Notes under the pieces: model-generated
The model's input: the letters and a program-made list of their open reading frames with translations, nothing else
What the model was told of the DNA's origin: nothing
The model's database searches: none
Shown: one piece after another, positions 1-64,000 of the stretch
Layout: each line of letters begins with the position of its first letter
Numbering within the stretch: position 1 is the first letter of the stretch
Position numbers and translations under genes: made by a program
IMG/VR virus record: IMGVR_UViG_3300017766_004476
Location: 12,413-76,412 of that record
Length of the DNA stretch: 64,000 nucleotides
Reading direction: 5' to 3' (one strand)
Source: a virus
Lineage: Duplodnaviria; Heunggongvirae; Uroviricota; Caudoviricetes

Positions 1-431
1 GTTAGCCACTGCTCACCCTCACGAGACTTCATCTTTAAATCTTTAGTAGTGATGCAGCGTCCTCCATTGTATTTTCTCTGCACCGTTACAGGGTACTTAA
101 TTTTATCAACCCGATCTTTAAACTTCTTTGCAAGGGTACATGAAATATAACCTTTATCCTGATCTACACACTTTATATCTTCAAAGCAGCCCTGCTTCTT
201 TGCTTTCTTATATTTTGAGAGAATGTCTCTTTGTGCTTGAATATCTCCTGTCGTCTCGTTAGACTTACCTGCATTCTTACCAACACAAACTGTCCATTTT
301 GAAGTAGTAACTTTTCCATCTACTTGACCAGAGTGAGAGCGGTACTTATCTCCATCTTGTTCAACCCACCAGACTTGAATAGCTCCGGTAGTTGCACGTG
401 AATATAGTTTAGGGTAATTTTTCTTTATCAT
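1..431 (-). CDS. Partial CDS (N-terminal ~143 aa; gene runs off the window start). Weak ligase-like K-x-N-G-x-R motif (QRKYNGGRC).
   Basis: ATG at 431..429 overlaps the stop of the upstream gene (ATGA). Open frame continues to position 1. KYNGGR resembles nucleotidyltransferase motif I, but Asp is replaced by Asn. Confidence 0.35.
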   Translation of the reverse strand, partial: MIKKNYPKLYSRATTGAIQVWWVEQDGDKYRSHSGQVDGKVTTSKWTVCVGKNAGKSNETTGDIQAQRDILSKYKKAKKQGCFEDIKCVDQDKGYISCTLAKKFKDRVDKIKYPVTVQRKYNGGRCITTKDLKMKSREGEQWL

Positions 432-871
432 AAGAGGGTAGGATTTGAAAGCATATAAGTTTTGGTATTGGTTACAACTGTGACTCGATACTGGAATAAT
501 TCATACATTAAGAGCTTTGCAATATCAAAGGCATGCTGGAGAATAATATCAGGACTAGCTGGAAATCGAGGGTAGTTAATTAGACCTATGATAACCCCTG
601 GCTCTGTCCCTCCTTTATATACATATTGAGTAGGTGTTAGACTGACACACCAACTCTTTTCATTGACGTATTTTTCAAGGACAACATAAACAGCATCTAT
701 TGGGTAGATAATACCTGTATACATCCGCTTTAGTCCGCAGTAGATTCTTATCTCTGTTGTATCAACTTCTGTAATAGTAACTTCGCTATCCATAAATGAA
801 AATCGCTTTAATACCATTAAGATATTAAAGCGATGTAGAAGTACAATATTTAATTTAGTTATCTTTTCCAA
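428..871 (-). CDS. hypothetical protein (147 aa)
   Basis: Long ORF in AT-rich DNA, tightly packed with its neighbours. Confidence 0.5.
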   Translation of the reverse strand: MEKITKLNIVLLHRFNILMVLKRFSFMDSEVTITEVDTTEIRIYCGLKRMYTGIIYPIDAVYVVLEKYVNEKSWCVSLTPTQYVYKGGTEPGVIIGLINYPRFPASPDIILQHAFDIAKLLMYELFQYRVTVVTNTKTYMLSNPTLL

Positions 872-1713
872 TTCTTAGGTGGTTTACAATAACCCGGAAA
901 GCTCTGTGGAAACGAAACACCCACAGGAGGATTTTCAAGAAGTACCCCAAGGAATTTAAGACCGTCGCGGGTGTTATAATAAATGTCGGTTGTGAGTACT
1001 TCCGCACCCCTGACAAACTCTACAGATGTGACTTTACTCTCAATTGCTTTACCCCATTGAGTACCCAGACTAAAGGGTTCATCTGATTGAAGACTAGTCG
1101 AGCAGTAATCCATGCTAAGCATTGAGCTCTTTAAATCTCCTGCCCCTAATGCAGAACTATTATACATACATCGCACACTATTATCAGTTATGAGAGTACC
1201 GCAGTATAATTCTCCAGGAGTGTCACCAAAATAGGGTGTATGAGGAGGCCAAGGGCTGGGCGGAATATAAGTTCTCTTTTTTCTATCTACATTGAGGTCA
1301 TTTATGCTCTGTAGTGTAGCTAAGATGTGATAATTATCAGCCTCTTCCACGATGCAAACACCAATAACACCACAGTTTGCAGATACTGAAGTTTGTTCCT
1401 TTACAGTACTCTCTTCTTTAATACAGAATTTAAATGCACCTACTTCACTATCTGAATATCTATATCCTTTAAGCTTTAGAGGTGTTGCTGCAGTGAATAC
1501 ATATCCAGGGCCTTTATTAGATGCCACTGTACCATCGAGAACATTGACACCATCTACGGATATAATTGCGAGATAGCGCTTATATGCGGAGGTCTTTACG
1601 TGGATTTCATACTCAGTACCAGCTTTGGCTTCAATGAATGTTTTTCCATTGTGTGAGTATTGTTTACATGAGTTGCCGTTTACGACAACATTTATTGCGA
1701 ATTTATCTTTCAT
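859..1713 (-). CDS. hypothetical protein (284 aa)
   Basis: Long ORF with no recognisable motif. Confidence 0.55.
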   Translation of the reverse strand: MKDKFAINVVVNGNSCKQYSHNGKTFIEAKAGTEYEIHVKTSAYKRYLAIISVDGVNVLDGTVASNKGPGYVFTAATPLKLKGYRYSDSEVGAFKFCIKEESTVKEQTSVSANCGVIGVCIVEEADNYHILATLQSINDLNVDRKKRTYIPPSPWPPHTPYFGDTPGELYCGTLITDNSVRCMYNSSALGAGDLKSSMLSMDYCSTSLQSDEPFSLGTQWGKAIESKVTSVEFVRGAEVLTTDIYYNTRDGLKFLGVLLENPPVGVSFPQSFPGYCKPPKNWKR

Positions 1714-1754
1714 ATGTTTATTAGAAAGCCGCTCATACCGCGGATTTCACTATT

Positions 1755-1790
1755 ATTTATAATTGATATATTCGGAATGCAAGTATAATA
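1755..1790 (+). promoter_or_regulatory. sigma70-like promoter candidate for the plus-strand 3-gene operon
   Basis: TTGATA (1763-1768) and TATAAT (1784-1789) lie in AT-rich DNA just upstream of the ATG at 1798. Confidence 0.3.
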
Positions 1791-1797
1791 AAAAGTA

Positions 1798-2418
1798 ATG
1801 AAAAATATCACTATCAATATTAATGTACCAGAGCTTACAGAAGATACGAGTATTAATGTAACAGTTAACGGCTCTAAGATAAAAGCTCCTCTCAAGTGTG
1901 GACCAGTACCAAGCGACGTTGATTATCAAAATTTTATTTGTTATTGTAATGAACAAGGGGTGCATTTAAATAGTGTACAAAAAAATATTGCTCATAACGT
2001 TCTAGATTTAGATATTAATAATGAGGAATTATTTCATGCATTCACAGAAGAACGGCAAACTGGAACAACTACAGTGCTAGGACTACTAGTAGCTTGGTTT
2101 ATTCGAGTAAAGCAGTATAAGAGAATTTTAGTTATATGTCATAATTCAGGCGCTGTTCTCCGATTTCAAAAATTGATTATGGGTTGTATTCGTTGCCCTC
2201 TCCAAGTAGTAAAAAAATCAGAAATCGTTTATGGTGATACTGTTATCACATTTATGACCCAGGATGATCTATCAACTAAATTATGCGGTTATTTTGAATT
2301 TCAACTTACGGTTTTAGATAATGTCACAGTTCCAGCAATAAACATTATTAAAGATATTCACTTAATAAGTGAGAGAATAATTGATATGACCACTACAGAG
2401 GGCGAAATTAAAAATTGA
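1798..2418 (+). CDS. hypothetical protein (206 aa)
   Basis: First gene of the only plus-strand operon in the window. Confidence 0.5.
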   Translation: MKNITININVPELTEDTSINVTVNGSKIKAPLKCGPVPSDVDYQNFICYCNEQGVHLNSVQKNIAHNVLDLDINNEELFHAFTEERQTGTTTVLGLLVAWFIRVKQYKRILVICHNSGAVLRFQKLIMGCIRCPLQVVKKSEIVYGDTVITFMTQDDLSTKLCGYFEFQLTVLDNVTVPAINIIKDIHLISERIIDMTTTEGEIKN

Positions 2419-2447
2419 TATTCCTTATAGTTCATTTATATTAAATT

Positions 2448-2981
2448 ATGAATGATATTTTTGTTACAGGTGATACTCACTTTGGACAAAAAGGTATCTT
2501 AAAGTTTCGTCCATTTCAGACAGTACAAGAAATGGATGAAACTATAATTGAAAATTATAACAATGTAGTTAAGCCGGGTGATACAGTTTACCATATTGGT
2601 GATTTATGCCATACTGTTGATGTTAAAGTTTTTCATAGCTACCTTTCACGTCTCAATGGAAGAATCATATTGATTAAAGGTAACCACGATCGAACATCGT
2701 GGAAGGCTCCTGAATTGTTTACTGGTCCTTATAACATGTATGAGACAATTATTGAAGGGAGAGATGTTACCTTCTGTCATTATGCAATGTTGATGTGGAA
2801 GAATTCCCATCGGGGTGCATATCACCTCTATGGACATTCACATGGAACTCTAGAAGATAATCCTCATTCACTCTCATTCGATGTAGGGGTAGATTGTCAC
2901 GACTTTAAGCCTTTACATTGGTCTCAAGTTGTCGAGAGAATGAAAACGAAAAATTGGAAAGCAATTGACAAGCACAAGTAA
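2448..2981 (+). CDS. calcineurin-like metallophosphoesterase
   Basis: GDTHFG, GDL, GNHD and GHSHG motifs occur in canonical order. Confidence 0.8.
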   Translation: MNDIFVTGDTHFGQKGILKFRPFQTVQEMDETIIENYNNVVKPGDTVYHIGDLCHTVDVKVFHSYLSRLNGRIILIKGNHDRTSWKAPELFTGPYNMYETIIEGRDVTFCHYAMLMWKNSHRGAYHLYGHSHGTLEDNPHSLSFDVGVDCHDFKPLHWSQVVERMKTKNWKAIDKHK

Positions 2982-2986
2982 ATTTT

Positions 2987-3340
2987 ATGTTACAAGTAAT
3001 ACAACAAGAATCGGACAGCGATAAAATATGTACTACCTCCCCTTTTACCAATTATGAACTAATAGTAATTGATACTGATAAATGGTATATTTCGATAGAT
3101 AAACTCTGTAAACAAGGAGGCTTTGAAAGGATATGGAAAGTTACTCCTAATACAAAGAGTCGAAAATACTCATTTCCTGCGGTAGGTACAGTAGATGCAA
3201 GTTTTAAATGTATAACAATTTTAGATTGTTATGATGAACTCATTTCGATGTTACGAGAGAATAATATAACCAAAATATATAAAGTTAATCAGTTTAAGCC
3301 GATAATCTTATATAAGTTTGCTATTATTCAAGGAGAGTAA
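2987..3340 (+). CDS. hypothetical protein (117 aa)
   Basis: ORF in the same operon. Confidence 0.45.
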   Translation: MLQVIQQESDSDKICTTSPFTNYELIVIDTDKWYISIDKLCKQGGFERIWKVTPNTKSRKYSFPAVGTVDASFKCITILDCYDELISMLRENNITKIYKVNQFKPIILYKFAIIQGE

Positions 3341-3958
3341 TTACTTCTTATACTGAAGATATTTCTTAAGGGCCTGATCAGCAGAGAGGCCCTTTTTTCC
3401 ACCTGCTTGATAATACTTCTTCCAATATTCAGCAAGGTACTTAGAGTCATTTTGCTTAATGCCTTCAGGTATCATTCCGTATTTAATCCGCGCAATACCT
3501 GCAGCAAATTTATCATTATTAAGAAGGAGCTTATTTAAATCCTTTTCGAGGGTAGGAATACTATTAGTGACTCCTGCATACTGCGAGAGAGTATTAAGCG
3601 TTTTAGGTCTACTTTTTAAATATCTCAAGACATCCTTTCCAGTTGCTGGCTCAATCTGGAAATATGATAATGCAGGTCCTCCACCGAGTTGCTTCTTATA
3701 TTTACCTCCATCAGACTCAACCACTGCAGTCAAATATAATAATTCCCGAGCTTGAGGAGTGTCGGGATAAAATGCTTTAAATGCTGCAACTGATGAATCA
3801 GATAAAGACTTTAAGGTAGCAAGATTATTAGTCTGAACAGTAGGCGCCTTTGCGGGTGCCGCATCAACCGGAGACGTTAAAGAAGATACTCCGAGCGCTG
3901 CGCCTGCAAGCACTGATTTCCAATTCTCTGCGACTAAATATTGTTTGAAGGTAATCAT
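3341..3958 (-). CDS. CTS-like-leader protein with a lytic-transglycosylase-like motif (candidate packaged cell-wall hydrolase)
   Basis: N-terminus is MITFKQYLVAEN, followed by a hydrophobic segment. ES…GGPALSYFQIE resembles the SLT catalytic Glu plus the AxGLMQ motif. Confidence 0.5.
   Translation of the reverse strand: MITFKQYLVAENWKSVLAGAALGVSSLTSPVDAAPAKAPTVQTNNLATLKSLSDSSVAAFKAFYPDTPQARELLYLTAVVESDGGKYKKQLGGGPALSYFQIEPATGKDVLRYLKSRPKTLNTLSQYAGVTNSIPTLEKDLNKLLLNNDKFAAGIARIKYGMIPEGIKQNDSKYLAEYWKKYYQAGGKKGLSADQALKKYLQYKK
3370..3398 (+). terminator. rho-independent terminator for the plus-strand operon
   Basis: GGGCC…GGCCC hairpin followed by TTTTTT, embedded in the 3' coding end of the convergent minus-strand gene. 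Confidence 0.6.
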
Positions 3959-4100
3959 TATAATTATTTAAGATATATGGAAACTGATAACAATGCAACT
4001 GTTATTTTAACCTCCGAAGAACTTGCAGTCCTTAAGTGGTGGGAGTGTGATAATTATCATGAGTGGGAAAGATTAGCTCGGAGAGATTATCATTACTGGC

Positions 4101-4601
4101 CTACTTAACCTGGAATACTCCCCAAGTATTACTCTTATCAATATATAGAATGTCAATTTTATCTGCATTCCGCTCTAATACAGATTTATAAATCCGACCC
4201 CTTTCTACATTACATTCATAAAGAAATGTGTTTATTTGTCTGGTAGAAGCGAAGTACTTTAAACTATAAATTATATTTGTAAAGATGCTGTTCATTCTAG
4301 AGCCATATTTTTCTCTATTTTTATCTACAGACCTTACATACCCCTTAACATACCAATCGATGGTAGAATACTTATCAAAGGATGGTATTGTTGGTGACCC
4401 ACCTCGAGTCATTTCCTGCTTTAAATATTCAACAGTATGAGGGTCACTGTAAATATTAAAAACTACATCGAGCCACCGATCATGATCTCTTTCGAATACA
4501 AATCGATCCGTAAATGTATCTGAATCAATGTCTACCGTATCTTTTAATTCAGCATTACCTATTCGATATGCTTCGGAAAAATATGCCTTAAAATCAATCA
4601 T
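4101..4601 (-). CDS. hypothetical protein with CTS-like leader (MIDFKAYFSEAY)
   Basis: Start moved to the internal Met whose leader matches 7164..7697. Confidence 0.5.
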   Translation of the reverse strand: MIDFKAYFSEAYRIGNAELKDTVDIDSDTFTDRFVFERDHDRWLDVVFNIYSDPHTVEYLKQEMTRGGSPTIPSFDKYSTIDWYVKGYVRSVDKNREKYGSRMNSIFTNIIYSLKYFASTRQINTFLYECNVERGRIYKSVLERNADKIDILYIDKSNTWGVFQVK

Positions 4602-5626
4602 TATTTCCAAACTCCTGTATATAATTGAATACCTACCCCTATCAATTTAGTAAGCTCTTCGTTCGGATACCATTTGTTTCCCATTATCTGACGAGTGAAT
4701 ACAGAATTTTCAGGATGGCTAGTTACAATATATCTATGACCATTAAACGAGCTCTCTATTGCATTATACTTCTTAAATTCGCTCTTTAATATATCAATAT
4801 GCTCAGGAAAAAACTTCATCTTAAGATTACTATTGGGGATGAACTCAATCTCATGAACATCTCCATGTAGGGTATTAAATGTAGCATTATCATAGTAACC
4901 TACAACATCTTGAGGCTTAATCTCCTTTATTGCATCTCCTATAATCTCCTTCTCTCTATGAAAGTTACGCAGGGTTTCGAGACCATGGATTTCATTACCA
5001 AATACGAGACGAGCAGCATTAACTACATGAACTGCAAAGAGTCCTACATTAAAGATAGGAAGAATTGTATGAGAAGTTACTATTACAAGAGACCTTCCAT
5101 GAGTTTGAAGGAGAGTTTCTGAACCAATATTCATTACATGATACCCTCCAGTCCTTCCAAATAGTTGTGAATGACGAGTAAAGTATTGATACTCTTCACC
5201 CTCTTTCACCTTTAATGATTGACCACCCTTTAGTAAATCTAGATCTTTTTGAGTAAAGCTAGTCCAGAAACGTTGAACCCTTACCGGCTCTTTTGATGTC
5301 TTAAAGGTGAGATACTTATCCAACTCTTTCCATTTGCGAAAGTATGAATATCCTCCTAGATGCTTAGTAAGTGCCTGGAGGGCAAAGATTACATCAGGAT
5401 ACTTACGCTTAATCTCATTCGGTACTGGCTTAGATGTAACTACCTTAAAGTGACGCGGACCTTCAGATTCAAATTGTCCACCTGCACGAATCCACTCTCT
5501 CAAAATACCATCCCACTCAGATGTTCCATTCTTAATAGATTCCATCTGCTGACGCACCTGTGAGGTCATCGACTCACAGACGAGATGGAATTGCTTAAAC
5601 GATTGCATATAAGAGTATTTATACAA
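4601..5626 (-). CDS. hypothetical protein (341 aa)
   Basis: Long ORF. The GNEIHG and HGDVHE motifs are not in canonical phosphoesterase order. Confidence 0.5.
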   Translation of the reverse strand: MYKYSYMQSFKQFHLVCESMTSQVRQQMESIKNGTSEWDGILREWIRAGGQFESEGPRHFKVVTSKPVPNEIKRKYPDVIFALQALTKHLGGYSYFRKWKELDKYLTFKTSKEPVRVQRFWTSFTQKDLDLLKGGQSLKVKEGEEYQYFTRHSQLFGRTGGYHVMNIGSETLLQTHGRSLVIVTSHTILPIFNVGLFAVHVVNAARLVFGNEIHGLETLRNFHREKEIIGDAIKEIKPQDVVGYYDNATFNTLHGDVHEIEFIPNSNLKMKFFPEHIDILKSEFKKYNAIESSFNGHRYIVTSHPENSVFTRQIMGNKWYPNEELTKLIGVGIQLYTGVWK

Positions 5627-5715
5627 GAGGAAACCTATTTAGCTTTGGTTCTAAATAGGTTTTATTTTAAAATGATAGTTTGATATACGAATGATTAAAA
5701 TCGATTTAGATCAAA

Positions 5716-5985
5716 TTATTGGTCTGGTGCAGTCTCGTACATCTTAGCGAACTTAGCAAGAATTGAAACGATATGAGCATCAGGTTCAGTTCCTCCAGAC
5801 GGGTCATTCTCTTGAACTAATTCAATCAAATAATCAATGTCGCCTTTTGTAAGCGGTACTGGTTCTGCAGAATCGATTAGATCTGCTTGCTGTTCGTCAT
5901 TAGAAGGTACATTGCCTATTGATGGGCGCTGACCTTTAAGGACTTCGTCGTATGCTTCAGAAAGCAATTCCATGTGGTGTTTCAT
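5716..5985 (-). CDS. small protein, MKHHMELLSEAY leader family
   Basis: Internal-Met start. Its first 17 aa and 45 nt are identical to the next paralog. Confidence 0.5.
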   Translation of the reverse strand: MKHHMELLSEAYDEVLKGQRPSIGNVPSNDEQQADLIDSAEPVPLTKGDIDYLIELVQENDPSGGTEPDAHIVSILAKFAKMYETAPDQ

Positions 5986-5993
5986 AACATTAT

Positions 5994-6401
5994 TTAATAT
6001 TTCAATGGTGCTGAAACGACTTGTCCGTCTGGATACACAACGTCTACGTTTAATTGACCTGAATCTGCCATTTCTTGAAAATTTGGAATATTGCTCCAAG
6101 ACCATGGATCGGAACCGATTTCCTCTTCAACCACTCGTTGACGATCTCGTTTATTAGATATTGAATGTACAATCCGACTAAAGTTTGTAATCACATCACC
6201 AATAGCACCTCCAGAGTCGTACTCTTCAGGGCGTTCCGGGTCTGATTGCCGGGTATACATATGAACAATAATTTCTTCGATAGTTACAGATATAGGATTT
6301 TCTGGATTGTTATTTTGAGGATCTGGAACATTAGACATTGAAGGTCTATTTTTAAGAACCTCGTCGTATGCTTCAGAAAGCAATTCCATGTGGTGTTTCA
6401 T
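5994..6401 (-). CDS. small protein, MKHHMELLSEAY leader family
   Basis: Tandem paralog of 5716..5985. Confidence 0.55.
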   Translation of the reverse strand: MKHHMELLSEAYDEVLKNRPSMSNVPDPQNNNPENPISVTIEEIIVHMYTRQSDPERPEEYDSGGAIGDVITNFSRIVHSISNKRDRQRVVEEEIGSDPWSWSNIPNFQEMADSGQLNVDVVYPDGQVVSAPLKY

Positions 6402-6497
6402 AATATTATTTATACTAAAGAGGACGCACTCTACCTTTTGTTCTAAACGTATTTGATTGAAAGAATATACTCTGATAGTGTTTGTTAAAGAACTTAT

Positions 6498-7160
6498 TTA
6501 GATCTTATTCTCTTCAAAGGGCTTCGGAGCCGTATTTAAAGGTGTCCAGTAGTGAGTAACCCAATCTTTACTTTTGAGTAGTTTAATAAGCTTTGCCAAG
6601 AGAGGTACTGCTTCTTTAAACTGAAATCTTCCAATATGAATAGCAACATCTCTCCCCAGCTTCTGAACTTCAGTAACTGGTTGAAGCTTTTCATATGCTT
6701 GAGAATAGCGCTCACCTGCTTCTCTGACCTCTTTCCACCACTGTTCTAAAGAACCTTTATAACCGTATTCTCGGACATGATAGTTGTAGTTACTCTCAAT
6801 CTGCTGTTTAACATCCTCATCAATAGGCATCCATCCTTTACGAGGAGCAAGAGACTGATAGATTTTCTCTGCCTTTTCTAATGTGGCCCTGCGCCCATAA
6901 TGATATCCGCCACCTCCGAAATCGTGCTTTGAATCACTATAGGAACTGCGATGAATCAAATCACCACCATGTTCAAGCCAATAAAGCCATGAACCCGTCC
7001 CATGAGTAACATTAGGATTAAGGCGTTCGTTGAACATCCCCTCTGGTCCTTCCCACCGTTGCTGGTTATGAACTTTAGCAAATGCTTCTATCATCTCAGG
7101 AGTTCTATAAGGATGATCTGAACCATATACTTCATTAAAGTATTGTTTAAATTTTTCCAT
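6498..7160 (-). CDS. hypothetical protein with CTS-like leader (MEKFKQYFNEVY)
   Basis: Shared leader motif, 220 aa. Confidence 0.55.
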   Translation of the reverse strand: MEKFKQYFNEVYGSDHPYRTPEMIEAFAKVHNQQRWEGPEGMFNERLNPNVTHGTGSWLYWLEHGGDLIHRSSYSDSKHDFGGGGYHYGRRATLEKAEKIYQSLAPRKGWMPIDEDVKQQIESNYNYHVREYGYKGSLEQWWKEVREAGERYSQAYEKLQPVTEVQKLGRDVAIHIGRFQFKEAVPLLAKLIKLLKSKDWVTHYWTPLNTAPKPFEENKI

Positions 7161-7163
7161 ATA

Positions 7164-7697
7164 TTAATATCTTATATCAGGGTTTGAAGGATTAAAAGAA
7201 CCTTTATTGCCAGTTGCTGATTTAATTTGGCTCGGATCAAATACTACAAACTCTCTATCTGCACTCGGGGTATCAGAAAAACCAATTATTCCATCATACC
7301 CCATCTTCTCCCATTTCTTTATGAGTTGTGGGAGATTGTCATGATACTGAAGATAAGAAGACTTACCTTCAGGAAGTAAGTCTTGAGGTACTGGATTAGT
7401 TATTCTAAGGTAAGCAGGAATAACTCGTGCAGATACGAGCTCTTTTCTATTTACGAAAGCGGCATATTCATGAGAGTTTTGGGCAATAGTACTAGCATAC
7501 TCCGGTTCATCAGTAAAATAACTCGGATAATCTTTAAGGAATTTATCTTCAAAGCTTACCATTGCTCGACCATGATAAACTCTCAACGGTCTACCCTCAC
7601 TATCAACTACTTTAGATCCTGCAAACCATTTTTGAAACTCAGGAGTAAGTACTTGATTACGATTCTCAGCTAAAAAATATGTCTTAAAGTCGATCAT
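7164..7697 (-). CDS. CTS-like-leader protein, paralog pair A (YHGR motif; conserved C-terminal tail)
   Basis: MIDFKTYFLAEN leader, then KVVDSEGRPLRVYHGR. The C-terminus IKSATGNKGSFNPSNPDIRY is shared with 7701..8237. Confidence 0.6.
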   Translation of the reverse strand: MIDFKTYFLAENRNQVLTPEFQKWFAGSKVVDSEGRPLRVYHGRAMVSFEDKFLKDYPSYFTDEPEYASTIAQNSHEYAAFVNRKELVSARVIPAYLRITNPVPQDLLPEGKSSYLQYHDNLPQLIKKWEKMGYDGIIGFSDTPSADREFVVFDPSQIKSATGNKGSFNPSNPDIRY

Positions 7698-7700
7698 AGG

Positions 7701-8237
7701 TTAATGTCTGATGTCAGGGTTAGAAGGATTGAAGGAACCTTTGTTACCGGTTGCAGATTTGATCTGCTCTGGATAAAACGGAACATATGAATCACCTTTT
7801 CCTTCAACTTTATTAGAGTAAACCAAACCATCATACCCCTCTCGTTTAGCTCTCTGGATTATATATGCCCACATAGGGCCTAGTGTATCATCTTCAACTC
7901 GTTTAGGGTTTTTAATTGATAAATAGACAGGCACTATATTAGGCGCTTTACCTTTCATATTTTGAGTCATCCATTCATAATCTTCTGGAGATATAGTCCA
8001 ACCTCTTAAAATTTTATTAGCTTGTTCTGAAGAGCCAAAATGGCCTAATGCTCCACCTCCACCCATAAGCGTAGCTTCCTGATCTTTAAAAGTATTAAAA
8101 TCGTCAACTCGTCCATGATAAACAACTAAAGGATTACCTTGAGAATCAACCACCTTTGATCCCTTAAACCACTCTTTAAAGGCTGGTGATTCAGTCACTT
8201 TATAGTTCTCTGTAAAGTATTCCTTAAAGGTGTGCAT
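7701..8237 (-). CDS. CTS-like-leader protein, paralog pair B
   Basis: MHTFKEYFTENY leader, then KVVDSQGNPLVVYHGR and the same C-terminal tail. Confidence 0.6.
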   Translation of the reverse strand: MHTFKEYFTENYKVTESPAFKEWFKGSKVVDSQGNPLVVYHGRVDDFNTFKDQEATLMGGGGALGHFGSSEQANKILRGWTISPEDYEWMTQNMKGKAPNIVPVYLSIKNPKRVEDDTLGPMWAYIIQRAKREGYDGLVYSNKVEGKGDSYVPFYPEQIKSATGNKGSFNPSNPDIRH

Positions 8238-8557
8238 TAGTTTGAAAAGAGAGCAACGTTCTGACCATCTTGAGATACCCCAATAGCCATTCCGTTCTGA
8301 GCATTTGCATCTTGATCGAAATAGGAAAGACGTACTAAGTAGAAGAAATCTTCAGGAGTACTCTTCTTCCAATCAGAACCATAACCGTGCTCTTTAGAGA
8401 TACTAATAAGACGTGCAGTATCCTTTATGTTCTGAACATATGATTCATCTCCGAGTTGAGGGGCAACCTTTAAGAGGATGTTTTCGAGCTTTAAGAAGTC
8501 CGGAGTTGCATTCATCTCTTCATATGCTTCTGCAAGTAATTCTAAATGATGTTTCAT
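8237..8557 (-). CDS. small protein, MKHHLELLAEAY leader family
   Basis: Shares the leader family. Confidence 0.5.
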   Translation of the reverse strand: MKHHLELLAEAYEEMNATPDFLKLENILLKVAPQLGDESYVQNIKDTARLISISKEHGYGSDWKKSTPEDFFYLVRLSYFDQDANAQNGMAIGVSQDGQNVALFSN

Positions 8558-8569
8558 GATAATATTTAA

Positions 8570-9049
8570 TTAGTATTGAGGACGTTGCGGATCCATCTGT
8601 GAGACTGGACCATCAAAGGTTTCATATTCACCAAGTGCCTGATCATCACCATGCGGGTCAACCTGAGGAGAGGTATAGTTCTGAACCTGATGTATATCTG
8701 CAACCTCATAATAAGCAGAGGTAGCCACATGAGTAGCAACCTTTACAATATCCTCTTCTGAGAGATCAGTCTTAGGCTCAAAAAGCCATTCATGATTGTC
8801 TTCATAGATATAGGCATGTTCATCACCCTGAATAATCTTTGACACAGAAGTCCAATTAGTGTAGCTATTACGCGGATGAAAGGTAATATTAAAGCCTTCT
8901 TTAAGTTTGAAGATAAGCTGGGCAATCTCATCAGCAGACTTACCTTTAATATCAACATTTTGAGAAGCGGACATATTCTCTATGAGAAGTCGAGTCTGTT
9001 GTACCTTTATATAGGCTTTCTCAAGAAGGAACTTTTCGGTGCGGTTCAT
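8570..9049 (-). CDS. hypothetical acidic protein (159 aa)
   Basis: ORF only. Confidence 0.5.
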   Translation of the reverse strand: MNRTEKFLLEKAYIKVQQTRLLIENMSASQNVDIKGKSADEIAQLIFKLKEGFNITFHPRNSYTNWTSVSKIIQGDEHAYIYEDNHEWLFEPKTDLSEEDIVKVATHVATSAYYEVADIHQVQNYTSPQVDPHGDDQALGEYETFDGPVSQMDPQRPQY

Positions 9050-9187
9050 ATTATTATTATTTAATGATTATAAAGGCAGAACTAAAAAAGTGCAAAAAAA
9101 TTCACAAAAAATTTTTGAGAATCTTGAGAAATATAAACTGAAAGAAAGAGTGATGTTCGAGAGAATGATATTATTATAATATCATAA

Positions 9188-9688
9188 ATGAAACTATTTC
9201 AACAAGTTAAAGAGATTAGATCTCAGCAAGGAGAGTTACACTTCCAAAGGTATGCTATTATAGAGACGCATAAGTGGGCTCTCTATATTCATCGGATCTA
9301 TAAAGAAGATAAAGATGAACATTTACATAGTCATCCGTGGAACTTCATGAGTGTAATTCTGTGGGGTGCGTATATAGAACAATATGCTCCTGAGTATAAT
9401 CGGATGAGAGTAAAGTGTGAAGGATCATTCAGTAAGGCTGATCGGAACTACTTTCACAAGATCGTTGACATACTCAGGGGACCCGTAACTACGTTATTCT
9501 TTACGTGGGGAACACATCAACCATGGCATTACTGGGTTAAGGGTGAGAAAGTAGAATCAACAGAGTATCGGAAACAGAAGAATATTGCCCGGATGGCACA
9601 AGAGGTTGCACATAAGATAGATGCACAGATAGTTAAGAAGCTCCAGGAGCAGATTCCAGTACTAGAGAATCGTAAAATTTTACGATAA
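9188..9688 (+). CDS. hypothetical protein (166 aa)
   Basis: Plus-strand ORF immediately left of the island boundary. His-rich HLHSHPW segment. Confidence 0.45.
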   Translation: MKLFQQVKEIRSQQGELHFQRYAIIETHKWALYIHRIYKEDKDEHLHSHPWNFMSVILWGAYIEQYAPEYNRMRVKCEGSFSKADRNYFHKIVDILRGPVTTLFFTWGTHQPWHYWVKGEKVESTEYRKQKNIARMAQEVAHKIDAQIVKKLQEQIPVLENRKILR

Positions 9689-9921
9689 AAAAATTTCCGA
9701 GAACCGAGAACTTAAAAAGAATTTGGAAAAAAATTGGCATGGGGTCCGGATCGGAGTGCAAGCTTTTTCTATATCTAATAAATTTTCGTACTTAAGGCTT
9801 GCATTTCGCGGTGTGCTCCGATCCCCTCTCCACCTTTCGAGATGGCTGAGGCTCTCGAGAGCACACCGCTCTTAATTGTTCTAGTATCATTAAAGCTTGC
9901 CAGTTTGTTTAGATCAATGCT

Positions 9922-10179
9922 CTAGTAGCGCATAGTGACCACCTTCCTTTCTTTCACAGCATCCAATCCGGACAGCTGAGTGCACCCCTTCACTGAGGTG
10001 GCTGACCCATCCACAGCACCGCAATCAAATTGATTACCTTTACTCATCATCGGAGTAAAGTGCTCATCGCTCCAGCTCACACTCAGCTCAGCGCCCTGCA
10101 CTGCTGGGCTCCCTATCACAGGGCGCTGAGTCATGAGTATGTGTCCTGCGCTCGGTGTGATGAATATGTTCTTAATCAT
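9922..10179 (-). CDS. island gene 8, hypothetical (85 aa)
   Basis: GC-rich ORF. Promoter at 10193-10221 (TTGCAC-N17-TATAAG), 13-nt leader. Confidence 0.5.
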   Translation of the reverse strand: MIKNIFITPSAGHILMTQRPVIGSPAVQGAELSVSWSDEHFTPMMSKGNQFDCGAVDGSATSVKGCTQLSGLDAVKERKVVTMRY

Positions 10180-10192
10180 AACGTCTGCCTAT

Positions 10193-10221
10193 CTTATAGC
10201 TGCAGCCCGATTAGAGTGCAA
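10193..10221 (-). promoter_or_regulatory. island promoter TTGCAC-N17-TATAAG
   Basis: Exact hexamers and spacing. One of 8 copies. Confidence 0.5.
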
Positions 10222-10230
10222 CCGTTTTGT

Positions 10231-10626
10231 TTACTTTACTTCAACAGCCTCAACGAGCGGACCGTTCTGGTTGCCCACGCACCACATAATCCAAGCCCCA
10301 GCAATGGTGCGTGCGCGGAGCTCCCAACCGTTCGACATCGCAGCCAAGTAGCCGCAAATCCAATCTGGACGGAACGACTGGCGGATGCTCTCAGGCGTCA
10401 AGCCATATTCGTATGCAGAGAGCTCGATGCGCTCCAATCCGAACTCGTTGAAGTGATACGATGCCTCGCCTGCATAGATGTGTACATCGTTTCGCTTATC
10501 AATCTCGATGGTCACATCGCCGGGTGCCTCGATGACTTGCTTCATCGTTGCGCGACGCTCTGCGCAGGCTTCAGCAGTTAGCGCTTCAGGGTTGGTGATG
10601 GTCGTGAGCTTGAATTTATATTTCAT
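10231..10626 (-). CDS. island gene 7, hypothetical (131 aa)
   Basis: GC-rich ORF. The -10 CATACT lies 6 nt before the ATG, predicting a leaderless mRNA. Confidence 0.55.
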   Translation of the reverse strand: MKYKFKLTTITNPEALTAEACAERRATMKQVIEAPGDVTIEIDKRNDVHIYAGEASYHFNEFGLERIELSAYEYGLTPESIRQSFRPDWICGYLAAMSNGWELRARTIAGAWIMWCVGNQNGPLVEAVEVK

Positions 10627-10632
10627 AGATGC

Positions 10633-10661
10633 AGTATGGCTCTTTTTCGGAGGGAGTGCAA
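10633..10661 (-). promoter_or_regulatory. island promoter TTGCAC-N17-CATACT
   Basis: Exact hexamers and spacing. Confidence 0.5.
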
Positions 10662-10910
10662 CTACTTTGTGGGGCGCGGCAGGCTCGGAGGAATCGTCAG
10701 GAGGCTCCGACTCGTGATGTTCATGATGCCCACCACCGGCACCTGCTCTACCAAATTGGGAATGATTGCTTGCACTCCGCAGATGAAATGGAACTCAGCA
10801 TCGCGGCCTGCCTTGCCCTTCGGCCACCCCTTCTTGTCGAGGAGCTGGAGCTCGGTGAGGTGCTTAAGGAGCATTGCGTGTAGTTCGTCGAATGTGATGT
10901 TCTTTATCAT
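10662..10910 (-). CDS. island gene 6, hypothetical (82 aa)
   Basis: Same architecture. Promoter at 10917-10945. Confidence 0.5.
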   Translation of the reverse strand: MIKNITFDELHAMLLKHLTELQLLDKKGWPKGKAGRDAEFHFICGVQAIIPNLVEQVPVVGIMNITSRSLLTIPPSLPRPTK

Positions 10911-10916
10911 GTCAAT

Positions 10917-10945
10917 AGTATGGTTGATTTCTCGTTCTAGTGCAA
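10917..10945 (-). promoter_or_regulatory. island promoter TTGCAC-N17-CATACT
   Basis: Exact hexamers, 6 nt to the ATG. Confidence 0.5.
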
Positions 10946-11158
10946 CTACTCATTCCGAAATCGTGCCACAATGTTGTCCAAGTCAACACCCCGCATCACG
11001 TCCAATCCGCAATGGGTGCTCGGATGCAAGCGCTTATTGTCCAATGCGCACACATCCTTCATCCGCTGGTGCAGCTCCGGCTTGAGCACTTTGGCCCAGC
11101 TTGCGATGTGCTCTTCTTGGATTTTGATTCCTTCCGCAACTGTGAACTTAATTTTCAT
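10946..11158 (-). CDS. island gene 5, hypothetical (70 aa)
   Basis: Same architecture. Promoter at 11165-11193. Confidence 0.5.
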   Translation of the reverse strand: MKIKFTVAEGIKIQEEHIASWAKVLKPELHQRMKDVCALDNKRLHPSTHCGLDVMRGVDLDNIVARFRNE

Positions 11159-11164
11159 ACAGTC

Positions 11165-11193
11165 AGTATGGCTCTAAATTTGTTTCTGTGCAA
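11165..11193 (-). promoter_or_regulatory. island promoter TTGCAC-N17-CATACT
   Basis: Exact hexamers, 6 nt to the ATG. Confidence 0.5.
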
Positions 11194-11312
11194 CTACTTT
11201 TCCGAATTCTTTTCAGCGCCTACGCTCGAGAGAATGCACTCCCTCGCACACCGCAATAGCCCTAAGCGCTGAAAGGAACTCGGAGGGGCTGCCTCCGAGT
11301 AGTGTAAAGGCT

Positions 11313-11591
11313 TTAGGCCGCAGAGGCAACAGCTTTCTTCCGCACGGCGCGCTTCTTCGGAGCCGGAGCCTCGGGCTCAACCGCTTTGGGAGCCGGAGCC
11401 GCCACGAGCTTCGCCTGCTTGGGCTCGCGCTTGGCCCGCTCGTTGAGCCAGCGGAACGTGGGGGTGTGCAGAACGGCCGGATAGGTTCCGTTGCTCTGCG
11501 CCTGAGCGATGAGCTGGTTGACCGCATCGGTCGCGCTGAGCTCTTTGCGCTTGACGCGCTCCTTGTAGCTGTGATGCATTGTTGTCTTCAT
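11313..11591 (-). CDS. island gene 4: small basic protein with Ala/Pro/Lys-rich histone-H1-like tail (AAPAPKAVEPEAPAPKKRAVRKKAVASAA)
   Basis: Start at MKTTMHH. Promoter at 11635-11663 (TTGCAC-N17-TAATAT), 44-nt leader. Confidence 0.5.
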   Translation of the reverse strand: MKTTMHHSYKERVKRKELSATDAVNQLIAQAQSNGTYPAVLHTPTFRWLNERAKREPKQAKLVAAPAPKAVEPEAPAPKKRAVRKKAVASAA

Positions 11592-11634
11592 ATGTTTTTG
11601 TTTCCGACAGTAATCGTTATTGATTACAAAAAAG

Positions 11635-11663
11635 ATATTAGCTGTTTCCCGTGGGCAGTGCAA
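11635..11663 (-). promoter_or_regulatory. island promoter TTGCAC-N17-TAATAT
   Basis: Exact spacing. Confidence 0.45.
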
Positions 11664-11669
11664 CTCTTT

Positions 11670-11960
11670 TTAGAGTTTAATTACAACTACTTCCGCAATA
11701 TAGTGCTTGCCCGTCCCGTGCTGTTTGCCGAATATAGAGAACACCCAGCCGGAGATCTCGTCGTTCATATCCCGCATCCAGGAAACTTCTTCCGCCTGGA
11801 GCTGCTCGTCGTCGGGCAATGCATCGACGTACGCATTGATTGCAGCCATCTCGTGCGAGGGCTCGGGCCTCCGGTCCACCGCATCGTAGTGCTGGCCCCG
11901 GAGGCTGGGCGTATCGAAGTAGTTCTTAATCGTTATCCGGACCGCATATTTCATTTTCAT
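11670..11960 (-). CDS. island gene 3, hypothetical (~96 aa)
   Basis: Start placed at the second ATG so the -10 (CACACT, 11967-11972) lies 6 nt upstream, as in its siblings. Confidence 0.5.
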   Translation of the reverse strand: MKMKYAVRITIKNYFDTPSLRGQHYDAVDRRPEPSHEMAAINAYVDALPDDEQLQAEEVSWMRDMNDEISGWVFSIFGKQHGTGKHYIAEVVVIKL

Positions 11961-11966
11961 ACTCAT

Positions 11967-11995
11967 AGTGTGGCTCCGTTTCTAGTTCTGTGCAA
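11967..11995 (-). promoter_or_regulatory. island promoter TTGCAC-N17-CACACT
   Basis: Exact spacing. Confidence 0.45.
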
Positions 11996-11998
11996 CTA

Positions 11999-12370
11999 TT
12001 AATTGTAGAAATGTTTCCGAATTACAGAGTTGCCTTCGATGGTGAGAACGACTTCAATACAGCACTCGCTGTCTTCCGAATTCTGATACATGACCCAGCA
12101 GCCCGGAGTGTGCCACCCGCTGACCGTATTCTTATCCTTATCGCGCCAGAACACCACCCCCGACAGCTCTCCTTGTGGAATGTCGAGCTTTTCCGCCACC
12201 TCGATACACAAGTTGCCGATATCAGCTTCCATCCCCATCCCATCCTTGCCGAATCCGATAGGCTGAGCATAGACGGGACCACGGCCCAGCCATTGGCTGA
12301 AGCACATCCACAATTTGCTATCGTCGATGTAGTCAATCATCTTCCGGTCAATTGTCGTATCATTTATCAT
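11999..12370 (-). CDS. island gene 2, hypothetical (~123 aa)
   Basis: The -10 CATACT (12377-12382) sits inside the longest ORF, so the start is moved to the Met 6 nt downstream (MINDTT…). Confidence 0.5.
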   Translation of the reverse strand: MINDTTIDRKMIDYIDDSKLWMCFSQWLGRGPVYAQPIGFGKDGMGMEADIGNLCIEVAEKLDIPQGELSGVVFWRDKDKNTVSGWHTPGCWVMYQNSEDSECCIEVVLTIEGNSVIRKHFYN

Positions 12371-12376
12371 ACCCAG

Positions 12377-12405
12377 AGTATGGCTCATCCGCAGGAGCAG
12401 TGCAA
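12377..12405 (-). promoter_or_regulatory. island promoter TTGCAC-N17-CATACT
   Basis: Exact spacing. Confidence 0.5.
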
Positions 12406-12447
12406 CAATTTTCTAAAATATATTTCACGGCCCACCCGAATTTTTGC

Positions 12448-12476
12448 TTGCACATTCCCGAATTTTTCTTTATAAT
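12448..12476 (+). promoter_or_regulatory. plus-strand island promoter P1 (TTGCAC-N17-TATAAT)
   Basis: Consensus-like hexamers. Transcript would start GGGATTGGACCCCTCG. Confidence 0.5.
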
Positions 12477-12527
12477 GGGATTGGACCCCTCGTTACTTTA
12501 CTTTACAAAGAAAGCCCGAATAATGTA

Positions 12528-12556
12528 TTGCACTGCTAAAAAGAAACCGCTATAAT
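12528..12556 (+). promoter_or_regulatory. plus-strand island promoter P2 (TTGCAC-N17-TATAAT)
   Basis: Tandem copy of P1. Transcript would start GGGTCTGGACCTCTCG. Confidence 0.5.
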
Positions 12557-12562
12557 GGGTCT

Positions 12563-12668
12563 GGACCTCTCGTCGCTCGGCCTCCCGCACATAGGGAAAG
12601 GGAGATTATCGCTCCCTCTCGGTGTGAAAAGCCAGCTCCAAATCCTTTTCTTTTCTGCTGGCTTTTTA
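12563..12668 (+). ncRNA. candidate small non-coding RNA (~105 nt from P2, ~185 nt from P1) ending at an intrinsic terminator
   Basis: Promoter, then internal hairpin AGGGAGattatcgcTCCCT, then terminator AAAGCCAGC…GCTGGCTTT + TTTAT (12627-12668). No plausible ORF or SD. Confidence 0.4.
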
Positions 12669-12728
12669 TCAAGGAGAGTGCGACACTCTCGTCGAATGTC
12701 GCACTCTGTGAACTTTCAGACTTGCCTT

Positions 12729-13265
12729 TTAGCCGTTCGCTTCGACCGGCTGCTCAGCGATGTTTTCGACTTGGGGCTGGCCTTCCGGAGCCGGAGTGGG
12801 CTCGGGCGTCGCACCTTCCGGGGCCTGCGCAGCCTTTTTGCTGGCCTTCTTCGCGGCGGGCTTGGTCTTCTTGGCTTCCTTCGCAGCGCGCGCTTCCGCA
12901 GCCTTCGCAGCGCCATCGGACGGGGCGTTCGTCTTCATCTTCCCGTTCAGCTCGAACAGCTTGGCGATGAGCTTTTCCGGATTGGTGCTTGCCATCTTGT
13001 GCATCTCGAACTCCTGGGCCTTCTTGCCCGCGCGCTTGCGCACTTCCTCAATCGTCGCGCCCTTCCGCAGGTCGCTCAGCACGTTCTTGGGAACGTAGAA
13101 TTCGACGATTTCGTCGACCTCAACCTTGCGCCCGAGAATCTCGGAGCGACCCTTGGCCTTGTCGGCGAGGTAGTTGGCGTTGGTATTGCGGGAAGCACCG
13201 GTCAAGCAGCAGACGAGCTGCGGGCACTTCGATTTGGATTCGTTCTTTTTTGCTTTGCGAGCCAT
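12729..13265 (-). CDS. island gene 1: Lys-rich basic protein with AKKxAAK/PEP-rich C-terminal tail (histone-H1/AlgP-like tail)
   Basis: Start at MARKAKK. Promoter at 13335-13363 (TTGCAC-N17-TATCTT) with ~70-nt leader. The antisense 336-aa plus ORF is low-complexity and rejected. Confidence 0.55.
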   Translation of the reverse strand: MARKAKKNESKSKCPQLVCCLTGASRNTNANYLADKAKGRSEILGRKVEVDEIVEFYVPKNVLSDLRKGATIEEVRKRAGKKAQEFEMHKMASTNPEKLIAKLFELNGKMKTNAPSDGAAKAAEARAAKEAKKTKPAAKKASKKAAQAPEGATPEPTPAPEGQPQVENIAEQPVEANG

Positions 13266-13334
13266 ATGTTTGGTTCTTTCTATTTGTTGTTGTTTGTTTG
13301 CTTTACTACTATTCAGCACTTAGCTGATGTTGAT

Positions 13335-13363
13335 AAGATATGTTCTATTTTCGTTCTGTGCAA
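13335..13363 (-). promoter_or_regulatory. island promoter TTGCAC-N17-TATCTT
   Basis: Exact spacing. Confidence 0.4.
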
Positions 13364-13513
13364 CTTTATTTTGAACTTTTTTTCACTTTTGTTTAGCTTA
13401 GTGTTTCTTATCTACATCGTGCGCAAGCACTTTCTTATGCACCAATCTATATGCTTATTAATAACTAGCAAGAAAAATCTGAATAAAAAGTTCACGAAAT
13501 CCCGAATAAAAGC

Positions 13514-13541
13514 TTGCATCCCGGAGAAATATCGCTATAAT
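13514..13541 (+). promoter_or_regulatory. sigma70-like promoter TTGCAT-N16-TATAAT driving a 12-codon ORF and a structured RNA
   Basis: Followed by a perfect SD AAGGAG (13554-13559) and ATG at 13565 (MLRMRSAHDKRS*, 13565-13603). Confidence 0.45.
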
Positions 13542-13708
13542 ATGTTCTCTTTTAAGGAGTTCTAATGTTGAGAATGAGATCCGCTCATGATAAGAGATCT
13601 TAATCGGATCAGATTAGGGATGGGGCTCTGGGTTGCGGAGTGCAGATGTGGATAAGGTCTGAGGCCTCCCGGCTGCGGATCTGGCTCCGGTCCGGATGCA
13701 GCTCGGCA

Positions 13709-13785
13709 TTCAGGGAACGCGCTCTGCAGAGAAATCAGATTTACTTGAATGATTTTTGATTTCTCTGCAGAGCGCGTTCCCTGAA
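13709..13785. repeat. 29-bp perfect inverted repeat (arms 13709-13737 and 13757-13785) with a 19-nt loop
   Basis: TTCAGGGAACGCGCTCTGCAGAGAAATCA / TGATTTCTCTGCAGAGCGCGTTCCCTGAA, exact reverse complements. Confidence 0.9.
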
Positions 13786-14283
13786 AGAACACAGCGCGCC
13801 CGAATAAAAGCTTGATTATCCCTATAATGCGAGAACACTGTGCACTTTAATGATTCTCTGAGGCCTTTGTTCTAAGTCGTAAAGGTATGAATCACTGTGT
13901 TTGTATATGAAATGAAACAAACCTATTTAGAACAAAAGCTACATAGGGATCCGCAGGGGTTAAAAGATATGTCTGACTCGGTAGATATGTAATGAAGAGG
14001 AAGCGCTGAGGAGAGCCTGGCGGGGCAGAGAGTTCTGATACGTGTGTACGCGGTTCTGATAACGTGACGCGGGTATCAGATTGAGACGGGGCTAATAGAT
14101 AGGCCCCGCGAGGTTCTGAATATGAGGGTTCTTTAAACTATCTGAAGGATTACGGATTATAAGAGAGCTACCGGACCGAATAATGCGGATCGGTAGAGGC
14201 TTATAGGGCTCGGAAGGAGTCCGGAATATCTAGAGTTGAGAAAGTTGGAAAAAAATTATCCGGATCCGGGTACCTTTATACGC

Positions 14284-14359
14284 GACCAATTTTCCACTCT
14301 CTTCAGATCACCAATTCTCTTGAGTATTCTCATCCACTCTCTTCAGATCACCAATTCTC
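14284..14359. repeat. 27-bp direct repeat x2 (CCACTCTCTTCAGATCACCAATTCTCT)
   Basis: Two copies separated by ~22 nt, just outside the island's right boundary. Confidence 0.8.
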
Positions 14360-14391
14360 TCAAGCAGTCTCTGCCTCCTTATTTCTCTCCA

Positions 14392-14435
14392 TAAAAAATC
14401 CCATTACTAGATCTATCTCAATTTCTAGTAATGGG
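14392..14435 (-). terminator. rho-independent terminator downstream of 14456..14767
   Basis: CCCATTACTAGA…TCTAGTAATGGG hairpin followed by TTTTTT on the minus strand. Confidence 0.6.
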
Positions 14436-14455
14436 AAGAGTAAAAGACTCGATCT

Positions 14456-14767
14456 TTATTCTATATACTTCCAGAGTATATCGTAAATACGTCTCAGGTC
14501 CTTCTTAACCTCATTAGTTATCACTCCGTTCTCGTCAGGGTACTTCTTGTTTATGTGTTCTATTCCTATTAAGCATTCATGAGCCATCATACTGAAGTTC
14601 ATCCGTGCTTCATCCTTTCTTTGCTCTTCAGGAGTCATCTCAGGATGTACCGGCTTAGGTACTAGTGTTGCCTGATCTTTCATCTCTTTAGGGAAGATGT
14701 CGGGAGGAGTAGGAGAGGTTATCTGATCGTATGCCTCTGCCAAGAGTTGGGTGTCTTTATTCTTCAT
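14456..14767 (-). CDS. small protein, MKNKDTQLLAEAY leader family
   Basis: Leader family member. Its 5' ~40 nt repeats in the next two loci. Confidence 0.5.
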   Translation of the reverse strand: MKNKDTQLLAEAYDQITSPTPPDIFPKEMKDQATLVPKPVHPEMTPEEQRKDEARMNFSMMAHECLIGIEHINKKYPDENGVITNEVKKDLRRIYDILWKYIE

Positions 14768-15006
14768 GGTCGTTCATCTCCATCTACCCGGAGAAGGGTT
14801 AACAGCTTATGTGCTAAGTCCGCCTCTTCAGGAGTGAGACCTTCTTTCACATCTTTAACATATGACAGCTCCCCCATAAGGCTGTCAATTAACATATGTG
14901 ACTCTTCTTTGGGGTTTAATTTTATGAGAGTTGCTTTGGGGCCTTTAGGCTTATTAACTTTACCTTCATATGCCTCTGCCAAGAGTTGGGTGTCTTTATT
15001 CTTCAT
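14764..15006 (-). CDS. small protein, MKNKDTQLLAEAY leader family
   Basis: Tandem paralog. Confidence 0.5.
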   Translation of the reverse strand: MKNKDTQLLAEAYEGKVNKPKGPKATLIKLNPKEESHMLIDSLMGELSYVKDVKEGLTPEEADLAHKLLTLLRVDGDERP

Positions 15007-15015
15007 TATCTTTAT

Positions 15016-15321
15016 TTAGAGATATTTCCAAATATTCTTTTTACCTAAAGGTATAATCTCAATGCCATCACGGCACAGGAGCAGATAGTTTTCATCACCC
15101 TCTCCGGACCCTTCTAAGAACATCGGAAGTGCTACCTCGATCGGTACCGTACCATCTTCCTTACACTCTTCAATTGCATCTTCAACGCTTCCGAAGACCT
15201 GCGTTAGAATCAGTTCTTTTAACGAAGAGAAGCGGGTACGAATTTTCGGTTGATTGTCCCCGAAATAGTCATCCATTCCAATGAGAATGAATTCGCGATC
15301 TGTTGTCTTATTCTCTTTCAT
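15016..15321 (-). CDS. hypothetical protein (101 aa)
   Basis: ORF. An in-frame stop immediately upstream prevents fusion with the leader remnant. Confidence 0.45.
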   Translation of the reverse strand: MKENKTTDREFILIGMDDYFGDNQPKIRTRFSSLKELILTQVFGSVEDAIEECKEDGTVPIEVALPMFLEGSGEGDENYLLLCRDGIEIIPLGKKNIWKYL

Positions 15322-15409
15322 ACTTTATTTGTTGAGGGAGAAGAAATTGAGGACCTTTAACCTTTTGTTCATATGCCTCTGCCAACAATTGAGCGTCTTT
15401 CTTATTCAT
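15308..15409 (-). pseudogene. 33-codon remnant of the LLAEAY leader family (MNKKDAQLLAEAYEQKVKGP…*)
   Basis: Retains the conserved leader and 5' DNA repeat but stops after 33 codons and overlaps the next gene. Confidence 0.3.
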
Positions 15410-15413
15410 ATTT

Positions 15414-15713
15414 TTATTTAGTGCGGTACACTGTGATAATAGTCTTCTCTTCCTTGCCATCATCTCCATCAACCCACATTTCAAGAGATGTATCATCATC
15501 TACTCCCTCGGTGGGAATACCCAGAAGCCATGATATTAGAGTAACTGTGCGTGAGTTGTTAAGAAGGACAGTTAAACCGAAATCATCATTTGCTTCAAAA
15601 ACCCGTCCTGGGATTTCTACTCCATTATCATACCGCAGGGTTACAAAGTCTCCCTTTGCTAAGCTATTCACTTCTGTTATCTTTATGAGCTTAACTTTCT
15701 TATTCATACACAC
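15414..15713 (-). CDS. hypothetical protein (99 aa)
   Basis: ORF. Confidence 0.45.
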   Translation of the reverse strand: MCMNKKVKLIKITEVNSLAKGDFVTLRYDNGVEIPGRVFEANDDFGLTVLLNNSRTVTLISWLLGIPTEGVDDDTSLEMWVDGDDGKEEKTIITVYRTK

Positions 15714-15964
15714 ATAATAAATGAGTCCTTAAGATGACTCAAGGACTCATTTAGAACATTCGTTTATCTTACAAAACTTTGTGTGCTTTAGAGACTGTGG
15801 TAACCTGATAATTAATCCTTCTTGAATTAGTGGCTGTTGAGCCTGGTTCGCTCCCCTTGGAGAGATCTTGAACTGATTAATATCCAGCTTAGTAGCTGGT
15901 GGGGATATTTGAGATTCTTTCTTCATATTCAGCCCCTAACATCCACAGGAACTCTCGCGCTCGG

Positions 15965-16228
15965 TCACCAAGCATTTTGTTGAGTGGGTGCTTCCCAGCA
16001 GCACACTTGGATCAGTGCTTCATTATCAATCCAGGTTGCACCCACCGGGTGACCCTTCACGAGGATAGAGTTTTGCTCTTCCCAGCTCTCGGTAGGAGCA
16101 GCGCTCGTAATTTGTTCTAGGGCAGAGGCAGCTGCCTGTTCGATATTATCAGCAGCAATTTCGATCAGGTCAATAGGTACGTTAGGCCCTGCGCTGATGT
16201 CTGATACTAATGCATAGAATTTTTTCAT
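15965..16228 (-). CDS. hypothetical protein (87 aa)
   Basis: ORF. Confidence 0.4.
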   Translation of the reverse strand: MKKFYALVSDISAGPNVPIDLIEIAADNIEQAAASALEQITSAAPTESWEEQNSILVKGHPVGATWIDNEALIQVCCWEAPTQQNAW

Positions 16229-16650
16229 ATTCCGAAAGGTGATTTGTGGTTTCCGACTCGTGAGTTGTTACGGTTGAGATAAACGTCTACATCATGAGCA
16301 GTTACGGGTCCGTAGTGCTGTTGCTGTGCAAGATAGGCAATATGCTCACTGGTAAAGTGACGATTATCTTTACAGAATCGGACCGTCTGAGCCTTAGTGT
16401 AATTAAGAGGACGAATCTTGAGAGTGATGTTGCAAGAGTTGTGCTCATAAACATCCCACCCATCAACCTTTCCAGTAAAGGAGTAGTCATATATGAAGAG
16501 TTTGAAAGATTGTAGAGAAGTCTTACATGCATCAGTATATAAATCTGAATGCGCACAGGCAGCAAGAGCACCCTTGAGAGTATGAGCAGTATAGACAAAC
16601 TCATCATTACACTGATTCTCTTTATCGTCTATTGCAATATGAAAGCGCAT
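16225..16650 (-). CDS. hypothetical protein (141 aa)
   Basis: ORF. CTAAATAAAC motif 53 nt upstream. Confidence 0.5.
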   Translation of the reverse strand: MRFHIAIDDKENQCNDEFVYTAHTLKGALAACAHSDLYTDACKTSLQSFKLFIYDYSFTGKVDGWDVYEHNSCNITLKIRPLNYTKAQTVRFCKDNRHFTSEHIAYLAQQQHYGPVTAHDVDVYLNRNNSRVGNHKSPFGI

Positions 16651-16715
16651 AATCTTTTATTCGTTAATGAAAGATTAAAGGAATTTTTATGTTAATACAA
16701 ATGTTTATTTAGTTT

Positions 16716-17093
16716 TTAATCCTCTAATACCCACATTTCTTCCTTTGAAATATAGTCACTCTTTTCGAAAGGAGAATTGTAAAGGGGATGGGTTGGTGAG
16801 AGAATAAATGACCCACCTAAGTCTTTAACCTGTACATATCCCCAATGAGGCTCCATACAATCACTCTCAATCATTTTACGCGCAAAATATTCCGGATCTT
16901 CTTGCTCCTTTTTGTCTCCCTCCGCGCGCAGATACTCCGTAGTTGAGTTGAACTGATGATTGTGCTCTAAATCTATAATACCTGCAAGATGTTCTCCAGG
17001 TACCTCAATAATCTCTTCAATGACTTCATTAAAAAGATCTGTAGAGCAATCAATACAGTATCTTATTACTCTGAAAGATTGTATATTCTTCAT
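16716..17093 (-). CDS. hypothetical protein (125 aa)
   Basis: ORF. CTAAATAAAC motif 38 nt upstream. Confidence 0.5.
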   Translation of the reverse strand: MKNIQSFRVIRYCIDCSTDLFNEVIEEIIEVPGEHLAGIIDLEHNHQFNSTTEYLRAEGDKKEQEDPEYFARKMIESDCMEPHWGYVQVKDLGGSFILSPTHPLYNSPFEKSDYISKEEMWVLED

Positions 17094-17132
17094 AAAGAAA
17101 TATTATACACACTCACAATTTAACACAAATGT

Positions 17133-17441
17133 TTATTTAGCTTTTTCTCTTACCATTATTGGATTACCGCACTCATCAGGCATTAGCTTAAATCCTAATG
17201 ATTGGTAGAAGGCAATAAGCTTTTCTGCGCTTATGGCAGACCTCAGCGGAATAGCAAGGAGCTTACATCTTGGAGGAAAGAACTCCTGAGCGAGCTTGCG
17301 TCCCCACCCTATCTTTCGATACGGCTCTGCAATCTCAAAGTAACTAATCCAAAAATAACCATCTGGAGTAGTAAATCCTTTTATTACCCCGAGCCTTCCC
17401 TTGTAGAGGAAGACCATATCTTTAGAGTAGTTCTTAATCAT
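17133..17441 (-). CDS. small GNAT-like protein? (RKIGWGRKL resembles acetyl-CoA motif R-x-x-G-x-G)
   Basis: Weak single motif. Confidence 0.4.
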   Translation of the reverse strand: MIKNYSKDMVFLYKGRLGVIKGFTTPDGYFWISYFEIAEPYRKIGWGRKLAQEFFPPRCKLLAIPLRSAISAEKLIAFYQSLGFKLMPDECGNPIMVREKAK

Positions 17442-17833
17442 TAACAGAATTTATTGCGGATATTTGCCACATACACTTGCCCTGCTTCAGACAATTGATT
17501 GATTCCCCAATACTTGTCCGCATCATGAAGCTTTTGGATGTTTGCCAAGAATGGTACACCCAAAGCTTGAATGTGTTCAGGAAGTGCATTCCACAATTCT
17601 TTTTGCGTCTCATCATTTGTTGTGTCTATGAAAAAATGAAACGCAAGATTCTCAAAAGACGTCTTATACTTATCATCCGGGATATAGCGACCGATTGCGC
17701 ACTTATTACCCGTAGGTGAGCGATAAAAGCATCCAATTTTATCTACAACTGTAGCACGCCGATTTGTATCTGCAGAGTAGAATGCAATAGTTTCATCAAG
17801 AAACTCTTTCCGTTGTTCTTCGATAGTCTTCAT
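17441..17833 (-). CDS. hypothetical protein (130 aa)
   Basis: ORF. Confidence 0.5.
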   Translation of the reverse strand: MKTIEEQRKEFLDETIAFYSADTNRRATVVDKIGCFYRSPTGNKCAIGRYIPDDKYKTSFENLAFHFFIDTTNDETQKELWNALPEHIQALGVPFLANIQKLHDADKYWGINQLSEAGQVYVANIRNKFC

Positions 17834-17840
17834 ATTTTTG

Positions 17841-18308
17841 TTAGAATAAAGCTTTTGAGATAAGAGATTTGAGAGATATCAACTGATCCCGATTAAAAAG
17901 AATTCCTTTACCCTCACCGTAGATGTAGAAATGAGTTTTTTCTACATCTAGAGAGACTCTTGCTCGGTGAATGCTCATTCCATCTATGTCCCCCCTCTCA
18001 TAAGAGAAGTACATATGGAATTCTGCATCAGGACCAAAGGGACTATACACTAAAGTATCAGGAGTGTTTTCCAACCCGTCTGCTACCCAGATTCCAATAT
18101 GGGAATCTACAATAGATATGTAGATTTCAGGATAATCCCAGTACCCAACTGTTTTAAACACTTGAGTGATGGTTTTTAAATCACCGCTACCAAACCGAAA
18201 CCCTGTCTCCATCAATTTTCTTACTACAGTCCGTATCTCTTCACGGTGCTCAGGAGTGCCAGGCGTGTTTCTAAAAGTTATAGTACACAGTCTCTTTTTC
18301 ATACACAC
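17841..18308 (-). CDS. hypothetical protein (155 aa)
   Basis: ORF. Confidence 0.5.
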   Translation of the reverse strand: MCMKKRLCTITFRNTPGTPEHREEIRTVVRKLMETGFRFGSGDLKTITQVFKTVGYWDYPEIYISIVDSHIGIWVADGLENTPDTLVYSPFGPDAEFHMYFSYERGDIDGMSIHRARVSLDVEKTHFYIYGEGKGILFNRDQLISLKSLISKALF

Positions 18309-18351
18309 ATTTTAAATGATTGCTTGTAGTTACTCAAACAATCATTTAGAA

Positions 18352-18822
18352 TTATTTGTTGAGGGAGTAGACATCGTTGTTAACCCGATTTATCCATGCA
18401 TTTCTATTACCTGGAACAGTTTCAGGCCAAAGAGTTACTTCAATTGACCCATCTCCCTCTTCTGCAAAGAGATTAAAGTTGAGCCGAATACTATTGTTGG
18501 TACAGACTGCTACAACTCGTCCAATTCGAGTATGAAGCAGTGACATTTCCGAAAGAATAGTTGTGGTAACAATATCTCCCTCAGCAAGATTTGTACCAAT
18601 GTCCTGTACGGTGAGTCCTGTTAGAGGGTAGGATTGAGGGCAACATTCAGTGACAAGAACCTCTATAAAGTATTCTCCTTCTTGAACCGTAAATTCAGCA
18701 CGAGTTTTAAATTTACGGTCTGTAGGAAAGGATGATTCAAAGGATATGAATCCGGGATTATCTGCATTACCATCTTGCAGATAATCATACCACTTTTTAA
18801 TATATGGTAGAAGCTTCGCCAT
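18352..18822 (-). CDS. hypothetical protein (156 aa)
   Basis: ORF. Confidence 0.5.
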   Translation of the reverse strand: MAKLLPYIKKWYDYLQDGNADNPGFISFESSFPTDRKFKTRAEFTVQEGEYFIEVLVTECCPQSYPLTGLTVQDIGTNLAEGDIVTTTILSEMSLLHTRIGRVVAVCTNNSIRLNFNLFAEEGDGSIEVTLWPETVPGNRNAWINRVNNDVYSLNK

Positions 18823-19204
18823 TACAGAGCCTCGGTCTTGAAACAGCGCGATAGAACTGTCCCATGACCAATCTCGTTAATTGACCGTGTATTGACCTGA
18901 AGGAGGAAAACCGTTGGTTGTGCATTCATAAAGTGTTTTATTTAAATTACACAAAGAGAATAAAACATTTTATATGTTAACGCAACGCTTTTTTTAGCTC
19001 TATAAAGTCTTTATTCCTTTAGGAAAGTATTGAAGATCAGGACAACTTTCATACTGGAAGGCCCATTCAGGACCGAAATTACTAAACATAACTTCAGTAG
19101 GGTCTTCAGCAGTTATAACCAGAATGGTATCCTTATCTAAGGTCGTACCATTAGGAAGGTCATGCCGATGAGATTGACCGAACGTAAAGTATCGGGTAAT
19201 TGTT

Positions 19205-19516
19205 TTAGAAGTCTGCATCTTTTAAGAGCCACTGCTTGGTGGAGTTGAATTTACTAATTGCTAATTGCTTGAGATCATTACCGAACTGGATGGTAGTTGC
19301 CTTGAGCTTACCTCTCCGAGCTAAATTGAATATGTTAATAAGCCAAATACCTAAAATTATAAAGATGTAGAGCGGGCCTAATATCCACCCCAGAATGACA
19401 TTATAATTTCGATGTTTAATACCCCATGAGGATTTACTCACCTCTAAAATTAAAAGGCCAGAAAGAACCCAGAGTATTATAACGACCGGAAAGAAAAATT
19501 TGATAGCATCAACCAT
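19205..19516 (-). CDS. small membrane protein (2-3 TM helices)
   Basis: Hydrophobic segments. Confidence 0.45.
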   Translation of the reverse strand: MVDAIKFFFPVVIILWVLSGLLILEVSKSSWGIKHRNYNVILGWILGPLYIFIILGIWLINIFNLARRGKLKATTIQFGNDLKQLAISKFNSTKQWLLKDADF

Positions 19517-19856
19517 AAATGCCTTGCTCTCCCATAATTTTTAGAATACGATCACGAGATTCCTGATCGTGCTCTGCATCAATACGAGCAGTTGAATGTT
19601 GAAGAATAAATCCTTTGCAATACTTCTTATTCGGTGTCCAGGAAAAGCCCCAAATTTCAAGATGAATGTTGAGATGCTTCTGAATATAGTAAATCAGCTC
19701 CTTTGCAACATCTTCCCACTCTGCTTTGCTCATGGCGCCTGCAGAGACTCTGACAGTATTACCTGTAAAGGTACTGGCAACCTTATAATTATCCATTTGA
19801 TGTACTAGATACTTTCTAGTAACTCTTTCAATTACACTGTCAATATCTTTACGCAT
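19509..19856 (-). CDS. hypothetical protein (115 aa)
   Basis: ORF. Confidence 0.5.
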   Translation of the reverse strand: MRKDIDSVIERVTRKYLVHQMDNYKVASTFTGNTVRVSAGAMSKAEWEDVAKELIYYIQKHLNIHLEIWGFSWTPNKKYCKGFILQHSTARIDAEHDQESRDRILKIMGEQGIYG

Positions 19857-19895
19857 TGATAAGATTATATGAACATTTTAAGTAAACTCAATTAC

Positions 19896-20591
19896 TCATT
19901 TAGTTAGTTCACACACCCACTTACGCCTTAACAAAGGGTACTTTTTAAGCTCAGTCACGAGTTTATATTTATTATTAGGTTGAAGTTGTAAATGCCATAC
20001 TTCACCATTACGCGGATTTGCAAGATATTCGAATTCAGTTACAGTTAGATGAAACCACTTCATAATAATTAAGCGGTTAGTCATCCCATGACCTACGAGT
20101 CCTAAATTCTCAGGAAAGTCATCCTTTTCAAAATCTCGATGAAGCGTCTCGAGTACATCGCTGGCCCGATCATAGACATCTGCACATGATTCACCTCCAT
20201 CAAATCGATAATAAAAGTGGCCATAATCATCGCGTTGGGATTGGATATCTTCATCTCGTGCATATCCTCCTATCTTTCCATTCCATTCCTGTTCCCGCAT
20301 CCGCGGCTCTTCTCTAATCCATTTCTTAGGAGTATAAACCAGAGTCTTGAGAATCTCTTGTGCTGTCTGAATAGTACGGAAGTAAGGAGAGTAATAGATT
20401 GCTGTGGTGAGATTGGTGGGTGTGTCACTATTCGCTAATATTTTAAAGATTTCTTTACCAGCTTGGAAAGCTTGTTGTTTACCGTAAGGAGTAAGGTTAA
20501 CTGCATAATCAGGCTTCTCCTGATATATGGAGTGGTCTACATTGCCCTCAGATTGACCATGACGGATTAAAAAGATATTACGGGGTTTCAT
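19896..20591 (-). CDS. histidine phosphatase superfamily (phosphoglycerate-mutase-like) protein
   Basis: N-terminal LIRHGQSEGN (RHG catalytic motif). Confidence 0.75.
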   Translation of the reverse strand: MKPRNIFLIRHGQSEGNVDHSIYQEKPDYAVNLTPYGKQQAFQAGKEIFKILANSDTPTNLTTAIYYSPYFRTIQTAQEILKTLVYTPKKWIREEPRMREQEWNGKIGGYARDEDIQSQRDDYGHFYYRFDGGESCADVYDRASDVLETLHRDFEKDDFPENLGLVGHGMTNRLIIMKWFHLTVTEFEYLANPRNGEVWHLQLQPNNKYKLVTELKKYPLLRRKWVCELTK

Positions 20592-20799
20592 ACTTCCTTC
20601 TCAAGATAGGTTGCCATTTAACACTTACTATAGAGACTTCACCTACATCATTAGTCTTATAGGTTGCGATTGCTTCATAACCTTTGAGAGATTGCTTAGT
20701 TAAAGCTCTTTCAGCAGTGATGGTCCCACATATCAACCCTGTAAAGAATATTAAAATTGCGCCTACTACTAAAGTAGCATTTTCAGCTTGTTTATTCAT
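20578..20799 (-). CDS. small protein with N-terminal TM helix
   Basis: ORF, hydrophobic N-terminus. Confidence 0.4.
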   Translation of the reverse strand: MNKQAENATLVVGAILIFFTGLICGTITAERALTKQSLKGYEAIATYKTNDVGEVSIVSVKWQPILRRKYETP

Positions 20800-21042
20800 A
20801 TAAAGGGATTCTTAATGGGTTGGAGTACTTTAATCTTCTTCCAATCAATCTCAGGAAGGAGGACGCGATCACAAAAATCAGGACCCTTTAATTCATAAAC
20901 TGAAATAAATGGTTCATGGTTATGAGCACAGAAAACGTCCCATATTTCACAATCACCGTAGGTTATCTGTGTATCCTTCTGACGCCAGAGCTTTCTGAGC
21001 AGTTTAATCTTCTTAATGTTCGGATCAATGTTCTTAGGCATA

Positions 21043-21432
21043 TTAACCTCTCAATTTGGCATATGCCGCGTTTAATTTTTCGAGAATATCGATCGGAAAC
21101 TCTGCACATCCCACCTTGATCGACTCCTTAGTGACCGATGCAGTGTATTTGCCGTTAAGCACTACAGAGATGCTCTGCAACGCATACTTATCAGTATCAG
21201 AAAAGAATTCTTCGAACGTAATAGTTGTATGTGAAGAGAAGCTGTGAGGATTGCCTCCCCAATGTTTCAAGTAAGGTTTAATCACTAACCAATGATACTC
21301 ACTGTAATGTACGAGATAATTTGCGGCATTAAAACCGTTTGATGATTTGAAGCCGCGGCTTTCCAAGAAGTTTACGATTGCCTGTACCCCCGCAGCACTC
21401 TTACAATCGATTTGATAAATTGTTTCTTTCAT
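21043..21432 (-). CDS. hypothetical protein (129 aa)
   Basis: ORF. Confidence 0.5.
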   Translation of the reverse strand: MKETIYQIDCKSAAGVQAIVNFLESRGFKSSNGFNAANYLVHYSEYHWLVIKPYLKHWGGNPHSFSSHTTITFEEFFSDTDKYALQSISVVLNGKYTASVTKESIKVGCAEFPIDILEKLNAAYAKLRG

Positions 21433-21482
21433 ATAATGTATAATAGTGAAATGATAAAGTAATTCAAAGTCTTTCTTAGAAA

Positions 21483-21746
21483 TTACTCTTTAAAGTTAGG
21501 AGACTCTCCACAGAAGGCCATGAGTACCTCCAATAGAAGTCTATCTGATGCAGTCGGCTTTTCTATACCTGCTTCGATTATTCTTATCCGTTGCTTTAAT
21601 TCTATCATTACTTCTTTTAATTCAGCGCGGGGGTATTCGATAAAGCCGTATGGAACATTAAGCCTTAGAATAGCATTATCAGGATGTCCACTAGTAAAAT
21701 AATGAGAGGGTTCTGTCAAAACTCTTTCCATGTCATCTATTTTCAT
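21483..21746 (-). CDS. hypothetical protein (~87 aa)
   Basis: Start at an internal Met so the CTAAATGAT motif lies upstream. Confidence 0.45.
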   Translation of the reverse strand: MKIDDMERVLTEPSHYFTSGHPDNAILRLNVPYGFIEYPRAELKEVMIELKQRIRIIEAGIEKPTASDRLLLEVLMAFCGESPNFKE

Positions 21747-21913
21747 AATATTATTACACCTTATAGGTATAATCATTTAGAACCTATGAGGCCTTTGTTC
21801 TAAATGAGTTTTATTTCATTCATGATGTGTGATAGTGTTTTTAAATTGTGCTACTTAGATCAAATTCTCTATTTTTCACTATTAGACGTGTAGAGTGTAC
21901 CTAAAAAAGAAAG

Positions 21914-22027
21914 TGCCGGTGGAGGGATTCGAACTTAGCTTGTACTTCGCTACCGCTGCTCGTGCACGAGCCAGCGCCTCTCTACCTAGTTTATCAAACT
22001 AGCGCTCTGCCATTAAGCTACACCGGA
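21914..22027 (-). tRNA. tRNA-Ile(GAU)-like gene interrupted by a ~42-nt palindromic insertion inside the T-stem
   Basis: Acceptor, D-arm (GCTT/AATGGCA/GAGC), anticodon arm (CTAGT-TTGATAA-ACTAG) and T-loop TTCGAAT are canonical. An extra 21935-21976 segment (contains GCTCGTGCACGAGC) separates the T-stem 5' half from the loop. Confidence 0.5.
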
Positions 22028-22039
22028 AATTGTTACTTA

Positions 22040-22309
22040 TTACTTAATCATTGTCGCCAATGCAGCAGTAACACTGGCAATCAGGAACCCAACTAAATAG
22101 GTAATACCGCCCGCAATGCCCATGCAGAAGATGCGCACGATGCCCCATGCTACTTCCGTAGAGGAAACGGGGGTCTGGTTTGCTGCATCGATAATCTGGA
22201 CAATACCCTTCCATAGACATTCATAGAAGGAGACATAAATACCTCCACAGATGGTTGCTACAACTAAGAGGGCTGCGACAATGTAGAGGAGAATTTTGAT
22301 AATAATCAT
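22040..22309 (-). CDS. small membrane protein (89 aa)
   Basis: Hydrophobic. Confidence 0.45.
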   Translation of the reverse strand: MIIIKILLYIVAALLVVATICGGIYVSFYECLWKGIVQIIDAANQTPVSSTEVAWGIVRIFCMGIAGGITYLVGFLIASVTAALATMIK

Positions 22310-22360
22310 ATTTTGATAATAATGGTACGTTTTAGTTATTCAAATACAAATTTAGTAAAA

Positions 22361-22441
22361 TGGTGGGCCGTGCCGGCAATCGTCCCGGCTATCTTTCGAT
22401 TATGAGTCGAGTGCTTATACAAAGATTTAAGCTTCCGGCCC
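22361..22441 (-). ncRNA. tRNA-like element with CAU anticodon loop and encoded ACCA end, but non-canonical D- and T-loops
   Basis: GGGCCGG/ACGGCCC acceptor (6/7 bp), CTCATAA anticodon loop (U33, CAU, A37), 3' ACCA. Lacks G18G19 and T54Ψ55. Might be only terminator hairpins. Confidence 0.25.
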
Positions 22442-22446
22442 GGAAA

Positions 22447-22947
22447 TTATTCGTCTTTACCTTTTAAGGGAAACTCTCCATCATTAGCTATGATATGCTG
22501 CATAATGAGCTTCAATCGTTCGTTAGCAGGTCCTGAGAACATACCGATATATGAGCGTGAAATCACTGCATTTTGATGCCAACTATCTGATCGGCATTCA
22601 AATGCTGATTCCATATTGTCAAGCATCTCAGTAGGAAATGCATCGAGGAGTGATTTGGGGTAACGATAACCACACTTTTCAATATCATAAAACTTACCTA
22701 CATCCCAAAATGAAGCCTCAAACTCATTAAACCGCTTAACCCATGCCACAAAGATTGACCCCTTTGCACAAACCTGACATGTATTCTTTTTAAGTTCTTC
22801 TCGATTTACTTTATGAGACTCTTCGACTTCTTTCATTTTAAATGAAAGAAACGTTGCTGGTAAAGCAACAATTTCCTGTGCTTCTAATTGTGCAAGTACA
22901 TCCTGTGCAATTAGAATTCTGAGCTGTTTTGCTTCTAGAGGTGTCAT
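22447..22947 (-). CDS. hypothetical protein (166 aa)
   Basis: ORF. Confidence 0.5.
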   Translation of the reverse strand: MTPLEAKQLRILIAQDVLAQLEAQEIVALPATFLSFKMKEVEESHKVNREELKKNTCQVCAKGSIFVAWVKRFNEFEASFWDVGKFYDIEKCGYRYPKSLLDAFPTEMLDNMESAFECRSDSWHQNAVISRSYIGMFSGPANERLKLIMQHIIANDGEFPLKGKDE

Positions 22948-22959
22948 ATTTGTAAATTT

Positions 22960-23304
22960 TTAAATCTGACGCAACCACTTAAACTCGAGAGTTATCGGGA
23001 GTTGTGGTAACAACGCTCTCCGAGTTCCGCCATTTCGTAATCCGAACGGATGCGTTACTTCTGAGCTCGTAATTTTTTTACAGAGCTTAGAGTTATTTAC
23101 CGCATACTGTTGATTATCGAGATTGACTACATCCCAACCGACACCTACACGGATGTTCTCATCTTGTACATATTCCGCTACTGCTTGAGCAAGTACACAC
23201 TGCTGACAAAATTCGATATCTTTTGAAGCATCCTGAGCTGCATCTTCTGCCATCTTGAGATGCGTTTCAGTTACTACTACGATAAATGATTCTCTTTTTC
23301 TCAT
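22960..23304 (-). CDS. hypothetical protein (114 aa)
   Basis: ORF. CTAAATAAAC 43 nt upstream. Confidence 0.45.
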   Translation of the reverse strand: MRKRESFIVVVTETHLKMAEDAAQDASKDIEFCQQCVLAQAVAEYVQDENIRVGVGWDVVNLDNQQYAVNNSKLCKKITSSEVTHPFGLRNGGTRRALLPQLPITLEFKWLRQI

Positions 23305-23352
23305 ATAACTGTGTGTAATATAAATCTTTTTATAGAATGCTCAATGGTTTAT

Positions 23353-23805
23353 TTAGAGTATCTCTTCGATAAGCCAGGCGATTTCTTCAAACGTCGCACC
23401 ATTATCATTTAAATCAGCGAGATTATTATATCCGTGAAGACCTTTTGGGCTGTTAAACAAGATATCTACGTTCAAAAGTCCAGAGCATTCAAGAATATTG
23501 CTCACATTCGGAATTCCTGCAGGGAGATAATTTGCAGATTCCGTCATATCTGGTGAGGAGAATTTGTAATATTCAAGGTCTTTTGTATGACACTCAACCA
23601 ACTTCTTGTTCAGATTCAGAACATTACACAACACTCCAAGACAGCAGCACTCATTATCTACTCTTTCGAGCTTCCCCTTCCCTTGCTGATATTCACCTGA
23701 GCGCAAAGCTTCCAACCACGTTTGCTTCAGCTCTGGGTCTAAACGTTTGCGGTTTACATCTAAGGTACTATCTTCATATGAAACCCGTTCAAATTCTTTT
23801 CTCAT
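23353..23805 (-). CDS. hypothetical protein (150 aa)
   Basis: ORF. Confidence 0.5.
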   Translation of the reverse strand: MRKEFERVSYEDSTLDVNRKRLDPELKQTWLEALRSGEYQQGKGKLERVDNECCCLGVLCNVLNLNKKLVECHTKDLEYYKFSSPDMTESANYLPAGIPNVSNILECSGLLNVDILFNSPKGLHGYNNLADLNDNGATFEEIAWLIEEIL

Positions 23806-24135
23806 ATTGATATAATAACAGATTCTCTTAAGGTAAACAATTACTTATTTTGATTTCTTTATCTTTAATGATAGAGGGGAAATAGACTATAACCTGCAAT
23901 CCCATACTATCCTGAGATGATTTGCGCAATCCCTTTAATGCACAGAGCTCGATAACTTCTGTTGCATCGTTACAAACAATACCGGGACATTGACGACCGA
24001 ACATCCCCCGACCGCTGTAATCTCTATAAACCGTTCCATTAACTTCCTGAGCGACATCTTCGAGGATTTTTAATGCTTGTGCGTATGTTTTCATTTATCG
24101 TTAATGTGTGTAATATAAATGCTTTTTAAGACATT

Positions 24136-24705
24136 TCAATTACTTTTTTTGATTAGCAAATTCTTGCGCCGATTAAACTCACTCAAGAAAGATTCAAAGG
24201 AATATTGAGTTTCTTCTGCAAGCTTCTCAATAGATTTTGCAAAACACATCTTCTGTTGGGTTGTAGTTTTACCTCTGTGCTCTTCAATCATATAACCAAA
24301 TCCATCTAAAAACCAAGCAGCATCTGCAAAATCTTCAACACCTTCATCAATACCAAATTTATGATGCAAATTTAATTGAAACGCCCATACACGGCGCTCT
24401 CTTTCAATATGATACGGCTTTTGAAATTCAATAAACGTTTGCCCTAATAGATGTTGAGGACGTGGATACTTTAATCCCCATCCATCCTTAACCATTCTAC
24501 TCTCATCAATTTCTACAAAGTGGGAAATTTCGTGAAGTACATTAGATAGTGTCGCTTCGGGACCAGCCCAGGGCCCAATCTTTATTTTCTTTTTGAAAAC
24601 AGTCTGACCCTGTAACTTTGGGTCATATTCAATTGGAGCAAGGAAGTTCGTTATCCATTGAGCTTCTTTATCTGTTACTTTATTTTCATAAATCATAATA
24701 TCCAA
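24136..24705 (-). CDS. hypothetical protein with HExxH (HEISH) metallopeptidase-like motif
   Basis: Single motif. Confidence 0.45.
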   Translation of the reverse strand: MDIMIYENKVTDKEAQWITNFLAPIEYDPKLQGQTVFKKKIKIGPWAGPEATLSNVLHEISHFVEIDESRMVKDGWGLKYPRPQHLLGQTFIEFQKPYHIERERRVWAFQLNLHHKFGIDEGVEDFADAAWFLDGFGYMIEEHRGKTTTQQKMCFAKSIEKLAEETQYSFESFLSEFNRRKNLLIKKSN

Positions 24706-25183
24706 AAAAAATTAGAAATTGACATCAACCGCTAAGTATTCGACACACGCAGAGAATTACCTACTGGTGCTGCTCATCAATTTCTAAAAAATGGTACGGT
24801 CTGCGAGGACTTACACCTGCTACTATCAAGAGCTACCAATCGAGATTATCTAGAAATCTCAACAATTCACTCAAGCTGTTCTATTACTATTAAACTTAGA
24901 CCGAAAAGTGGTGAGTGAGGCAGGATTTCTACCTGCATTGCGTGCCTCTGGTTATTCACCGATACGCTACTCACCCACAAAGTTACAATCCAAATGCATT
25001 CTTAGACGCCCAGTCGTAAGCTTCATCTTTAGACAGCCCTAAAGATTCACCATACTCTGTCCAGCTCACAACTCGGTTAAAAATATTTTCAAGTGCATTC
25101 ATATCTCAACTTTCAATGTGATTAATATATGTGAAATCTATGGATGTTAAAGTGTTTATTTAGGTTAATTCGAACCCGTACAG

Positions 25184-26029
25184 TTGTTTTATAGTTTTAT
25201 AATAAATAATTGTATGAATAAAGATGAGGTACAAGAGCAAATTAATAGATTTAAGACCACAAATACTGGTAAATTTAAAAGCCTTCTATTTGATAACAAT
25301 TTGAAGCTAGTAATGTGTGAAGAGTGTAAAGTGACAGATACATATAATTCTAAACCAATAACTCTACAACTTCATCATATTGACGGAAATAATCAAAACA
25401 ATCATATTGACAATTTTCAGATATTATGCCCTAATTGTCATTCACAAACTAAAACATTTAGAGCCCCTAAAAGGGTAACAGACGATCAAATTTTAGCAGC
25501 TGCAAATAATTCTAAAACAATATCAGAAATTATTAAAAAGCTTGGAAAATATGCAAGTGGGGGTATTTATAAACGTATTGAAAAGGTTATTTTAGAGCAT
25601 AAATTGCCTATTACTAAGTATGATTATACGTCTAATAGAGCTATAGGATTTAAAAAGCCTCGAGGTAGAAAGCCTACAGGTTTGACACTAAAGACACATA
25701 TATGTAAGCATTGTAATTTAGAATTTAAACATACACACAAACGAACATATTGCTCATCAAAGTGCACCCATGATGCAGCATGTAAGTATAATATTGATGT
25801 TCAATCTGCAATTCCACTCATTAAAAAATTTGGATGGAGTCAAGCCGCAGTAAAATTAAATATCAATACAAAATGTCCTGATGTTACTCTCCGCTTAGCT
25901 GTTAAGCGCCATATAAAGTATATCGACCCAACACTTGACCTTCATGAATTATCTAAATTCAGTCATCATTCTAGATACATATATGACAAAGAAACTCGAC
26001 AGAGAATAGATAAATCTCTGTCGAGTTAA
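25184..26029 (+). mobile_element. free-standing HNH homing endonuclease (Mob-like), adjacent to a tRNA gene
   Basis: CEEC…HHIDGN…NxQILCPNCH HNH core. Sole plus-strand gene in a minus-strand block. Probable start at 25214. Confidence 0.75.
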
Positions 26030-26031
26030 CT

Positions 26032-26121
26032 TGGTACCACAGACTGGACTTGAACCAGCACACTGGGTTAAACCAGCTAGGGATTTTAAATCCCTTGCGT
26101 CTGCCATTTCGCCACTGTGGC
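26032..26121 (-). tRNA. tRNA-Leu(UAA), type II with long variable arm, CCA encoded
   Basis: Acceptor GCCACAG/CTGTGGT, anticodon loop TTTAAAA, variable hairpin CTGG…CCAG, T-arm GCTGG-TTCAAGT-CCAGT, 3' ACCA. Confidence 0.75.
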
Positions 26122-26544
26122 AACTAAAGCCTACCACTATAGCTTTCGCTACCCTATCTCGCTATGCACAGAATCACCTTTCGGGTATCTGCTACACTCT
26201 GAGAATTAGTTTGTGGTCTGGACTATGCCTTTACCTTTTTATTGTGAACGCTCAGCACATCAAGCTGAATATGTCCAACCGTAGTAATGTTTTATCGATA
26301 TTTATTTATCGATAGCAACGAGCGTCATTCTCGTAACAACTCCGAAGAGGGTAGGTTTAACCTCTCGTTCACAATAAGTTAAGGTAGGTGATTATAGTCT
26401 CTACACGTCTCGAATTATGAGGCTATAGAATTTATCGCAATTAAGCGGCTAGACGGGGAGCCTAGCAATCGTGGTAGGTCGCTAGGCGCCTATTCTTCCA
26501 CAATCCTTTCTTCTATTATTTCTTTCACGTTTGCCTTCGATTTC

Positions 26545-26770
26545 GCTCGGCGTTGGGTTGTTGGTAGGACTTGAACCTACAATATGTGCGTCTATTCAGA
26601 GTTATATCACACAACGGCAGTCTTCGCTATATCTCTTGTAGCTACAAACTCCCAGATTTGCCATTCTCTACAACGAGCCGTTCACCGAATTTACACCTTA
26701 CTAACTACCTCTTTCGAGATAGCCGACCCTTATGAGTCTGCTGCGTCTGCCATTTCGCCACTAGCCCATT
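26545..26770 (-). other. tRNA-derived fragments: orphan T-arm/acceptor 3' half (26545-26580) and a 20-nt duplicate of the tRNA-Leu 5' region (26741-26765)
   Basis: GTAGGTTCAAGTCCTAC T-arm without a matching 5' acceptor. GTGGCGAAATGGCAGACGCA is identical to tRNA-Leu positions 7-26. Confidence 0.4.
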
Positions 26771-27589
26771 TTAAGAATGAGATGCGCTGTGCATCCAATT
26801 AAATTAGTAAATCAGCTAACGAGTCGCTATGTCGAATCAAATTTACTAATCTAATTACATCATTGCCATTCTTAAATTAAACAAATTGTTAGATAGGATC
26901 ATCCTATATGAGTTGCTCTATTCAGCATTGCTGCTGACTTCACACAGCGCATGAAGTATTACATCTTATGGTCGAGTAGACTCTACCAGCTATTAGGTAT
27001 TTGCGTCTTCCGTTCCGCCACTCAACAACTTGTTTAAATTTTCAAAGAACAATATTAAAAGTATCAACTGGGACGAGTTTCGAGCATATGTAATACCTAG
27101 CTAGGGTTGACAATATCCTCACAATATAGGTGTGGGATATCGATGCGTTATGCAATCATACAATACGTTACTTCCCAGATACGCGCTCTGGCTCACTGAG
27201 GCACACAGTCAAATGCGCAGTAACTATATTACTTAACTCTATTTTATCCGCTTCTTCGAACTCAATGTTCGCGGACCCAGTCAAATTGTTAAAGATCAAT
27301 ATTAAAAAAGATACTAAGTTGCTTTAGTATTTGATATATCTAATTACGTGGCGAACAGTTAAACTAAGCGAAACACGCCACCCGAAACGATAGAAACTAC
27401 TCAGTTTTTCGATGAATAAATTAGTCAACAATTTATTCAATATTAGATATTAAAGATCAAAACCGTAAATTTACTGAAAGAATCCCATCATTAATACGTC
27501 TCTCACTCTTGGTGATGGCCTCGTTCCATCTCTCAGTGTTATTATATTAATTTCTTTCTCTAGAAGTTAAAGTGTTTATTCAGCTTTTA

Positions 27590-28039
27590 TTAATGCTTCA
27601 GGAGCTCTTCCTCAACTAATGCTTTGATTTCCTTAGGGAAGCAGCGCGGAAATTGCTTGACTTCTTTATGGAGCACTCGGGTGGTACTACCGGAGATAGT
27701 CGTTCCTCTGAATACCACAATGACCTTACCATACGGATGATTGTAGCCTTGATCAGGGATACCTTCTTTACGCATTGTGGTGCAGTATGCTCTCATACAA
27801 CCCGGAAGATTCTCAATGTGAGGGTTCATCTGCCGAGCCTTTCCTCGATGCCAGAGTGTGATGAAGTTGACATGAGGTCCTTTTTCATGTTCAACCAACC
27901 ACTCCTTACATTCAATCATCCCACCTTTGATAAGATAAGGCTCTCCATTCATCGGATAGATGAACATTAAAGTCCAAGGATTACCCTCCTTATATGAGCG
28001 CGTCTTGTCCCAATCGTTTTGAACAAATTTTGTCTTCAT
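27590..28039 (-). CDS. hypothetical protein (~150 aa)
   Basis: Internal-Met start (MKTKFVQ). Confidence 0.45.
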   Translation of the reverse strand: MKTKFVQNDWDKTRSYKEGNPWTLMFIYPMNGEPYLIKGGMIECKEWLVEHEKGPHVNFITLWHRGKARQMNPHIENLPGCMRAYCTTMRKEGIPDQGYNHPYGKVIVVFRGTTISGSTTRVLHKEVKQFPRCFPKEIKALVEEELLKH

Positions 28040-28440
28040 TGGATTATGGCCAGGTAGGGTTGTGGTTGTCGTAATCTTTATCTCTATCGTCTGTAAGCAT
28101 ATTTTTATATTAAAGGTTAAAGAGTTTTTCGATATCCTTCTCAATCTGCTCATCGGTCACTTTACTACCATCTTGAAGAATTTCACCCCTTATCCAGGAG
28201 TCAAACGTACCTCTCTCATTATACCAGGAAGCAAACTTGTGCTTGGTTAGACCTTCCTTGATTTTAGCAATTATTTGAGCTTTAGTCATATAGCCTTATA
28301 ATAAGGGGTTGAGGGCTTTGTGATATTTTAATTGCCCTACTATTGTAGCCTTTATGATATTTTAATTGGCTAACTTAAATTCTTATTACATTTAAGAGAT
28401 TATATGTTCACTTAGCATTTAAAAGCATTTATTCAGATGT

Positions 28441-29220
28441 TTAATCGTTTTTCAGGTTAAACTGTTTGAGCTCTTTAGAAGAGAGTTGCTGCTTGTGAAT
28501 CTTAATTTTGTGTATAGTAGGCGTACTCTCATACCACTTAGTCCAAGTTATGAGGTTCCGCATAATCCCCTCTGTAGAAGGCTCGTCGAGCTTTTTAAAC
28601 TTTGAGGGAAAGGGATCATATGGAAAGTACATAGTACATCCTAACTTACGGAAGTCAGCATTTTGTTCTGCTTTCCGCTTATTAAGCCTCTCTATATCCT
28701 TCTCCTCGAGAAAGCGGAGGTACCAGATCCCATTAATCTTGCGGAGCTCTTTATAGTCTCCGAGAAAGTAAACCGTAGGAGGAACCTTAGGCTGAACCTT
28801 CTTAGGCTTGATGTTCTTATGGAGGATGAAGGTAGTAGGGTGAACATACAACTCTGAAGTAGATTCAACAATCGGATGAAGACCGATCATTGCGCCCATT
28901 CTCCAGGGATGAGATTCGTGATAGAGCACATTGCCCTTATTGTCGAGAGTTGTGTGCAGCTCCACCTTCCACTCAAATACGTGCTCAATGTATCCCTTCT
29001 CGAGGCACTTTACTGATTTAAAAATCTTCTGAGAGACATCATTCCAATTCTGACCTACCGATGCAGAGAGAATCCGCTCAATAGCATAGAATGCTTCATT
29101 CTTATGATTGCGGAAATGGTCACCTCGTACATAAGACCGCTGACTCTTCTGGTCAGCTTCTTTAGATGCCGTCCTTCCATACATCTTCTCATCCGCATAA
29201 TCGTTAAAGTAATCATCCAT
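28441..29220 (-). CDS. hypothetical protein (~260 aa)
   Basis: Start at MDDYFNDY to remove the overlap with the upstream gene. Confidence 0.5.
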   Translation of the reverse strand: MDDYFNDYADEKMYGRTASKEADQKSQRSYVRGDHFRNHKNEAFYAIERILSASVGQNWNDVSQKIFKSVKCLEKGYIEHVFEWKVELHTTLDNKGNVLYHESHPWRMGAMIGLHPIVESTSELYVHPTTFILHKNIKPKKVQPKVPPTVYFLGDYKELRKINGIWYLRFLEEKDIERLNKRKAEQNADFRKLGCTMYFPYDPFPSKFKKLDEPSTEGIMRNLITWTKWYESTPTIHKIKIHKQQLSSKELKQFNLKND

Positions 29221-29617
29221 AAATTGCCTCTCCAAACAAGCAACACTGCAGGAAGACGTCACCGGTTGTTGCATCATCAGTTTCATCAAGAACAGCTTTA
29301 AAGTGTTGCGGGTATTTCTGAGCCATAATTTGTAATCCGCTCTGAATGCCCTCACGCTCAAGGATGTAGGTTCTCTCCTTGCTGGAATCTGTATCGCAAA
29401 TGATAACCTTACATCCTTTTACCAGAGGAATCAACTGTGCAGGATGCCAGTAATCATTCGGGTCTTGAAATTTGCCACCCTCTTTAAAATCCTCATACTT
29501 AATATCAGGTGGAAAGCGATATTCCTCAATCATATACCAATAATTGCTACCTCCTTCAAAGGCATTGCAGAGTAAGCCCTTAATGCGCTCTTCAGAAATG
29601 TCGATTTCAACTTTCAT
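29213..29617 (-). CDS. hypothetical protein (134 aa)
   Basis: ORF. Confidence 0.5.
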   Translation of the reverse strand: MKVEIDISEERIKGLLCNAFEGGSNYWYMIEEYRFPPDIKYEDFKEGGKFQDPNDYWHPAQLIPLVKGCKVIICDTDSSKERTYILEREGIQSGLQIMAQKYPQHFKAVLDETDDATTGDVFLQCCLFGEAIYG

Positions 29618-30051
29618 TTTATGAGTTTATGAAATGATTCAGGTACTACAAGTACTTTTTTAGTAGCCTTATATTCAACGTTTTGAGGAATATCATTATC
29701 TATAACTTTACAGGATGAGATTGTTGGATAAGTAAGGGTAAAGAATTTATATATCCACTTCTCAGTTGTACCTGAATTGAAAAGATTCTCTTCACGAGTG
29801 TATCTATAAACGCAGTAGATATTTTGCCAAAATACCCAGATAGTTTCTCCATCATTCTCTCGAGAGTATTTGCGGGGCCAAAATGCAAAGCGCCGCACTA
29901 TTTTATAATCACCTCTAATGGGGTGATGTGGCTTTGCGCTGCAAGGTTTGGATTTGATTTTGAAGATCATAAATTTGTTTCCGATATTGGTTCCATTGTT
30001 GAGATGCAGTAATCCAATCTCTCCGAATGTGCTGCAATTGCTTATAGGCAC
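29614..30051 (-). CDS. hypothetical protein (145 aa)
   Basis: ORF. Overlaps 29915..30130 in another frame. Confidence 0.4.
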   Translation of the reverse strand: MPISNCSTFGEIGLLHLNNGTNIGNKFMIFKIKSKPCSAKPHHPIRGDYKIVRRFAFWPRKYSRENDGETIWVFWQNIYCVYRYTREENLFNSGTTEKWIYKFFTLTYPTISSCKVIDNDIPQNVEYKATKKVLVVPESFHKLIK

Positions 30052-30130
30052 ATACTACACAGACATCTGCATCATCTACTTTAGGGTAGATGCAAAACAA
30101 AACATCGCATTTGGGACAGCGGTTATTCAT
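29915..30130 (-). CDS. zinc-ribbon-like small protein (CPKC…CVVC)
   Basis: Two CxxC pairs. Confidence 0.4.
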   Translation of the reverse strand: MNNRCPKCDVLFCIYPKVDDADVCVVCAYKQLQHIRRDWITASQQWNQYRKQIYDLQNQIQTLQRKATSPH

Positions 30131-30365
30131 TTTCCAGTTTGAGGATGTGTGAGGCTCCGGGTAGTGACAATCCAGTCATCATCTCTAAAATATGTTTCTT
30201 CAATCCAATAATACTGAAGCCATACATATGTATCACACTTATCTTCTTTATGTGGATAAATGGGCTCCGGTAGGAGTGCAAACACACGCTTATATCGCTT
30301 TGTTACAAAGGGTACTGCGTTTTGAGTTTTATGCCTAATCTTAAATGTCATAAAATTAATAGGTG

Positions 30366-30578
30366 TTAACTCATGCCAAAGCGAAATGACTTTATGCCAC
30401 CATTCTCACTATCTTCGAAAAAGCCCAGCTCATCTAAAGCCTTTTTATCTTCTTCAGATATGTCTTTGTACTTCACACAAGTTATGTAAAGTACATCGTG
30501 CTCACAATGTGTAGGTGTACGTTCTTCAGGGTCACAATACTTTAACAGTATCTGAAGAGCTTTAATTAAGTCATTCAT
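30366..30578 (-). CDS. hypothetical protein (70 aa)
   Basis: ORF. Confidence 0.4.
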   Translation of the reverse strand: MNDLIKALQILLKYCDPEERTPTHCEHDVLYITCVKYKDISEEDKKALDELGFFEDSENGGIKSFRFGMS

Positions 30579-30871
30579 AAATTAATAGGTGTTACTAGGC
30601 GCCCAACCCAAGATGCTTATGGCTTGCCTTTCGGGAATCTACTCAGCAATGCATCTAAAAACTTTCGGGAATCTACTCGTTGAACCTAATCATTATTTCA
30701 TAGCTGATTATCGCTAACGAATTAAAATATAAGATGTCTGTGAAAATATTAAAGCTTTTATTTAGAACATTTATCTCTGGCTTTTGTTCTAAGTGGTTCA
30801 TTTTATCAAATACATCTTTGTATATAAATTATAAACAAATTGATTAGAACAAAAGCTCTAATGAGCAAACA

Positions 30872-30906
30872 TAAAAGAAATAAGCGATATGAATTTCATA
30901 TCGCTT
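30872..30906 (-). terminator. rho-independent terminator downstream of 30930..31226
   Basis: AAGCGATATGAA/TTCATATCGCTT palindrome followed by a T-rich run on the minus strand. Confidence 0.5.
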
Positions 30907-30929
30907 ATAGAAACCGTGCCTGAGAATGT

Positions 30930-31226
30930 TTACTTCTGCTTACCGTTCAACTTGAGAGAACGTTCAGCCCGCTCTGCAAAGTCATCAGGAATAGGGCCCT
31001 TATTAAAGCGCACCCAAACCTCTGAATACGGAGTCTTTGCCTTCCGCGCCTTACGCAATGCTGAGCCTACATTCTTAGCAATGTAGTGTTGTTCGAACTC
31101 CTCAATCGTGACTCCTAAGAGTGCAGCACGAGCGGTGCAGTACTTAAGAGAGGTGAGACGTGTTTGTTGACTTACCCAGCACGTAAGTTTCCATTTCTTT
31201 TCTGCTGTTTGAGTTGTTTCATTCAT
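30930..31226 (-). CDS. hypothetical protein (98 aa)
   Basis: ORF. Confidence 0.45.
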   Translation of the reverse strand: MNETTQTAEKKWKLTCWVSQQTRLTSLKYCTARAALLGVTIEEFEQHYIAKNVGSALRKARKAKTPYSEVWVRFNKGPIPDDFAERAERSLKLNGKQK

Positions 31227-31340
31227 ATATTAGATTAATATCTAAGTTTACAATAATGATTATATATGAACGCGTCACTTATTGCAACATGTTTATTAGA
31301 ACAAAAGCTAAATAATATTTACACACAGGAATAAAGAGAT

Positions 31341-31372
31341 AAAAAGAGTCGGAGGCTTTGGACCTCCGACTC
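31341..31372 (-). terminator. rho-independent terminator downstream of the SPFH gene
   Basis: GAGTCGGAGG…CCTCCGACTC 10-bp stem followed by TTTTT on the minus strand. Confidence 0.65.
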
Positions 31373-31393
31373 TCTTCTACATTTCCGCACCGT

Positions 31394-32563
31394 TTACTTT
31401 ACAGGGGCCGCTACTGTCGGTGTCGGAGTCCCACCGGCCGTCATGAAGCTTTGAATCGACTTCATGAAATTCTCAGACAAAACATTCACAGTCATATCCG
31501 AAGGCAGGTAACCTTGAATACCCTTGAATGATTCCGAGGCTGCCTTTGCAATCTCAACCTTGACATATGCATCGGTACCTTGCACTTGGTATGCTTCGAG
31601 ATTGGCGCGCTTGGCTTTCGCTTCTGCTTCACCCTTCACGAGAATACCTTCAGCTTCAGCTTTCGCTTGGGCGAGCTTACCTTCAGACTCGAGCATATAT
31701 GTTTGCTTTTGTGCTTCTGCTTCGAGAATCCGCTTCTCATTATCAGCCTTCGCTTTCGTTACCGCCACAGTTGCATCACGTTCAGCTTCGACAGTCTGCT
31801 TGTTAGCATCTGCTTGGGCCTTTGCTTTAACCACCTCAGCTTCTGCCTGTGCAGCCTTCTGCTCTTCTGCCGCACGGAGCACCTTTTGCGTTGCAATCTG
31901 CTTACCTTTGATTTCTTCAGTATACTTCGGGTCCAGCTTGTTTTCTTCAATTACGAAGTTAATAACTGTGATAAACTCCTTGATATCCTGATTAGCCCAA
32001 AGATTGCTCTGAACTTGGCTCTGGAGACGCACCAGACCCTCACCGGCATATGCATCGAATGCCTTAAACGGAGTAGCAGTATCCTTGATAATACGCATCA
32101 TCAGCGGACGGATGAGCTTCTCTTCCGGATTCATCTTAATCCGCTTATGATACTCTACGATGTTAGTAGGGTTTAACATCCAGGTCAAGGAGACGCTAAA
32201 GGTCATGTCCTGACCTTCAGATGACTGAACCGTATAAGCATCCATTGCGCGTCCGTTTCCTGGATCAGAAGCATGGGGCTTGTTGTTCATCACAAACACC
32301 TGCTGTGACATATCGTAGGGGTACAGCTTCTCTCCCGGGAAGAGGAAGTACACCCGTGGACCATAGATGTTGGGCTTCACACCAGCACCCCATGTCTCCA
32401 TAACTGCAACTTGATTACCCTCGACAGTTTCGATATCGAAGACTGCAAAGGAGATGGCTGCAAGTGCAAGGATGACAATAAGAACTCCCATCGTCAGATT
32501 GCCATGATTGCGTCGTGGGTTACCGCTGAGATTGTTCCAGCGCCAGATATTGTTTGTATTCAT
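31394..32563 (-). CDS. SPFH/band-7 (stomatin/HflK/flotillin-like) membrane protein
   Basis: N-terminal TM, SPFH core pattern (…GPRVYFLFPGE…), long Ala/Glu/Lys coiled-coil tail. Confidence 0.75.
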   Translation of the reverse strand: MNTNNIWRWNNLSGNPRRNHGNLTMGVLIVILALAAISFAVFDIETVEGNQVAVMETWGAGVKPNIYGPRVYFLFPGEKLYPYDMSQQVFVMNNKPHASDPGNGRAMDAYTVQSSEGQDMTFSVSLTWMLNPTNIVEYHKRIKMNPEEKLIRPLMMRIIKDTATPFKAFDAYAGEGLVRLQSQVQSNLWANQDIKEFITVINFVIEENKLDPKYTEEIKGKQIATQKVLRAAEEQKAAQAEAEVVKAKAQADANKQTVEAERDATVAVTKAKADNEKRILEAEAQKQTYMLESEGKLAQAKAEAEGILVKGEAEAKAKRANLEAYQVQGTDAYVKVEIAKAASESFKGIQGYLPSDMTVNVLSENFMKSIQSFMTAGGTPTPTVAAPVK

Positions 32564-32606
32564 GTTATTGTTTTGTTGTTTGCTGTTGACTGTTATAATT
32601 ACAGGT

Positions 32607-32783
32607 TACTTCTTGGTCTTCATCATTGAGCCAATAAGCCCCATAACTAAAGTGATTAGAAGACCCATTCCTACAAAAGGAAGGAGCTTCTGCCCGACCG
32701 GAAAGCGTGCGAACAGCACGACTATAAATACACCAATTACGGTGTATAAAATTATCATTTCTTTAGTAAAAGGTTTCATATAT
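32607..32783 (-). CDS. 58-aa two-TM membrane protein upstream of the SPFH gene
   Basis: Unlisted short ORF MKPFTKEMIILYTVIGVFIVVLF…, co-oriented and adjacent. Confidence 0.35.
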
Positions 32784-33014
32784 CGATGTTAAATATGATG
32801 CTTTTTGAAGAATGTAAAAGAAAATATTTGGTTATATTTTACAATTATAGGGTGAGGTTCCATATATTTTTATATTTCTCACACACAAAGTTTGATAACT
32901 CATTCATTTGCAACGAGGTCTAAATTTTGTGCATTTCTATAATTTTGAAGAATTTAGAGGGGTTTCTTCATTTTTACTGAGATTTAGATTAACTTTACTA
33001 TTACTTTACTAAAA

Positions 33015-33222
33015 GAGTGTGTGAGTATTTACACTCACACACTCATAACATCTTTCAAATGACTAACTGCTAGACTGATTGCATGACTAACTGAATGACT
33101 AACTGCACTACTTACGGCTCCGAGAACGGTTCGACTTATAGTTTACTAGGTTGGACGTGTACCGACTATTCGTGACTGACAGCATTACTAACTGCATGAC
33201 TGATTGCTAGGCTGACTGCACT
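33015..33222. repeat. iteron-like cluster: 12-bp-stem hairpin (33015-33044) plus ≥5 copies of (A)TGACTAACTG(C/A) and 2-3 of GACTGATTGC
   Basis: Visible direct repeats in a ~450-bp AT-rich intergenic region upstream of the SPFH operon. Confidence 0.7.
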
Positions 33223-33259
33223 CTGAGATGTTTGGATATTACTGTATTTGATTCGCATA

Positions 33260-33607
33260 TTACTCACCACCCTTCTTTGTTGTTTCGATTGCTTCAAACC
33301 CGCTACAGGTCTGAAGCCAAATTGGATCAAAATTCATAGGCCACGAAAACCATCCATTCTTTATACCATGGTGATTTCCGGTGACAACCGGCATAATACC
33401 ATCAGCTTTATTTGCTTTAAGATAGTCTGCGAGTCTGTCATAACCATTTGGAAATGAAATACCTATAAGCATTAACTGTGCCTTGAGAGAGGGACTCAGA
33501 GAGGGGTGATTGCATTCTGAATGATGAGTTGTGGTCAATTGTCCTCTATGCTTACAATTGTAGCACAGTGGTGATTGAGCATCGCTGATGTGAGTAGTTG
33601 TAGACAT
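33260..33607 (-). CDS. Cys/His-rich hypothetical protein (115 aa)
   Basis: ORF. Confidence 0.45.
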   Translation of the reverse strand: MSTTTHISDAQSPLCYNCKHRGQLTTTHHSECNHPSLSPSLKAQLMLIGISFPNGYDRLADYLKANKADGIMPVVTGNHHGIKNGWFSWPMNFDPIWLQTCSGFEAIETTKKGGE

Positions 33608-33613
33608 AATATT

Positions 33614-34045
33614 CTATTCTTTAACACTATAATGAAAGATTTCTTTACTATTCTCAGTGTCGTTCCATCCCCGCGGAGCAAACCAAACAATTGCAGAATA
33701 TTTAGTATTTTGGTGAAATAGTGGTCGATATCTAATTTGTTTGTCTTTTCTGTGTATTAATCCCACTTCAACACGGAAATTACTATAGAAGTCTACTTCA
33801 TTATTTATTTTATACTTAACCTGAGGGAAGCTCAAATCGTAACTAACATCAGACCAACCATACATTGCACCTGTGTTGGTGGGATATTTGAATTTATATT
33901 CAGACTTTTTAGTACTCCAGGAAACATATATCGATATAAACCCATTTGGTAGCTTTTGTGCAATCACTTGTTTTATTTCAAAGCCATAGCGTTTAGCTAC
34001 ATCTTCATCAAAATCTACAAATGGTTTAAAGACGCATTTAGACAT
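33614..34045 (-). CDS. hypothetical protein (143 aa)
   Basis: ORF. Confidence 0.5.
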   Translation of the reverse strand: MSKCVFKPFVDFDEDVAKRYGFEIKQVIAQKLPNGFISIYVSWSTKKSEYKFKYPTNTGAMYGWSDVSYDLSFPQVKYKINNEVDFYSNFRVEVGLIHRKDKQIRYRPLFHQNTKYSAIVWFAPRGWNDTENSKEIFHYSVKE

Positions 34046-34199
34046 ACTTACCTCTTACTGGAGCAGTTTCCATTAGTGCAGATTTCTCTACCAGTGCTTG
34101 ATGTATCAGTGTAATTATAGCACCAGGGACAGATACCGAATGCATGGCAGACTTTACGCTTAATGTAAATCCACTTATATTGAAGCTTTTGCCACATAA

Positions 34200-34493
34200 T
34201 TACTTGATAATGAACATGATATCATCTTCAATCTTCACGCGGACATTCAGATTGGCTGCGAAGAACTCAGCCAACTCCTCAAAAGGAATATTCGCAAAGT
34301 GGTCAAACACTACTTCAGTAATGTCATGAATCTGGGTGTATTTGAGATTCTTGATAGACTCCTCAACGTGGTGACCAGTAATGTTTGTATAGAACATTAC
34401 AAACTGATCGAAAGTCGCTTGCAGCTGGAGAAAGTCTTCAACTGCAGTCTTGAGATCTTCGTAGGAGTATTGTGAGAGGAGTTCAATTTTCAT
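34200..34493 (-). CDS. hypothetical protein (97 aa)
   Basis: ORF. Confidence 0.45.
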   Translation of the reverse strand: MKIELLSQYSYEDLKTAVEDFLQLQATFDQFVMFYTNITGHHVEESIKNLKYTQIHDITEVVFDHFANIPFEELAEFFAANLNVRVKIEDDIMFIIK

Positions 34494-34872
34494 ATTCTTC
34501 TTCAGTTTCTTCGGGTTGAGTTTCTGTATTGTAATCTTTTCGATAATTTACGACAAAGTCTTCGAGCCAGGAGACATCACCAAACCGCAGCCTCCACATT
34601 GCAAGACGTCCTACAGCAGGCTCAGATTCAATATTAAAGGTGAGAAGCAAATCGGCTCTTCCTTCATCACCGAGTATATTACCTTTGATAAGAGCGGCCG
34701 ATTTAAAGACCTTCTCTGCAGAGCATTTAACTATTTCTTCTTTAACAAGTAGTTCTGCAATACCCTTAACCCAGGTCTCCGGCTGAGATGCACCCAACAC
34801 TACCATCGAGAAGTCCTTGACACTTCTAAGGTCTGAGAAGTTTATTTCTGTAACTGGTGGAAATGTATTCAT
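34483..34872 (-). CDS. hypothetical protein (129 aa)
   Basis: ORF. Confidence 0.5.
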   Translation of the reverse strand: MNTFPPVTEINFSDLRSVKDFSMVVLGASQPETWVKGIAELLVKEEIVKCSAEKVFKSAALIKGNILGDEGRADLLLTFNIESEPAVGRLAMWRLRFGDVSWLEDFVVNYRKDYNTETQPEETEEEYEN

Positions 34873-34877
34873 TTTGA

Positions 34878-35285
34878 TTATACTTTGATGTTTTTAATGT
34901 CAGAAAAATCTTCTAGTGTGTTACAGAAGATATAGGAGATCTCATCAGGCATTGCACGGACTGGTTGTGTAAGGATGTTGGGGTTAATACTCACTATTAC
35001 TTTACGCAGCTGTGCAGGTAAAACCAACCACTTCATATAACCACCCTCATAAGAAAGTTTATTGAGCAGACAAATAATTCGTTGACCGCTTTTATATCCA
35101 AAGACCACCATTATGACAGCTATATTACCTATGCTATCATATACGTAAAGCTCTGGTTCCTGTTTAAGTGCATCAATCTCCTGAGGAATGAAACCATATT
35201 GAACACCAGAATCAGGGAAAGGTTGAAGACGGTTAACACCGAATGTATATGTCTTTTTTACTTCAATCGTTTTATTTTCAGTCAT
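34878..35285 (-). CDS. hypothetical protein (135 aa)
   Basis: ORF. Confidence 0.5.
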   Translation of the reverse strand: MTENKTIEVKKTYTFGVNRLQPFPDSGVQYGFIPQEIDALKQEPELYVYDSIGNIAVIMVVFGYKSGQRIICLLNKLSYEGGYMKWLVLPAQLRKVIVSINPNILTQPVRAMPDEISYIFCNTLEDFSDIKNIKV

Positions 35286-35569
35286 ATAAAGATTATAATT
35301 TTGATATTCGGATATTCAAATACTATTTTAGTACGAGAATTAGTGAACCTATAGGTGCTCGGTCACCGTCTAGAACACTAGCAACATAACCATATTCTAT
35401 CTTCCGATTATATGGTTTATTGAGAGGGTCATCAACATAGATAGGGTCTTGAAGTTGCTCTTCTGAAAGCGTGTTGAGCAATTTCTTTAGATCTTCAAGT
35501 TTGTTTAGTGTGCCACTCATTGAACATATTCTATTTCAACTATTTATAAATGCAAATACATTATTAGCA

Positions 35570-35977
35570 TTAAGGTATAATCATTAACTTCTTCTGCATC
35601 TTAATACTCAACTCATCATGGAATTGAGGGTGAGATTGACCAACAAGCCGGTAACCATATTTGTGGGTGTCGCACATCTTAAAAAAGGCTTTCCGATCCA
35701 TATCCTCTTCGATAGTGCGACCCTCAGCATCATAAAGAATATGATATCCACAATCCCATCCCCTCTCTCTACATCCACAATCTCTACAAAGGCGTTCCGG
35801 CTCTTTAGGGTTATAATCATCAGGATGATATTTACATTCTACTACATTAAGATGTTTACAGGAACGCTGAATAGAATCAATAATTTTGTCTATTTCTGTA
35901 CACTTCTTACTGATTGTAAGGTTAAGCTTGTTGACTTCTTTTTGGAGCTTCTCGAGATTTTTAAGATCAGGCTTCAT
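35570..35977 (-). CDS. Cys-rich hypothetical protein (135 aa)
   Basis: ORF. Confidence 0.5.
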   Translation of the reverse strand: MKPDLKNLEKLQKEVNKLNLTISKKCTEIDKIIDSIQRSCKHLNVVECKYHPDDYNPKEPERLCRDCGCRERGWDCGYHILYDAEGRTIEEDMDRKAFFKMCDTHKYGYRLVGQSHPQFHDELSIKMQKKLMIIP

Positions 35978-35978
35978 A

Positions 35979-36407
35979 TCAATAATCTATAACTATTTTC
36001 TTATCATCAACTAATTGTTTTAAGCTCCAGAAGTTAGCAACAATTAGAGGTATCGAAGGCTTATAACGGTTATATACCTCTCTATTACAGATCCAGGATG
36101 CTTGCATATGCTTATTACCTGCACCACCACAATAATCAACCCCTGCCTTTTTCAAAATAGCCCAGAGAAGATTAGTATCTTTATACTTAATATATGGATA
36201 AGCTTGAAGAGAGTTGTAGTGATCCATATAGGTTGAGGTAGCGAGGGGATCGCCTGAAAACCCACTATATGATAGCTCACATCCTGCACATCCACCTAAT
36301 ACCAACAGAAGGGCAATTTCTGCTTCTCTACTTCTACGAGGATTACTACTACCCCAAACACTACGGGGATATCTCTCCATCATTTCTTTAAATTTAGGGT
36401 GCTTCAT
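35979..36407 (-). CDS. hypothetical protein (142 aa)
   Basis: ORF. Confidence 0.5.
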   Translation of the reverse strand: MKHPKFKEMMERYPRSVWGSSNPRRSREAEIALLLVLGGCAGCELSYSGFSGDPLATSTYMDHYNSLQAYPYIKYKDTNLLWAILKKAGVDYCGGAGNKHMQASWICNREVYNRYKPSIPLIVANFWSLKQLVDDKKIVIDY

Positions 36408-36408
36408 A

Positions 36409-37068
36409 TTACTTAATAATTTGTCTTAGGTAATCAGGAGTTCTGAAATCAATACAATCAATTTCATCAATATCGAGACAGCGAAACTCAACACCCTGTA
36501 TGGTCATATTCAAGCGCTTGTGGTGGTGACCGAAGAACCACTTATCTGGTTTATGTATTTCCAAAAGTGATGAAAGAAGATTAGCAGTCTTATTGGGTAC
36601 TACATACTGCTGAGGTATACCGAGCCAGGTATATAGATCAAGCGGACAGTCATGAGTAATCATAACCTCAGGCTTAATCCGGGTATACATATCCACAACT
36701 TCACCGCATTGCTGATAGGAGAGCTCTTCACCTTCCCACCAATCAATAGTAGGGGTGCGGAGCGCTTTATCAATGGAATGTGCACCAGAGACCCACATTA
36801 CCTTCTCATTTGCACTGCACCCATAATCCCCTAGATAGCCTGCAAAATCTAAAGTAGCCGCAGGGTTGTCATGATTGCCGCGAATGTAATAGAAGTTATC
36901 TCCAGGATGCTCTAGTTTAAGTCTCCAATGGTCCCTAAATCCAATTCCTAGATCACCAATCTGAATAATCGGTAGATACGGGAACTGTTTACGCGCCGCT
37001 CTAAGGGTACGAAAATCACCATGCACATCACCCACCAGCACTACTTTATCTGTAAAAATGTTCTTCAT
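36409..37068 (-). CDS. Ser/Thr-phosphatase-like metallophosphoesterase
   Basis: GDVHGD, GDLG, GNHD and GHHH motifs in order. Confidence 0.8.
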   Translation of the reverse strand: MKNIFTDKVVLVGDVHGDFRTLRAARKQFPYLPIIQIGDLGIGFRDHWRLKLEHPGDNFYYIRGNHDNPAATLDFAGYLGDYGCSANEKVMWVSGAHSIDKALRTPTIDWWEGEELSYQQCGEVVDMYTRIKPEVMITHDCPLDLYTWLGIPQQYVVPNKTANLLSSLLEIHKPDKWFFGHHHKRLNMTIQGVEFRCLDIDEIDCIDFRTPDYLRQIIK

Positions 37069-37126
37069 ATAACACGTGTATGATAAAGAGACCCCGCTGA
37101 GAGCGCAACAAGTTTATTAGCTTTAG

Positions 37127-37417
37127 TTACCTTTGAATTTTCACTTGCATACTCCTAACCAACTTTAATCCTTCTGCTTCAATAATAACGTAGTCATGGC
37201 GCGAGTATTGAGAAGTTTCTTCCATAGCAACCCATTTGCCCATATCATCTTCATCAGCAAATACTATGTACTCAATCTTGGTATCATATCTCTCTGGATA
37301 TCCATGACCCGGGTTCGTCCGCGACCGCTCATCACCGGGTATAAAGATGCTACTAAAAATTATAGCAGCAAAGTGTTTGTGCTGAGGAATGTCTAATTTG
37401 TCACTAACATATTTCAT
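37127..37417 (-). CDS. hypothetical protein (96 aa)
   Basis: ORF. Confidence 0.45.
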   Translation of the reverse strand: MKYVSDKLDIPQHKHFAAIIFSSIFIPGDERSRTNPGHGYPERYDTKIEYIVFADEDDMGKWVAMEETSQYSRHDYVIIEAEGLKLVRSMQVKIQR

Positions 37418-37533
37418 AAAGGTTTTTATTATAGTGTTCTAATTGTCGAGCTTTTGTTCTAAGAGAGTTTCTTTTATAATATGAGTAGCGAGTGTGATTG
37501 AAAATTGAACTACTTAGAACAAATGCTATAAGG

Positions 37534-38547
37534 TTAAACTAAAATATTCTTTTCAATAGGCTGACCATGCATCCAGTGCTTAGTAGTTTGAACATGATTC
37601 TTTCTCACAAACTTTGCGACTGATTTATTAAAGTCTTTATAGAGAAAGGATGATGCTAATCTAACTACATACCCTTCCTTCTTTGAAGTATCCATACTCT
37701 CTGCTAATTCTTTAAGCTGCTTTTCATTCCATATACCTCTATAAAGAACTGGTACTGAAGTAATACCTAACAACTCAAACCACTCCTGAGTATCATTCCA
37801 ATCAAGACACATACTATAGTTCCATACTGAGAAGCCCATAAAGTATGTAGGTAGGGTATATCTTAAAGAATGAACTGCATAGAGATTCTCTCCGCAAACT
37901 CTATAGCCTTCTGGTATATCCGATTTAATACTTGACCAGAAGTTCTTAAGCCAATTGCGACTTGCATGATTACGACTATCAACTGACCGTGCATGAATGT
38001 AGTTGTTGTAGAGTGATGAGTTCTCACCATCCATCTTCTCAGTAACTACAATCTCTGTACCTAAGAAGTGATCGAGATTATGAGCCACTCTATCATCATC
38101 CGTTACATTACCCGACCAGGGAAGATGATATGTTCGCGGATACTTAACCCATGAGGTAAATGAACTCAATACTCCACCTTGCGCTAATATCTTCTGGACG
38201 CTCTCATCTTCAAACAACTCACCTCTCACTCGTGCACCAGATTCAAGAATTGGATTACCCCACTTATCATAAATCTGATCATCATACAAATGAGGAGGTA
38301 TAATCTTCTTGGTAATGCCACATGCTTCTCGAATCTGCTCAACCGACAGCTCAGTAGTCTCTGCTTGAATATGATGAAGACCGCACAATGTTGCACCATT
38401 AGAAAGGTAATAACCTCCATCAGGCCAGAGTCTCCTCTCTAGTATATGATGAGCATCTTGACCTGATGCATGACAAATCACACAGAGATGCTTATCTCTT
38501 TTAAAAACAGCATCTCGGAATTCATCTCGGGTTAAAAGCTTTTCCAT
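37534..38547 (-). CDS. RNA-ligase-family nucleotidyltransferase with N-terminal HNH-like zinc-finger module
   Basis: N-terminus is CVICH…HHILER…N…CGLHH (HNH-like). C-terminus carries motif I EKMDGEN, motif IV EGYVVR and motif V KFVRK. Confidence 0.6.
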   Translation of the reverse strand: MEKLLTRDEFRDAVFKRDKHLCVICHASGQDAHHILERRLWPDGGYYLSNGATLCGLHHIQAETTELSVEQIREACGITKKIIPPHLYDDQIYDKWGNPILESGARVRGELFEDESVQKILAQGGVLSSFTSWVKYPRTYHLPWSGNVTDDDRVAHNLDHFLGTEIVVTEKMDGENSSLYNNYIHARSVDSRNHASRNWLKNFWSSIKSDIPEGYRVCGENLYAVHSLRYTLPTYFMGFSVWNYSMCLDWNDTQEWFELLGITSVPVLYRGIWNEKQLKELAESMDTSKKEGYVVRLASSFLYKDFNKSVAKFVRKNHVQTTKHWMHGQPIEKNILV

Positions 38548-38650
38548 AATTACCTACACGATACACAAACACGGTTGTACTTAATAATGTCATCAAGCAA
38601 ACCTCTCCATCTACAGAGGCATTTAGGGCATTGAGTTTGAGTTAAGTACT

Positions 38651-38842
38651 TCATACAATACCTAATGTAGTTGCGATGATAGCATAGATAAAGGAGAGTG
38701 CAATCATAGCAAGACAGGTAACTACTAACAACCACAGAGCAAGAAAGATCGTTGCGAGGATACCATAAAACCAGCTGATTGTCCAGATATCGCAATATCT
38801 AACCCATTGATAGTGAATTTCTAGTTTAAGCCACTTAATCAT
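38651..38842 (-). CDS. small membrane protein (63 aa, 2 TM)
   Basis: Hydrophobic. Overlaps the alternative Cys-rich ORF 38550..38795. Confidence 0.4.
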   Translation of the reverse strand: MIKWLKLEIHYQWVRYCDIWTISWFYGILATIFLALWLLVVTCLAMIALSFIYAIIATTLGIV

Positions 38843-39120
38843 ATAGACCTCGACTTTCTTTGATCAACAGGAATTGAGGATGTGTGTTGACCAAAGAGCA
38901 TTTTTTCAAGATGATATTGATCATCAGCATGAGGCTTTACCCCTAAAGAGACTGATTCTCCATAAGGTATTACTCGCTTATCCTCCCAGTCGATTGATAC
39001 AAAGCCCGCACCGATTACCTTTTTACCTCTTACAGTGTGTGCATGCTCTGCATGTTCTGGAAAGATTAACGGTACAGTAAGTCCAAACTCTCCTTCTATT
39101 GTCACATATTTAAGTCTCAT
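38839..39120 (-). CDS. hypothetical protein (93 aa)
   Basis: ORF. Confidence 0.45.
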   Translation of the reverse strand: MRLKYVTIEGEFGLTVPLIFPEHAEHAHTVRGKKVIGAGFVSIDWEDKRVIPYGESVSLGVKPHADDQYHLEKMLFGQHTSSIPVDQRKSRSI

Positions 39121-39673
39121 AAGCGTATAAATTCTTTAGGTAGTCTCCATATTCATTACGGAGCTTGGCACGAATATTACAAAGTCGTACCTTAATGGTA
39201 TTAGGAGTAGTGTTAATTCTCTGTGCAATCTCCTTAATAGGCACCTCATCAATATAAAACCAAGTAAAGATATCTCTATATTGATGCGGAAGAAGGTTGA
39301 TTATTGGTTCAATACCTAATTCTGAAACATATTGATCTTCAGCTATCATTGAAGATATTTCATTACGTGCAGATAATCCGAGCTCATCATCATCGATATA
39401 AACTTTATTTACCTCTCGGTAAGGCATAGGGCAGCGGAAGAGAGTATCAACAATCTTCCGTTTTGCTGCTACGATAAGCCACCGATGAACTGCATCTGAG
39501 TTGTGAGATTTGAGTTTAGTAAAGGAGTTGTAGAGAGAGATAAAGACATCTTGAACAATATCTTCTACATTAATAGTACCTCGCGGGCACTTGGTATAAA
39601 TGTAGTTTCGAATAGTATTTACCTCTTTAAGGTAAACTTGTTCAAACATTTCATTTATTTGTTCTTGATGCAT
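39110..39673 (-). CDS. sigma-70 family (ECF-like) RNA polymerase sigma factor
   Basis: Region-2-like DIVQDVFISLY and region-4 HTH VPIKEIAQRINTTPNTIKVRLCNIRAKLR. Confidence 0.65.
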   Translation of the reverse strand: MHQEQINEMFEQVYLKEVNTIRNYIYTKCPRGTINVEDIVQDVFISLYNSFTKLKSHNSDAVHRWLIVAAKRKIVDTLFRCPMPYREVNKVYIDDDELGLSARNEISSMIAEDQYVSELGIEPIINLLPHQYRDIFTWFYIDEVPIKEIAQRINTTPNTIKVRLCNIRAKLRNEYGDYLKNLYAYET

Positions 39674-39715
39674 TGTGTGTAATATAAATCAATCACACAG
39701 AAAGTGCAAATGGTA

Positions 39716-39943
39716 TTACATGTCTTCCAACAAAAGTTCTTCCACCCGCTCCATGATTTCATCAAATTGATCATCAGGATGGAGGTTGAATTCTGCAGCT
39801 AAGTCACTCAGATTATCTTGGAGATACTCTGATGCGATGCGTTCATCTTGAGTATGAGGCTTACGATAGATTTCTTCAAGAGTGCGCTCTTGATCGAAGA
39901 GAGTCTGGGTTACAGACTCAGGGATGTATTTGCTAAGATTCAT
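39716..39943 (-). CDS. acidic small protein (75 aa)
   Basis: ORF. Confidence 0.4.
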   Translation of the reverse strand: MNLSKYIPESVTQTLFDQERTLEEIYRKPHTQDERIASEYLQDNLSDLAAEFNLHPDDQFDEIMERVEELLLEDM

Positions 39944-39949
39944 AAATTT

Positions 39950-40243
39950 TTACAAAGGATATGGGACGTTATATTCTGCTAGAATATCTTTAAGAGACTC
40001 ATGATATTCTTTCTTTACCTTTTCGAGTTGGGTGTTACGCTCCCGCTCTAGTTGATTAAGTTCTTTGAGAAGTGCAATACCAAGTTCTTTTGAAACAAGC
40101 TTACAAGGTTCAAATGAGTTTCCTACACCATATTCTTTTGTTTCAACAAAGCGATCCTTAGGACCACAGAACTTTGTAACAGTACCGCCTAAGAAGTAAG
40201 GAAACTTATCATATTCCCAAAATGCAAAAAGTTGTTGTTTCAT
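39950..40243 (-). CDS. hypothetical protein (97 aa)
   Basis: ORF. Confidence 0.45.
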   Translation of the reverse strand: MKQQLFAFWEYDKFPYFLGGTVTKFCGPKDRFVETKEYGVGNSFEPCKLVSKELGIALLKELNQLERERNTQLEKVKKEYHESLKDILAEYNVPYPL

Positions 40244-40602
40244 ATTTTTTCCCGTCTCATTTTAAAGTGACCTGTTCCATGAGTCTTATCCATTGCAGCT
40301 CTCAATTTATTAAACGATCTCATCACAACTGCTTTATCTCTATGAACGAAAACTCCTTTATAATTTTTAGGATTAGTACCGAATACAACTTCCCATCTCT
40401 GAACTTTGTATTGAGTTACAGTTAAATGTTTTGCTGTTCTTATCCTCTTAACAGAGGCTGTTATAAGGCTAACTGGTAGTCTTAAATTAAGAGCTATTTG
40501 ATTTGTAGTCTTACCATTTTTGAGCATTCTCCATACATCAATGTCTAACAACTTCAATCCTTTATATTGACCGGTTGCAGAGAATTGATGTATTGGTTGC
40601 AT
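40240..40602 (-). CDS. HTH DNA-binding protein (LuxR/sigma-region-4-like helix-turn-helix)
   Basis: TNQIALNLRLPVSLITASVKRI. Confidence 0.45.
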   Translation of the reverse strand: MQPIHQFSATGQYKGLKLLDIDVWRMLKNGKTTNQIALNLRLPVSLITASVKRIRTAKHLTVTQYKVQRWEVVFGTNPKNYKGVFVHRDKAVVMRSFNKLRAAMDKTHGTGHFKMRREKI

Positions 40603-40714
40603 AAAAGTTATTGAAGGGTAAGTGATAATTCAGTTATTCACTTGTGATTGGTCGTCCGTTTTCTCTATAAACTATTACCCTTCGAGCGGTCTGTTTGTTT
40701 TTGCCAACCGAGGA

Positions 40715-40990
40715 TTACTCCTCAGATTTTTTTAAAGTCGGTACTAATACCATCTCATTTTCTTCATCCTTGATGATACTCCAATTATATCGATCAGACA
40801 ACCAAAAGCCTAATCCTTTAAAAGAACCATCACCACGAATCTGAATTGTAGTCAAATTATTAATCTTTATTTGTTCTGCGGCACTAGGTTCCTTGACCGT
40901 GTTAAATAATAGATCGCTCTTCTCAAATTCAACAAAGGATGTCTTTGCCGCTGGTGGCTTAATTCTACCTTTTTTATATTCAACTTTCAT
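40715..40990 (-). CDS. hypothetical protein (91 aa)
   Basis: ORF. Confidence 0.4.
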   Translation of the reverse strand: MKVEYKKGRIKPPAAKTSFVEFEKSDLLFNTVKEPSAAEQIKINNLTTIQIRGDGSFKGLGFWLSDRYNWSIIKDEENEMVLVPTLKKSEE

Positions 40991-41032
40991 ATGTGAATAA
41001 TATAAAAAATCGTAGGTAATTCAATGTTAAAT

Positions 41033-41431
41033 TTAGCTCTCTTCGACTCTATCACTATCTCCGGTCTGAAGACTATGCTCATGACGCTCAACCTCATTTT
41101 CAGGAAAAGGTCCTGCGTCAGACATTGCATCTGAAATAATAGCAGCTAATTCTTCCGGATCACGGCTCTTAAGATCTAAGCCTTCAATAGGGTATTCAAT
41201 ACCATACTGACGATGTTTGTAGGTTATATCTGCAGTTAATTCGTGCGTTGCAGGAATATAGTCGACATCGACTAAGACCACATAATCATCAAGTTCGTCA
41301 TCATAAACGACACGATTCTTCTTTACACTGCTCGTTCTCCAATTGTGGCTGCTGATCTTAAGTGCAGCAAGCACGGGACGAATGTGAATAGGAATCTGTG
41401 TGTCATTAAATGCTTCGGTAATAGTTGCCAT
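41033..41431 (-). CDS. hypothetical protein (132 aa)
   Basis: ORF. Confidence 0.5.
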   Translation of the reverse strand: MATITEAFNDTQIPIHIRPVLAALKISSHNWRTSSVKKNRVVYDDELDDYVVLVDVDYIPATHELTADITYKHRQYGIEYPIEGLDLKSRDPEELAAIISDAMSDAGPFPENEVERHEHSLQTGDSDRVEES

Positions 41432-41602
41432 AGTAATATTTATTAAGACATTAACTCAGCTACTTCTTCTCTAGTAAAGTAATCCCATATTGGGTGAGAT
41501 GCTATCATAATCTCTGCGCAAGGGTTCCCCTCAATAGTTGGTGTGAAGTACACACAGAACAACCCTTTGTTAGAGATATGTGGAATAATATGAATGTAGT
41601 TC

Positions 41603-41911
41603 TTAGGCATTGACTTCTACTTGTTGAGAGATGATATACTTAGACATATTTGAGATGTCATAGTATGTTGTCTTAAGAGTGTCAGAGTCAAAGTTATCAA
41701 CCTGATGAAGAGAGATACCCACTTCACGGAGAGCTTCTGCAGCAGAGAGCTTATATTGCCGCTCTGAGAAGTACACTGTTGCCTTGATCTTAGCAATTAC
41801 ATCCCTGAGATAATCAGAAGAGGTGTAGTGAATCGGATGATATGATTCAGGAAGCTCTGCAATCAATTCATCTTCAGTATCAACTTGAATTAAGCTAAAT
41901 TTCTTTTGCAT
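41603..41911 (-). CDS. hypothetical protein (~102 aa)
   Basis: Internal start reduces the overlap with the upstream gene. Confidence 0.4.
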   Translation of the reverse strand: MQKKFSLIQVDTEDELIAELPESYHPIHYTSSDYLRDVIAKIKATVYFSERQYKLSAAEALREVGISLHQVDNFDSDTLKTTYYDISNMSKYIISQQVEVNA

Positions 41912-41918
41912 ATACGTA

Positions 41919-42572
41919 TTAGGCTTCAGATTTGTCTTCGATGCTCTCAGTAATGAGTGCATCTGCAGCTTCACGCTGACTCGAATACTCTCCTGAGTCA
42001 ACCAGAGATTGAATCAGCAACTTCGTCTCTTTAGACACCTGCACGAAGTGAAGCTTCTTATAGCTTCCTGCAGGGTTGACCGTACGCTCGATACCGAATG
42101 AGGTGATGTTATGGTCTGTAATGAACTTATCCACAACAGCTTTTGCACGCTCTCCCAGAGCGGTATGCGCATAACCCCGCGGCTTCATCTTGGTAACGGT
42201 CAATCCAAACTCTTCAGCCTTCTTCTTGAAGTGCTTGTTATGATACTGTGCTGCATTGCAATCCTCGATACCTACGCTCCAATTGGCTAAGTGCGCCATC
42301 TCGTGGATTAAAGTCTCAAAGACCTCTTCCGGAGTACGTGTAAGAGTCTCTGCACAAATACAGATCTCATCAACCACATCAACGCTGGACTTATCATCAG
42401 ATAAGGACTTCCAACGCGCTTTGCTATACCATCCCAGCGTACCATTCTTACGGCCTCGTGAGAGGATGGTAATGATCGGCATCTTCAAACTCTCACTGCA
42501 GAGTTCTTTATTGAAGTGCTCAAAGGCCTTCGAAAGGGTTTCAACGATTTGTGCAATTTTGGTCGCATTCAT
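41919..42572 (-). CDS. SprT-like zinc metallopeptidase (HEMAH) with RHH-like C-terminus
   Basis: LIHEMAHL HExxH motif. Confidence 0.5.
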   Translation of the reverse strand: MNATKIAQIVETLSKAFEHFNKELCSESLKMPIITILSRGRKNGTLGWYSKARWKSLSDDKSSVDVVDEICICAETLTRTPEEVFETLIHEMAHLANWSVGIEDCNAAQYHNKHFKKKAEEFGLTVTKMKPRGYAHTALGERAKAVVDKFITDHNITSFGIERTVNPAGSYKKLHFVQVSKETKLLIQSLVDSGEYSSQREAADALITESIEDKSEA

Positions 42573-42615
42573 ACAAAGAGAATAGTAGGTAGATGGATGT
42601 TAATCAAACAAATTT

Positions 42616-43020
42616 TTAGCTATCTTTCATGGGTTGAACATCAAGTAAATCTTTAACACTCATCTCAGGAAATGTTTTGTTAAATATGGGTAATGTTATC
42701 TTACCAAACACTCTCGGATCGTTTAACCGTTCTATCTGCTTTTTAATATATTCATTTTCTTCGTTGAGATCTGGGAGAAGCTTATGTTCGTGTACATAGA
42801 TTGGACGCCACTTCTGAAGAGAATGGTCCCATACCCGAACCCATTCTCGAGGGTGATATTGACTCTTCTCGTAGACATTTTTCGGGTCAATACCTTCCTT
42901 TTCAATTCTAAACCAGGATGTAGGTCCGAACCCACCCCACTTTCCATCCATCACATGATAAGGATTTACTTCATCGAGGCTACAGGTACCTCCATACTTA
43001 AATGCATAAGGAAAATTCAT
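42616..43020 (-). CDS. hypothetical protein (134 aa)
   Basis: ORF. Confidence 0.5.
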   Translation of the reverse strand: MNFPYAFKYGGTCSLDEVNPYHVMDGKWGGFGPTSWFRIEKEGIDPKNVYEKSQYHPREWVRVWDHSLQKWRPIYVHEHKLLPDLNEENEYIKKQIERLNDPRVFGKITLPIFNKTFPEMSVKDLLDVQPMKDS

Positions 43021-43108
43021 AATGTATTCAGTAATCTACCGATAATTAACAAAAACGATGCAATCAATAACACCCATGTAACAATAATGACTATTCGTTC
43101 TTTCATAT

Positions 43109-43606
43109 CTAGCGCATGTGTTTTAATACTTCAGAGAGAGTGAACATTGGATAAGCTATTACACACCTTCCAAAGTCTTCAATATTTTGAGGTATTAAGT
43201 TAAGTAATTTATTGTGTTCAATAACTCTTCCTCCATCTACAGCTTTGGTATGATGTACTTGGGCACAGAAATGTCCAGGAAGAACTCTCCGACAAAATTC
43301 TGCCATCACCACTGAGCGATTCACTCCCCCATGACAAGTCATAAGAATTACCGATTCATGCGGCTCTATGCGTTCTGCAAGATCAAGAATATTATGGAGT
43401 ACGAAGTAGAAAGGAGCATATCCCCACGGAGCATTTTCATCAATCGGAAACCATTTATACTTAATACCTATTGAAGGGATATGCTCTGCAGCGATACAGC
43501 TATCACCGAAGAAAAATACTAAATCTACGATGTTAAAGTCATCGACAGCTTTAGTGCTGATGCTTGGAAGAAGAATGTCTGCAATAGGTAGTGTCTTAAA
43601 GATCAT
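43109..43606 (-). CDS. dual-specificity/tyrosine phosphatase-like protein
   Basis: CX5R P-loop VILMTCHGGVNRS. Confidence 0.6.
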   Translation of the reverse strand: MIFKTLPIADILLPSISTKAVDDFNIVDLVFFFGDSCIAAEHIPSIGIKYKWFPIDENAPWGYAPFYFVLHNILDLAERIEPHESVILMTCHGGVNRSVVMAEFCRRVLPGHFCAQVHHTKAVDGGRVIEHNKLLNLIPQNIEDFGRCVIAYPMFTLSEVLKHMR

Positions 43607-43971
43607 TCTGCATCCTCTTCCCATGTGAGAATTGTACCTGTGACAAATTTATGCCGCATGCTAGAGCACCACTCTCGTGCAACCTCTTCTGTTTTAGCCT
43701 TGTCACTATAAACATCAGTCCCCTTTTTAGGGATGTAGAGAAAGACGTATGTACTCTTTTTTACCTGCGCTAAAAGAAGATCTTCATCGGATATTCTATC
43801 TTTCCACATTTGGCCGCCTTCAGAGTAGTGATGAGGATGTTTATCGACAATTGCAATTACCCTGTGACCAGCTTCACACTCTGGTAAATGAGCAATAAGC
43901 TTTGCTGGTCTACCATCTCTCGTCACCAACGGTGCACCCGCCATTGCCTTCTTTAGGTCAAACGGCTTCAC
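43603..43971 (-). CDS. hypothetical protein (122 aa)
   Basis: ORF. Confidence 0.5.
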   Translation of the reverse strand: MKPFDLKKAMAGAPLVTRDGRPAKLIAHLPECEAGHRVIAIVDKHPHHYSEGGQMWKDRISDEDLLLAQVKKSTYVFLYIPKKGTDVYSDKAKTEEVAREWCSSMRHKFVTGTILTWEEDAE

Positions 43972-44207
43972 TTTGTACCTCCTTCACTGATGACAAAAAA
44001 CTGAATCACTTTGTAGTGATGATATTCCTCATAGTCGCGGATGTATGACTGTGCTGCATCCTTTGTCTCATACACCCGCTCATATGTTTGAAGCGTTGAG
44101 TCATGCGGAACGATGGCATACTTGACGTGAACTCGAGATGAGATGAAGTATGCAATTACTCCGATGAGTGCACATACACATAAATGAATGATGTTATTCC
44201 GTTTCAT
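43968..44207 (-). CDS. small membrane protein (79 aa)
   Basis: ORF. Confidence 0.45.
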   Translation of the reverse strand: MKRNNIIHLCVCALIGVIAYFISSRVHVKYAIVPHDSTLQTYERVYETKDAAQSYIRDYEEYHHYKVIQFFVISEGGTK

Positions 44208-44435
44208 ATTACTTCTTTTTAGTTAAATGGGGATGAATCCAGAGAGCATAGAAAATTATTGCAAGAGTAATTAAGGTCAGAATGCCGAGATGTTGGTAAA
44301 GCCAAGGAAACAGCTTCTCTTGAAGAAACCAATCAGCATTGGCTTCATTCTGACTGCGATATACTACAATTGAACCGTTTTCTTTCATACGAGAAATATA
44401 TGAATTATCATTAGGTAGTTCAAGGACCTATTTTG

Positions 44436-45146
44436 TTAATTATCAAGGAGATCGAAGAGTGCAAGTTCAAAGGAAGCTTTCTTTGTAAAGACCTGAATAT
44501 ATTTCTTATCAATCATTTGCTCACGAAAGAGATGAACTTGCGTCAATACATCATCCGTGCGTATATAGCCGGGCTCAATATAAATTAAAATGTCACAATT
44601 ACGCAATCCTGGAGAACCCTCCCAGTAATTCTTGACGCGCTCTAATGTCCCCCCTAACTCGAATAAGGTAATCGGGCATACAGTCTCTTTACAGAAGTAA
44701 AATGTAACAATACGAACCTGACGCAAAGCATTAAACTCCCACTTTATCTGCTCTTCAGTCATCGCTTTATTAGAGATATCAAAGTCATCACGGCGGGGGT
44801 TGATGAGGGTTACCGGTTTGGTATCCCATTTGTGAATTTCTGCTATTAGATCACTTTGCCAATCGTTACAGTTCGAAATCCCCCCTGCAAGAAAAATTGA
44901 CCGAGCGTGAAGCTTTCTATCGAGCTGAACGGCGCCAGGTGGAGTAATTACATTATGATACATAATTTTACAGTTTGAATTTACAACAGAAGCACCTACT
45001 TTTTTGACATTATGCCTGTTGAGGTTACTTGCAAGTAACCCCTTAAACTTCTGAATTGAATGATTCAGGGCTGCAGTCTTTCCTTTTTTAACCGCCTGTG
45101 CAGCTGTAATAGGGTAAAATTCTTCTAACCATGTTTTAAGGCTCAT
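44436..45146 (-). CDS. nucleoside 2-deoxyribosyltransferase-like (Rcl/DNPH1-fold) protein
   Basis: IFLAGG…NP…RIVTFYFCKETVCPITLFELGGTLE pattern typical of the family. Confidence 0.5.
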   Translation of the reverse strand: MSLKTWLEEFYPITAAQAVKKGKTAALNHSIQKFKGLLASNLNRHNVKKVGASVVNSNCKIMYHNVITPPGAVQLDRKLHARSIFLAGGISNCNDWQSDLIAEIHKWDTKPVTLINPRRDDFDISNKAMTEEQIKWEFNALRQVRIVTFYFCKETVCPITLFELGGTLERVKNYWEGSPGLRNCDILIYIEPGYIRTDDVLTQVHLFREQMIDKKYIQVFTKKASFELALFDLLDN

Positions 45147-45184
45147 ATGAATATATTAGTGATTCTAAAGAAATACGCAAATTT

Positions 45185-45676
45185 TTATGTGGCCCAATAC
45201 TCCCGTATCTTCATGAGGATTTCACCTAACTTATTCTCACCTTTACCTCTACATACTCCCCAGTATACATCTCCCCAATAATTTGTTTCTTCGAGATATG
45301 CATCTCCCGTCTGAAGGAGCGCTTGTCTGATGTCAGTATTATGGTAGAATTTACTGAATACAATTTGTGACATTATATCATACTTCTTTCTATCCCATTC
45401 TTCAGGAGTATAGAGATTATCACCTTGAGCGAGAAATATTTTAATTTTCTTCTTAGATTCACCCGGTGTATATTTCTGAAAATTCATCCGAAAGAATCCC
45501 GGCTTAAGCTTTGCAGCTTGATATGCACACTCAGAAGAAGGAAAGAGATCGCCTTCAAACCACACCGGCGCAATATAAAAATTGCTTAAGAAGAAGTAAC
45601 CAGAGCTCGGAGAGAACCCTTTAATGGGGTCTGGTTCCTCTATAAATTGAGAGAATCTATCATCTAATCTATTCAT
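45185..45676 (-). CDS. NADAR (YbiA/DUF1768) domain protein
   Basis: FLSNFY…FPSSECAYQAAK…WG…GENKLGEIL signature. Confidence 0.7.
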   Translation of the reverse strand: MNRLDDRFSQFIEEPDPIKGFSPSSGYFFLSNFYIAPVWFEGDLFPSSECAYQAAKLKPGFFRMNFQKYTPGESKKKIKIFLAQGDNLYTPEEWDRKKYDIMSQIVFSKFYHNTDIRQALLQTGDAYLEETNYWGDVYWGVCRGKGENKLGEILMKIREYWAT

Positions 45677-45677
45677 A

Positions 45678-45947
45678 TTAACAAAGTACTAAACCATTTC
45701 TGCTTATATAGTCAACAACTTGATAAAAGCCTCTCAATACTGTAGGCTCTACCCCTTCTTTATTAACAGACTCAGTAGAGTTAAAGATAAGTACTACAAC
45801 ATTATTCCCTTTATAGTACTTTTTAAAAAGTGATGATTTTGGTTCTGCAATGTAGTATCCTATATTCTCATATGAGAGATAGTCTTTAATTAGAGTAGCA
45901 GTCTCCTTTTCACGCCCAAAATTTAAGGATAGTACGTATGCAATCAT
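45678..45947 (-). CDS. hypothetical protein (89 aa)
   Basis: ORF. Confidence 0.45.
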   Translation of the reverse strand: MIAYVLSLNFGREKETATLIKDYLSYENIGYYIAEPKSSLFKKYYKGNNVVVLIFNSTESVNKEGVEPTVLRGFYQVVDYISRNGLVLC

Positions 45948-46378
45948 TTAATTAGCCCTCTCTGAATAAGGTGATAGATAGTAAACCAATCCTCTTCTCC
46001 ATTAAAGCCTGCCTTATCATCAAGGAGAACATTGAAGTAAAACTTATGAGAGAAGTCACATAGTTCAGTATTAGGGCAATCAGGATTCTGATTGATGTAG
46101 TGAAATGCTAAATCAAACCTTTCAAGCGCACCTTTAATAGCGTCGGGGTGGCTTGATGTCCAGAGAATGGATTTATGTTCCTGACACTGGAGAAGATGCG
46201 CAAGGCAGAACTGCGCGTATGGATAGACTGTTGCACCTTCATTGTTGCGGTTATACTTACCGGTAATGATGGTATCATGCAAATCAATAGCCCAAAAGAT
46301 GTGTGTCCAATCAGGACGTCTACGCTTTTGCTCTAATACCTTTAAGATATGTCTCTTTAGATGCTCATTGATTTGCAT
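45944..46378 (-). CDS. hypothetical protein (144 aa)
   Basis: ORF. Weak HAD-like DLHDT. Confidence 0.5.
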   Translation of the reverse strand: MQINEHLKRHILKVLEQKRRRPDWTHIFWAIDLHDTIITGKYNRNNEGATVYPYAQFCLAHLLQCQEHKSILWTSSHPDAIKGALERFDLAFHYINQNPDCPNTELCDFSHKFYFNVLLDDKAGFNGEEDWFTIYHLIQRGLIK

Positions 46379-46622
46379 ATAGATATAATAGTGTATCTTT
46401 GAAGTATATCAATTTTATTCTTTGAGGGGATAAGCTTCTTTAAAGTCACCAACATCGCAATTCCACAATGCTAAATATTTACCATTCATACACATTGCAA
46501 CAGGCCCTGGTTCATCTTTAATTTTACCTATAGCATATACTTCGCATACAGTGCTACTGTCAGGAATCCAAAAGATTTTACATCCCGGCTTCTTCAGAGC
46601 GGCTTTAAGTATTTCAATTTCT

Positions 46623-47111
46623 TCATCGCTCATCTTTATCTATCTCCTTAAGAAGCTTTACTGCTCTATCATATGCCTCACAATGAGCACACTCACAGGG
46701 TCCCATAGTGGGTGAAGTACCATGAGGGCGCTGACCTTCTGCAATTAGGTGCTCAAGTGCATCCTCAAGCTTATTCTTTTTACAGGTTACCTGATTAATG
46801 TAACCTATTACATCACTCTTTATCTCGAAGTGTCTCAATATTGCATGATATGCATCTGCAAAAGGACGAACTCGAGTAATCTCATCACGCAACTCTTTCC
46901 GAGTTACCTTATGTACATCGGGTATATGTACGAGTGCAAGTTGAAAATTATCACCACACCGAGCACATGTACCCTTTACCTCTCCATGGCACCTTCCAAT
47001 ACCATCAATACCTCCGATGTGAAGAGTTCCATATTTCTGTCCTGGTGAAAACCATCCACCCGGTGCATAAGTTGGTGGCTTATGACCAAACAATACACAG
47101 AGAATACTCAT
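46623..47111 (-). CDS. Cys-rich hypothetical protein (162 aa)
   Basis: ORF. Confidence 0.5.
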   Translation of the reverse strand: MSILCVLFGHKPPTYAPGGWFSPGQKYGTLHIGGIDGIGRCHGEVKGTCARCGDNFQLALVHIPDVHKVTRKELRDEITRVRPFADAYHAILRHFEIKSDVIGYINQVTCKKNKLEDALEHLIAEGQRPHGTSPTMGPCECAHCEAYDRAVKLLKEIDKDER

Positions 47112-47116
47112 ACAAC

Positions 47117-48091
47117 TTAAAAGAGTTGACTAACACTTTGATGTGTGTGAATGTTAATAATTGCATCTGCAAATAATTTACCAACAGTAAAGCATTGGAT
47201 GCTTGAAGTTGGAGGAACTAATCGAATCGGATGAGAAACTGTATCACTATAGATAAACAGATCAATAGCTCCCCGTCCTCCCACTTGATCATAAACTTTA
47301 TTATACGTCTCTTGATCTCCACAAAAGTGAGTAACTGCACATACGACTCTCTCAGCACCCTTTTCTTTTGCAATACGTGCAGCTTGAATAATTGTAGATG
47401 CGCTTTCGGTAAGGTCATCTACAATCAATACAGTCTTACCATTTACATCTCCGATAAAGTGATTAAACTTTACTTCACTATCACTTATGCGGCGCTTACT
47501 AATGACTGCAAGGTCCGTACCCAGAGCCTCTGCATATCTTTCTGCCCGCTTTAGTGCGCCGATATCAGGTGCAACTATAACCAGATTCTTAAATTTATCA
47601 GGATTATGGCGAATGTGGTTGATTATTATAGTCTCAAAGTAGAGATGATCGAGAGGGATATCAGTAAAGCCGACAGCTTGAGGGCTATGAAGATCCATAG
47701 TCAGGATTCGATCGACACCTGCAGCTTTAAATTGATTCATTACCAATTTTCCTGTTACAGGTACCCGTGCCTTATCCTTACGATCCTGCCGCATATACCC
47801 CATAAGCGGACATACAACAGTAACTCTCCGTGCAGATGCTCTCTTTGCAGCATCGACCATTACAAGAAGATCCATCAGTGCATCATTAACCGGCCGACAG
47901 AGTGACTGAACTAAGAAAACATCTGCATCACGAATGTTCTCATGAATCTGACAGTAAGATTCTCCGCTTGGGAATCTATGAGTAAATATATCCCCTATAA
48001 TAGAGGGTGAGTGAGACTCAAGATAACTACTCAACGTTGGCTTAATGCCTGCAGTATTACTATGTCCAAAGAAGACTTTTAGTTTATCCAT
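47117..48091 (-). CDS. prs: ribose-phosphate pyrophosphokinase (PRPP synthetase)-family protein; diverged 5-phosphate-binding loop
   Basis: Start at MDKLKVFFG. Carries FPSGES, RQDRK and MDLHSPQAVGF motifs. The canonical VDDxxDTGGT is replaced by VDDLTESAST. Confidence 0.85.
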   Translation of the reverse strand: MDKLKVFFGHSNTAGIKPTLSSYLESHSPSIIGDIFTHRFPSGESYCQIHENIRDADVFLVQSLCRPVNDALMDLLVMVDAAKRASARRVTVVCPLMGYMRQDRKDKARVPVTGKLVMNQFKAAGVDRILTMDLHSPQAVGFTDIPLDHLYFETIIINHIRHNPDKFKNLVIVAPDIGALKRAERYAEALGTDLAVISKRRISDSEVKFNHFIGDVNGKTVLIVDDLTESASTIIQAARIAKEKGAERVVCAVTHFCGDQETYNKVYDQVGGRGAIDLFIYSDTVSHPIRLVPPTSSIQCFTVGKLFADAIINIHTHQSVSQLF

Positions 48092-48095
48092 ATTT

Positions 48096-48758
48096 TTAGA
48101 CAATATTGAATTCTTTTGCTTCTTTAAAGTTCCAAGTGTTATGATCGATGAGCTGCTCAGGTACAAACATACCTTGGTTGTTCATCATATTCTTGAGAAT
48201 TAAAAGGAGTCTCTGCTCATCTTTCCAAGTCTCTGCTCCGTGGTCATCTCTCCAATAATTAAATATAGCTTGTTCAAGATCAGTTAACTCATGATGACGA
48301 CTCACACCATTACCCATCTCAAAGAAGTATTCAACGAGATTCAGTTGATTTTCTGAAAAGTATCGTAAGAGTCGATTACCCACTTTACCATTTCCTGGGG
48401 TTGATTTCTCAATGGCATCAATAAAAAATGGACTATCGCAAGAATATTCAGTAGCCTCTCCGAGAGTCACCTTATTATCAAACCGGACAAGCCCTAACAT
48501 CATCGAACCGAGAGCACAGCCGACACACTCAACTTTGTTACTCAGAGTGCACTTCTGAAGACTATCATCCTCCGTTAAAGAAGTATCATATGCATCTTTA
48601 ACAGTAACCCACAGCCACTCCCCTGACTCTGCAACAAAGCGCCCACTCACGAGCTGCTTAAATGCATCAGTTACGATAAGAAGACGCTTTTCTGCGTTTG
48701 TTGCCTTCTCGAATTTAGCATTACGTTCTTCGATTTGCTTTTTAATACTTTTGCTCAT
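48096..48758 (-). CDS. hypothetical protein (220 aa)
   Basis: ORF. Confidence 0.5.
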   Translation of the reverse strand: MSKSIKKQIEERNAKFEKATNAEKRLLIVTDAFKQLVSGRFVAESGEWLWVTVKDAYDTSLTEDDSLQKCTLSNKVECVGCALGSMMLGLVRFDNKVTLGEATEYSCDSPFFIDAIEKSTPGNGKVGNRLLRYFSENQLNLVEYFFEMGNGVSRHHELTDLEQAIFNYWRDDHGAETWKDEQRLLLILKNMMNNQGMFVPEQLIDHNTWNFKEAKEFNIV

Positions 48759-49054
48759 AAATTTGATAAGATTGAATCGGTTATAATTTCTATTACTTTT
48801 AAATGATTCTTCGGAGGTATCAAGCTTTTTATTCGATCAAATATTTCACCTGATCCCATTGTTGAATGATAATTAGCACCCTCTAATTCCATATCGCAAA
48901 TATTACCAAAATCCGATACAGTTAGAGGGTAGTGTTTTATGGTTGGAATGTTACAGCACACCTCGACTTTATCACGCTTATCTTGAAGATATGATGCACC
49001 GCAACTCTTACACCATCTCCTTACATAATTTCTATATTCTGTTGTCTTGCTCAT
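48755..49054 (-). CDS. hypothetical protein (99 aa)
   Basis: ORF. Confidence 0.45.
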   Translation of the reverse strand: MSKTTEYRNYVRRWCKSCGASYLQDKRDKVEVCCNIPTIKHYPLTVSDFGNICDMELEGANYHSTMGSGEIFDRIKSLIPPKNHLKVIEIITDSILSNL

Positions 49055-49827
49055 TTCTTTTTCTTTGATTTAGGCTTTTCTAGGTATGCAGATAATGCAG
49101 GGGTTGCTATGAGCATAAAAATTACAAACACAATATTAAAAATTACCCACTTCATACATTATTCCTCACTCGATAAACCTCACACACAATAGTCTCTAAA
49201 ACTCTGAAGGGTATGTTTTCATTTCCCGGTTGAGTGGCAAGAACGTGTGCATAGGTACATGCATCACCATGAGAGTATCGAGTTGCTACATCCTCCCATA
49301 CTGAACCGCAACTCTTTTGAATAACAAATTTAGTTTGCTTTTCCATATTATCTCCGATTTCTTCGGTATTTTGGTAGATTAGCATAGAAGGGCTTATCTT
49401 CTTTATGTACACCTTTAGGATCAACTACGTTCTTTAGCATATCTTCTTCCCACTCCTGCGCAGCGCGTTCAAGGCTTAGTTTGGCTATTAATCTTTCTTC
49501 ATAAACATCAGCAATTATAAATCTATGATTCATATTAGCAATAAGTCCGGTACTAAGAATGCTCCTCATTTTCAACATATTTGTCAGTTAGTAAAAGCTG
49601 TTTGCATACTTCTTGATGAGACATTAGACCAGATGAAATATTGTCAGGTGCACCTTCTTGAGCTATCATTTTACCTCGCTCTCTAGTCACAGAGTCCCAT
49701 TCCCATGCAATTGTCTCATAAAACCAGGGTGTAGGAATCATTGCAACTGATGACTCGCGGTGAATAGTACTTACAAAATACCATCTTACCTTACTGTTAA
49801 TGTATGACTGGATGAGAGTTTTTGAGC

Positions 49828-50127
49828 TCATGAATCTCCCTTCTCGCGCTCGAACTGGGCGAGGGCTTTGTTTCTTCCACAGTGACAATCATCAGGTAGG
49901 TTTGACTTAAGCATATTACACCAGTCTTTATGATGCGAAGATACAGCCCAATCCGCCAACTTCTGCGCCGTGTCCATCGAGATGGTTGTGCGGCGGAGTG
50001 ATTCGTAGTCCTCATATGAAACGTAGTCACCGTCCTTAGCCTCTTTAATATACGGTTCATAGAAACGAGTGGTTAGTTCGTAGCGAGTTACCTCTTTCGG
50101 ACACTTCTTAATTTCTTCTGCGCTCAT
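49828..50127 (-). CDS. hypothetical protein (99 aa)
   Basis: ATGA-coupled to the upstream gene. Three further short ORFs (49152..49346, 49348..49569, 49553..49831) follow. Confidence 0.4.
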   Translation of the reverse strand: MSAEEIKKCPKEVTRYELTTRFYEPYIKEAKDGDYVSYEDYESLRRTTISMDTAQKLADWAVSSHHKDWCNMLKSNLPDDCHCGRNKALAQFEREKGDS

Positions 50128-50663
50128 TAGTTTCCTTTCGGGGCGTAGGATTCAAGCGCCTTAATCGCCTCTACCCAACGACCGTAGTTTTTAGGTGATT
50201 GCTTATTAGCATCCAAGTATTCCTGAACTACCTCCCACGGCACCACCGCGCTAGGTGATGGGGTGGAGAGGGCATCATCAAGCCATTTTGAAGCATCAGC
50301 CATGTCATTTATATAACCAGAACATGCAGTCGGTCCGCTGCGGATTGTCGCTAGTGCGTTGCGAGCTTCCATAATCGCCTCCCTCAACGCTCGCAACTCC
50401 CCATCCTTCTGCGCGATAAGCTTATTCAACCCATCAATTTCCTCGCAGTAAGTCGTGATGATTTGGCGACAATCCTGCTCGGATTTAAAAGCTGCACTCA
50501 TACGAGATTGAGTTGCTAGGAGCTGAAGCTCAATAGCAGCGCACACATCTGCATCAACAACTTCAACTTCAACTTCAAATGACTCATCAACTCCTCCATC
50601 TTTAGAGTATGCTTTGAATTTAGCTTTATCTGTTTTTGGTGTTTCTGACATATTATCGCTCAT
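50127..50663 (-). CDS. hypothetical protein (178 aa)
   Basis: ORF. Confidence 0.5.
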   Translation of the reverse strand: MSDNMSETPKTDKAKFKAYSKDGGVDESFEVEVEVVDADVCAAIELQLLATQSRMSAAFKSEQDCRQIITTYCEEIDGLNKLIAQKDGELRALREAIMEARNALATIRSGPTACSGYINDMADASKWLDDALSTPSPSAVVPWEVVQEYLDANKQSPKNYGRWVEAIKALESYAPKGN

Positions 50664-50973
50664 ACTTTAATAAATCTTTTGCTGCTGATTCTGCATGTTG
50701 TTCAACGGATTTAGTTGCATCATCTAAGCGCTTCTTTGCTGCTTGATATTTATCTTCTAGCGTCCAATTGTCATCCCAATACTCTCTAGGCATAGTCATA
50801 AAGCTGCAAACAGATTCACTTGCTTCTAATGCTTCCTTTAACGCTTGAATATGTTTATAAGCAACCATCAGCTCTTCTTCAAGCTTACAACCCTCTTCAT
50901 AAAGCCTACTCGCAGTTGAAAGTATACCTATAGGTTCAAGAACTATTTTATCCATTCTCGGTGTATTGCTCAT
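50653..50973 (-). CDS. hypothetical protein (106 aa)
   Basis: ORF. Confidence 0.45.
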   Translation of the reverse strand: MSNTPRMDKIVLEPIGILSTASRLYEEGCKLEEELMVAYKHIQALKEALEASESVCSFMTMPREYWDDNWTLEDKYQAAKKRLDDATKSVEQHAESAAKDLLKYER

Positions 50974-51131
50974 ACTTTATGTGTTTAATTTTAAGAGGGT
51001 CCAACCCGCACCCGCGCAAAATGCGAGAATGCAAGATACTTCAAATGGGCTCTCTTTTTTTAAGATAACCGAGACGCAAGCACCAATTATAAGAATAATA
51101 GCGATTAAAATAATGCAGTTCATAAATTATA

Positions 51132-51791
51132 TTACCATCCTTCCATGGGGTGTTCTAGATATACCTGCACTTGACGGCGCAGTTCATTCGTAGGCTTACG
51201 TCCGGTATTGCGACTGCAACGAATAAACCATCTCCATCCATTATCAACTGCTCTGACACCTTGATGCCAAGTATAACAGTTAAAGTACACAAATACGTTA
51301 CTCGGTGCAGAGACTTTTATGAGCTCTCGATGCTTGATCTTCTCTTCAACCAGCGGATGCCAAACCTTGTAGCAGACCTCACCTTCAGCTACTCGAGGAA
51401 ACTCGCTGTTACCTATAGCAAATTCTGTTGGTGCAATATTTCCATTAACTAAGCACAAAAGATGCTCAGCCTCATATTCCGGAGTATCGTAATTAGGTTG
51501 CTTATCCTTACGGCTGCGCGGAATGTCATCGTGATGGTATCCCGGAATGCAAGGAAACCAACCCTTCATGAGCATATGCACGCGGCTGTCGATGATTAAA
51601 TCAGGTGCATTACGCCAATCAGGAGAAAGATTGTCTAAGAATGCTTCAGTGATAGGCCCTTGAAGCTGTCGTGCAGTCTTATAATCACAGTTAAACAGCA
51701 TCGGTTCATTCTTAATAACTGCTTCCGCAAACTGAGGGATAGCTTGATTAAGATTGACCTGTAATTCACTTTTGAATGTGTGATTTTTCAT
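51132..51791 (-). CDS. possible 2OG-Fe(II)-oxygenase-superfamily protein
   Basis: GYHHDD (HxD), distal WHQG His, and RWFIRCSR Arg. Order is compatible but the call is weak. Confidence 0.4.
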   Translation of the reverse strand: MKNHTFKSELQVNLNQAIPQFAEAVIKNEPMLFNCDYKTARQLQGPITEAFLDNLSPDWRNAPDLIIDSRVHMLMKGWFPCIPGYHHDDIPRSRKDKQPNYDTPEYEAEHLLCLVNGNIAPTEFAIGNSEFPRVAEGEVCYKVWHPLVEEKIKHRELIKVSAPSNVFVYFNCYTWHQGVRAVDNGWRWFIRCSRNTGRKPTNELRRQVQVYLEHPMEGW

Positions 51792-51943
51792 TACGTTGTT
51801 AAATTAATAGTTAGAGAGTGATAAATCAAAGTAATATATAGCTTTTATCATATGTTCTAAATGGGAAGCTTTTGTTCTAAAAGGGGTTGATACAATTTAC
51901 ATATATCAACCCCTGTGAATTTTTAACTCATTTAGATCAAATG

Positions 51944-53365
51944 CTACAATTGTGCATTCTTTCTGACTTCATCGAAGGTAATCGGGTTAACCAATTTACC
52001 ATGATTAAAGACTTCAACCATTACATCAGGTCGCGGATCATCAACCGATACTGTTGCATAGGCGCTTCCATGAGCACCTTCAACCTTAACTAGCTTCAAG
52101 CGACCTGCTTTCGATTTCTTGCTCTGATCGAGAGGAAGCTTCTGAACATCTTCCCAGACTCCATTACGGAGCTGTGCACTGCACTTGAATGCAAACCGCT
52201 GAGTGTCGCGATTTACCTTCTGGAGTAGAGCGCCGCCCTTACCGAAGCATGCAATATTTTCTGTAGCATATCCATTGGCTGCTAGAAGAAAGAGAATTTT
52301 CTGAATTCCCTTATCATCAATACCATCACCCCAAAGTACTCTCACCTTATTGTTGATGACTTTATAGTTTTTACTATTGACATATCCTCCTGGAAGAAGC
52401 TTATAGAGCGTGTCAACAATCCACAGCATCTCTTCTTCTGGGGTCTTATGGGTAGGTGTTACACTGTCAGGACGAATTACAAACAATCCATCACGGTCGA
52501 GGATCTGCTGCTTGAATTGGTCACAGACGTATTTTTCTACGAAGTTGTAGATATTGTAGCTATCTGCAACCACACTTAGAATACCTGTCTTATAAGTATC
52601 AAGCAAGCGCTGGAGAACTTTTGCTTCTCCATTATTACCCTCTGCAGTCATAATGCGGTGCTCAGTTGCAGCAACCGAATATGCCAATGTCTCAAGGTTT
52701 GCATCATAATATGCTTCTGCAAGTTCCATACCTGCAATAGTATCAGTACCTTTGAAGTTAATCAAATGAGCAGCACCACCTAGAGCAGCACTCTCATACG
52801 AACTAACTCCCCGGTAACCAAAGTCATGTAACATGAAATCAAGGAGACCTTTATCGGAAGTCTTTTCAAGATAGACCTTAATCATCTTCTTAACTTCACG
52901 GCTTAGAGTTGCAACCGTACATGGATACCAAACCTGGCTGAGAATGGTTTCAAGATAATTCACCAACCATGCATGCTTCTCATCGGTTGCTTCAACAGTC
53001 ATGAGTACATTATTGACGGGTACTACTGTACCTTCGGGGACCGCCTTAATAATGATAGGCAGCTCACCGTTATGATTCTTGAGGATGTCCATCCAGCCTG
53101 CTTCATTAAAGAACTTCTCATCACCAAAGTGACATTTGACGAGATGCTTTGCTTGTTGAATTTCTTCAAAAGATACCCTGCGCCCACAGAGATGCTCTTC
53201 AAGAATTGCCTGAAGACCAAAGAACACAGTTGTATCCCATTTGGCACCGGGACGACTCTCGAAGTATGCATGAGTGTTGGTAGTTCCCGGAGGAAGCATA
53301 TTCCAATGTCCTCCCACTTTGTAGCTATCACTCTTATAGCAAATATTATTTCCAATTTTTTTCAT
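51944..53365 (-). CDS. nadV: nicotinamide phosphoribosyltransferase family (NAMPT/NadV; alternatively Namat-like)
   Basis: 473 aa. SDSYKV, YFESR and VLWGDGID signatures. Confidence 0.85.
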   Translation of the reverse strand: MKKIGNNICYKSDSYKVGGHWNMLPPGTTNTHAYFESRPGAKWDTTVFFGLQAILEEHLCGRRVSFEEIQQAKHLVKCHFGDEKFFNEAGWMDILKNHNGELPIIIKAVPEGTVVPVNNVLMTVEATDEKHAWLVNYLETILSQVWYPCTVATLSREVKKMIKVYLEKTSDKGLLDFMLHDFGYRGVSSYESAALGGAAHLINFKGTDTIAGMELAEAYYDANLETLAYSVAATEHRIMTAEGNNGEAKVLQRLLDTYKTGILSVVADSYNIYNFVEKYVCDQFKQQILDRDGLFVIRPDSVTPTHKTPEEEMLWIVDTLYKLLPGGYVNSKNYKVINNKVRVLWGDGIDDKGIQKILFLLAANGYATENIACFGKGGALLQKVNRDTQRFAFKCSAQLRNGVWEDVQKLPLDQSKKSKAGRLKLVKVEGAHGSAYATVSVDDPRPDVMVEVFNHGKLVNPITFDEVRKNAQL

Positions 53366-53371
53366 ATAGTT

Positions 53372-53797
53372 TTAGTATTTTAAACAGATTAATTCTTCAT
53401 GTTGTGCAAGTATATTTTTAATTCCGGGCATTACGCGGGGAAGGCACATCACTTCAGGTATACTGAAGAGCTCCCACTTGCCTTTAATTTTGTCAGGCTC
53501 TCTGACAATTGGCTCTCTCATAGTCTCAGCAAGATAGAGAGTGCAGCATTCACAGGTTGCATCAGGTACCCGGTCAATCCATTGATAGTTCCGAATATCT
53601 TTCTGCCAGACAATCCGCGTCTCTTCATAGAGTTCGCGTTTGACTGCAGTGAAGATAGACTCATCATCTTCAACCTCTCCTCCGGGTGCCTGCCAGAAAC
53701 CTTTAAAGGTTCTACAGGTTTGACTTCTTTGAGCAAGCCAAATATACCCACCTGTCGTAATTATAGTAGCAACAGTTTGATTGAGCTTAGTAATCAT
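53372..53797 (-). CDS. Nudix hydrolase
   Basis: Nudix box GGEVEDDESIFTAVKRELYEETRI. Confidence 0.75.
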   Translation of the reverse strand: MITKLNQTVATIITTGGYIWLAQRSQTCRTFKGFWQAPGGEVEDDESIFTAVKRELYEETRIVWQKDIRNYQWIDRVPDATCECCTLYLAETMREPIVREPDKIKGKWELFSIPEVMCLPRVMPGIKNILAQHEELICLKY

Positions 53798-54741
53798 GGC
53801 ATTAATCCTTTCAAGGGAGTAAAGAGATTCTGATACTTCGCAGCATTGTGAGGGTCAGTAAGTTTGATAAAAAGAGGTTTGTGTGTATCAACAAACATAG
53901 TAACATTGAGATCATCAACCTTAAACCATGCTACTTCTGCGATATCATCGGCACCGGTCGGTCGACCCGAGATGTACTTTGCTGCAAACATTGCAGTCTT
54001 AATACAGTCAATCTCTCCGCGATAGCGCCAATCATCAACCTTAGTACTGAAAAGGTAGGTAATACCTCCGATTTCAATACAGGCTTCTTCTTGAACCTCA
54101 CGGCGTGCATCTGCTTCCAAACTCTCCGAACGCGGATCACTGAATCCTCCAATAAAGCGCCATCCCGTCTCATCTGGTTTACGTGCAAGAAGTAAACGAG
54201 TTCCATCTTCACTGAATACTGCGATGTCTACCGTTTGAAATGCAGTAGGATACCGCATGGCAGTACCTGCAATTACACCAGCACGGTAATCAGCATTAGC
54301 AGGGTAGTTATTACATACTCTGCGACGAATTTCCGTACCACTAGTAAAGACTGTTGCTTCATGCTCACATGTCGGATACTTACCCTTGTATTGCTTGAGG
54401 AAGCTATCACGGCTTCCATAGAGAAGAATTTTCTGATGAGCATTGAGAAGTTTTGCGATCTGGCGATCGAGATTTTTACTCCATTGCTCATCATTTGGAG
54501 TGTCATCAATGTAGTGTACTTCAACGGTGGGGAATGCTGCTTCGATCATTTTCCGCCGCGGACCATAATCGAGAGGATTGTTGTAAGTACTGCGAATGGG
54601 TGCATTACCGAGAAATATGATAACGCGGTCATGTTTGTTTACTACACTTTGAATGAGGTCAATATGACCTGCAGTGAGTTCGTGAACCTGGAAGCGACCA
54701 ACGATAGCTCCCACATCCACCTTAGGTGGTTTTGTGCTCAT
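53794..54741 (-). CDS. natV: bifunctional NMN adenylyltransferase / Nudix (ADP-ribose pyrophosphatase) protein (NatV/NadM-like)
   Basis: N-terminus is GRFQVHELTAGH (HxGH nucleotidyltransferase). C-terminus carries the Nudix box REVQEEACIE. Confidence 0.8.
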   Translation of the reverse strand: MSTKPPKVDVGAIVGRFQVHELTAGHIDLIQSVVNKHDRVIIFLGNAPIRSTYNNPLDYGPRRKMIEAAFPTVEVHYIDDTPNDEQWSKNLDRQIAKLLNAHQKILLYGSRDSFLKQYKGKYPTCEHEATVFTSGTEIRRRVCNNYPANADYRAGVIAGTAMRYPTAFQTVDIAVFSEDGTRLLLARKPDETGWRFIGGFSDPRSESLEADARREVQEEACIEIGGITYLFSTKVDDWRYRGEIDCIKTAMFAAKYISGRPTGADDIAEVAWFKVDDLNVTMFVDTHKPLFIKLTDPHNAAKYQNLFTPLKGLMP

Positions 54742-54846
54742 AGTTTTTATCTGAACCTTTCTATGTCTTTGTTTGTTAGGAGTATTATCTTATATCTAAC
54801 TACTAACACTATTATTTATAAATGATAATTGAGATAATTCAAATTT

Positions 54847-55395
54847 TTATTTAGACTCATTTAACTTCTTGAGAGCTTCATTAATACAATTCCATTGCTC
54901 TGGAGTAACTATAATTTGATTAAATTGAGTAGAGAGTTCTACCTTATCCTGATGTACCACAGCTATACCTCCTCCGAATTTTATGGTTACTGGGTCAGGA
55001 ATTCGTGCAAGTGCTACAGCCTCTCTAACAGCTTTAATCCAGTTATCCCACTCTGTGACAGCATCAAACATCTGTAAATCCTTAACTTTATGTTTATGAT
55101 CATAAATTTTAGAATCATATGATGCGTACGAACTATACATTAGTGAGACTGTACTAGATGAAATGTTATGTATATAGATTAGCTTCGTATCAGAGCAATA
55201 TGGACCGGTAATACTTTCATCAAACCCGAGCCATTTACAACCTAGCCTAAGTAACGCCTTCTCAACTTCTCTATATACTATTTCATGAAGAGGCTTAGGT
55301 ATTGCTGATAGTGAGATGAGTATAAGGGGTGTTAGCTTAGTCGTCATATGTTTATTAAGATTTGTCTTTGAGTTCAAATTTACAACCCACTTCAC
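54847..55395 (-). CDS. hypothetical protein (182 aa)
   Basis: ORF. Confidence 0.5.
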   Translation of the reverse strand: MKWVVNLNSKTNLNKHMTTKLTPLILISLSAIPKPLHEIVYREVEKALLRLGCKWLGFDESITGPYCSDTKLIYIHNISSSTVSLMYSSYASYDSKIYDHKHKVKDLQMFDAVTEWDNWIKAVREAVALARIPDPVTIKFGGGIAVVHQDKVELSTQFNQIIVTPEQWNCINEALKKLNESK

Positions 55396-55641
55396 TAGGG
55401 GTCATAAGATAAGGAAATTCATGTCCCTTAAGAGCTACCCTAATCATACCCTCTGTAGAGTCTGCATAGCGTGATTTTGCTGTAGGACCTTCCCAATTCT
55501 TGAGAAGGGGAAGCTTTTGAATTACCGTTCCTTCTGCAGCACCATACAAACTCCGCTTCGAAGAAGATAATTTTACTACATCATTTATCTTAACTTCTGT
55601 GCTATCGTTCAACCGAATTAACTTTATAACTTTCCGAGTTT

Positions 55642-55935
55642 TCATATTCTTGACCATTTAGTACACTCTGCAATATCAACTCTTTTTTGATATCCGGTAT
55701 CTTGTTTAAAATTTTGCGTTAACCAAACATCACCAAGGCGCGATGCACCAGTGCACCGATATTTGATACCATTGTACACACAAAAAAGTTTGTTATCAAT
55801 AAGAAATTTTGAAAATCTTAATTGCAACGATGCAGGGAGTGTGAAATTAAAGAGCATCCATTGAGCATAATCTACTTCTCCTTGTTCAGGACTATTTTCG
55901 ATAAACGGATCTTCTATAAATTCATCTACATGCAT
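55642..55935 (-). CDS. hypothetical protein (97 aa)
   Basis: ORF. Confidence 0.45.
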   Translation of the reverse strand: MHVDEFIEDPFIENSPEQGEVDYAQWMLFNFTLPASLQLRFSKFLIDNKLFCVYNGIKYRCTGASRLGDVWLTQNFKQDTGYQKRVDIAECTKWSRI

Positions 55936-55936
55936 A

Positions 55937-56473
55937 CTATACCTTCTTTAAAAGGTTAACTACCTTATCAATCTCGTCTTGAGTATGAGGTGTTCCTCCC
56001 GTATTCATTTCCAAATACCATTGTAGTACTTCCTTCTCAGTTTTAAGGTCATTTACATTAAAACAGAAGAAGGCATCAGTTGTAATCCGATCTTCATAAT
56101 CTTTAAAGTATGTTCCAAATGCAGGAATCTTATTATTTAAAAATTGACGAGCAGTGTGAAGGCGCTGCTTTCCATCTACCAAATAAAAAGGTCCTTTATA
56201 ATTACCTTGCCACCCTACACAATTGAAGTAAAGCTCCCTTCCCGATACTCCACCTTTAAGGATGTACTCAACGTATGCAATTTGCTGAGCCTCAGTCCAC
56301 ACTAAGGGCCTCTGGAAGTATGGATCAATATCCAGACAAGCTAGGTCACCATTTGACCGTTTATCAATCCAATTGAACAAAGTATCTTCAAGATATTTCC
56401 AATCGACATGCGTGCGGTATGAACCACCACGAATCATCTTTGGAATATCAGCGAACCGTTTTAACATAATCAA
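55937..56473 (-). CDS. DUF262/ParB-like nuclease-NTPase domain protein
   Basis: DGxQR signature LVDGKQRLHTA. Confidence 0.55.
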   Translation of the reverse strand: MIMLKRFADIPKMIRGGSYRTHVDWKYLEDTLFNWIDKRSNGDLACLDIDPYFQRPLVWTEAQQIAYVEYILKGGVSGRELYFNCVGWQGNYKGPFYLVDGKQRLHTARQFLNNKIPAFGTYFKDYEDRITTDAFFCFNVNDLKTEKEVLQWYLEMNTGGTPHTQDEIDKVVNLLKKV

Positions 56474-56552
56474 ATTATCAAATATCTATGAATAAAAGCA
56501 ATAAAAAACCTTGTGAATTTTAGTTCACAAGGTTTCTTTGATGGTGATTAGG

Positions 56553-57593
56553 TTACTTTAAAACAATCACACGCGAACCAGTAATGAGTTTGCGATTTAC
56601 AGAAGTACTCTGAATGAAGATATCATAATCAGGGTGCGCTTCAGGAGACACCTTAGTCAGTGCAGTCGTATCAAGACCGACGAGCTTACGTGCTTGGGGA
56701 CCGGTGTAGACATTACCTGTCTTCTTTTCATAGATACAAATCTGCTTGTATCCTTGAACCTCTTCACGCTTGGTCAATTGGTAGTAACCCGCGCCGGTGT
56801 TATATGCACCAATCTGACGTTCGATATATTCACGAATCGGTGCATCATACTGAACCTGAAGAATATGATAGTCGGAGTGAGCCAACTTATCGAGACTCGT
56901 CTTCACGGTCTGACTATTGAGGTTGGACAGATCCAACTTGAAGAGACTCTTGGTACCGCGGAATTGACCCGGAGGAGCTGCTTTGCGATATTGCATGAAG
57001 CTCTCGGTTGCCATCTGAATCTTCTTACCCACTTCAGCCATACCCTTTGCAGAGGTATCCCAAACTTGGATATTATCAGCAGGGAATCCAAACTTCTTTG
57101 CTTCATGGACACCTGTTTGATCAGGTACCAATACAGCAACGGTCCAGTTGCTTGGAAGATTACTGATAAGAGCAGGGAAGTTAGACTTATTCTGATAGCT
57201 AGATGCATTTTCACCACCATCAGTGAGGACATACATCAAGAATGCATGGTCTCCGTACATCTGAGGAGTGTGTTCGAGATCCTTAAGTGCCTTAGTTGTT
57301 GCATCAATGAGAGCAGTACCCCCATTAGGCTTATAGAAATCTGCGAGAGAAGGAAGACGCAAAACGTCCTTATCGTAAATGATACAGGAAGTTTGATTAT
57401 CAAAGAGATAAACGGTTACCCGAGTTTCTTGGTTGAGCTCTTGTGAGCGTTGTGCGAGATATTTGATTTGACTATCAAATACTTGAATGGTTTGCTTTTC
57501 GATACCTCCCATTGATCCAGACTCGTCAATTACGAGTACGATGTGGTTGATGAGGCTTTGCTTCATGAGCTCGAGGGCTTGTTTAGTTGGCAT
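56553..57593 (-). CDS. von Willebrand factor A (vWA) domain protein
   Basis: MIDAS motif VIDESGSMGG, plus LTDGGEN. Confidence 0.7.
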   Translation of the reverse strand: MPTKQALELMKQSLINHIVLVIDESGSMGGIEKQTIQVFDSQIKYLAQRSQELNQETRVTVYLFDNQTSCIIYDKDVLRLPSLADFYKPNGGTALIDATTKALKDLEHTPQMYGDHAFLMYVLTDGGENASSYQNKSNFPALISNLPSNWTVAVLVPDQTGVHEAKKFGFPADNIQVWDTSAKGMAEVGKKIQMATESFMQYRKAAPPGQFRGTKSLFKLDLSNLNSQTVKTSLDKLAHSDYHILQVQYDAPIREYIERQIGAYNTGAGYYQLTKREEVQGYKQICIYEKKTGNVYTGPQARKLVGLDTTALTKVSPEAHPDYDIFIQSTSVNRKLITGSRVIVLK

Positions 57594-57620
57594 ATGTTTA
57601 TTTTGTTATGTTTTTACTTG

Positions 57621-58322
57621 TTAAGATTGCGGTTTCTGAAAGATAAATGCCCCTACAGTTAAGAAGCCTAAATCCTTTACATCAAAGGGATTTTCCGGCA
57701 TTTCTACACTATCAGGACCTATAATTTCAAAGCCCGCGCTCTTAATAATATTTATGAAATCCTGAGGTGAAAGCCACTCAGAAGTTGGGGGATTTTTCCC
57801 ATTATTTAAGTCAGAACTTACCACAAAATACCCACCCGGCTTAAGCTTTTTATAGATGATTTTACAGCTTTCTGATAAACCGATATTCTGTGTGTTATAT
57901 CCATATTCAGGCTTAAAGTGAATAAGGGAACATCCATCAACTACCACATCATAGAAGTCGTCGAAAAGCTGGTCACTTTGAGTAAGGAAGTTAATTTCCT
58001 TAAACTCAATGTTGTCCATATCATAATCTTTCAGACCTGGAATAATTCCCTTATCTGAACAGAACCAATTCTGACCATAGTTGATATCAACATTAGTAAC
58101 ACAGCAGCACTTACTCATTAAAAATGTAGTTGCAGAATAGCCTCCACCTACATCAAGGAGTCGATTAACAGAACCCACATGAATGCGGAGTAAGTCAATT
58201 ATTGCACACCATTTAAGCTGTGCATCAAAATTGAGCTTATCATATCCATTATCCTTAAGAAGCTTATAGACTTGAGGAAATTCTGTCTCAAGATTTACGT
58301 CATTAGAAAATATCTTACTCAT
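57621..58322 (-). CDS. class I SAM-dependent methyltransferase
   Basis: Motif I LLDVGGGYS and LKPGGYFVV. Confidence 0.6.
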   Translation of the reverse strand: MSKIFSNDVNLETEFPQVYKLLKDNGYDKLNFDAQLKWCAIIDLLRIHVGSVNRLLDVGGGYSATTFLMSKCCCVTNVDINYGQNWFCSDKGIIPGLKDYDMDNIEFKEINFLTQSDQLFDDFYDVVVDGCSLIHFKPEYGYNTQNIGLSESCKIIYKKLKPGGYFVVSSDLNNGKNPPTSEWLSPQDFINIIKSAGFEIIGPDSVEMPENPFDVKDLGFLTVGAFIFQKPQS

Positions 58323-58828
58323 GTTAAGAGAAAATTATAGCAGAGGGTGTATTTATCGAGAAGGTTACCTGCTTTGAGATCTGACATATTATGAGTCAAA
58401 TCTGCCAATTTAACAATTTTAGTATCTAAACCATCTTTAATAGTTTGAAGATATCCCAGAATACATAACTCATCTTTATTCGGACGAGAAAGATATTGGA
58501 CATTACATTGAACTTGCCACCCTATCAACTTATTAGGGATCATACCAGGTAATAGCTCCATCTGAAATTTAGTGTCTTCTGCAAGGTCGTGGAGCAGAGC
58601 AGTGCAGGTAATAATTTCTAGAGCTTCTTGAATTCGATATGCTGGAAGCTTATAGATTAGAGGTGCAATTTGAGTTGCAATCTCTGCAACAGGACAGCAA
58701 TGATGAAGAAAGTAATTCAGATTTGAGTTCTTCCTAACCTGATCACCATGTTCTTTCAACCCCAAATTAAAGCACATCTCCGTGCTGGGGGTCACCATGA
58801 TATTAAAGTCACGAATATTAGGAGTCAT
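58319..58828 (-). CDS. HD-domain phosphohydrolase-like protein
   Basis: H…LHDLAED motif. Start at MTPNIRD. Confidence 0.5.
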   Translation of the reverse strand: MTPNIRDFNIMVTPSTEMCFNLGLKEHGDQVRKNSNLNYFLHHCCPVAEIATQIAPLIYKLPAYRIQEALEIITCTALLHDLAEDTKFQMELLPGMIPNKLIGWQVQCNVQYLSRPNKDELCILGYLQTIKDGLDTKIVKLADLTHNMSDLKAGNLLDKYTLCYNFLLT

Positions 58829-58829
58829 A

Positions 58830-59138
58830 TTACTTAATTGATTCGACAAAGATGATGGTACCTTCAAAAACACCCATGTTCGACTTCTCTTTAAAGGTAA
58901 GAGTTTCTGCAACATCGTTAGTAGTTGCAGGTCGTGTCAGATACCACAAGTTATCCTGCTTATAGGTAACATTGAGAAGCTTGGTGTTTGGAGGGAGGTT
59001 AATGGTCATTGAACCCCCATAGTGCTTTGCACGTTGATTGTCGGTACAGCCTACAGAGCTCAAAAGAGCTGCAATAAGTGCACAGGTGGCAATTAAAGTG
59101 AGGGTATTACTGATATGTTTCTTCATAAATTTGTTCAA
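58830..59138 (-). CDS. secreted/lipoprotein (signal peptide, LSSVGC)
   Basis: N-terminal hydrophobic segment and a Cys. Confidence 0.5.
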   Translation of the reverse strand: MNKFMKKHISNTLTLIATCALIAALLSSVGCTDNQRAKHYGGSMTINLPPNTKLLNVTYKQDNLWYLTRPATTNDVAETLTFKEKSNMGVFEGTIIFVESIK

Positions 59139-60231
59139 TTAAATTTCTTAATTGTTTATCTTCGATAGTATCGTGTAAAAGCATTCGAAATGCAAGTGAT
59201 TGTCGAGATTTGATAATATTATTTCGTATCCACTCTGCTTGTTGAGCACGAGGTAACTCGAACACATTATGAATACCAAACAGTATCCGTAGTTGTGCTG
59301 CGATACTAAGAATATCTGCATGTACCTTATAAAGACGTTGGATAAAAGATTGCCAATACTCTAAGATTTCAAAATCATAAGTATTCTCAATATAAGACTG
59401 AAAGTGATCTTTAGGAGGCTTACCAAGATTAAACCACAAATCGAGCATCTTCTTCTCAGATGCAACTTCAGTCTTGAGGTGATGGATATTCCGATACCAA
59501 TCAGATTTGCACTTATGAAGAACTTGATCATTTTGTGAGTAAACTACTACACCCTCTTCACCTTTGAGTGCTTTGATAGCATCTTTGAGAGACTCAATAT
59601 TGTCGTAATGATAATATTTCGGACGCTTAAAGAGACCTTTAACTGCTAAATTGTTAAGGGTAATTTGCTCTGCTAATCGATAGTCTTGATGATATACATT
59701 ACCAATCAAATAAAAGTCAGGCTCATAGTAATGAATGACAATTTGGTTTATAGGTGATACCCACTCAAACAAAAGAGAGAAGTCCCAATTCTCTGATAGA
59801 GGTAGAATTTGAGAAATAGTAGGAATAAGCCGCTCTTTAAACTTTTCAAGCTCTTGCCAATTTTTATGTCCTCGCGAGGTAACCAATCCTGCGCGGGTGC
59901 GGAATATAAAGGTTTCCTTATATCGTGAGACAATTAAAAGTGACCCGTCTAATTTCTCAAGAACATTACATTGTGTAATATCTGTAGGCTCGGAAAATAA
60001 TTCAGACTTCTCATCCCAATTAAAGAATTTAGGAAATCCGGCACTTACGAGCTCTCCTTTTGCATTCCACATAGAGGATCTAAAGATGAGATTATCTTTA
60101 GTCCAGACAACGGGAGCATTCTTGATAGGTTCAACCAGGAAAAGAGTTTCTCTTTCACCAGATGAAAGGAGGAATTCAATATTTTTGATACTGAATTCCT
60201 TCCGATTTAATACTGACAAGTCTCTAATCAT
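59107..60231 (-). CDS. rnlA: RNA ligase 1 (T4 RnlA/gp63 homolog)
   Basis: 374 aa, the same length as T4 RnlA. Motif I LEKLDGSL, EGVVVY and HKCKSDWY align with T4 KEDGSL, EGYVAV and KIKSDWY. Confidence 0.8.
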   Translation of the reverse strand: MIRDLSVLNRKEFSIKNIEFLLSSGERETLFLVEPIKNAPVVWTKDNLIFRSSMWNAKGELVSAGFPKFFNWDEKSELFSEPTDITQCNVLEKLDGSLLIVSRYKETFIFRTRAGLVTSRGHKNWQELEKFKERLIPTISQILPLSENWDFSLLFEWVSPINQIVIHYYEPDFYLIGNVYHQDYRLAEQITLNNLAVKGLFKRPKYYHYDNIESLKDAIKALKGEEGVVVYSQNDQVLHKCKSDWYRNIHHLKTEVASEKKMLDLWFNLGKPPKDHFQSYIENTYDFEILEYWQSFIQRLYKVHADILSIAAQLRILFGIHNVFELPRAQQAEWIRNNIIKSRQSLAFRMLLHDTIEDKQLRNLIEQIYEETYQ

Positions 60232-60644
60232 TTTTACGTATTTTAACCTTAGGTCGTCGATTCTTTCCGATTTTTACAGTAACTGTGTACTTTCCGGTAT
60301 CGATATCAACCACATTTTTATTGCCAGAGATAGGCCAATGATTTAACTCAAATGAAATATCAGAGCCAAGTCCTTGGTGATGTCTGATAATAAATGGGTC
60401 GTTCATATCAGCGCCCTGGCAGACCAGCTTCCCACTCTGAGAGGGCGACTTGATGATTGTTGTGAAACTTGTACTGCGCCATCAAGCTCGGTCCACTCGA
60501 TCCATTCCGCTTGTTTTGAGTCTGATTACCCGGATCACGAAAGTACATTTCTGCCTTCTGAGGCTGTGTGAGATTGCGTACGGACTTCTTTGTAATTTTC
60601 ATATGTAAATAATATGTTACTTTATGGGATGTTCAATTAAATTC

Positions 60645-60884
60645 TTAGACAGTTAGCGTAACCACACTATTAGGAGGAAGTATTTCCCATTCTTTTAAAT
60701 CAAATAAAGGAATACCTTTATTAATTTTTCCACCTATTTTATACGACGTCGCACCTACACATAATACAGTATAAGATTCGTCTGATTCACTTAATACTAC
60801 TAAATGTGTAGACTTGTGACGTGCAAGTACTGGATGCTTTATTTCTACACCCGGCGCTGGTGCGATATGTAAATGTGATTTCAT
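60645..60884 (-). CDS. hypothetical protein (~79 aa)
   Basis: Internal start abuts the upstream gene. Confidence 0.4.
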   Translation of the reverse strand: MKSHLHIAPAPGVEIKHPVLARHKSTHLVVLSESDESYTVLCVGATSYKIGGKINKGIPLFDLKEWEILPPNSVVTLTV

Positions 60885-60885
60885 A

Positions 60886-61854
60886 TTATTTGATAGGCTT
60901 GAAGATCTTACCGGTCTTGACCCAGCGTGCATCTTCACCGCGGCCTTCTTTAGTGAGGAAGCCACCATTAACCAAATCGTTGAGACGCCAGGTTGCACGT
61001 TGCGAATCTCCGATGATATCTGCAACATTAACTACGGTAATCTCTTTGCAGCCGAGAATCTTCGCAAGCTCATCTTGACGACGCTGCTGTTTCGTAGAGA
61101 CCTTCAAGATCTTCTTAGGTTGATCGAGACCTGCGATTTCATCATCAGAGACTTCAGGAGTTGCTTCAAAATCGAAGCCTGCAGAGGTCATCTGAAGGGT
61201 ACATTCACCGAGAGCACCAAAGCGATTCTTCTGAGGACAGAAGAGTACCCGAATTCCTGAATCTCCATTGCTATCACCCACATTGCGAAGCTTGAGATTA
61301 CAATCTGTTGCATGAGGGATAAGAGTAGTGCCCTTCATCTCTTCTGCTTTGGTTACATGAACAATAACTCCAATCGCACACTCAGTTACCTTTGCAGCTT
61401 GAATAATGCGATTGATGCAGTACTCTTCCTTCTTCCGAGAGTTGAACTTCTGCTTGGTCGTAAGACTGTTGAAGCTGTCAACAATAAGCAAATCAAGATC
61501 TTTTGCTTTATCACACACAACATCAACATCAGAGATGTTTGCGATAGGAACCGTTTTAATTCCTGTGCGTTGGGAATTATATGCAATCTGAGTCACATGC
61601 TCTTCAGACGATGCATATCCCACTTCATACCCTGCGAGTTGATACAGGCTCAAAAGCTGCATCAGAAGTGTCGTCTTACCAGTTCCAGGAGGAGCATCAA
61701 GCGTAAAAGATGATGTCGGAAGAATACCGCCACCGAAGAGCCGGTCAATCTTCTCAACACCGCACTTAAGGCGACGCTTGAAGATATCAGGGATTTTAAT
61801 ATCCCCTACTGGTTTAAAGTCTGTTTGTTCGAGACTCAGATTTAATGCAGACAT
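60886..61854 (-). CDS. RecA-superfamily ATPase, RadA/Sms-core-like (KNRFG) with C-terminal HTH-like segment
   Basis: Walker A PPGTGKTTL, Walker B LLIVDSF, and the KNRFG motif. Confidence 0.7.
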   Translation of the reverse strand: MSALNLSLEQTDFKPVGDIKIPDIFKRRLKCGVEKIDRLFGGGILPTSSFTLDAPPGTGKTTLLMQLLSLYQLAGYEVGYASSEEHVTQIAYNSQRTGIKTVPIANISDVDVVCDKAKDLDLLIVDSFNSLTTKQKFNSRKKEEYCINRIIQAAKVTECAIGVIVHVTKAEEMKGTTLIPHATDCNLKLRNVGDSNGDSGIRVLFCPQKNRFGALGECTLQMTSAGFDFEATPEVSDDEIAGLDQPKKILKVSTKQQRRQDELAKILGCKEITVVNVADIIGDSQRATWRLNDLVNGGFLTKEGRGEDARWVKTGKIFKPIK

Positions 61855-61937
61855 ATTTGATTATTTTTGTATTTGATGGTGTGTAACGGTTTTAAATATT
61901 ACACACACAATGTATATGTTTAATTGTGAGCGTGCAA

Positions 61938-62216
61938 TTACTTTTTCTGACGCACTGATTTCGCGGGGTGAATCCGATTTTCTACTTCACGAGCCACCTC
62001 CATAGTGCTCATTTTGGATTCCCAGGGATACCATTCTGCAGTTTCCGGAGAAGAGTCTCCGGTACTCCAATCCCGGGGATCAGTTCGGGGACGGTACACA
62101 TAGGCACCCTTTGTGGTTTGCTTGACAATTACCCCCTTAGTGAAGAATTTACCTTCACGGTAAATCTTGACATGAGTAAAGGTTTGATTGTGTTCAAATG
62201 ACGTGTTTGCATTCAT
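61938..62216 (-). CDS. hypothetical protein (92 aa)
   Basis: ORF. Confidence 0.45.
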   Translation of the reverse strand: MNANTSFEHNQTFTHVKIYREGKFFTKGVIVKQTTKGAYVYRPRTDPRDWSTGDSSPETAEWYPWESKMSTMEVAREVENRIHPAKSVRQKK

Positions 62217-62289
62217 ATATGTAAAATAAGAAATCTTCTAGAGAACTCAAATATTAATTTGGTCTCTAGAAGATTTGTGAGAAGGTTAA

Positions 62290-62532
62290 TTAGCTTGACA
62301 CTTCTTCAGTTTCGGAATACTTAGAAGCAACCTTGAGCTTCCCACTCCGAACTGCAGTACGGATATCACGAGCGAGGTCACGCTTACGAGCCTTATTGAT
62401 GCTCATTGCATGCTGATTGATATCATTCTGAACTGCAACGCCGTTAATATAGATACTACCAGACTTTGTAAGGGTTAACCGTGCAAAGATGGTCTTTGGG
62501 CGATGATTAGGTGTATTTTTTGATATATTCAT
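62290..62532 (-). CDS. hypothetical protein (80 aa)
   Basis: ORF. CTAAATAAAT 41 nt upstream. Confidence 0.4.
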   Translation of the reverse strand: MNISKNTPNHRPKTIFARLTLTKSGSIYINGVAVQNDINQHAMSINKARKRDLARDIRTAVRSGKLKVASKYSETEEVSS

Positions 62533-62583
62533 AACAATTATTATAATGATATGAATATGTAGAATACAAGATATTTATTTAGC

Positions 62584-62880
62584 TTAACGAACTCCCATAC
62601 TTGAATAGTATGCGGTGCGGTAGTAAATGTTGGTAGTTGCACCAGTAGTATATGCGCTAACTGTAGAAGTATTGGTGATTCCTCTGAAGGTAAATGATTC
62701 ACCAGGTTTAATCACAAATGCATGGGTTGTCTCGCTGTATTCATTATCTATGATATACACATCGTTGACCCCTCTATTGACAATAAGTACTTCGCTGCAT
62801 TCCTGAGAACTAAGCGTTCTCACTGCAGTTGTAACTGAGTGATTGAACGAACGACAAACATTTTGATTTACCCATGCCAT
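62584..62880 (-). CDS. hypothetical protein (98 aa)
   Basis: ORF. Confidence 0.45.
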   Translation of the reverse strand: MAWVNQNVCRSFNHSVTTAVRTLSSQECSEVLIVNRGVNDVYIIDNEYSETTHAFVIKPGESFTFRGITNTSTVSAYTTGATTNIYYRTAYYSSMGVR

Positions 62881-62904
62881 ATTAATTATTTATACTCATA
62901 AAGT

Positions 62905-62930
62905 AAAAAAGCCTACATGTTCGTAGGCTT
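62905..62930 (-). terminator. rho-independent terminator
   Basis: AAGCCTAC…GTAGGCTT hairpin followed by TTTTTT on the minus strand. Confidence 0.55.
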
Positions 62931-62994
62931 TGTTCTAAACAATTTTGATTTGAAATAATAATTACACACTCATTAATTAAACAACCCGTTTAGA

Positions 62995-63300
62995 TCAAGC
63001 GATCCTTCGTTCTAAACGCTGTTTAACCGATATGATGACCTTAGATGGAATGACTTCTCCATCTAAATACTTCTTTAATATTTTCGAGTGAATAGAAGAG
63101 ATTGAATATTCTTGTTTGTAATAAGCGTGCTCTGTACCAATATCAATAATTAGATGTTCTGGATATAAATATACTGCTGCGGCCTTTTCAATCTTAACTA
63201 TATACGACAGCGCATAGTATTTCCGAGCCACTTGAGAAATATTTACATTAAGAGGGATATCTATAGATCTCCAGCTTTTAGTTAGTAACTTCATATTCAA
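62995..63300 (-). CDS. hypothetical protein (101 aa)
   Basis: ORF. Confidence 0.45.
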   Translation of the reverse strand: MNMKLLTKSWRSIDIPLNVNISQVARKYYALSYIVKIEKAAAVYLYPEHLIIDIGTEHAYYKQEYSISSIHSKILKKYLDGEVIPSKVIISVKQRLERRIA

Positions 63301-63616
63301 ACTTTATGATAATCTTTGTAGGGTTCTCATATTTCCAAGTATAGCGATAATGATGACCTCTTTCATATTCATCCCGCGCAAAGCACTGTGCATATCCACC
63401 CTTCTTCTTTTTATCCTCATTTATCCACCAATGGGTGTTATCATGAAGGGTATTTAGATTTAATGCAATCCAATGCCAATCTGAAATATGATCTAGATGC
63501 TTTTCTTTGTGTATCTCGTTTAGTGTAACTTTGAGATGCTTAAACTTCTCTACATCAAACATCCGCTGACATTCATTAGTAGCTTCAGGTTCCTTTTTAC
63601 GTCTATAATATAGCAT
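63278..63616 (-). CDS. hypothetical protein (112 aa)
   Basis: ORF. Confidence 0.45.
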   Translation of the reverse strand: MLYYRRKKEPEATNECQRMFDVEKFKHLKVTLNEIHKEKHLDHISDWHWIALNLNTLHDNTHWWINEDKKKKGGYAQCFARDEYERGHHYRYTWKYENPTKIIIKFEYEVTN

Positions 63617-63863
63617 GAGTTACCTTGAACGAATATGCTTCATTACCCAGATTACCAAGCCAATATGTATCGGTAAACTCTCTACAATTCTTCTCGTTAT
63701 CATACCATTCAGTATAAACCGGAACAGATCCAAGCATATCGACTACATAGAGAGGTTGAAACGTACCGGTTACAATAGAGAAGTATTGAACCTGTAGAGT
63801 CTCGAGAAATTTAGCATACTTTGTTGCTAATCTTTTATAGTCTGAAGTAATTTGAAATATCAT
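63603..63863 (-). CDS. hypothetical protein (86 aa)
   Basis: ORF. Confidence 0.4.
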   Translation of the reverse strand: MIFQITSDYKRLATKYAKFLETLQVQYFSIVTGTFQPLYVVDMLGSVPVYTEWYDNEKNCREFTDTYWLGNLGNEAYSFKVTHAIL

Positions 63864-64000
63864 ATTTTTTTAGATTTATGGATATAAAGGAGAATCCCTA
63901 TCCAATACAATGATACTATGATAAGTGGAAATGCAATTGAAAAGCTGTGATGTTTATAGAATGAAAGAAGGACCCCTACATTTGATATAACCGAACATAT

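Follow-up and report, generated by a model that had tools for sequence, protein, structure and literature searches.

Targeting of proteins to the capsid by a short N-terminal leader is a mechanism already known from T4. In T4 IPIII, targeting depends on residues 4 and 7 and processing on residues 8 and 10; the prohead protease gp21 cuts after L/I-x-E. Ip1, Ip2 and Ip3 of T4 and the T-even phages carry a leader of ~10 residues at the extreme N-terminus (the capsid targeting sequence, CTS), with hydrophobic residues at positions 4, 7 and 8 and Glu at position 10, followed by Ala. This leader is the sole part shared by the members, which are small and basic in T4 and are encoded in a strain-variable cluster of a genome that also holds a gp21-type protease, a scaffold gene and Gp23. 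T4 Alt, an ADP-ribosyltransferase of about 70-76 kDa, is also packaged in the head and injected, and its short (7-residue) propeptide is cut off by gp21. ART-PolyVal and other effector domains are delivered with the incoming DNA in polyvalent proteins (Iyer et al. 2017), where they are joined in one giant polypeptide or anchored to MuF/portal domains. In phiKZ-like phages and SPN3US, a diverged gp21-type protease cuts many head-internal (ejection) proteins after Glu; the N-termini are conserved among paralogues, and the propeptides are mostly 80-130 residues long with the motif S/A-x-E.

We consider it probable that the window (the whole 64 kb stretch of viral DNA analysed here) derives from an uncultured freshwater T4-superfamily phage, and that 12-13 of its genes code for internal (ejected) head proteins in precursor form, an unusually large repertoire. 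Twelve leader genes, all on the minus strand between 3.3 and 15.4 kb, fall into two leader types (families A and B), and a further gene, whose leader is degenerate, probably represents a thirteenth. These genes and their upstream TAAATA boxes are listed below (a slash marks the predicted cleavage site).

3341..3958, minus strand: A1; leader MITFKQYLVAE/N; 205 aa; lytic-transglycosylase-fold domain
3965..3971, minus strand: TTAAATA box, 6 nt upstream of the A1 ATG
4101..4601, minus strand: A2; leader MIDFKAYFSE/AY; 156-aa cargo
4601..5608, minus strand: A3; leader MQSFKQFHLVCE/S; 323-aa cargo; absent from the initial annotation
5616..5623, minus strand: TATAAATA box, T4 late-promoter consensus, 7 nt upstream of the A3 ATG; heads A3-A2
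5716..5985, minus strand: B1; leader MKHHMELLSE/AY; 79-aa acidic cargo, pI 4.1; begins at an internal ATG of the longer ORF 5716-6105
5991..5997, minus strand: TTAAATA box, 5 nt upstream of the B1 ATG
5994..6401, minus strand: B2; leader MKHHMELLSE/AY; 125-aa acidic cargo, pI 4.4
6407..6414, minus strand: TATAAATA box, 5 nt upstream of the B2 ATG
6498..7160, minus strand: A4; leader MEKFKQYFNE/VY; 210-aa cargo
7164..7697, minus strand: A5; leader MIDFKTYFLAE/N; ART-PolyVal ADP-ribosyltransferase domain (Pfam PF18760 and phrog_21376)
7701..8237, minus strand: A6; leader MHTFKEYFTE/NY; ART-PolyVal ADP-ribosyltransferase domain; A5 paralogue
8237..8557, minus strand: B3; leader MKHHLELLAE/AY; 96-aa acidic cargo, pI 4.5; first gene of the unit B3-A6-A5-A4
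8563..8569, minus strand: TTAAATA box, 5 nt upstream of the B3 ATG; heads B3-A6-A5-A4
8570..9049, minus strand: probable thirteenth member; degenerate leader MNRTEKFLLE/KAY (MNRTEKFLLEKAYIKV...RLLIEN); cargo pI 4.7
9058..9064, minus strand: TTAAATA box, 8 nt upstream of the ATG at 9049
14456..14767, minus strand: B4; leader MKNKDTQLLAE/AY; 92-aa cargo
14764..15006, minus strand: B5; leader MKNKDTQLLAE/AY; 69-aa cargo
15013..15019, minus strand: CTAAATA box, 6 nt upstream of the B5 ATG; heads B5-B4
15308..15409, minus strand: B6; truncated leader gene, MNKKDAQLLAE/AY plus 22 residues; overlaps the next gene
15415..15421, minus strand: CTAAATA box, 5 nt upstream of the B6 ATG

In a six-frame translation of the 64 kb, the family A motif M..FK.[YF][FLH] was matched six times, each match coinciding with the start Met of an ORF on the minus strand (starts 3958, 4601, 5608, 7160, 7697 and 8237), and the family B motif LL[AS]EAY also six times, always 6-8 residues past a Met (starts 5985, 6401, 8557, 14767, 15006 and 15409); no further match to either motif was present in any frame. 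All 12 matches are N-terminal, on one strand and inside 12 kb, compared with 0.08-0.13 (family A) and 0.015-0.02 (family B) matches expected from 200 shuffles (maxima of 2 and 1, respectively). The initial annotation had proposed at least 11 such genes, every one of which holds at its coordinates, yet this was an undercount: it lacked the start at 5608 (MQSFKQFHLVCES, 335 aa, gene 4601-5608), and the window contains 12-13 leader genes, with one or two more beside the head genes. Its description of 15308-15409 as a remnant is apt, as this is a 33-codon stub overlapping the next gene.

Alignment of the N-termini upheld the proposed resemblance of both leader types to the T4 CTS (MKTYQEFIAE/A), which they match in register and without gaps, with hydrophobic or aromatic residues at positions 4 and 7, hydrophobic-x-Glu at positions 8-10 and an invariant Glu at position 10-12 of every leader. 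The leaders of B1-B3 (MKHHMELLSE/A) are identical to the T4 CTS at positions 1, 2, 6, 10 and 11 and conservative at positions 7-9, while family A presents F4, Y/F7, F/L8 and E10 or E11 in the same register. The suggested L/I-x-E cleavage site is strictly conserved in family B, but family A fits it only loosely, because the P3 residue, which is Leu in family B and A5, is Phe or Val in the other five family-A genes. All leaders other than that of A1 are short, amphipathic, acidic overall and devoid of a signal-peptide core. Selection on the leaders acts at the protein level, the conserved Leu, Ala and Tyr positions being encoded by 2-6 synonymous codons across 31 different leaders from metagenomes. 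The likeness to the T4 CTS goes beyond a passing resemblance.

The thirteen leader genes form eight units, each headed by a TAAATA box located 5-8 nt before the ATG, a spacing which implies leaderless or near-leaderless mRNAs, unlike the situation in T4. TAAATA was observed ≤20 nt from the start of 7 of the 12 leader genes, compared with 3 of 89 other genes (Fisher p 4.8e-6), and the five leader genes without a box overlap, or are situated ≤3 nt from, an upstream leader gene with one; the A2 start overlaps the A3 stop, so that the two are translationally coupled. This box, at an equally short distance, is also found ahead of the protease gene, of a core-like gene and of tail-fibre-like genes. 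Because this short, AT-rich box also stands before some non-structural genes in contig L121 (e.g. ribonucleotide reductase), it suggests rather than establishes late timing.

The window was linked to a head module by tiling overlapping contigs, derived from different assemblies, from its left end. Window positions 1-5974 correspond to L121 (100% identity), which overlaps L136 (99.86% over 4.2 kb), which in turn overlaps L129 (100% over 8 kb). L129 encodes a Peptidase_S77 protein (gp21-type prohead protease; E 1.3e-29) whose N-terminus, KLLIEG, resembles LLIE of T4 gp21, as well as a Gp23 capsid protein (E 1.4e-86), a gp4-like head-closure protein and, between the gp21 and gp23 genes, a 303-aa protein without a family match, considered scaffold-like on the basis of this position and the coiled-coil appearance of its sequence. 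Directly past the capsid gene are a 266-aa gene (..NLYKLIFE/N) and a 295-aa gene starting MKSFKQYFIEEY; proteins of the head-gene module begin with the same leader pattern, including a family-A leader gene after the Gp23 gene. Through contigs of 99.86-100% identity, the same genome was thus shown to hold a predicted T4-type protease, a scaffold-like gene and Gp23.

The claim that the cargo domains are unrelated to each other was borne out, as 79 leader proteins fell into 46 cargo clusters. Cargoes in the window include the two ART-PolyVal ADP-ribosyltransferases (A5 and A6; E 9.3e-18, exceeding the curated cut-off, and 1.9e-17 against PF18760, respectively), one lytic-transglycosylase fold (A1) and several small acidic proteins for which no known relatives were found. 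The A2 cargo gave no match in Pfam, PHROG or PDB, the AF2 model of A3 was poor (pLDDT 59), and the gene at 8570-9049 encodes a second site (RLLIE/N) and an acidic cargo. Cargo orthologues in other phages bear other leader variants: A3 homologues P0002-P0005 (40-41% identity) start with MKFLEYL[TI]EAES, and the A4 orthologue P0031 (65% identity) with METFAQYFTEAY. The A4 cargo domain also forms the C-terminal part of longer proteins (P0032 and P0033), and the A1 homologues have no leader.

Cassettes were shown to be gained, lost and swapped between strains at the leaders. The first 41 nt of B4 and B5 are identical, B1 and B2 share about 50 nt, and, since leader DNA is common to all members, the leaders also serve as recombination points. 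In near-identical strains (L126 and L049), cassettes are swapped or deleted at the leaders: L126 carries METFKQYFSEAY on the same A2 body, whereas in L049 B4 is fused straight to the promoter and leader of B5, which is itself missing, with the deletion junction inside the leader common to both, and other DNA replaces the B6 stretch. The box accompanies the leader on many metagenomic contigs, and the same leaders precede unrelated cargoes on dozens of independent ones.

Motif, register, protease, box, cargoes and turnover, all directly observed, would place these genes with the T4 internal/ejected proteins. They share with Ip1-3 the position and length of the leader, its hydrophobic and Glu-Ala positions, the head-gene background, the restriction of similarity to the leader, small cargoes of Ip1-like size and a strain-variable cluster, with a turnover like that of the polymorphic ip loci in T-even phages. 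They differ in that the leaders are of other sequence and of two classes, the genes number 12-13 compared with three in T4 and about 10 in reports on the T-even phages as a whole, the small cargoes are acidic, several cargoes are enzyme-sized (18-37 kDa), the promoter box abuts the ATG with no Shine-Dalgarno, and the host is not enterobacterial. A5 and A6 resemble Alt in being ADP-ribosyltransferases of a T4-type phage that start with a short propeptide, but belong to ART-PolyVal rather than the Alt/Mod family, are much smaller (about 19 kDa) and bear an IP-type leader. By tblastn, A6 matches regions within large proteins of other phages that are polyvalent or virion-associated, whereas the present effectors are separate small genes, each with its own leader. 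Compared with the phiKZ-like and SPN3US proteins, this phage combines a T4-type Gp23 with a leader of 10-12 residues.

We infer a course in which the genes would be transcribed late from TAAATA-type promoters, and the 10-12-residue leader would act as a capsid targeting sequence that docks the precursor on the scaffolding core of the assembling prohead. The gp21-type serine protease would then remove the leader after the conserved Glu (...L-x-E/A-Y or ...F-x-E/N/A/V-Y), and the mature cargo, kept in the filled head, would most likely be injected into the host with the DNA. A5 and A6 may modify the host in a manner comparable to Alt, A1 may cut the cell wall locally, and the small acidic cargoes, comparable to T4 Ip1-3, may inhibit host defences. 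The acidity of the family-B cargoes runs counter to the capsid-targeting reading, as T4 internal proteins are described as highly basic.

The shared 5' ends could instead be promoter-plus-leader cassettes that spread through duplication and recombination and are kept solely as recombination or expression modules, without any part in capsid targeting, for proteins that act in the cytoplasm late in infection. The identical DNA of B4/B5 and B1/B2, the deletion exactly between the former and the joint travel of box and leader would agree with this, as would the modular shuffling of T4-type genomes via conserved regulatory motifs that is reported in PMC2839356 and PMC4122927. We nevertheless regard it as unlikely: conservation is at the amino-acid level with synonymous change free, the invariant Glu and hydrophobic positions coincide with functional residues of the T4 CTS, cargo orthologues elsewhere retain the pattern in a leader of other sequence, and the genome encodes a matching protease. 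Capsid targeting, moreover, is compatible with recombination at the leaders and would lead one to expect it.

Slightly less probable again is that the leaders represent another N-terminal tag (for instance a degron that times proteolysis, a handle for a phage chaperone, or a signal for export or the membrane) convergent with the T4 CTS. Most cargoes have no known function, and the A1 leader continues into a hydrophobic, Gly/Ala-rich segment (residues ~14-27) with a VDA/AP site, then a linker and the lytic-transglycosylase-fold domain, so that, for A1 alone, the N-terminus could be the Sec signal or SAR anchor of an exported muralytic enzyme. Such a segment is confined to A1, however, and the CTS register, the T4-type protease and the head-module proteins that themselves begin with the pattern argue against a general tag of this kind. 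Chance similarity, or a by-product of AT-rich sequence near start codons, has in its favour only an AT-rich region with low-complexity boxes, and is refuted as scarcely credible by 12 matches versus about 0.1 expected, their invariable position at an initiator Met on one strand and the metagenomic recurrence with unrelated cargoes.

Beyond capsid targeting in T-even phages, a related N-terminus was observed in SSM2_065 (annotated as hypothetical) of Synechococcus phage S-SM2, a T4-like cyanomyovirus, for which leader type no description was found in the literature. SSM2_065 and its relatives start with MKTL.QFL[SA]EAYDKDV, followed by a very basic body; its N-terminus, MKTLGQFLAEAYDKDV, nearly equals the family-B core LL[AS]EAYD, and a late-promoter-like CTAAATAAA box lies upstream. 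It differs from the present genes in being the one match in the S-SM2 stretch examined, in its highly basic body and in a normal spacer with a ribosome-binding site. Judged by its N-terminal sequence, the leader type occurs in recognised T4-like phages.

Six matches to a family-A leader pattern (M..FK.[YF][FLH]; starts at 3958, 4601, 5608, 7160, 7697 and 8237) and six to a family-B pattern (LL[AS]EAY; starts at 5985, 6401, 8557, 14767, 15006 and 15409) were identified by regular-expression searches of the six-frame translation, with no further match to either pattern in the 64-kb window. All 12 matches fall on the minus strand between 3.3 and 15.4 kb, at or just past an initiator Met, against a chance expectation from shuffled sequence of 0.08–0.13 matches for family A and 0.015–0.02 for family B. 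The initial annotation had counted at least 11 genes with leaders resembling the capsid targeting sequence (CTS) of phage T4; comparison with the ORF list and with the sequence flanking each start confirmed all eleven gene coordinates, while A3 (4601-5608), a leader gene of 335 aa starting MQSFKQFHLVCES, had been overlooked. The count thus stands at 12 certain leader genes and one probable member with a degenerate leader (8570-9049).

Leader genes of the window, with predicted cleavage sites marked by a slash
3341-3958, minus strand: A1, family A, MITFKQYLVAE/N
4101-4601, minus strand: A2, family A, MIDFKAYFSE/AY
4601-5608, minus strand: A3, family A, MQSFKQFHLVCE/S
6498-7160, minus strand: A4, family A, MEKFKQYFNE/VY
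7164-7697, minus strand: A5, family A, MIDFKTYFLAE/N
7701-8237, minus strand: A6, family A, MHTFKEYFTE/NY
5716-5985, minus strand: B1, family B, MKHHMELLSE/AY
5994-6401, minus strand: B2, family B, MKHHMELLSE/AY
8237-8557, minus strand: B3, family B, MKHHLELLAE/AY
14456-14767, minus strand: B4, family B, MKNKDTQLLAE/AY
14764-15006, minus strand: B5, family B, MKNKDTQLLAE/AY
15308-15409, minus strand: B6, family B, MNKKDAQLLAE/AY
8570-9049, start at 9049: probable member, degenerate leader, MNRTEKFLLEKAY...RLLIEN

A CTS is understood here as a leader of ~10–20 residues at the extreme N-terminus of a precursor; that of T4 is MKTYQEFIAE, cleaved ahead of Ala (PMC8442874). In T4 IPIII, targeting depends on residues 4 and 7 and processing on residues 8 and 10, and T4 gp21 cleaves after L/I-x-E (PMC9026906). 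Among the 12 leaders, the conserved Glu is invariant and occupies residue 10-12. Family A fully matches the IPIII targeting positions, each of its six genes having F4 and Y/F7. Family B matches them in part only, as B1-B3 have a hydrophobic L7 and a His at position 4, and the register of B4-B6 is shifted by one residue. Position 8 of the window leaders is, like position 7, aromatic or hydrophobic, with Glu at 10 or 11, and B1-B3 are identical to the T4 CTS at positions 1, 2, 6, 10 and 11. An L/I-x-E motif at the end of the leader, as initially noted for the T4 CTS, is present in strict form in B1-B6 (L-[AS]-E/A) and A5 (L-A-E/N), but not in A1-A4 and A6, which have Phe or Val at P3. A full-text search of the literature returned no occurrence of the leader strings.

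Head genes were not found within the 64-kb window itself, and identical proteins were used to extend it leftward by tiling contigs. Window 1-5974 is matched at 100% by the Logan contig L121, which continues for ~9 kb up to a gp5-like baseplate hub; a 100% identical copy of this hub is present on IMG/VR contig 3300017747_003762 (L136). Over 4.2 kb, L136 overlaps L121 at 99.86%, and over 8 kb it overlaps a further contig, L129, at 100%; L129 was also recovered independently by a family-A pattern scan of IMG/VR. It encodes the following proteins, the protease gene being located ~20 kb past the left end of the window.

Head-region genes of the flanking contig L129
gp4-like head closure protein
Core-like protein, 149 aa, MSQSLEQLYNE..
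Peptidase_S77 (T4 gp21 family), L129 1000-1683, E 1.3e-29, N-terminus ..KLLIEG resembling LLIE of T4 gp21
Scaffold-like protein, 303 aa, L129 1843-2754, called from its coiled-coil look and its place between the gp21 and gp23 genes
Gp23, E 1.4e-86
Protein of 266 aa, ..NLYKLIFE/N
Protein of 295 aa with a family-A leader (start MKSFKQYFIEEY), directly behind the capsid gene

The 303-aa scaffold-like protein displayed no Pfam or PHROG match. The tiled genome, joined by overlaps of 99.86–100% identity, encodes a gp21-type protease, a scaffold-like gene and a Gp23-type shell, as expected of a CTS system. Weaker pointers to the T4 superfamily are an RnlA-type ligase, a structural protein that resembles cyanomyovirus virion proteins only, and a 219-aa ORF with 47% identity to proteins of many T4-like coliphages. 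When 16 window proteins were used as a concatenated query, only one gene was widely common to T4-like coliphages and Aeromonas phages, and tblastn searches with the RadA-like and VWA-like proteins returned only scattered, uninformative relatives. Megablast revealed no close relatives of the leader locus among GenBank phages, and IMG/VR protein-pattern scans with A6 and B3 gave no match. Two other readings, a phage-nucleus import tag and an S/A-x-E system of the phiKZ type, were rejected because the leader has 10 residues and the phage a T4 Gp23, and because chimallivirus markers were not observed.

A TAAATA box (TATAAATA, TTAAATA or CTAAATA) is located 5–8 nt before the ATG of A1, A3, B1, B2, B3, B5, B6 and the gene starting at 9049. 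The boxless leader genes A2, A4, A5, A6 and B4 each overlap an upstream leader gene or lie no more than 3 nt from one, and the 13 leader genes therefore form eight box-headed units. A box within 20 nt of the start was observed for 7/12 leader genes and 3/89 other genes (p 4.8e-6). TATAAATA is the T4 late-promoter consensus. On the flanking contigs, the TAAATA box is found at a similar distance ahead of the protease gene, the core-like gene and tail-fibre-like genes. Late co-expression of the leader genes with the head genes may be envisaged on this basis, though not firmly, because a few non-structural genes have the box upstream as well. At the minus-strand gene starts of the window there are essentially no Shine-Dalgarno-like sequences (15/99 genes, about chance level), which suggests that the host employs Shine-Dalgarno-independent initiation and, together with the tight spacing between box and ATG, that the late mRNAs of TAAATA-headed genes are leaderless or near-leaderless. 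Two additional motifs recur in the window, i.e. CTAAATAAACAYTTKT in intergenic positions (16712, 17140, 18945 and 25163) and TTTATATTACACA just ahead of the start codons at 39673, 24094, 23304 and 40990; these may represent further promoter classes or terminator-promoter cassettes. An ECF-type sigma factor of 187 aa with regions 2 and 4 (39110-39673) may direct one phage promoter class.

The leader was also encountered in other phages and in metagenomes. A degenerate family-B DNA pattern, when applied to IMG/VR, retrieved proteins of T4-like cyanophages (S-SM2 SSM2_065 and relatives), whose N-terminus is MKTLGQFLAEAYDKDV, whose body is very basic and which are preceded by CTAAATAAA, as well as, on a contig of 240 kb, MKTYDEFFTEAY... 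In metagenomes, ORF N-termini yielded about 31 distinct MK[STND]KD[QT]QLLEEAY[DE] leaders (the window's own included), several contigs carrying two or three leader genes, and TAAATA is present just upstream of 40/67 unique leader ORFs (cyanophage-type and window genes counted). The 79 leader proteins, metagenomic members included, fall into 46 cargo clusters, cargo being the part of the protein after the leader. The conserved Leu, Ala and Tyr positions are each encoded by 2–6 synonymous codons, the search pattern having fixed the amino acids and left the codons free. To judge from these sequences, the leader is a module under selection at the protein level. Orthologues of A3 (40–41% identity) start MKFLEYL[TI]EAES, and an A4 orthologue starts METFAQYFTEAY.

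In another phage (contig JAXDEL011878250.1), an A3 homologue comes after an ADPrib_exo_Tox gene. Four consecutive genes of this contig (797-3839), these two among them, adjoin tail-fibre-like genes and share a different N-terminus, M[LK][LVI].IS, which looks like a lineage-specific alternative leader. A family-B leader gene (MKDKDLELLAEAYD..) on a metagenomic contig of 225 kb adjoins genes starting MKFDILYKYLVEG.. and MKFDTLVNVLLEG.. (3225-6872), the neighbours displaying a further leader-like pattern that ends L-x-E/G.

Turnover of leader genes was evident between close strains. A contig from the same lake sample (L126), 97.9% identical over window 1-5719, harbours one other family-B gene (MAHENRHHMELLAEAYDEV.., 118 aa) where the window has B1 and B2, a diverged A4 orthologue, and an A2 in which a METFKQYFSEAY leader is joined to an otherwise conserved body. 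A second contig (L049; 99.5% identity) is without B5, and its alignment blocks overlap by the exact 41-nt leader of B4/B5. T-even ip loci are likewise described as strain-variable, their members having only the packaging leader in common, and about ten Ips are reported (PMC12373910, citing Repoila et al. 1994); the present locus matches them in that cassettes vary between close strains with leaders and flanks kept. The leader genes are divided into two clusters by an island (9700-14300) with a GC content of 0.49–0.53, compared with 0.35–0.42 for the genome, and with approximately eight small ORFs on the minus strand, one of them Lys/Ala-rich, basic and 196 aa long (12729-13319). This island looks horizontally acquired, and is not an assembly artefact, since it was found in the independent assemblies L001 and L049.

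The cargoes were indeed found to be unrelated, as initially proposed, with only A5 and A6 related beyond residue 18 by BLASTP. Both are single-domain proteins of 177–178 aa matching ART-PolyVal (Pfam PF18760) with 65.8 and 64.7 bits, respectively, against a curated cut-off of 31.2 (E ~1e-17). Their C-terminal tails (7164-7230 and 7701-7767) are nearly identical, QIKSATGNKGSFNPSNPDIR[YH], and may belong to the ART domain or form a separate signal; T4 Alt, for its part, undergoes C-terminal processing. Relatives of A5 and A6 in other phages are located inside large polyvalent or virion-associated proteins; packaging and injection are predicted for such proteins (PMC5512222), and T4 Alt is the classical packaged ADP-ribosyltransferase (PMC5512222, PMC9026906). 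Polyvalent proteins combine several effector domains in one large polypeptide, whereas A5 and A6 have a single domain and resemble modules thereof rather than members.

The A1 domain has a lytic-transglycosylase fold, with an invariant Glu-Ser and a GGGPALSYFQIEP block common to 22 homologues that lack the first ~55 residues of A1. A Gly/Ala-rich hydrophobic segment (SVLAGAALGVSSL) followed by a VDA/AP site stands between leader and domain, and A1 alone may, given such a segment and site on this type of domain, be a Sec-exported or SAR endolysin. The remaining cargoes (A2, A3, A4, B1-B5 and the metagenomic ones) displayed no Pfam or PHROGs match, except for sub-threshold Pfam similarities (B1 and 8570-9049) and one DUF6934, and PDB sequence searches with A1, A2, A3, A4, A6, B2 and B3 returned nothing significant. 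A likeness of A3 to DarT was discarded as weak (E 0.83), and an AlphaFold model of A3 from six sequences (pLDDT 59) was too poor for searching. Family-A cargoes are 18–37 kDa with a pI of 6.4–9.7, and family-B cargoes 8–14 kDa with a pI of 4.1–5.6; cargo class therefore follows leader class.

The best-supported reading, and in our assessment a likely one, is that the phage is a distant relative of T4 whose leader genes encode CTS-tagged head proteins, internal or ejected; we infer packaging, cleavage at the Glu, injection and every cargo activity. The main rival explanation, that the leaders are recombination or expression cassettes only, is largely compatible with a CTS function, yet is disfavoured as the sole explanation by the protein-level conservation of the leader and its register with the T4 CTS. 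As a system of CTS-tagged head proteins, the leader genes would be of the same kind as T4 Ip1-3 and Alt, and reveal no new mechanism; compared with T4, the repertoire in one genome is larger and there are two leader classes. Some of the cargoes are putative enzymes. A speculative extension, which we consider rather improbable, is that the families are two sorting codes, A for enzyme-sized, neutral-to-basic cargoes and B for small, acidic, inhibitor-like ones, that each could give its cargoes a different copy number or place within the prohead core, and that the leaders double as recombination sites for cassette exchange of injected anti-defence proteins, a system common to a large clade of T4-like phages from fresh water that are uncultured.

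Host immunity meets injected internal proteins before any other phage protein, and all three internal proteins of T4 inhibit type IV restriction enzymes (PMC12373910). A short leader provides a sequence handle for listing and mining injected, candidate anti-defence proteins of uncultured phages: one genome yielded 12–13 candidates, and a single metagenome pattern scan dozens more with unrelated cargoes. Candidate factors for anti-defence and host takeover can be taken directly from this set, and its occurrence indicates conservation of the T4 targeting code far beyond enterobacterial T-even phages.

The phage itself encodes a GmrSD_N (DUF262) domain protein (55937-56467; E 2.9e-13); in type IV restriction enzymes, the targets of T4 internal proteins, this domain is the N-terminal one. 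A TAAATA-headed gene located immediately downstream of the head module (L129 6634-7209) encodes a 2H-phosphoesterase (2',5' RNA ligase superfamily), whose similarity to the anti-CBASS protein Acb1 is weak and sub-threshold. The window also contains an NAD-related module (45185-45676, 47117-48166, 51944-53365 and 53794-54741), comprising a Pfam-confirmed NADAR protein and, as read from sequence, a PRPP-synthetase-like protein, a NadV-like nicotinamide phosphoribosyltransferase and an NMNAT-Nudix fusion. Finally, a tRNA-Leu(taa) gene (26032-26121) directly adjoins an ORF with an HNH-like motif (25184-26029).

Follow-up and report, generated by a model that had tools for sequence, protein, structure and literature searches.

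Mycobacteriophage L5 carries asymmetric 13-mer stoperators whose orientation follows the direction of transcription (PMC9283540). These gp71 sites of the Cluster A mycobacteriophages occur in many copies—more than 20 in about 52 kb—in promoters and short intergenic spaces, and are tied to the known repressor of a temperate phage (PMC9283540). In phage P1, 22 dispersed and asymmetric C1 operators with the consensus ATTGCTCTAATAAATTT lie in both orientations; some are inverted, 'bivalent' operators that overlap each other and some overlap promoters (PMC8546580; P1 annotation). T4-like phages carry PeSLs, conserved composite intergenic modules that join stem-loops or terminators to promoters: a short stem-loop comes first, then a complete sigma-70 promoter, and last a Shine-Dalgarno sequence with the ATG. 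They are found in hyperplastic regions of small ORFan genes and have been proposed as recombination joints (PMC2839356, PMC4122927). Among mycobacteriophages, the Cluster K SAS/ESAS elements and the Cluster O 17-bp dyad repeats supply lineage-specific 13-bp asymmetric repeats and imperfect inverted repeats in the non-structural half of the genome, with one arm better kept, a hairpin unsupported and a function unknown (PMC3203893, PMC4351075).

We analysed a 64,000-nucleotide stretch of DNA (hereafter the window) from an uncultured freshwater phage. Dispersed through it is a 13-bp asymmetric box with the consensus yTTAGAACAAArGC. The 13-mer TTAGAACAAAAGC has six exact matches, compared with 0.00 in 100 dinucleotide shuffles, and 16 matches when up to two mismatches are allowed, compared with a shuffle mean of 2.56 and maximum of 9. 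The core GTTCTAA/TTAGAAC occurs 20 times, and 16 of these copies are intergenic (binomial P = 1e-10, with an intergenic share of 14.5% of the window taken from a crude gene map); this 7-mer shows the highest intergenic enrichment of any word in the window, ranking top among 7-mers and 8-mers. Counts so far above those of shuffled sequence confirm, and sharpen, the first-pass annotation of this DNA, which had described a genuine dispersed motif sited in intergenic gaps at ten listed places, all ten of which do contain it.

The boxes are organised into a 77-nt unit, in which GCTTTTGTTCTAA is followed after exactly 51 nt by TTAGAACAAAAGC, giving two inverted 13-base boxes. Eight units in the window are complete and one is truncated; a lone box and five extra boxes are also present (Table 1). 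Pairs of the form G[AT]TCTAA...TTAGA[AT]C at a 51-nt gap number eight, compared with about 0.004 expected, an expectation that applies to any single given gap, the value of 51 having been chosen after the data were seen; the only other gaps among the same core pairs, up to 300 nt, are 71 nt (twice) and 222 nt (once). A search with nhmmer finds all eight units. The first-pass annotation had overlooked both the unit whose ends the motif copies form and the partner arms that have degraded to TTAGATC (at 5706, 6498, 21855, 51932 and 62990).

Table 1. Units, boxes and associated genes in the window; full units are named by their start.
Feature	Position	Strand	Details
Full-unit starts	5642, 6434, 13863, 21791, 30780, 37450, 51868, 62926	+	
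Unit 5642	5642..5718	-	nhmmer E = 1e-3; proximal box TTAGAACCAAAGC (5654->5642), also within 11-bp local hairpin; distal box degraded to TAATTTGATCTAA; downstream, TATAAATA 31 nt from box start and ATG at +46
Unit 6434	6434..6510	-	Proximal box TTAGAACAAAAGG; distal box GAATAAGATCTAA, overlapping final codons and stop of gene 6498-7160; downstream, TATAAATA at +32 and ATG at +45
Truncated unit	9871..9920	-	GCATTGATCTAA, 25 nt, TAGAACAATTAAG; weak nhmmer match; inside left part of GC-rich island
Unit 13863	13863..13939	not assigned	Both arms near-perfect; interior polarity flipped; within GC-rich island, beside about 500 nt without ORF
Unit 21791 and third box	21777..21867	-	Unit 21791-21867; inverted box 21777-21783, 20 bp from proximal box, the two together forming 10-bp hairpin; downstream of tRNA-like gene
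Unit 30780 and third box	30762..30856	not assigned	Unit 30780-30856, two perfect arms, interior polarity flipped; inverted third box 30762-30768, 24 bp away; terminator of gene 30930-31226 just upstream, coding strand
98-aa basic ORFan gene	30930..31226	-	Between lone box (promoter) and triple-box unit (after terminator)
Lone box	31296..31308	+	Reads GCTTTTGTTCTAA on coding (minus) strand; ends 8 nt upstream of -35 of strong TTGCAA-17-TATAAT promoter of gene 30930-31226; terminator located upstream
Unit 37450 and third box	37436..37526	-	Unit 37450-37526; direct box 37436-37442, 20 bp away, adjoining TATAAT without -35; ATG of gene 37127-37417 at +45
ECF-type sigma factor gene	39110..39673	-	187 aa, Pfam
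Unit 51868 and third box	51854..51944	-	Unit 51868-51944; direct box 51854-51860, 20 bp away, adjoining TATGAT; interior contains terminator-like hairpin of NAMPT gene; distal box with GATC
Unit 62926 and extra box	62926..63015	-	Unit 62926-63002, nhmmer E = 3e-6; box 63009-63015, 19 bp outside distal arm; 3' half of proximal box is first arm of intrinsic terminator (62931->62908); TATAAATA at +44

There are no indels between the boxes of the eight units, and exactly 64 bp separate the start of the gene-proximal box from that of the inverted box upstream of it. The interiors are only about 40–60% alike (about 20–31 of 51 positions matching, with the better orientation taken) and are present in both orientations relative to genes, those of units 13863 and 30780 being flipped with respect to most others; an identical gap around such dissimilar interiors indicates that length is constrained independently of interior sequence. 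The spacer shows no AA/TT phasing at 10–10.5 bp, which would be a sign of a pre-bent loop. An alignment of six units shows almost no variation in the proximal box (TTAGAACAAA.G), whose GAAC is invariant; the proximal box of unit 5642 differs at one position (TTAGAACCAAAGC). Five units have a distal box degraded to GATCTAA, or beyond that where coding sequence overlaps it, and no compensating change accompanies this. The extra boxes lie 19, 20, 20, 20 and 24 bp outside an arm, two of them direct and three inverted. Short hairpins, which the first-pass annotation had described for inverted pairs, are confined to four places (21777/21797, 30762/30786, 5642-5664 and 62990/63009); in the main pairs 51 nt lie between the two boxes.

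A unit lies upstream of about eight to ten genes of the accessory region. All eight proximal boxes are co-directional with the downstream gene, and in units with GATC in one arm the box nearer the gene is always the intact one. Eight proximal and three extra boxes follow gene direction, yet seven exact cores—among partner arms, third boxes and the lone box—are inverted. The box lies at least 45 nt from the ATG, and only about half of the units place the next -10 element or ATG at a constant distance from it. A sigma-70 promoter scan with a score of at least 8 picked out 21 other genes and none downstream of a unit; four of the genes downstream of units lack a -35 but have a -10 element 28–32 nt beyond the start of the box, and many genes in the window start 6–7 nt past a -10 hexamer.

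In scans of the sequence collection, every contig with real units belonged to a single Lake Michigan phage population, and loci around homologues of the neighbouring proteins in other phages lack the unit, which bears out an earlier suggestion of a small, lineage-specific repeated element. One copy (L001) sits in the structural region, the others in the accessory region and a GC-rich island. The pair at 13863-13940 had been placed at the right edge of that island, marking the resumption of native phage sequence. It is indeed associated with the island; however, GC-rich DNA extends from about 9750 to roughly 14300, which puts the unit inside it rather than at its edge. The truncated unit is found within the island's other end, and a return to native sequence at the pair is not supported. 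In the population variants L161 and L124, which are near-clonal, indels do not fall at units.

Tentatively, and at somewhat less than even confidence, we read the boxes as asymmetric DNA sites for a sequence-specific regulator, held in a fixed geometry upstream of genes that have no -35. Among the functional options in the first-pass annotation, binding sites for a regulatory protein fare best: box sequence and spacing are kept and pairing is not, and extra boxes occur some 20 bp away in both orientations, an arrangement that favours a DNA-binding protein, which tolerates both, over an RNA motif, which would not. No binding protein was found, however. Across the roughly 83 kb of a larger genome that the search covered, phmmer detected no homologue of P1 C1 in the window or related loci (best E = 0.37), and no helix-turn-helix family other than the sigma factor appeared among the 25 listed of the 36 Pfam families matched by 118 ORFs. 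A speculative candidate is the 98-aa basic ORFan (30930-31226) beside the densest group of boxes, which has no Pfam match, homologue or fold match and yields a low-confidence model (pLDDT 63). All copies of the unit, moreover, come from one near-clonal population and provide no independent evolutionary test; the inconstant distances to the -10 element or ATG, the unphased spacer and the very stable RNA stems of four units also count against a regulator.

By analogy, such sites might, with the same reserve, resemble L5 stoperators or P1 C1 operators set in PeSL-like intergenic cassettes. The boxes resemble the stoperators in their 13-nt asymmetric form, their many copies and their placement at promoters and in short gaps between genes; unlike L5 sites, they have an unrelated sequence and are paired at a fixed distance rather than single, about a third being inverted partners, and they belong to a phage that looks lytic and large, with a putative regulator only. 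With the P1 operators they share asymmetry, dispersal, both orientations and the string TTGnTCTAA, the lone box at 31296 matching 13 of 17 positions by eye, a likeness that may be due to chance; the inverted boxes here are 51 nt apart rather than overlapping. The lineage-specific Cluster K and O repeats resemble the unit in their asymmetry, their better-kept arm, their location and the lack of support for a hairpin, but SAS elements take in the ribosome-binding region, only 3–8 bp away from start codons, and ESAS spacers vary from 4 to 13 bp where the spacer here is long and invariant.

It is unlikely, though a reading to be taken seriously, that the unit is instead mainly a PeSL-type promoter/terminator module, its arms forming a long stem-loop in read-through RNA and its promoter lying in the interior or downstream flank; the similarity of copies would then come from shared function and recombination, with units acting as joints for modular gene shuffling and no dedicated binding protein. 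The published concept (PMC2839356, PMC4122927) suits an intergenic element in a hyperplastic accessory region of small ORFan genes, the GC-rich island has a full unit near one end and a truncated one near the other, and a segment replacement in L161 has one breakpoint exactly at an ordinary intergenic promoter-upstream element. Local hairpins or terminators occur at units 5642, 21791, 30780, 51868 and 62926, at the lone box 31296 and at the L001 copy, and are absent from units 6434, 13863 and 37450; the earlier remark that copies sit next to terminators is right in part, applying to 30780, 31296, 51868 and 62926 in the window and to L001. A -10-like hexamer clusters at interior columns 28–38 in seven of nine units, as it does in 78 of 2,000 shuffles (P about 0.04). 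The interiors have no -35, however, the genes behind units are missing from the 21 best promoters, and no Shine-Dalgarno sequence was seen by inspection, whereas real PeSLs end in one and have no fixed-length loop like the 51-nt spacer between these 13-bp arms. Stems are lost in three of the eight units, the variants' indels fall elsewhere, and only eight of about 110 gene junctions carry a unit; the common junction of the window (CTAAATAAAC, TTGAnn, 17 nt, TATATT, ATG) is a better analogue.

Pairing at the RNA level, with the arms forming a 13-bp processing or stabilising stem in read-through or unit-initiated transcripts, comparable to the RNase III sites of the T7 early region, seems improbable. 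Folding does reveal very stable arm-arm stems on the coding strand of units 13863, 30780, 37450 and 51868 (z -4.0 to -6.4) and a weaker fold in unit 62926 (z = -2.5), and a U-G wobble in unit 13863 preserves pairing on the coding strand only. Yet three of the eight units have no stable fold (z of 0.13 at 21791, 0.14 at 6434 and -0.20 at 5642), five have a mid-stem A-A mismatch, and differences between arms are never compensated, quite apart from the fact that a stem needs no exact loop length and that third boxes occur in both orientations. An Rfam search gave no match. Since boxes and spacing are kept while distal boxes degrade without compensation and three units do not fold, what is conserved is sequence and spacing, not pairing: the stem in all copies with compensatory changes that marks a T7-type RNase III hairpin is not seen, and the RNA processing sites once proposed for this motif find little in their favour.

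ECF sigma factors typically recognise -35 elements containing AAC. The window encodes a 187-aa sigma factor (39110-39673) with regions 2 and 4 (Pfam Sigma70_r2 1.3e-6, r4_2 2.7e-11) behind an early-type promoter, and the box could be an extended -35 (GAAC) for this ECF-type protein of the phage's own, defining a middle or late gene class, which we think a poor prospect. Proximal boxes are directed at downstream genes, and post hoc inspection finds TC 15–16 nt after GAAC in five of about 12 boxes; nevertheless, GAAC is not followed at any fixed distance, such as a 16–18 nt spacer, by a conserved -10, and the sole enriched dyad upstream of genes is of the sigma-70 type (TTGA-17/18-TATA). Inverted partner boxes would give antisense transcription, and neither 13-bp conservation nor a fixed 51-nt partner spacing is a promoter trait. 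Only with GAAC as a -35 is this sigma factor a candidate trans-acting factor.

Very unlikely, in our view, is the spread through intergenic DNA of a MITE-like element whose ends are 13-bp terminal inverted repeats. Such an origin would fit the uniform 77-nt length, the inverted arms, the two orientations of the interior relative to genes and the presence of copies in the accessory region, GC-rich island and structural region (L001), but no target-site duplications or flanking direct repeats were found and no transposase is associated with the units. Conserved ends around dissimilar interiors are the reverse of recent spread, intact boxes point consistently toward the downstream gene, and the population variants showed no presence/absence polymorphism, none of them lacking a unit.

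Integron attC sites end in 5' RYYYAAC ... GTTRRRY 3', forming an imperfect palindrome. Compared by eye, the unit has the reversed order (GTTCTAA ... TTAGAAC) and unlike cores, and was rejected as an attC site; no integrase is among the Pfam families listed for the window's ORFs.

If the boxes are regulator sites, one sequence-specific DNA-binding protein would occupy each asymmetric box, as in L5 or P1; it would most likely be encoded by the phage, outside the window or unrecognised within it. The bound proteins, we infer, would span the fixed spacer from one box to another. A full module would comprise a box oriented with transcription and placed shortly before a gene, an inverted box 64 bp upstream and often a third box outside. 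Regulation might run in either direction: bound protein could block initiation and read-through in the manner of a stoperator, or could act as an activator that substitutes for the missing -35. Hairpins, terminators and possibly homologous-recombination joints like those of the T4-like PeSL cassettes would be side effects of the units. Since the module stands before about eight to ten genes that have only a -10, its occupancy would switch this gene set as a group.

The 13-mer TTAGAACAAAAGC occurs in six exact copies in the window against none expected, and in 16 copies when up to two mismatches are allowed (shuffle mean 2.56, maximum 9); no word of the window is more enriched in intergenic DNA than its core, GTTCTAA/TTAGAAC, which has 16 of 20 copies in the 14.5% that is non-coding (P = 1e-10, on a crude gene map). 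A copy is present at every position where the first-pass annotation had reported a dispersed palindromic motif. The copies are not single scattered sites: on the + strand they are laid out as GCTTTTGTTCTAA, 51 nt and TTAGAACAAAAGC, forming eight full units that were delimited by alignment and nhmmer and are named here by their + strand starts (u5642 and so on). This anatomy and its statistics are direct observations. Pairs of the relaxed core G[AT]TCTAA...TTAGA[AT]C with a gap of exactly 51 nt number eight; for any single specified gap the expectation is about 0.004 pairs, and 51 nt was not chosen beforehand. Up to 300 nt, the remaining pairs have gaps of 71 nt (twice, from extra boxes) and 222 nt (once). 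There are no indels in the eight units or in a further copy on an 84-kb viral contig (L001), and the interiors agree at only about 20–31 of 51 positions in the better orientation.

Read along the coding (minus) strand, the order is upstream stop codon—often inside or directly ahead of the distal arm—then distal arm, (TAG)AGCaTTTG(T/A)TCTAA(a/g)TAG; a 51-nt AT-rich spacer; the proximal arm, yTTAGAACAAA(a/g)GC; and the next ATG, 32–200 nt further on. The proximal arm is almost invariant in a six-unit alignment (columns T95–A104 and G106) and differs at one position in u5642 (TTAGAACCAAAGC). The distal arm has GATC in place of GTTC in five units and is decayed further in u6434, where it overlaps coding sequence. 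Extra boxes lie 19–24 bp outside one arm, three of them at exactly 20. Judged by their interiors, u13863 and u30780 run the other way round from the remaining units, an inversion of the kind that recombination between perfect inverted arms would produce.

Coordinates of the units, boxes, selected genes and other local features of the window
Feature	Position	Strand	Details
Full unit	5642		-10 element after proximal box: TATAAATA
Full unit	6434		-10 element after proximal box: TATAAATA
Full unit	13863
Full unit	21791
Full unit	30780
Full unit	37450		-10 element after proximal box: TATAAT
Full unit	51868		-10 element after proximal box: TATGAT
Full unit	62926
Direct extra boxes	37436, 51854
Inverted extra boxes	21777, 30762, 63009; 6351 in L001
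Lone box	31296		Upstream of a strong TTGCAA-17-TATAAT promoter, its end 8 nt from the -35
Truncated unit	9871–9920		Arms 25 nt apart
NAMPT	51944–53365
PRPP synthetase	47117–48166
NMNAT-Nudix fusion
RNA ligases			Two encoded
ART-PolyVal, NADAR and GmrSD_N domains
ECF-type sigma factor	39110–39673	minus	187 aa; Pfam Sigma70_r2 + r4_2
tRNA-like Rfam match	21914–22027		114 nt, directly upstream of u21791; possible intron or long insert
ORF-poor region	24706–27589		About 3 kb; tRNA-Leu at 26032–26121
21-nt repeat	26096, 26742, 27002		First two exact, third 86% identical
12-nt tandem repeats	33059–33230		Two ATGACTAACTGC-like blocks in a 336-nt non-coding gap; strong terminator 33044->33015 adjoins
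Perfect 29-bp inverted repeat	13709–13785		19-nt loop, 77 nt in total
16-nt exact repeat	13501, 13799		CCCGAATAAAAGCTTG; flanks the perfect inverted repeat
39-nt tandem duplication	14293–14371

The window covers the accessory, early-type part of the genome of a large, uncultured, myovirus-like phage (about 39% GC), with nearly all genes on the minus strand and, beyond the genes tabulated, mostly small ORFans. Megablast against 50,697 GenBank phage records found no close relative, and protein matches among GenBank phages reach at most 59% identity, to assorted jumbo phages. Metagenome fragments of this phage were L124, L161, L181, L202/L204, L228 and L229 from Lake Michigan viromes (Ga0181352/Ga0181343), and L201 and L227 from one Logan run; L227–L229 were found through exact protein matches. 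Where compared (L124, L161, L181, L201 and L202), identity to the window is 93.6–100%, which places it within that freshwater phage population. Divergence in L181 (93.6% identical) is a mosaic, so that an identical intergenic region there is uninformative on selection. Small tandem paralogous genes form two families (5716–5985, 5994–6401 and 8237–8557; 14456–15416), with N-termini MKHH.ELL.EAY... and MKNKDTQLLAEAY..., the first pair of paralogues lying between u6434 and u5642. The protein encoded at 56553–57593 has its best matches in Mycobacterium and Streptomyces phages; together with leaderless genes, this hints at a freshwater actinobacterial host.

The unit family seems confined to this population, in keeping with an earlier suggestion of a lineage-specific repeated element: outside the window, the scans yielded real units only in contigs of the same phage population. 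Exact-pattern scans of IMG/VR returned them in L001, L002 and L204 only, L003 and the other 23 loci of the second viral-contig scan being chance pattern matches; in L001 a single unit stands between the tail-sheath terminator and the following gene. One metagenome scan gave just four useful matches (L104, L124, L161 and L181), fragments of the same phage, and was dominated by one unrelated bacterial locus of the human gut, repeated across more than 100 samples (L084–L199). That locus fits the 13-51-13 pattern on both strands (TTTGTTCTAA, 51 nt, TTAGAACAAA), and we regard it as one chance match that repeated sampling has multiplied. No further units were found in the 9 kb past either window end (L201, L202), nor in other phages around homologues of the neighbouring RNA ligase (80 loci) or of the PHROG-1843 protein (4 loci).

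The standard gene junction in this phage consists of CTAAATAAAC, two nt, TTGAnn, 16–17 nt and TAT(A/T)AT. In 11 of the 21 best-scoring sigma-70-like promoters (TTGAnn, 16–17 nt, TATwAT) the -10 hexamer ends 6–7 nt ahead of the ATG, with no Shine-Dalgarno sequence seen by inspection, and to judge by sequence these genes look leaderless; starts at 39673, 35285, 19856, 44388, 40990 and 46378 are examples. None of the 21 promoters serves a gene downstream of a unit. Four such genes lack anything like a -35 and have a good -10 element 28–32 nt past the start of the proximal box; a second direct box adjoins that -10 element in u37450 and u51868. Within the spacers, a -10-like hexamer falls in columns 28–38 in seven of nine units, an only mildly significant result (78/2000 shuffles), and there is no -35 element. 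The first-pass observation that copies sometimes lie next to terminators holds in part: counting terminator-like hairpins, there is one inside u51868, one overlapping the proximal box of u62926, and one preceding each of u30780, the lone box and the L001 unit.

We tentatively favour, at somewhat short of even confidence, a regulatory reading: each box would be an asymmetric site recognised by a sequence-specific DNA-binding protein, which would control the -35-less promoters as a class. One protein molecule would occupy each asymmetric box; bound molecules would bridge the 64-bp box pair, plus the third box about two helical turns off; and occupancy would govern about ten -35-less promoters together. 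We infer protein binding and bridging, and equally any choice between repression and activation. No binding protein was identified. A tempting guess is the basic 98-aa ORFan at 30930–31226, with four boxes on its flanks; it has no Pfam match even at E = 10, no homologue among 5.8 billion proteins and, in a model of pLDDT 63, no fold match. The spacer shows no A-tract phasing at 10–10.5 bp, box-to--10 distance is variable in half of the units, and all copies come from one lineage, with no independent lineage for comparison.

Among the alternatives, an unlikely one is that the units are promoter/terminator cassettes doubling as recombination joints, like the promoter-early stem-loop (PeSL) cassettes of T4-like phages; this reading and that of regulator-binding sites are compatible and can both hold. 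The cassette reading is in line with the genomic setting, with the terminators, with copies lying close to either end of a GC-rich island, and with a replacement breakpoint placed exactly at an ordinary promoter-upstream element. In the population variant concerned (L161, 99.5% identical elsewhere), 25164–26766 (1.6 kb) is exchanged for an unrelated 748 nt, and the left breakpoint, a PeSL-like joint, comes directly after CTAAATAAAC. However, with no -35 element and no Shine-Dalgarno sequence the units fall outside the PeSL definition (PMC4122927), and they are found at only 8 of about 110 gene junctions. Separately, L124 lacks 14768–14965 through recombination between paralogous genes.

The island runs from about 9750 to about 14300 at 50–65% GC, against 39% elsewhere. 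The pair at 13863 had been taken to mark the return to native phage sequence; u13863 instead lies inside the island, GC-rich DNA continuing to about 14300, and the truncated unit lies inside the opposite end. AT-rich units with the standard consensus, embedded in foreign-looking DNA, suggest either that the donor had the same boxes or that the units mark recombination joints. Long + strand ORFs in the island are probably spurious. A minus-strand repeat (TTGCAC, 17 nt, CATACT) occurs in six copies at 10616–12410, with an ATG 6 nt beyond it at the one copy inspected (10582–10635), suggesting that small leaderless genes of foreign origin follow one another on the minus strand. Next to u13863, the stretch 13940–14455, about 500 nt with no convincing ORF, holds three copies of GTTCTGA, which differs from the box core by one base, together with the 39-nt duplication, ends at the terminator of gene 14456–14767, and could be a non-coding RNA or origin-like region.

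A bolder proposal, and something of a long shot, is that the 13-51-13 unit is a new fixed-length nucleoprotein platform, on which a protein of the phage, or two proteins together, would gauge a distance of exactly 64 bp from one asymmetric box to its inverted partner. It might act as a switch for temporal transcription control of a leaderless, -35-less regulon or, alternatively, as a site for site-specific cassette exchange, with conserved ends, free centre and constrained length in functional analogy to integron attC. The exchange version would account for copies at the two extremities of the island.

That the units act as RNA processing or stability hairpins is improbable. Folding gave an arm–arm stem in four units (z from -4.0 to -6.4) and a weak one in u62926 (z = -2.5), but the pairing is not conserved: u21791, u6434 and u5642 are no better than shuffles (z = 0.13, 0.14 and -0.20), arm differences never show compensating changes, and an A-A mismatch is predicted mid-stem in five units. 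Rfam gave no match for the units, its only matches being tRNAs and spurious microRNA precursors on the perfect inverted repeat, and third boxes occur in both orientations at roughly equal distance. A stem does not require a fixed loop length. Together, these findings speak for recognition of the boxes as double-stranded DNA and for the importance of their spacing.

We are just as doubtful that the box is the -35 for a phage ECF sigma factor. The invariant GAAC makes the idea tempting, but there is no -10 element at a fixed distance and no enriched GAAC-containing dyad upstream of genes. The phage's own ECF-type sigma factor gene, preceded by an early-type leaderless promoter, has no close homologue in GenBank phages. 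A MITE is scarcely credible, since target duplications and empty sites are absent and the ends are conserved whereas the interiors have diverged. By eye, target-site duplications and stops in all three frames gave no fit, nor did the IHF consensus, MotA box, FNR/DeoR boxes or attC cores.

For boxes acting as regulator-binding sites, the closest working analogues would be the operators and stoperators of mycobacteriophage L5—asymmetric 13-mers whose orientation follows transcription (PMC9283540)—and the C1 operators of P1, which are likewise asymmetric and number 22 at dispersed sites (PMC8546580). The box shares TTGnTCTAA with the P1 C1 consensus ATTGCTCTAATAAATTT; a search for a C1 homologue in the sequence examined was negative, so this is resemblance rather than membership. 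The unit family is real, highly non-random and lineage-specific, and its kind is known in outline from dispersed asymmetric regulatory repeats and composite intergenic phage cassettes. We know of no earlier description of a strictly fixed 13-51-13 geometry with a free interior.

Gene regulation in large environmental phages is, to our knowledge, almost unexplored. The 13-bp box and its strict 64-bp geometry offer a testable handle, usable as bait for the regulator, and the module would group about ten genes into one regulon, in a phage with its own ECF sigma factor and many seemingly leaderless genes. If the spacing reflects protein bridging, the units would be a compact natural case of distance-measuring regulation; if they are recombination joints, they would be relevant to the transfer of accessory gene modules from one phage to another.

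Follow-up and report, generated by a model that had tools for sequence, protein, structure and literature searches.

Why does a phage genome carry, in one short run, a set of tiny GC-rich genes that each have a promoter of their own? In the 64,000-nt stretch analysed here (the window), an earlier note had read positions 9723-14257 as a recently captured, self-contained early-expression cassette. The reading that we favour, with somewhat better than even confidence, is that horizontally acquired ORFan cassettes, leaderless and each under its own promoter, form an array here and are shuffled by recombination at conserved stop-promoter-start junctions. The foreign composition, the self-contained promoter-plus-gene units and the early-looking character of the original proposal are kept, but the island is not one discrete element. 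Its source is a novel, large, jumbo-like freshwater phage, uncultured, that looks virulent. The T4-type assignment is not supported, as no T4 core gene was seen and the nearest proteins belong to jumbo phages that infect Ralstonia, Caulobacter and Salicola, and also to Mycobacterium and Streptomyces phages.

The jump in composition is real, although it does not fill the interval first proposed. The ~3.5-kb core at 9790-13270 has a GC content of 0.530 compared with 0.388 for the remaining window (elsewhere 38.9 ± 1.5%), and the highest value for any 3.5-kb segment outside the island is 0.425. At the 1-kb scale, GC is 0.52-0.54 between 10 and 13 kb and 0.32-0.45 in all other segments, with island peaks of 0.60-0.66 at the 200-nt scale; 13271-13545, in contrast, has 32% GC and 13546-14257 has 46%, and the island's right arm is non-coding. 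Synonymous sites are equally foreign: GC1/2/3 is 0.56/0.40/0.70 in island genes versus 0.49/0.35/0.35 in the background, in which no gene exceeds a GC3 of 0.55, and codon use differs accordingly (TTC 87% versus 36%, CGC 53% versus 16%, AGA 0% versus 27%). So abrupt a change might arise if DNA of a GC-rich organism had been joined to a phage contig, a prospect to which we give practically no weight. Over 7239-14759, Logan contig SRR10520205_5915 has 100% identity to the window, a second metagenome (sample 3300017747) yields three contigs that tile the island with 98.7-99.7% identity across its junctions, and the island genes share the leaderless geometry of the phage. These junction-spanning contigs, from an independent assembly and a second sample, rule out an assembly chimera.

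The island holds eight minus-strand genes and, to their left, a ninth promoter-like box that is probably a vestigial cassette junction at the island's left edge:

9756-9761, minus strand: ninth TTGCAC box; GCCAAT at N17, no usable -10, no gene behind it
9922-10179, minus strand: gene H, 85-aa ORFan; promoter TTGCAC-N17-TATAAG at 10193-10221, leader 13 nt, GC3 0.59
10231-10626, minus strand: gene G, 131-aa ORFan, predicted leaderless; promoter 10633-10661
10662-10910, minus strand: gene F, 82-aa ORFan, predicted leaderless; promoter 10917-10945, GC3 0.76
10946-11158, minus strand: gene E, 70-aa ORFan, predicted leaderless; promoter 11165-11193
11313-11591, minus strand: gene D, 92 aa, C-terminal tail rich in Lys, Ala and Pro; promoter TTGCAC-N17-TAATAT at 11635-11663, A/C-rich leader of 43 nt, GC3 0.79
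11670-11960, minus strand: gene C, 96 aa from its second ATG, predicted leaderless; promoter 11967-11995 (CACACT)
11999-12370, minus strand: gene B, 123 aa counted from the ATG that lies 6 nt past CATACT, predicted leaderless; promoter 12377-12405
12729-13265, minus strand: gene A, 178-aa ORFan, histone-H1-like tail rich in Lys, Ala and Pro; promoter TTGCAC-N17-TATCTT at 13335-13363, A/C-rich leader of ~70 nt, GC3 0.79

Each gene is preceded by the unit (TAG)TTGCAC-N17-(C/T)A(T/C)A(C/A/T)T, and the TAG stop codon of gene F sits within the TAGTTGCAC of the next cassette. Searching the window for TTGCAC-N17-YAYAMT returned 8 matches where 0.13 were expected and, with looser sites added, a predicted promoter of this type is present for all eight genes, as the earlier note had claimed. 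Its count of five genes with the -10 box exactly 6 nt before the ATG also stands (B, C, E, F and G), given that for B and C this spacing needs the second in-frame ATG, not the first one chosen by the ORF finder. The architecture is, however, not private to the island. Among 117 other phage genes, 16 have a -10 match of at least 5/6 exactly 6-7 nt before the ATG (random ATGs, ~1% per position); TATTAT/TATAAT boxes native to the phage are most frequent 6-7 nt ahead of ATG codons; and motifs resembling Shine-Dalgarno sites are found upstream of 12% of its genes compared with 10.6% in the control. A -10-N6/7-ATG arrangement without Shine-Dalgarno sites is thus a genome-wide design, with TTGAA-N17-TATTAT-N6-ATG as the native consensus, and what is island-specific is only a sequence dialect.

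Leaderless genes of the kind found in Actinobacteria, Deinococcus and Caulobacter carry TANNNT 6-7 nt before an A/GUG start. The island genes resemble them in a -10 box that has A as its second and T as its sixth letter and stands exactly 6 nt ahead of the ATG, in the lack of a Shine-Dalgarno site and in AT-rich first codons, and differ in that their promoters, as predicted, add a strong -35 box. One example of such work is Shell et al. 2015, as cited in PMC8244752.

Which polymerase reads these promoters bears on when the genes are expressed. Start sites and early timing are predicted here from promoter sequence, and the phage encodes an ECF-like sigma factor (39110-39673) whose own gene is preceded, at 39709, by TTGCAC-N17-TATATT-N7-ATG, which leaves the form of polymerase, and hence the timing, uncertain. 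Were the TTGCAC promoters the regulon of this factor, the island would be a middle-phase locus, not one read early by host sigma-70. Such an arrangement would recall autoregulated ECF sigma genes, and it would suit a motif that is nearly restricted to the island and eight promoters that share a non-consensus CATACT -10, often with AGAAC directly after TTGCAC. We nevertheless consider it unlikely: TTGCAC and TATAAT 17 nt apart form the pattern of housekeeping sigma-70, whereas ECF promoters usually have AAC at -35 and CGT at -10; the plus-strand copies in the island and the copy before the neighbouring gene at 9095 carry a perfect TATAAT; and shared ancestry of the cassettes accounts for the likeness of their promoters without a dedicated factor.

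The products themselves are obscure. None of the eight has a significant match in Pfam, PHROG or NCBIfam and none matches 50,697 phage genomes. Proteins A and D do have the Lys/Ala/Pro-rich tails reported earlier, basic and histone-H1-like, which suggests that they may bind nucleic acids; the other products were said to lack recognisable domains, and this holds apart from a weak similarity of B to PKD/Ig-like repeats. That the island serves anti-defence or host takeover is something on which one can speculate. The genes could have been captured straight from a bacterial chromosome, as GC-rich composition could fit a GC-rich host and leaderless signals would suit it, but we regard this as very improbable: the cassette motif and peptides from C, D, E, F and H are unmatched in 185,579 species genomes, in searches sensitive to close matches only; a search of 5.8 billion proteins found no homologue of A or G; and all the genes are tiny ORFans, as phage accessory genes typically are. 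The donor of the cassettes was not found in these protein and genome searches, which counts against the favoured reading.

The locus has these further features:

9723-9735, plus strand: left copy of the 13-bp repeat TTGGAAAAAAATT, exact match
11278-11302, minus strand: terminator-like hairpin behind gene D, ACUCGGAGG...CCUCCGAGU followed by UUCCUUUC; -21.1 kcal/mol, z -2.9
12436-12668, plus strand: region with two perfect TTGCAC-N17-TATAAT promoters (12448-12476 and 12528-12556), each preceded by CCGAATWW boxes; conserved in a sister phage
13501-13790, plus strand: region with promoter CCCGAATAAAAGC-TTGCAT-N16-TATAAT at 13514-13541
13863-13939, no strand assigned: one copy of an inverted-repeat element that occurs phage-wide, GCYTTTGTTCTAA-N51-TTAGAACAAARGC
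13960-14240, plus strand: structured, G-rich stretch, non-coding, containing GTTCTGA repeats; GC skew +0.36, z -3.6 and -3.2
14245-14257, plus strand: right copy of TTGGAAAAAAATT, exact match, unchanged in the sister phage
14396-14432, minus strand: intrinsic terminator belonging to the native operon upstream; -21.6 kcal/mol, z -4.2, then UUUUUU

The plus-strand promoters appear to drive structured small RNAs. Downstream of the second lies a candidate sRNA of ~105 nt, its 3' end formed by the predicted intrinsic terminator 12629-12668, which would serve gene A too, on the opposite strand (z -2.3 and -5.2 for this region). The promoter at 13514-13541 is followed by a strongly structured candidate RNA of ~240 nt (-114.8 kcal/mol, z -7.7) that would terminate with a perfect 29-bp hairpin (13709-13785). 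The terminator at 14396-14432 shields the island from read-through of the native operon.

Exact copies of TTGGAAAAAAATT do stand near both GC transitions, with further imperfect, CCGGATCC-like similarity adjoining each, and the array is self-contained and insulated by terminators. All this would suit a satellite- or transposon-like hitch-hiking element inserted as one piece, for which TTGGAAAAAAATT would be the attachment site or a target-site duplication. We find that very unlikely. The bracket is unremarkable, as the window contains 100 maximal pairs of exact direct repeats 13 nt or longer, 24 of them spaced 1-10 kb, and the motif is A-rich and of low complexity. Protein-family searches found no integrase, transposase, relaxase or endonuclease inside the island, in line with the earlier reading. 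The inverted-repeat element between gene A and the right repeat (18 matches versus 4.4 expected; further copies at 30780, 37450 and 51868) makes that part of 9723-14257 native phage sequence. Finally, a sister phage varies at promoter junctions within the array and shows no polymorphism at either repeat copy. We judge the pair to be a chance or low-complexity repeat, not a boundary.

This sister, represented by the three second-sample contigs (L003, L004 and L010, tiling window 15337-8593), shows how the array changes. A relative could thus be compared as had been suggested, but it offers no empty site: the island is at the same site with both junctions present, and its flanks are 97.6-99.7% identical. 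Segment D-E-F is 99.7% identical and H (in L010/L004) ~97.6%, while B holds 8 of the 20 differences, giving 4 amino-acid changes. After D-E-F, the sister has an extra 650 bp comprising two GC-rich promoter-plus-gene cassettes, X1 (GC3 0.73) and X2 (GC3 0.63), and G is replaced by an allele, G', with 88.7% identity (dS 0.53, dN/dS 0.10); X2 and G' also have the N6-ATG spacing. The homology breakpoints fall exactly on AGTAGTTGCAC. This dN/dS, together with GC3 > GC1 > GC2 in all minus-strand island ORFs, a pattern absent from overlapping plus-strand ORFs, establishes that the minus-strand genes are coding. As no relative without the whole island was found, we infer acquisition from composition alone.

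GC-richness held across a dS of 0.53 between G and G' counts against acquisition and could mean selection. High GC might then be no mark of recent transfer; first-expressed genes, for example, could evade an AT-binding host factor, a xenogeneic silencer or a nuclease, while A and D, given their H1-like tails, would act as counter-silencers or DNA coaters. The GC-richness of X1 and X2 and the confinement of AT-rich codons to the first 8 of each gene (0.25-0.42) would agree. On balance we think this improbable: the shift is mostly synonymous and in a different codon dialect, as expected of a different mutational background, cassette GC3 ranges from 0.59 to 0.79, and where G and G' differ at third positions the window's G is AT-shifted (18 versus 8 sites, p = 0.08), which fits amelioration.

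The array of acquired cassettes has several known counterparts. Promoter-bounded indels and replacements contradict the earlier view that the island is unlike hyperplastic-region content, as they typify PeSL (promoter-early stem-loop) cassettes, which mediate shuffling in T4-type phages (Arbiol et al. 2010, PMC2839356; Comeau et al. 2014, PMC4122927). Like PeSLs, the island has repeated sigma-70-like motifs directly 5' of small ORFans in a plastic region, motifs that take in the upstream stop and downstream start codons and bound differences between near-identical phages. Unlike PeSLs, it lacks Shine-Dalgarno sites, having start codons 6 nt after the -10 (predicted leaderless); its junctions are ~35 nt, not ~100 nt; its cassettes have a GC content strongly above that of the genome; and its phage is not demonstrably T4-type. 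Most junctions also lack an AT-rich upstream tract, a terminator and the stem-loop that defines PeSLs; the missing stem-loop counts against the favoured reading. Morons of lambdoid and other phages bring a promoter and a terminator of their own and deviant GC (Juhala/Hendrix 2000, as summarised in Cumby et al. 2012, PMC3594210). The island units share with them a predicted independent transcription and non-essential added DNA; they differ in standing at least eight in tandem, with their own terminator in only two, in a phage whose apparent virulence makes repressed-prophage expression inapplicable, and absence from a relative is seen only for X1 and X2, not the whole array. Integron arrays also consist of tandem small, mostly orphan genes swapped singly at conserved junctions, but the island has no attC sites or integrase, each cassette has its own promoter, and exchange is apparently by homologous recombination at promoter repeats.

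We therefore regard the island as a leaderless variant of known 'moron' or promoter-cassette shuffling, not a discrete mobile element. Each unit would comprise a stop codon, promoter, start codon and ORF, (TAG)TTGCAC-N17-CATACT-N6-ATG, with transcription beginning at or next to the A of ATG to yield a leaderless mRNA. The ~35-nt conserved junctions would double as recombination adaptors, such that homologous exchange would add, remove or swap cassettes as wholes and every time leave a stop, a promoter and a start in place. Leaderless expression would be the phage's own gene design, in a host evidently not reliant on Shine-Dalgarno sites, and high GC3 would record a GC-richer donor gene pool. 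As to donors and functions, we infer that the former are most plausibly other phages whose transcription and translation signals are of this type too, and that the cassette products are probably early, non-essential host-interaction proteins.

Composition sets the island apart from the rest of the phage. In a 1-kb scan, GC content was 0.52-0.54 at 10-13 kb and 0.32-0.45 in all other windows of the 64 kb; at 200-nt resolution, the rise begins at about 9.8 kb and peaks at 0.60-0.66. Overall GC is 53% in the island and 38.9% elsewhere, and the richest 3.5-kb window outside it reaches 0.425. The earlier note had described a continuous GC-rich interval of about 4.5 kb (9723-14257). The jump itself stands, with 0.530 across the core (9790-13270) and 0.388 in the remainder of the window, but the interval is not uniform: GC dips at intergenic promoters, falls to 0.32 across 13271-13545 (0.31-0.35 at 13.3-13.5 kb) and averages 0.46 across 13546-14257, where a non-coding stretch at 13.55-14.25 kb climbs back to 0.45-0.55. 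Codon usage is also distinct. Most of the shift is at synonymous sites, with GC3 of 0.70 in island genes versus 0.35 in background genes, none of which exceeds 0.55, and codon preferences differ greatly between the two sets. Among the cassettes, each a promoter plus its gene, GC3 ranges from 0.59 to 0.79 and the first eight codons are AT-rich in every case (0.25-0.42); third positions of gene G are AT-shifted relative to G', its allele in a sister phage (18 versus 8 sites, p = 0.08). This pattern fits, but does not prove, import from a GC-richer gene pool with differing residence times and partial amelioration. The alternative is that the GC-richness of the island is selectively maintained.

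The island encodes eight consecutive small ORFs on the minus strand, A (12729-13265) to H (9922-10179). We consider these real genes because each shows GC3 > GC1 > GC2 and because G has evolved under purifying selection (G versus G': dS 0.53, dN 0.055, dN/dS 0.10). Overlapping plus-strand ORFs (for example, 12555-13565) do not show this codon-position pattern and were rejected as genes. The two products previously said to have Lys/Ala/Pro-rich tails are A and D, which carry them at the C-terminal end. The eight proteins were also said to have no recognisable domains, and searches agree: A to H and two sister-only proteins, X1 and X2, had no significant match in Pfam, PHROG or NCBIfam (the few matches listed were weak and fell short of the threshold of each family), and the eight had no sequence match in the PDB. 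A tblastn search with the eight against 50,697 phage genomes was likewise empty, and A and G retrieved only themselves from 5.8 billion proteins. In the large protein search, B retrieved a 97% identical variant, which led to JGI sample 3300017747 and the sister phage, and otherwise showed weak resemblance to Ig-like repeats of the PKD type. AlphaFold predictions from single sequences had low confidence for both A (pLDDT 48) and G (pLDDT 44), too low for a fold search. By analogy, the island genes may be expressed early and act on the host.

A motif search across the window bore out the claim that a near-identical promoter precedes every minus-strand gene. Upstream of each of A to H, TTGCAC is separated by 17 nt from a hexamer whose second base is A and whose sixth is T; the strict form, TTGCAC-N17-YAYAMT, has 8 matches in the window versus 0.13 expected. 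Each gene is thus predicted to have its own promoter, as in the definition of a moron. The -35 box and the preceding stop codon adjoin or overlap, giving a stop-promoter-start junction, (TAG)TTGCAC-N17-CATACT-N6-ATG (motif strings AGTAGTTGCAC and TAGTTGCAC). The earlier count of five of eight genes with the -10 exactly 6 nt before the ATG is right because this spacing holds in E, F and G, where the -10 is CATACT, and, counted from the second in-frame ATG, in B and C; the first ATG called by the ORF finder in B and C lies inside or against the -10. Predicted leaders of about 70, 43 and 13 nt precede A, D and H, respectively. The 6-nt spacing, with no Shine-Dalgarno (SD) motif, recurs in the sister's X2 and G'. 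Hairpins follow D and A only, and none was found at the B/C, C/D, E/F, F/G and G/H junctions; the X2 promoter has a 6-bp spacer hairpin.

Contrary to the earlier proposal, this architecture is not private to the island; the same geometry occurs genome-wide, and only the sequence dialect (TAG-TTGCAC ... GAGC-CATACT, GC-richer than the phage's own) is distinct. We called ORFs over the whole window, inspected their upstream regions and compared the 117 non-island genes with random internal ATGs. A -10 match of at least 5/6 lay within 30 nt of the ATG in 44 of the 117, and its distance from the ATG was most often 6 nt (10 genes) or 7 nt (6 genes), a sharp peak against about 1% per position for random internal ATGs. 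SD-like motifs were as common as in the control (12% versus 10.6%). The native boxes, which are very frequent, are TATAAT- or TATTAT-like and sit a few bases before the ATG with no ribosome-binding site, with a consensus of approximately TTGAA-N17-TATTAT-N6-ATG.

Genes apparently expressed from leaderless mRNAs (examples)
21043-21432
34878-35285
40715-40990
45944-46378
60408-60602

Given the peak at 6-7 nt and SD motifs at control level, the leaderless, SD-free geometry is the phage's general style, and many of its genes appear, from these upstream regions, to be expressed from leaderless mRNAs. Such a style points to a host tolerant of these messages. An analogy to phiKZ was rejected, as phiKZ does not have leaderless transcripts. 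Where phage genes do have leaders, these are A/C-rich and unstructured. Separately, TTATATTACACACA recurs upstream of the genes at 22960-23304, 23828-24094 and 39110-39673.

Beyond the island, TTGCAC-N17 promoters occur at 9095, just outside it, and at 39709, before a sigma factor gene:

39110-39673, minus strand: ECF-like sigma factor (Sigma70_r2 and r4_2) with its own TTGCAC-N17-TATATT-N7-ATG promoter

That the gene carries a promoter of this type fits a less likely alternative in which the phage's own sigma factor would read the island promoters.

Evidence for how the array changes comes from the sister phage. Its three contigs (L003, L004 and L010) overlap mutually by 123 nt at 100% identity and tile the window from 15337 down to 8593. 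At 98.7-99.7% identity, the sister carries the island in the same position, and its two junctions and the two flanking 13-mers are unchanged. An exact-sequence look-up also found a Logan contig (SRR10520205) identical to the window at 7239-14759. As both junctions are spanned in each case and the island is present in a second, slightly diverged population, the assembly chimera that the earlier note had raised as a possible refutation is effectively excluded.

Within the island, D, E and F are 99.7% identical to the sister, and homology breaks off after them, precisely where AGTAGTTGCAC ends. There the sister has a 650-bp insert of two GC-rich cassettes, each with the same promoter: X1, leadered and encoding 90 amino acids, and X2, leaderless and encoding 92.

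L004:1026-1616, between F and G': X1 and X2, present in the sister only and absent from the window

Homology resumes at the next AGTAGTTGCAC; G is only 88.7% identical to G', and from the H promoter onward identity of about 97.6% is restored. Both events, the insertion of X1 and X2 and the replacement of G by G', thus have their breakpoints on AGTAGTTGCAC. X2 and gene B share a promoter and first codons (MIN...).

Differences are also clustered elsewhere. Gene B (11999-12370, minus strand) holds 8 of the 20 differences from the sister in 3.3 kb that are otherwise 99.5% identical; these replace four amino acids, in two cases through changes of two bases, and B may present a fast-evolving interaction surface. 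At 13686-13696, five changes, including a 2-nt insertion, fall within 11 nt, and the surrounding 350 nt are otherwise identical; this is a hairpin-prone part of a candidate RNA, and local stems are possible in both versions. Outside the island, the ORFs at 14456-15006, 15308-15499 and 8237-8557 form a small paralogous family with common N termini (MKNKDTQLLAEAY...). The sister does not have an 80-amino-acid paralogue (14768-14965), apparently lost through recombination between 35-nt repeats at 14727-14761 and 14966-15000.

The 13-bp direct repeat that was taken to bracket the segment exists as exact copies of the A-rich TTGGAAAAAAATT at 9723 and 14245, but is not significant, as exact, maximal direct repeats of 13 nt or longer form 100 pairs in the window, 24 of these with a spacing of 1-10 kb, and the sister shows no polymorphism there. 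We regard the repeat as coincidental. A role as terminator was rejected, given weak folds (z -0.6 and -1.1). The island had been described as having no integrase, transposase or homing endonuclease, and indeed no such gene was found; searches of Pfam, PHROG and NCBIfam gave no recombinase or transposase in it. With no recombinase, no significant repeat and no sister polymorphism, a discrete mobile element with a target-site duplication or att sites is effectively excluded.

From gene A to the right 13-mer, the sequence is native to the phage because its repeat element recurs at three other intergenic sites:

13863-13939, 30780-30856, 37450-37526 and 51868-51944: phage-wide intergenic element, 13-nt inverted repeats GCYTTTGTTCTAA-N51-TTAGAACAAARGC with a variable spacer of about 51 nt
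5642, 6434, 21791, 31296 and 62926: single copies

In some copies, TTAGAACAAAAG lies 17 nt upstream of a -10 box, and the element may mark a second class of promoter or combine a terminator with a promoter. Between the terminator of the upstream operon and the island, 14293-14371 holds two tandem direct repeats of 39-40 nt, 90% identical, which could be protein-binding iterons.

The island's two long intergenic regions, in an otherwise minus-strand part of the window, also contain strong promoters in the opposite orientation:

12448 and 12528, plus strand: TTGCAC-N17-TATAAT, within the island
13514, plus strand: TTGCAT-N16-TATAAT

CCGAATWW boxes lie ahead of all three; of 17 such boxes in the window, 8 are on the plus strand at 11.7-14.2 kb. 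An intrinsic terminator that also serves gene A follows the 12528 promoter after about 105 nt. Downstream of the 13514 promoter, about 240 nt are predicted to fold very stably (z -7.7), closing with a perfect hairpin of 29 bp. These promoters thus appear to drive candidate small RNAs, of about 105 nt (in 12436-12668) and 240 nt (in 13501-13790). The plus strand at 13.96-14.24 kb is G-rich and moderately structured. A search of the non-coding arm against Rfam found no family; its only hits, miRNA hairpins below threshold that matched the 29-bp inverted repeat, were judged spurious.

Searches for relatives, empty sites and a donor of the cassettes returned only the sister. Protein-based scans of viral, metagenome and genome contigs found nothing, and the cassette motif was absent from viral contigs (IMG/VR) and from 185,579 species genomes; in JGI metagenome contigs, it occurred in the sister phage only. 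Four single matches to CCCGAATAAAAGCTTG in viral contigs were judged chance. Protein, phage-genome and motif searches gave no donor, and scans of viral and metagenome contigs gave no relative without the whole island; absence is documented for X1 and X2 in the window only.

The phage itself, on a source contig of 112.7 kb, has no nucleotide relatives in the phage collection. The earlier note had set it beside T4-type phages, and it does encode T4-like Rnl1 and Rnl2 and carry TATAAATA-like boxes; there is no T4 core gene in the window, and the best matches are to jumbo phages, so that T4-type status is not established. Its nearest proteins are from jumbo phages of Xanthomonas, Ralstonia, Caulobacter and Salicola and from huge uncultured phages, with one nearest to Mycobacterium and Streptomyces phages. 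Besides the two RNA ligases and the sigma factor, the window encodes an SPFH protein, NADAR, GmrSD_N, two ADP-ribosyltransferases and an NAD salvage set (PRPP synthetase, NAMPT and NMNAT-Nudix):

7164-8237, 47117-48166, 51944-53365 and 53794-54741: concentration of NAD/ADP-ribose genes, comprising two tandem ART-PolyVal ADP-ribosyltransferases and the salvage set, to which the NADAR-domain protein adds

This gene set suggests NAD+ replenishment against NAD-depleting defences. Two further loci were noted: 21914-22027 (minus strand) has a 114-nt tRNA-like Rfam match without an ARAGORN call, which may be a tRNA that is interrupted or unusual, and at 25184-26121 a tRNA-Leu(TAA) directly adjoins a gene for an HNH endonuclease, in the kilobase where the window's GC content is lowest.

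Known systems account for much of the island. In promoter-early stem-loop (PeSL) cassettes of T4-type phages, exchange at promoter junctions has been proposed (PMC2839356; PMC4122927). The island resembles these in its repeated sigma-70-like motif upstream of ORFans (8 versus 0.13 expected) and in indels and replacements between close phages that are bounded by that motif (X1 and X2; G/G'). The earlier view that it is unlike hyperplastic-region content is accordingly not sustained. The island differs, however, in having no stem-loop in most junctions, no AT-rich tract upstream of the -35 and no SD, so that, judged by sequence, its junctions are not PeSL in the strict sense. Morons are defined by their own promoter and deviant GC content (PMC3594210), and the island genes match in their predicted promoters and in GC3 (0.70 versus 0.35 in neighbours), with a terminator after A and D only. 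Like leaderless mRNA genes, B, C, E, F, G, X2 and G' have a predicted -10 at 6-7 nt before the start and no SD. Unlike integron cassette arrays, there is no integrase domain in the island or the window overview and there are no attC sites; the junctions are promoters rather than attC-like imperfect palindromes. The best-supported reading is a plastic region in which moron-like, leaderless ORFan cassettes, each with its own promoter, stand in tandem, and in which the conserved stop-promoter-start junctions would serve as sites of homologous exchange.

A more ambitious reading, which we think improbable, would join these observations. The junction of about 35 nt would be a dedicated leaderless cassette adaptor, letting this phage lineage sample ORFans continuously from a GC-rich pool by homologous exchange without a recombinase; the array, the divergent structured RNAs and the CCGAATWW boxes would form a separately regulated immediate-early module; and GC-richness would be functionally maintained (as a means, for example, of evading AT-directed silencing), and the proteins with H1-like tails, A and D, would act on DNA.

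The island is genuine and well ordered, and known principles explain most of it, though not some of its RNA features; none of these findings alone opens a long-standing question. What is new is the combination of leaderless 35-nt junctions and strong GC contrast in a large phage that is not demonstrably T4-type. The ten small ORFans of the two phages (A to H, X1 and X2), at least one under strong purifying selection and one with clustered amino-acid changes, would be sensible choices for screens of host takeover or anti-defence, and the phage-wide leaderless design hints at the translation biology of the host. With the whole intergenic signal compressed to about 35 nt, the island is a clean natural example of foreign ORFans plugged in with guaranteed expression, and it broadens the range of promoter-cassette (PeSL/moron) shuffling from T4-like coliphages to a large, uncultured phage of fresh water with leaderless, SD-free expression.
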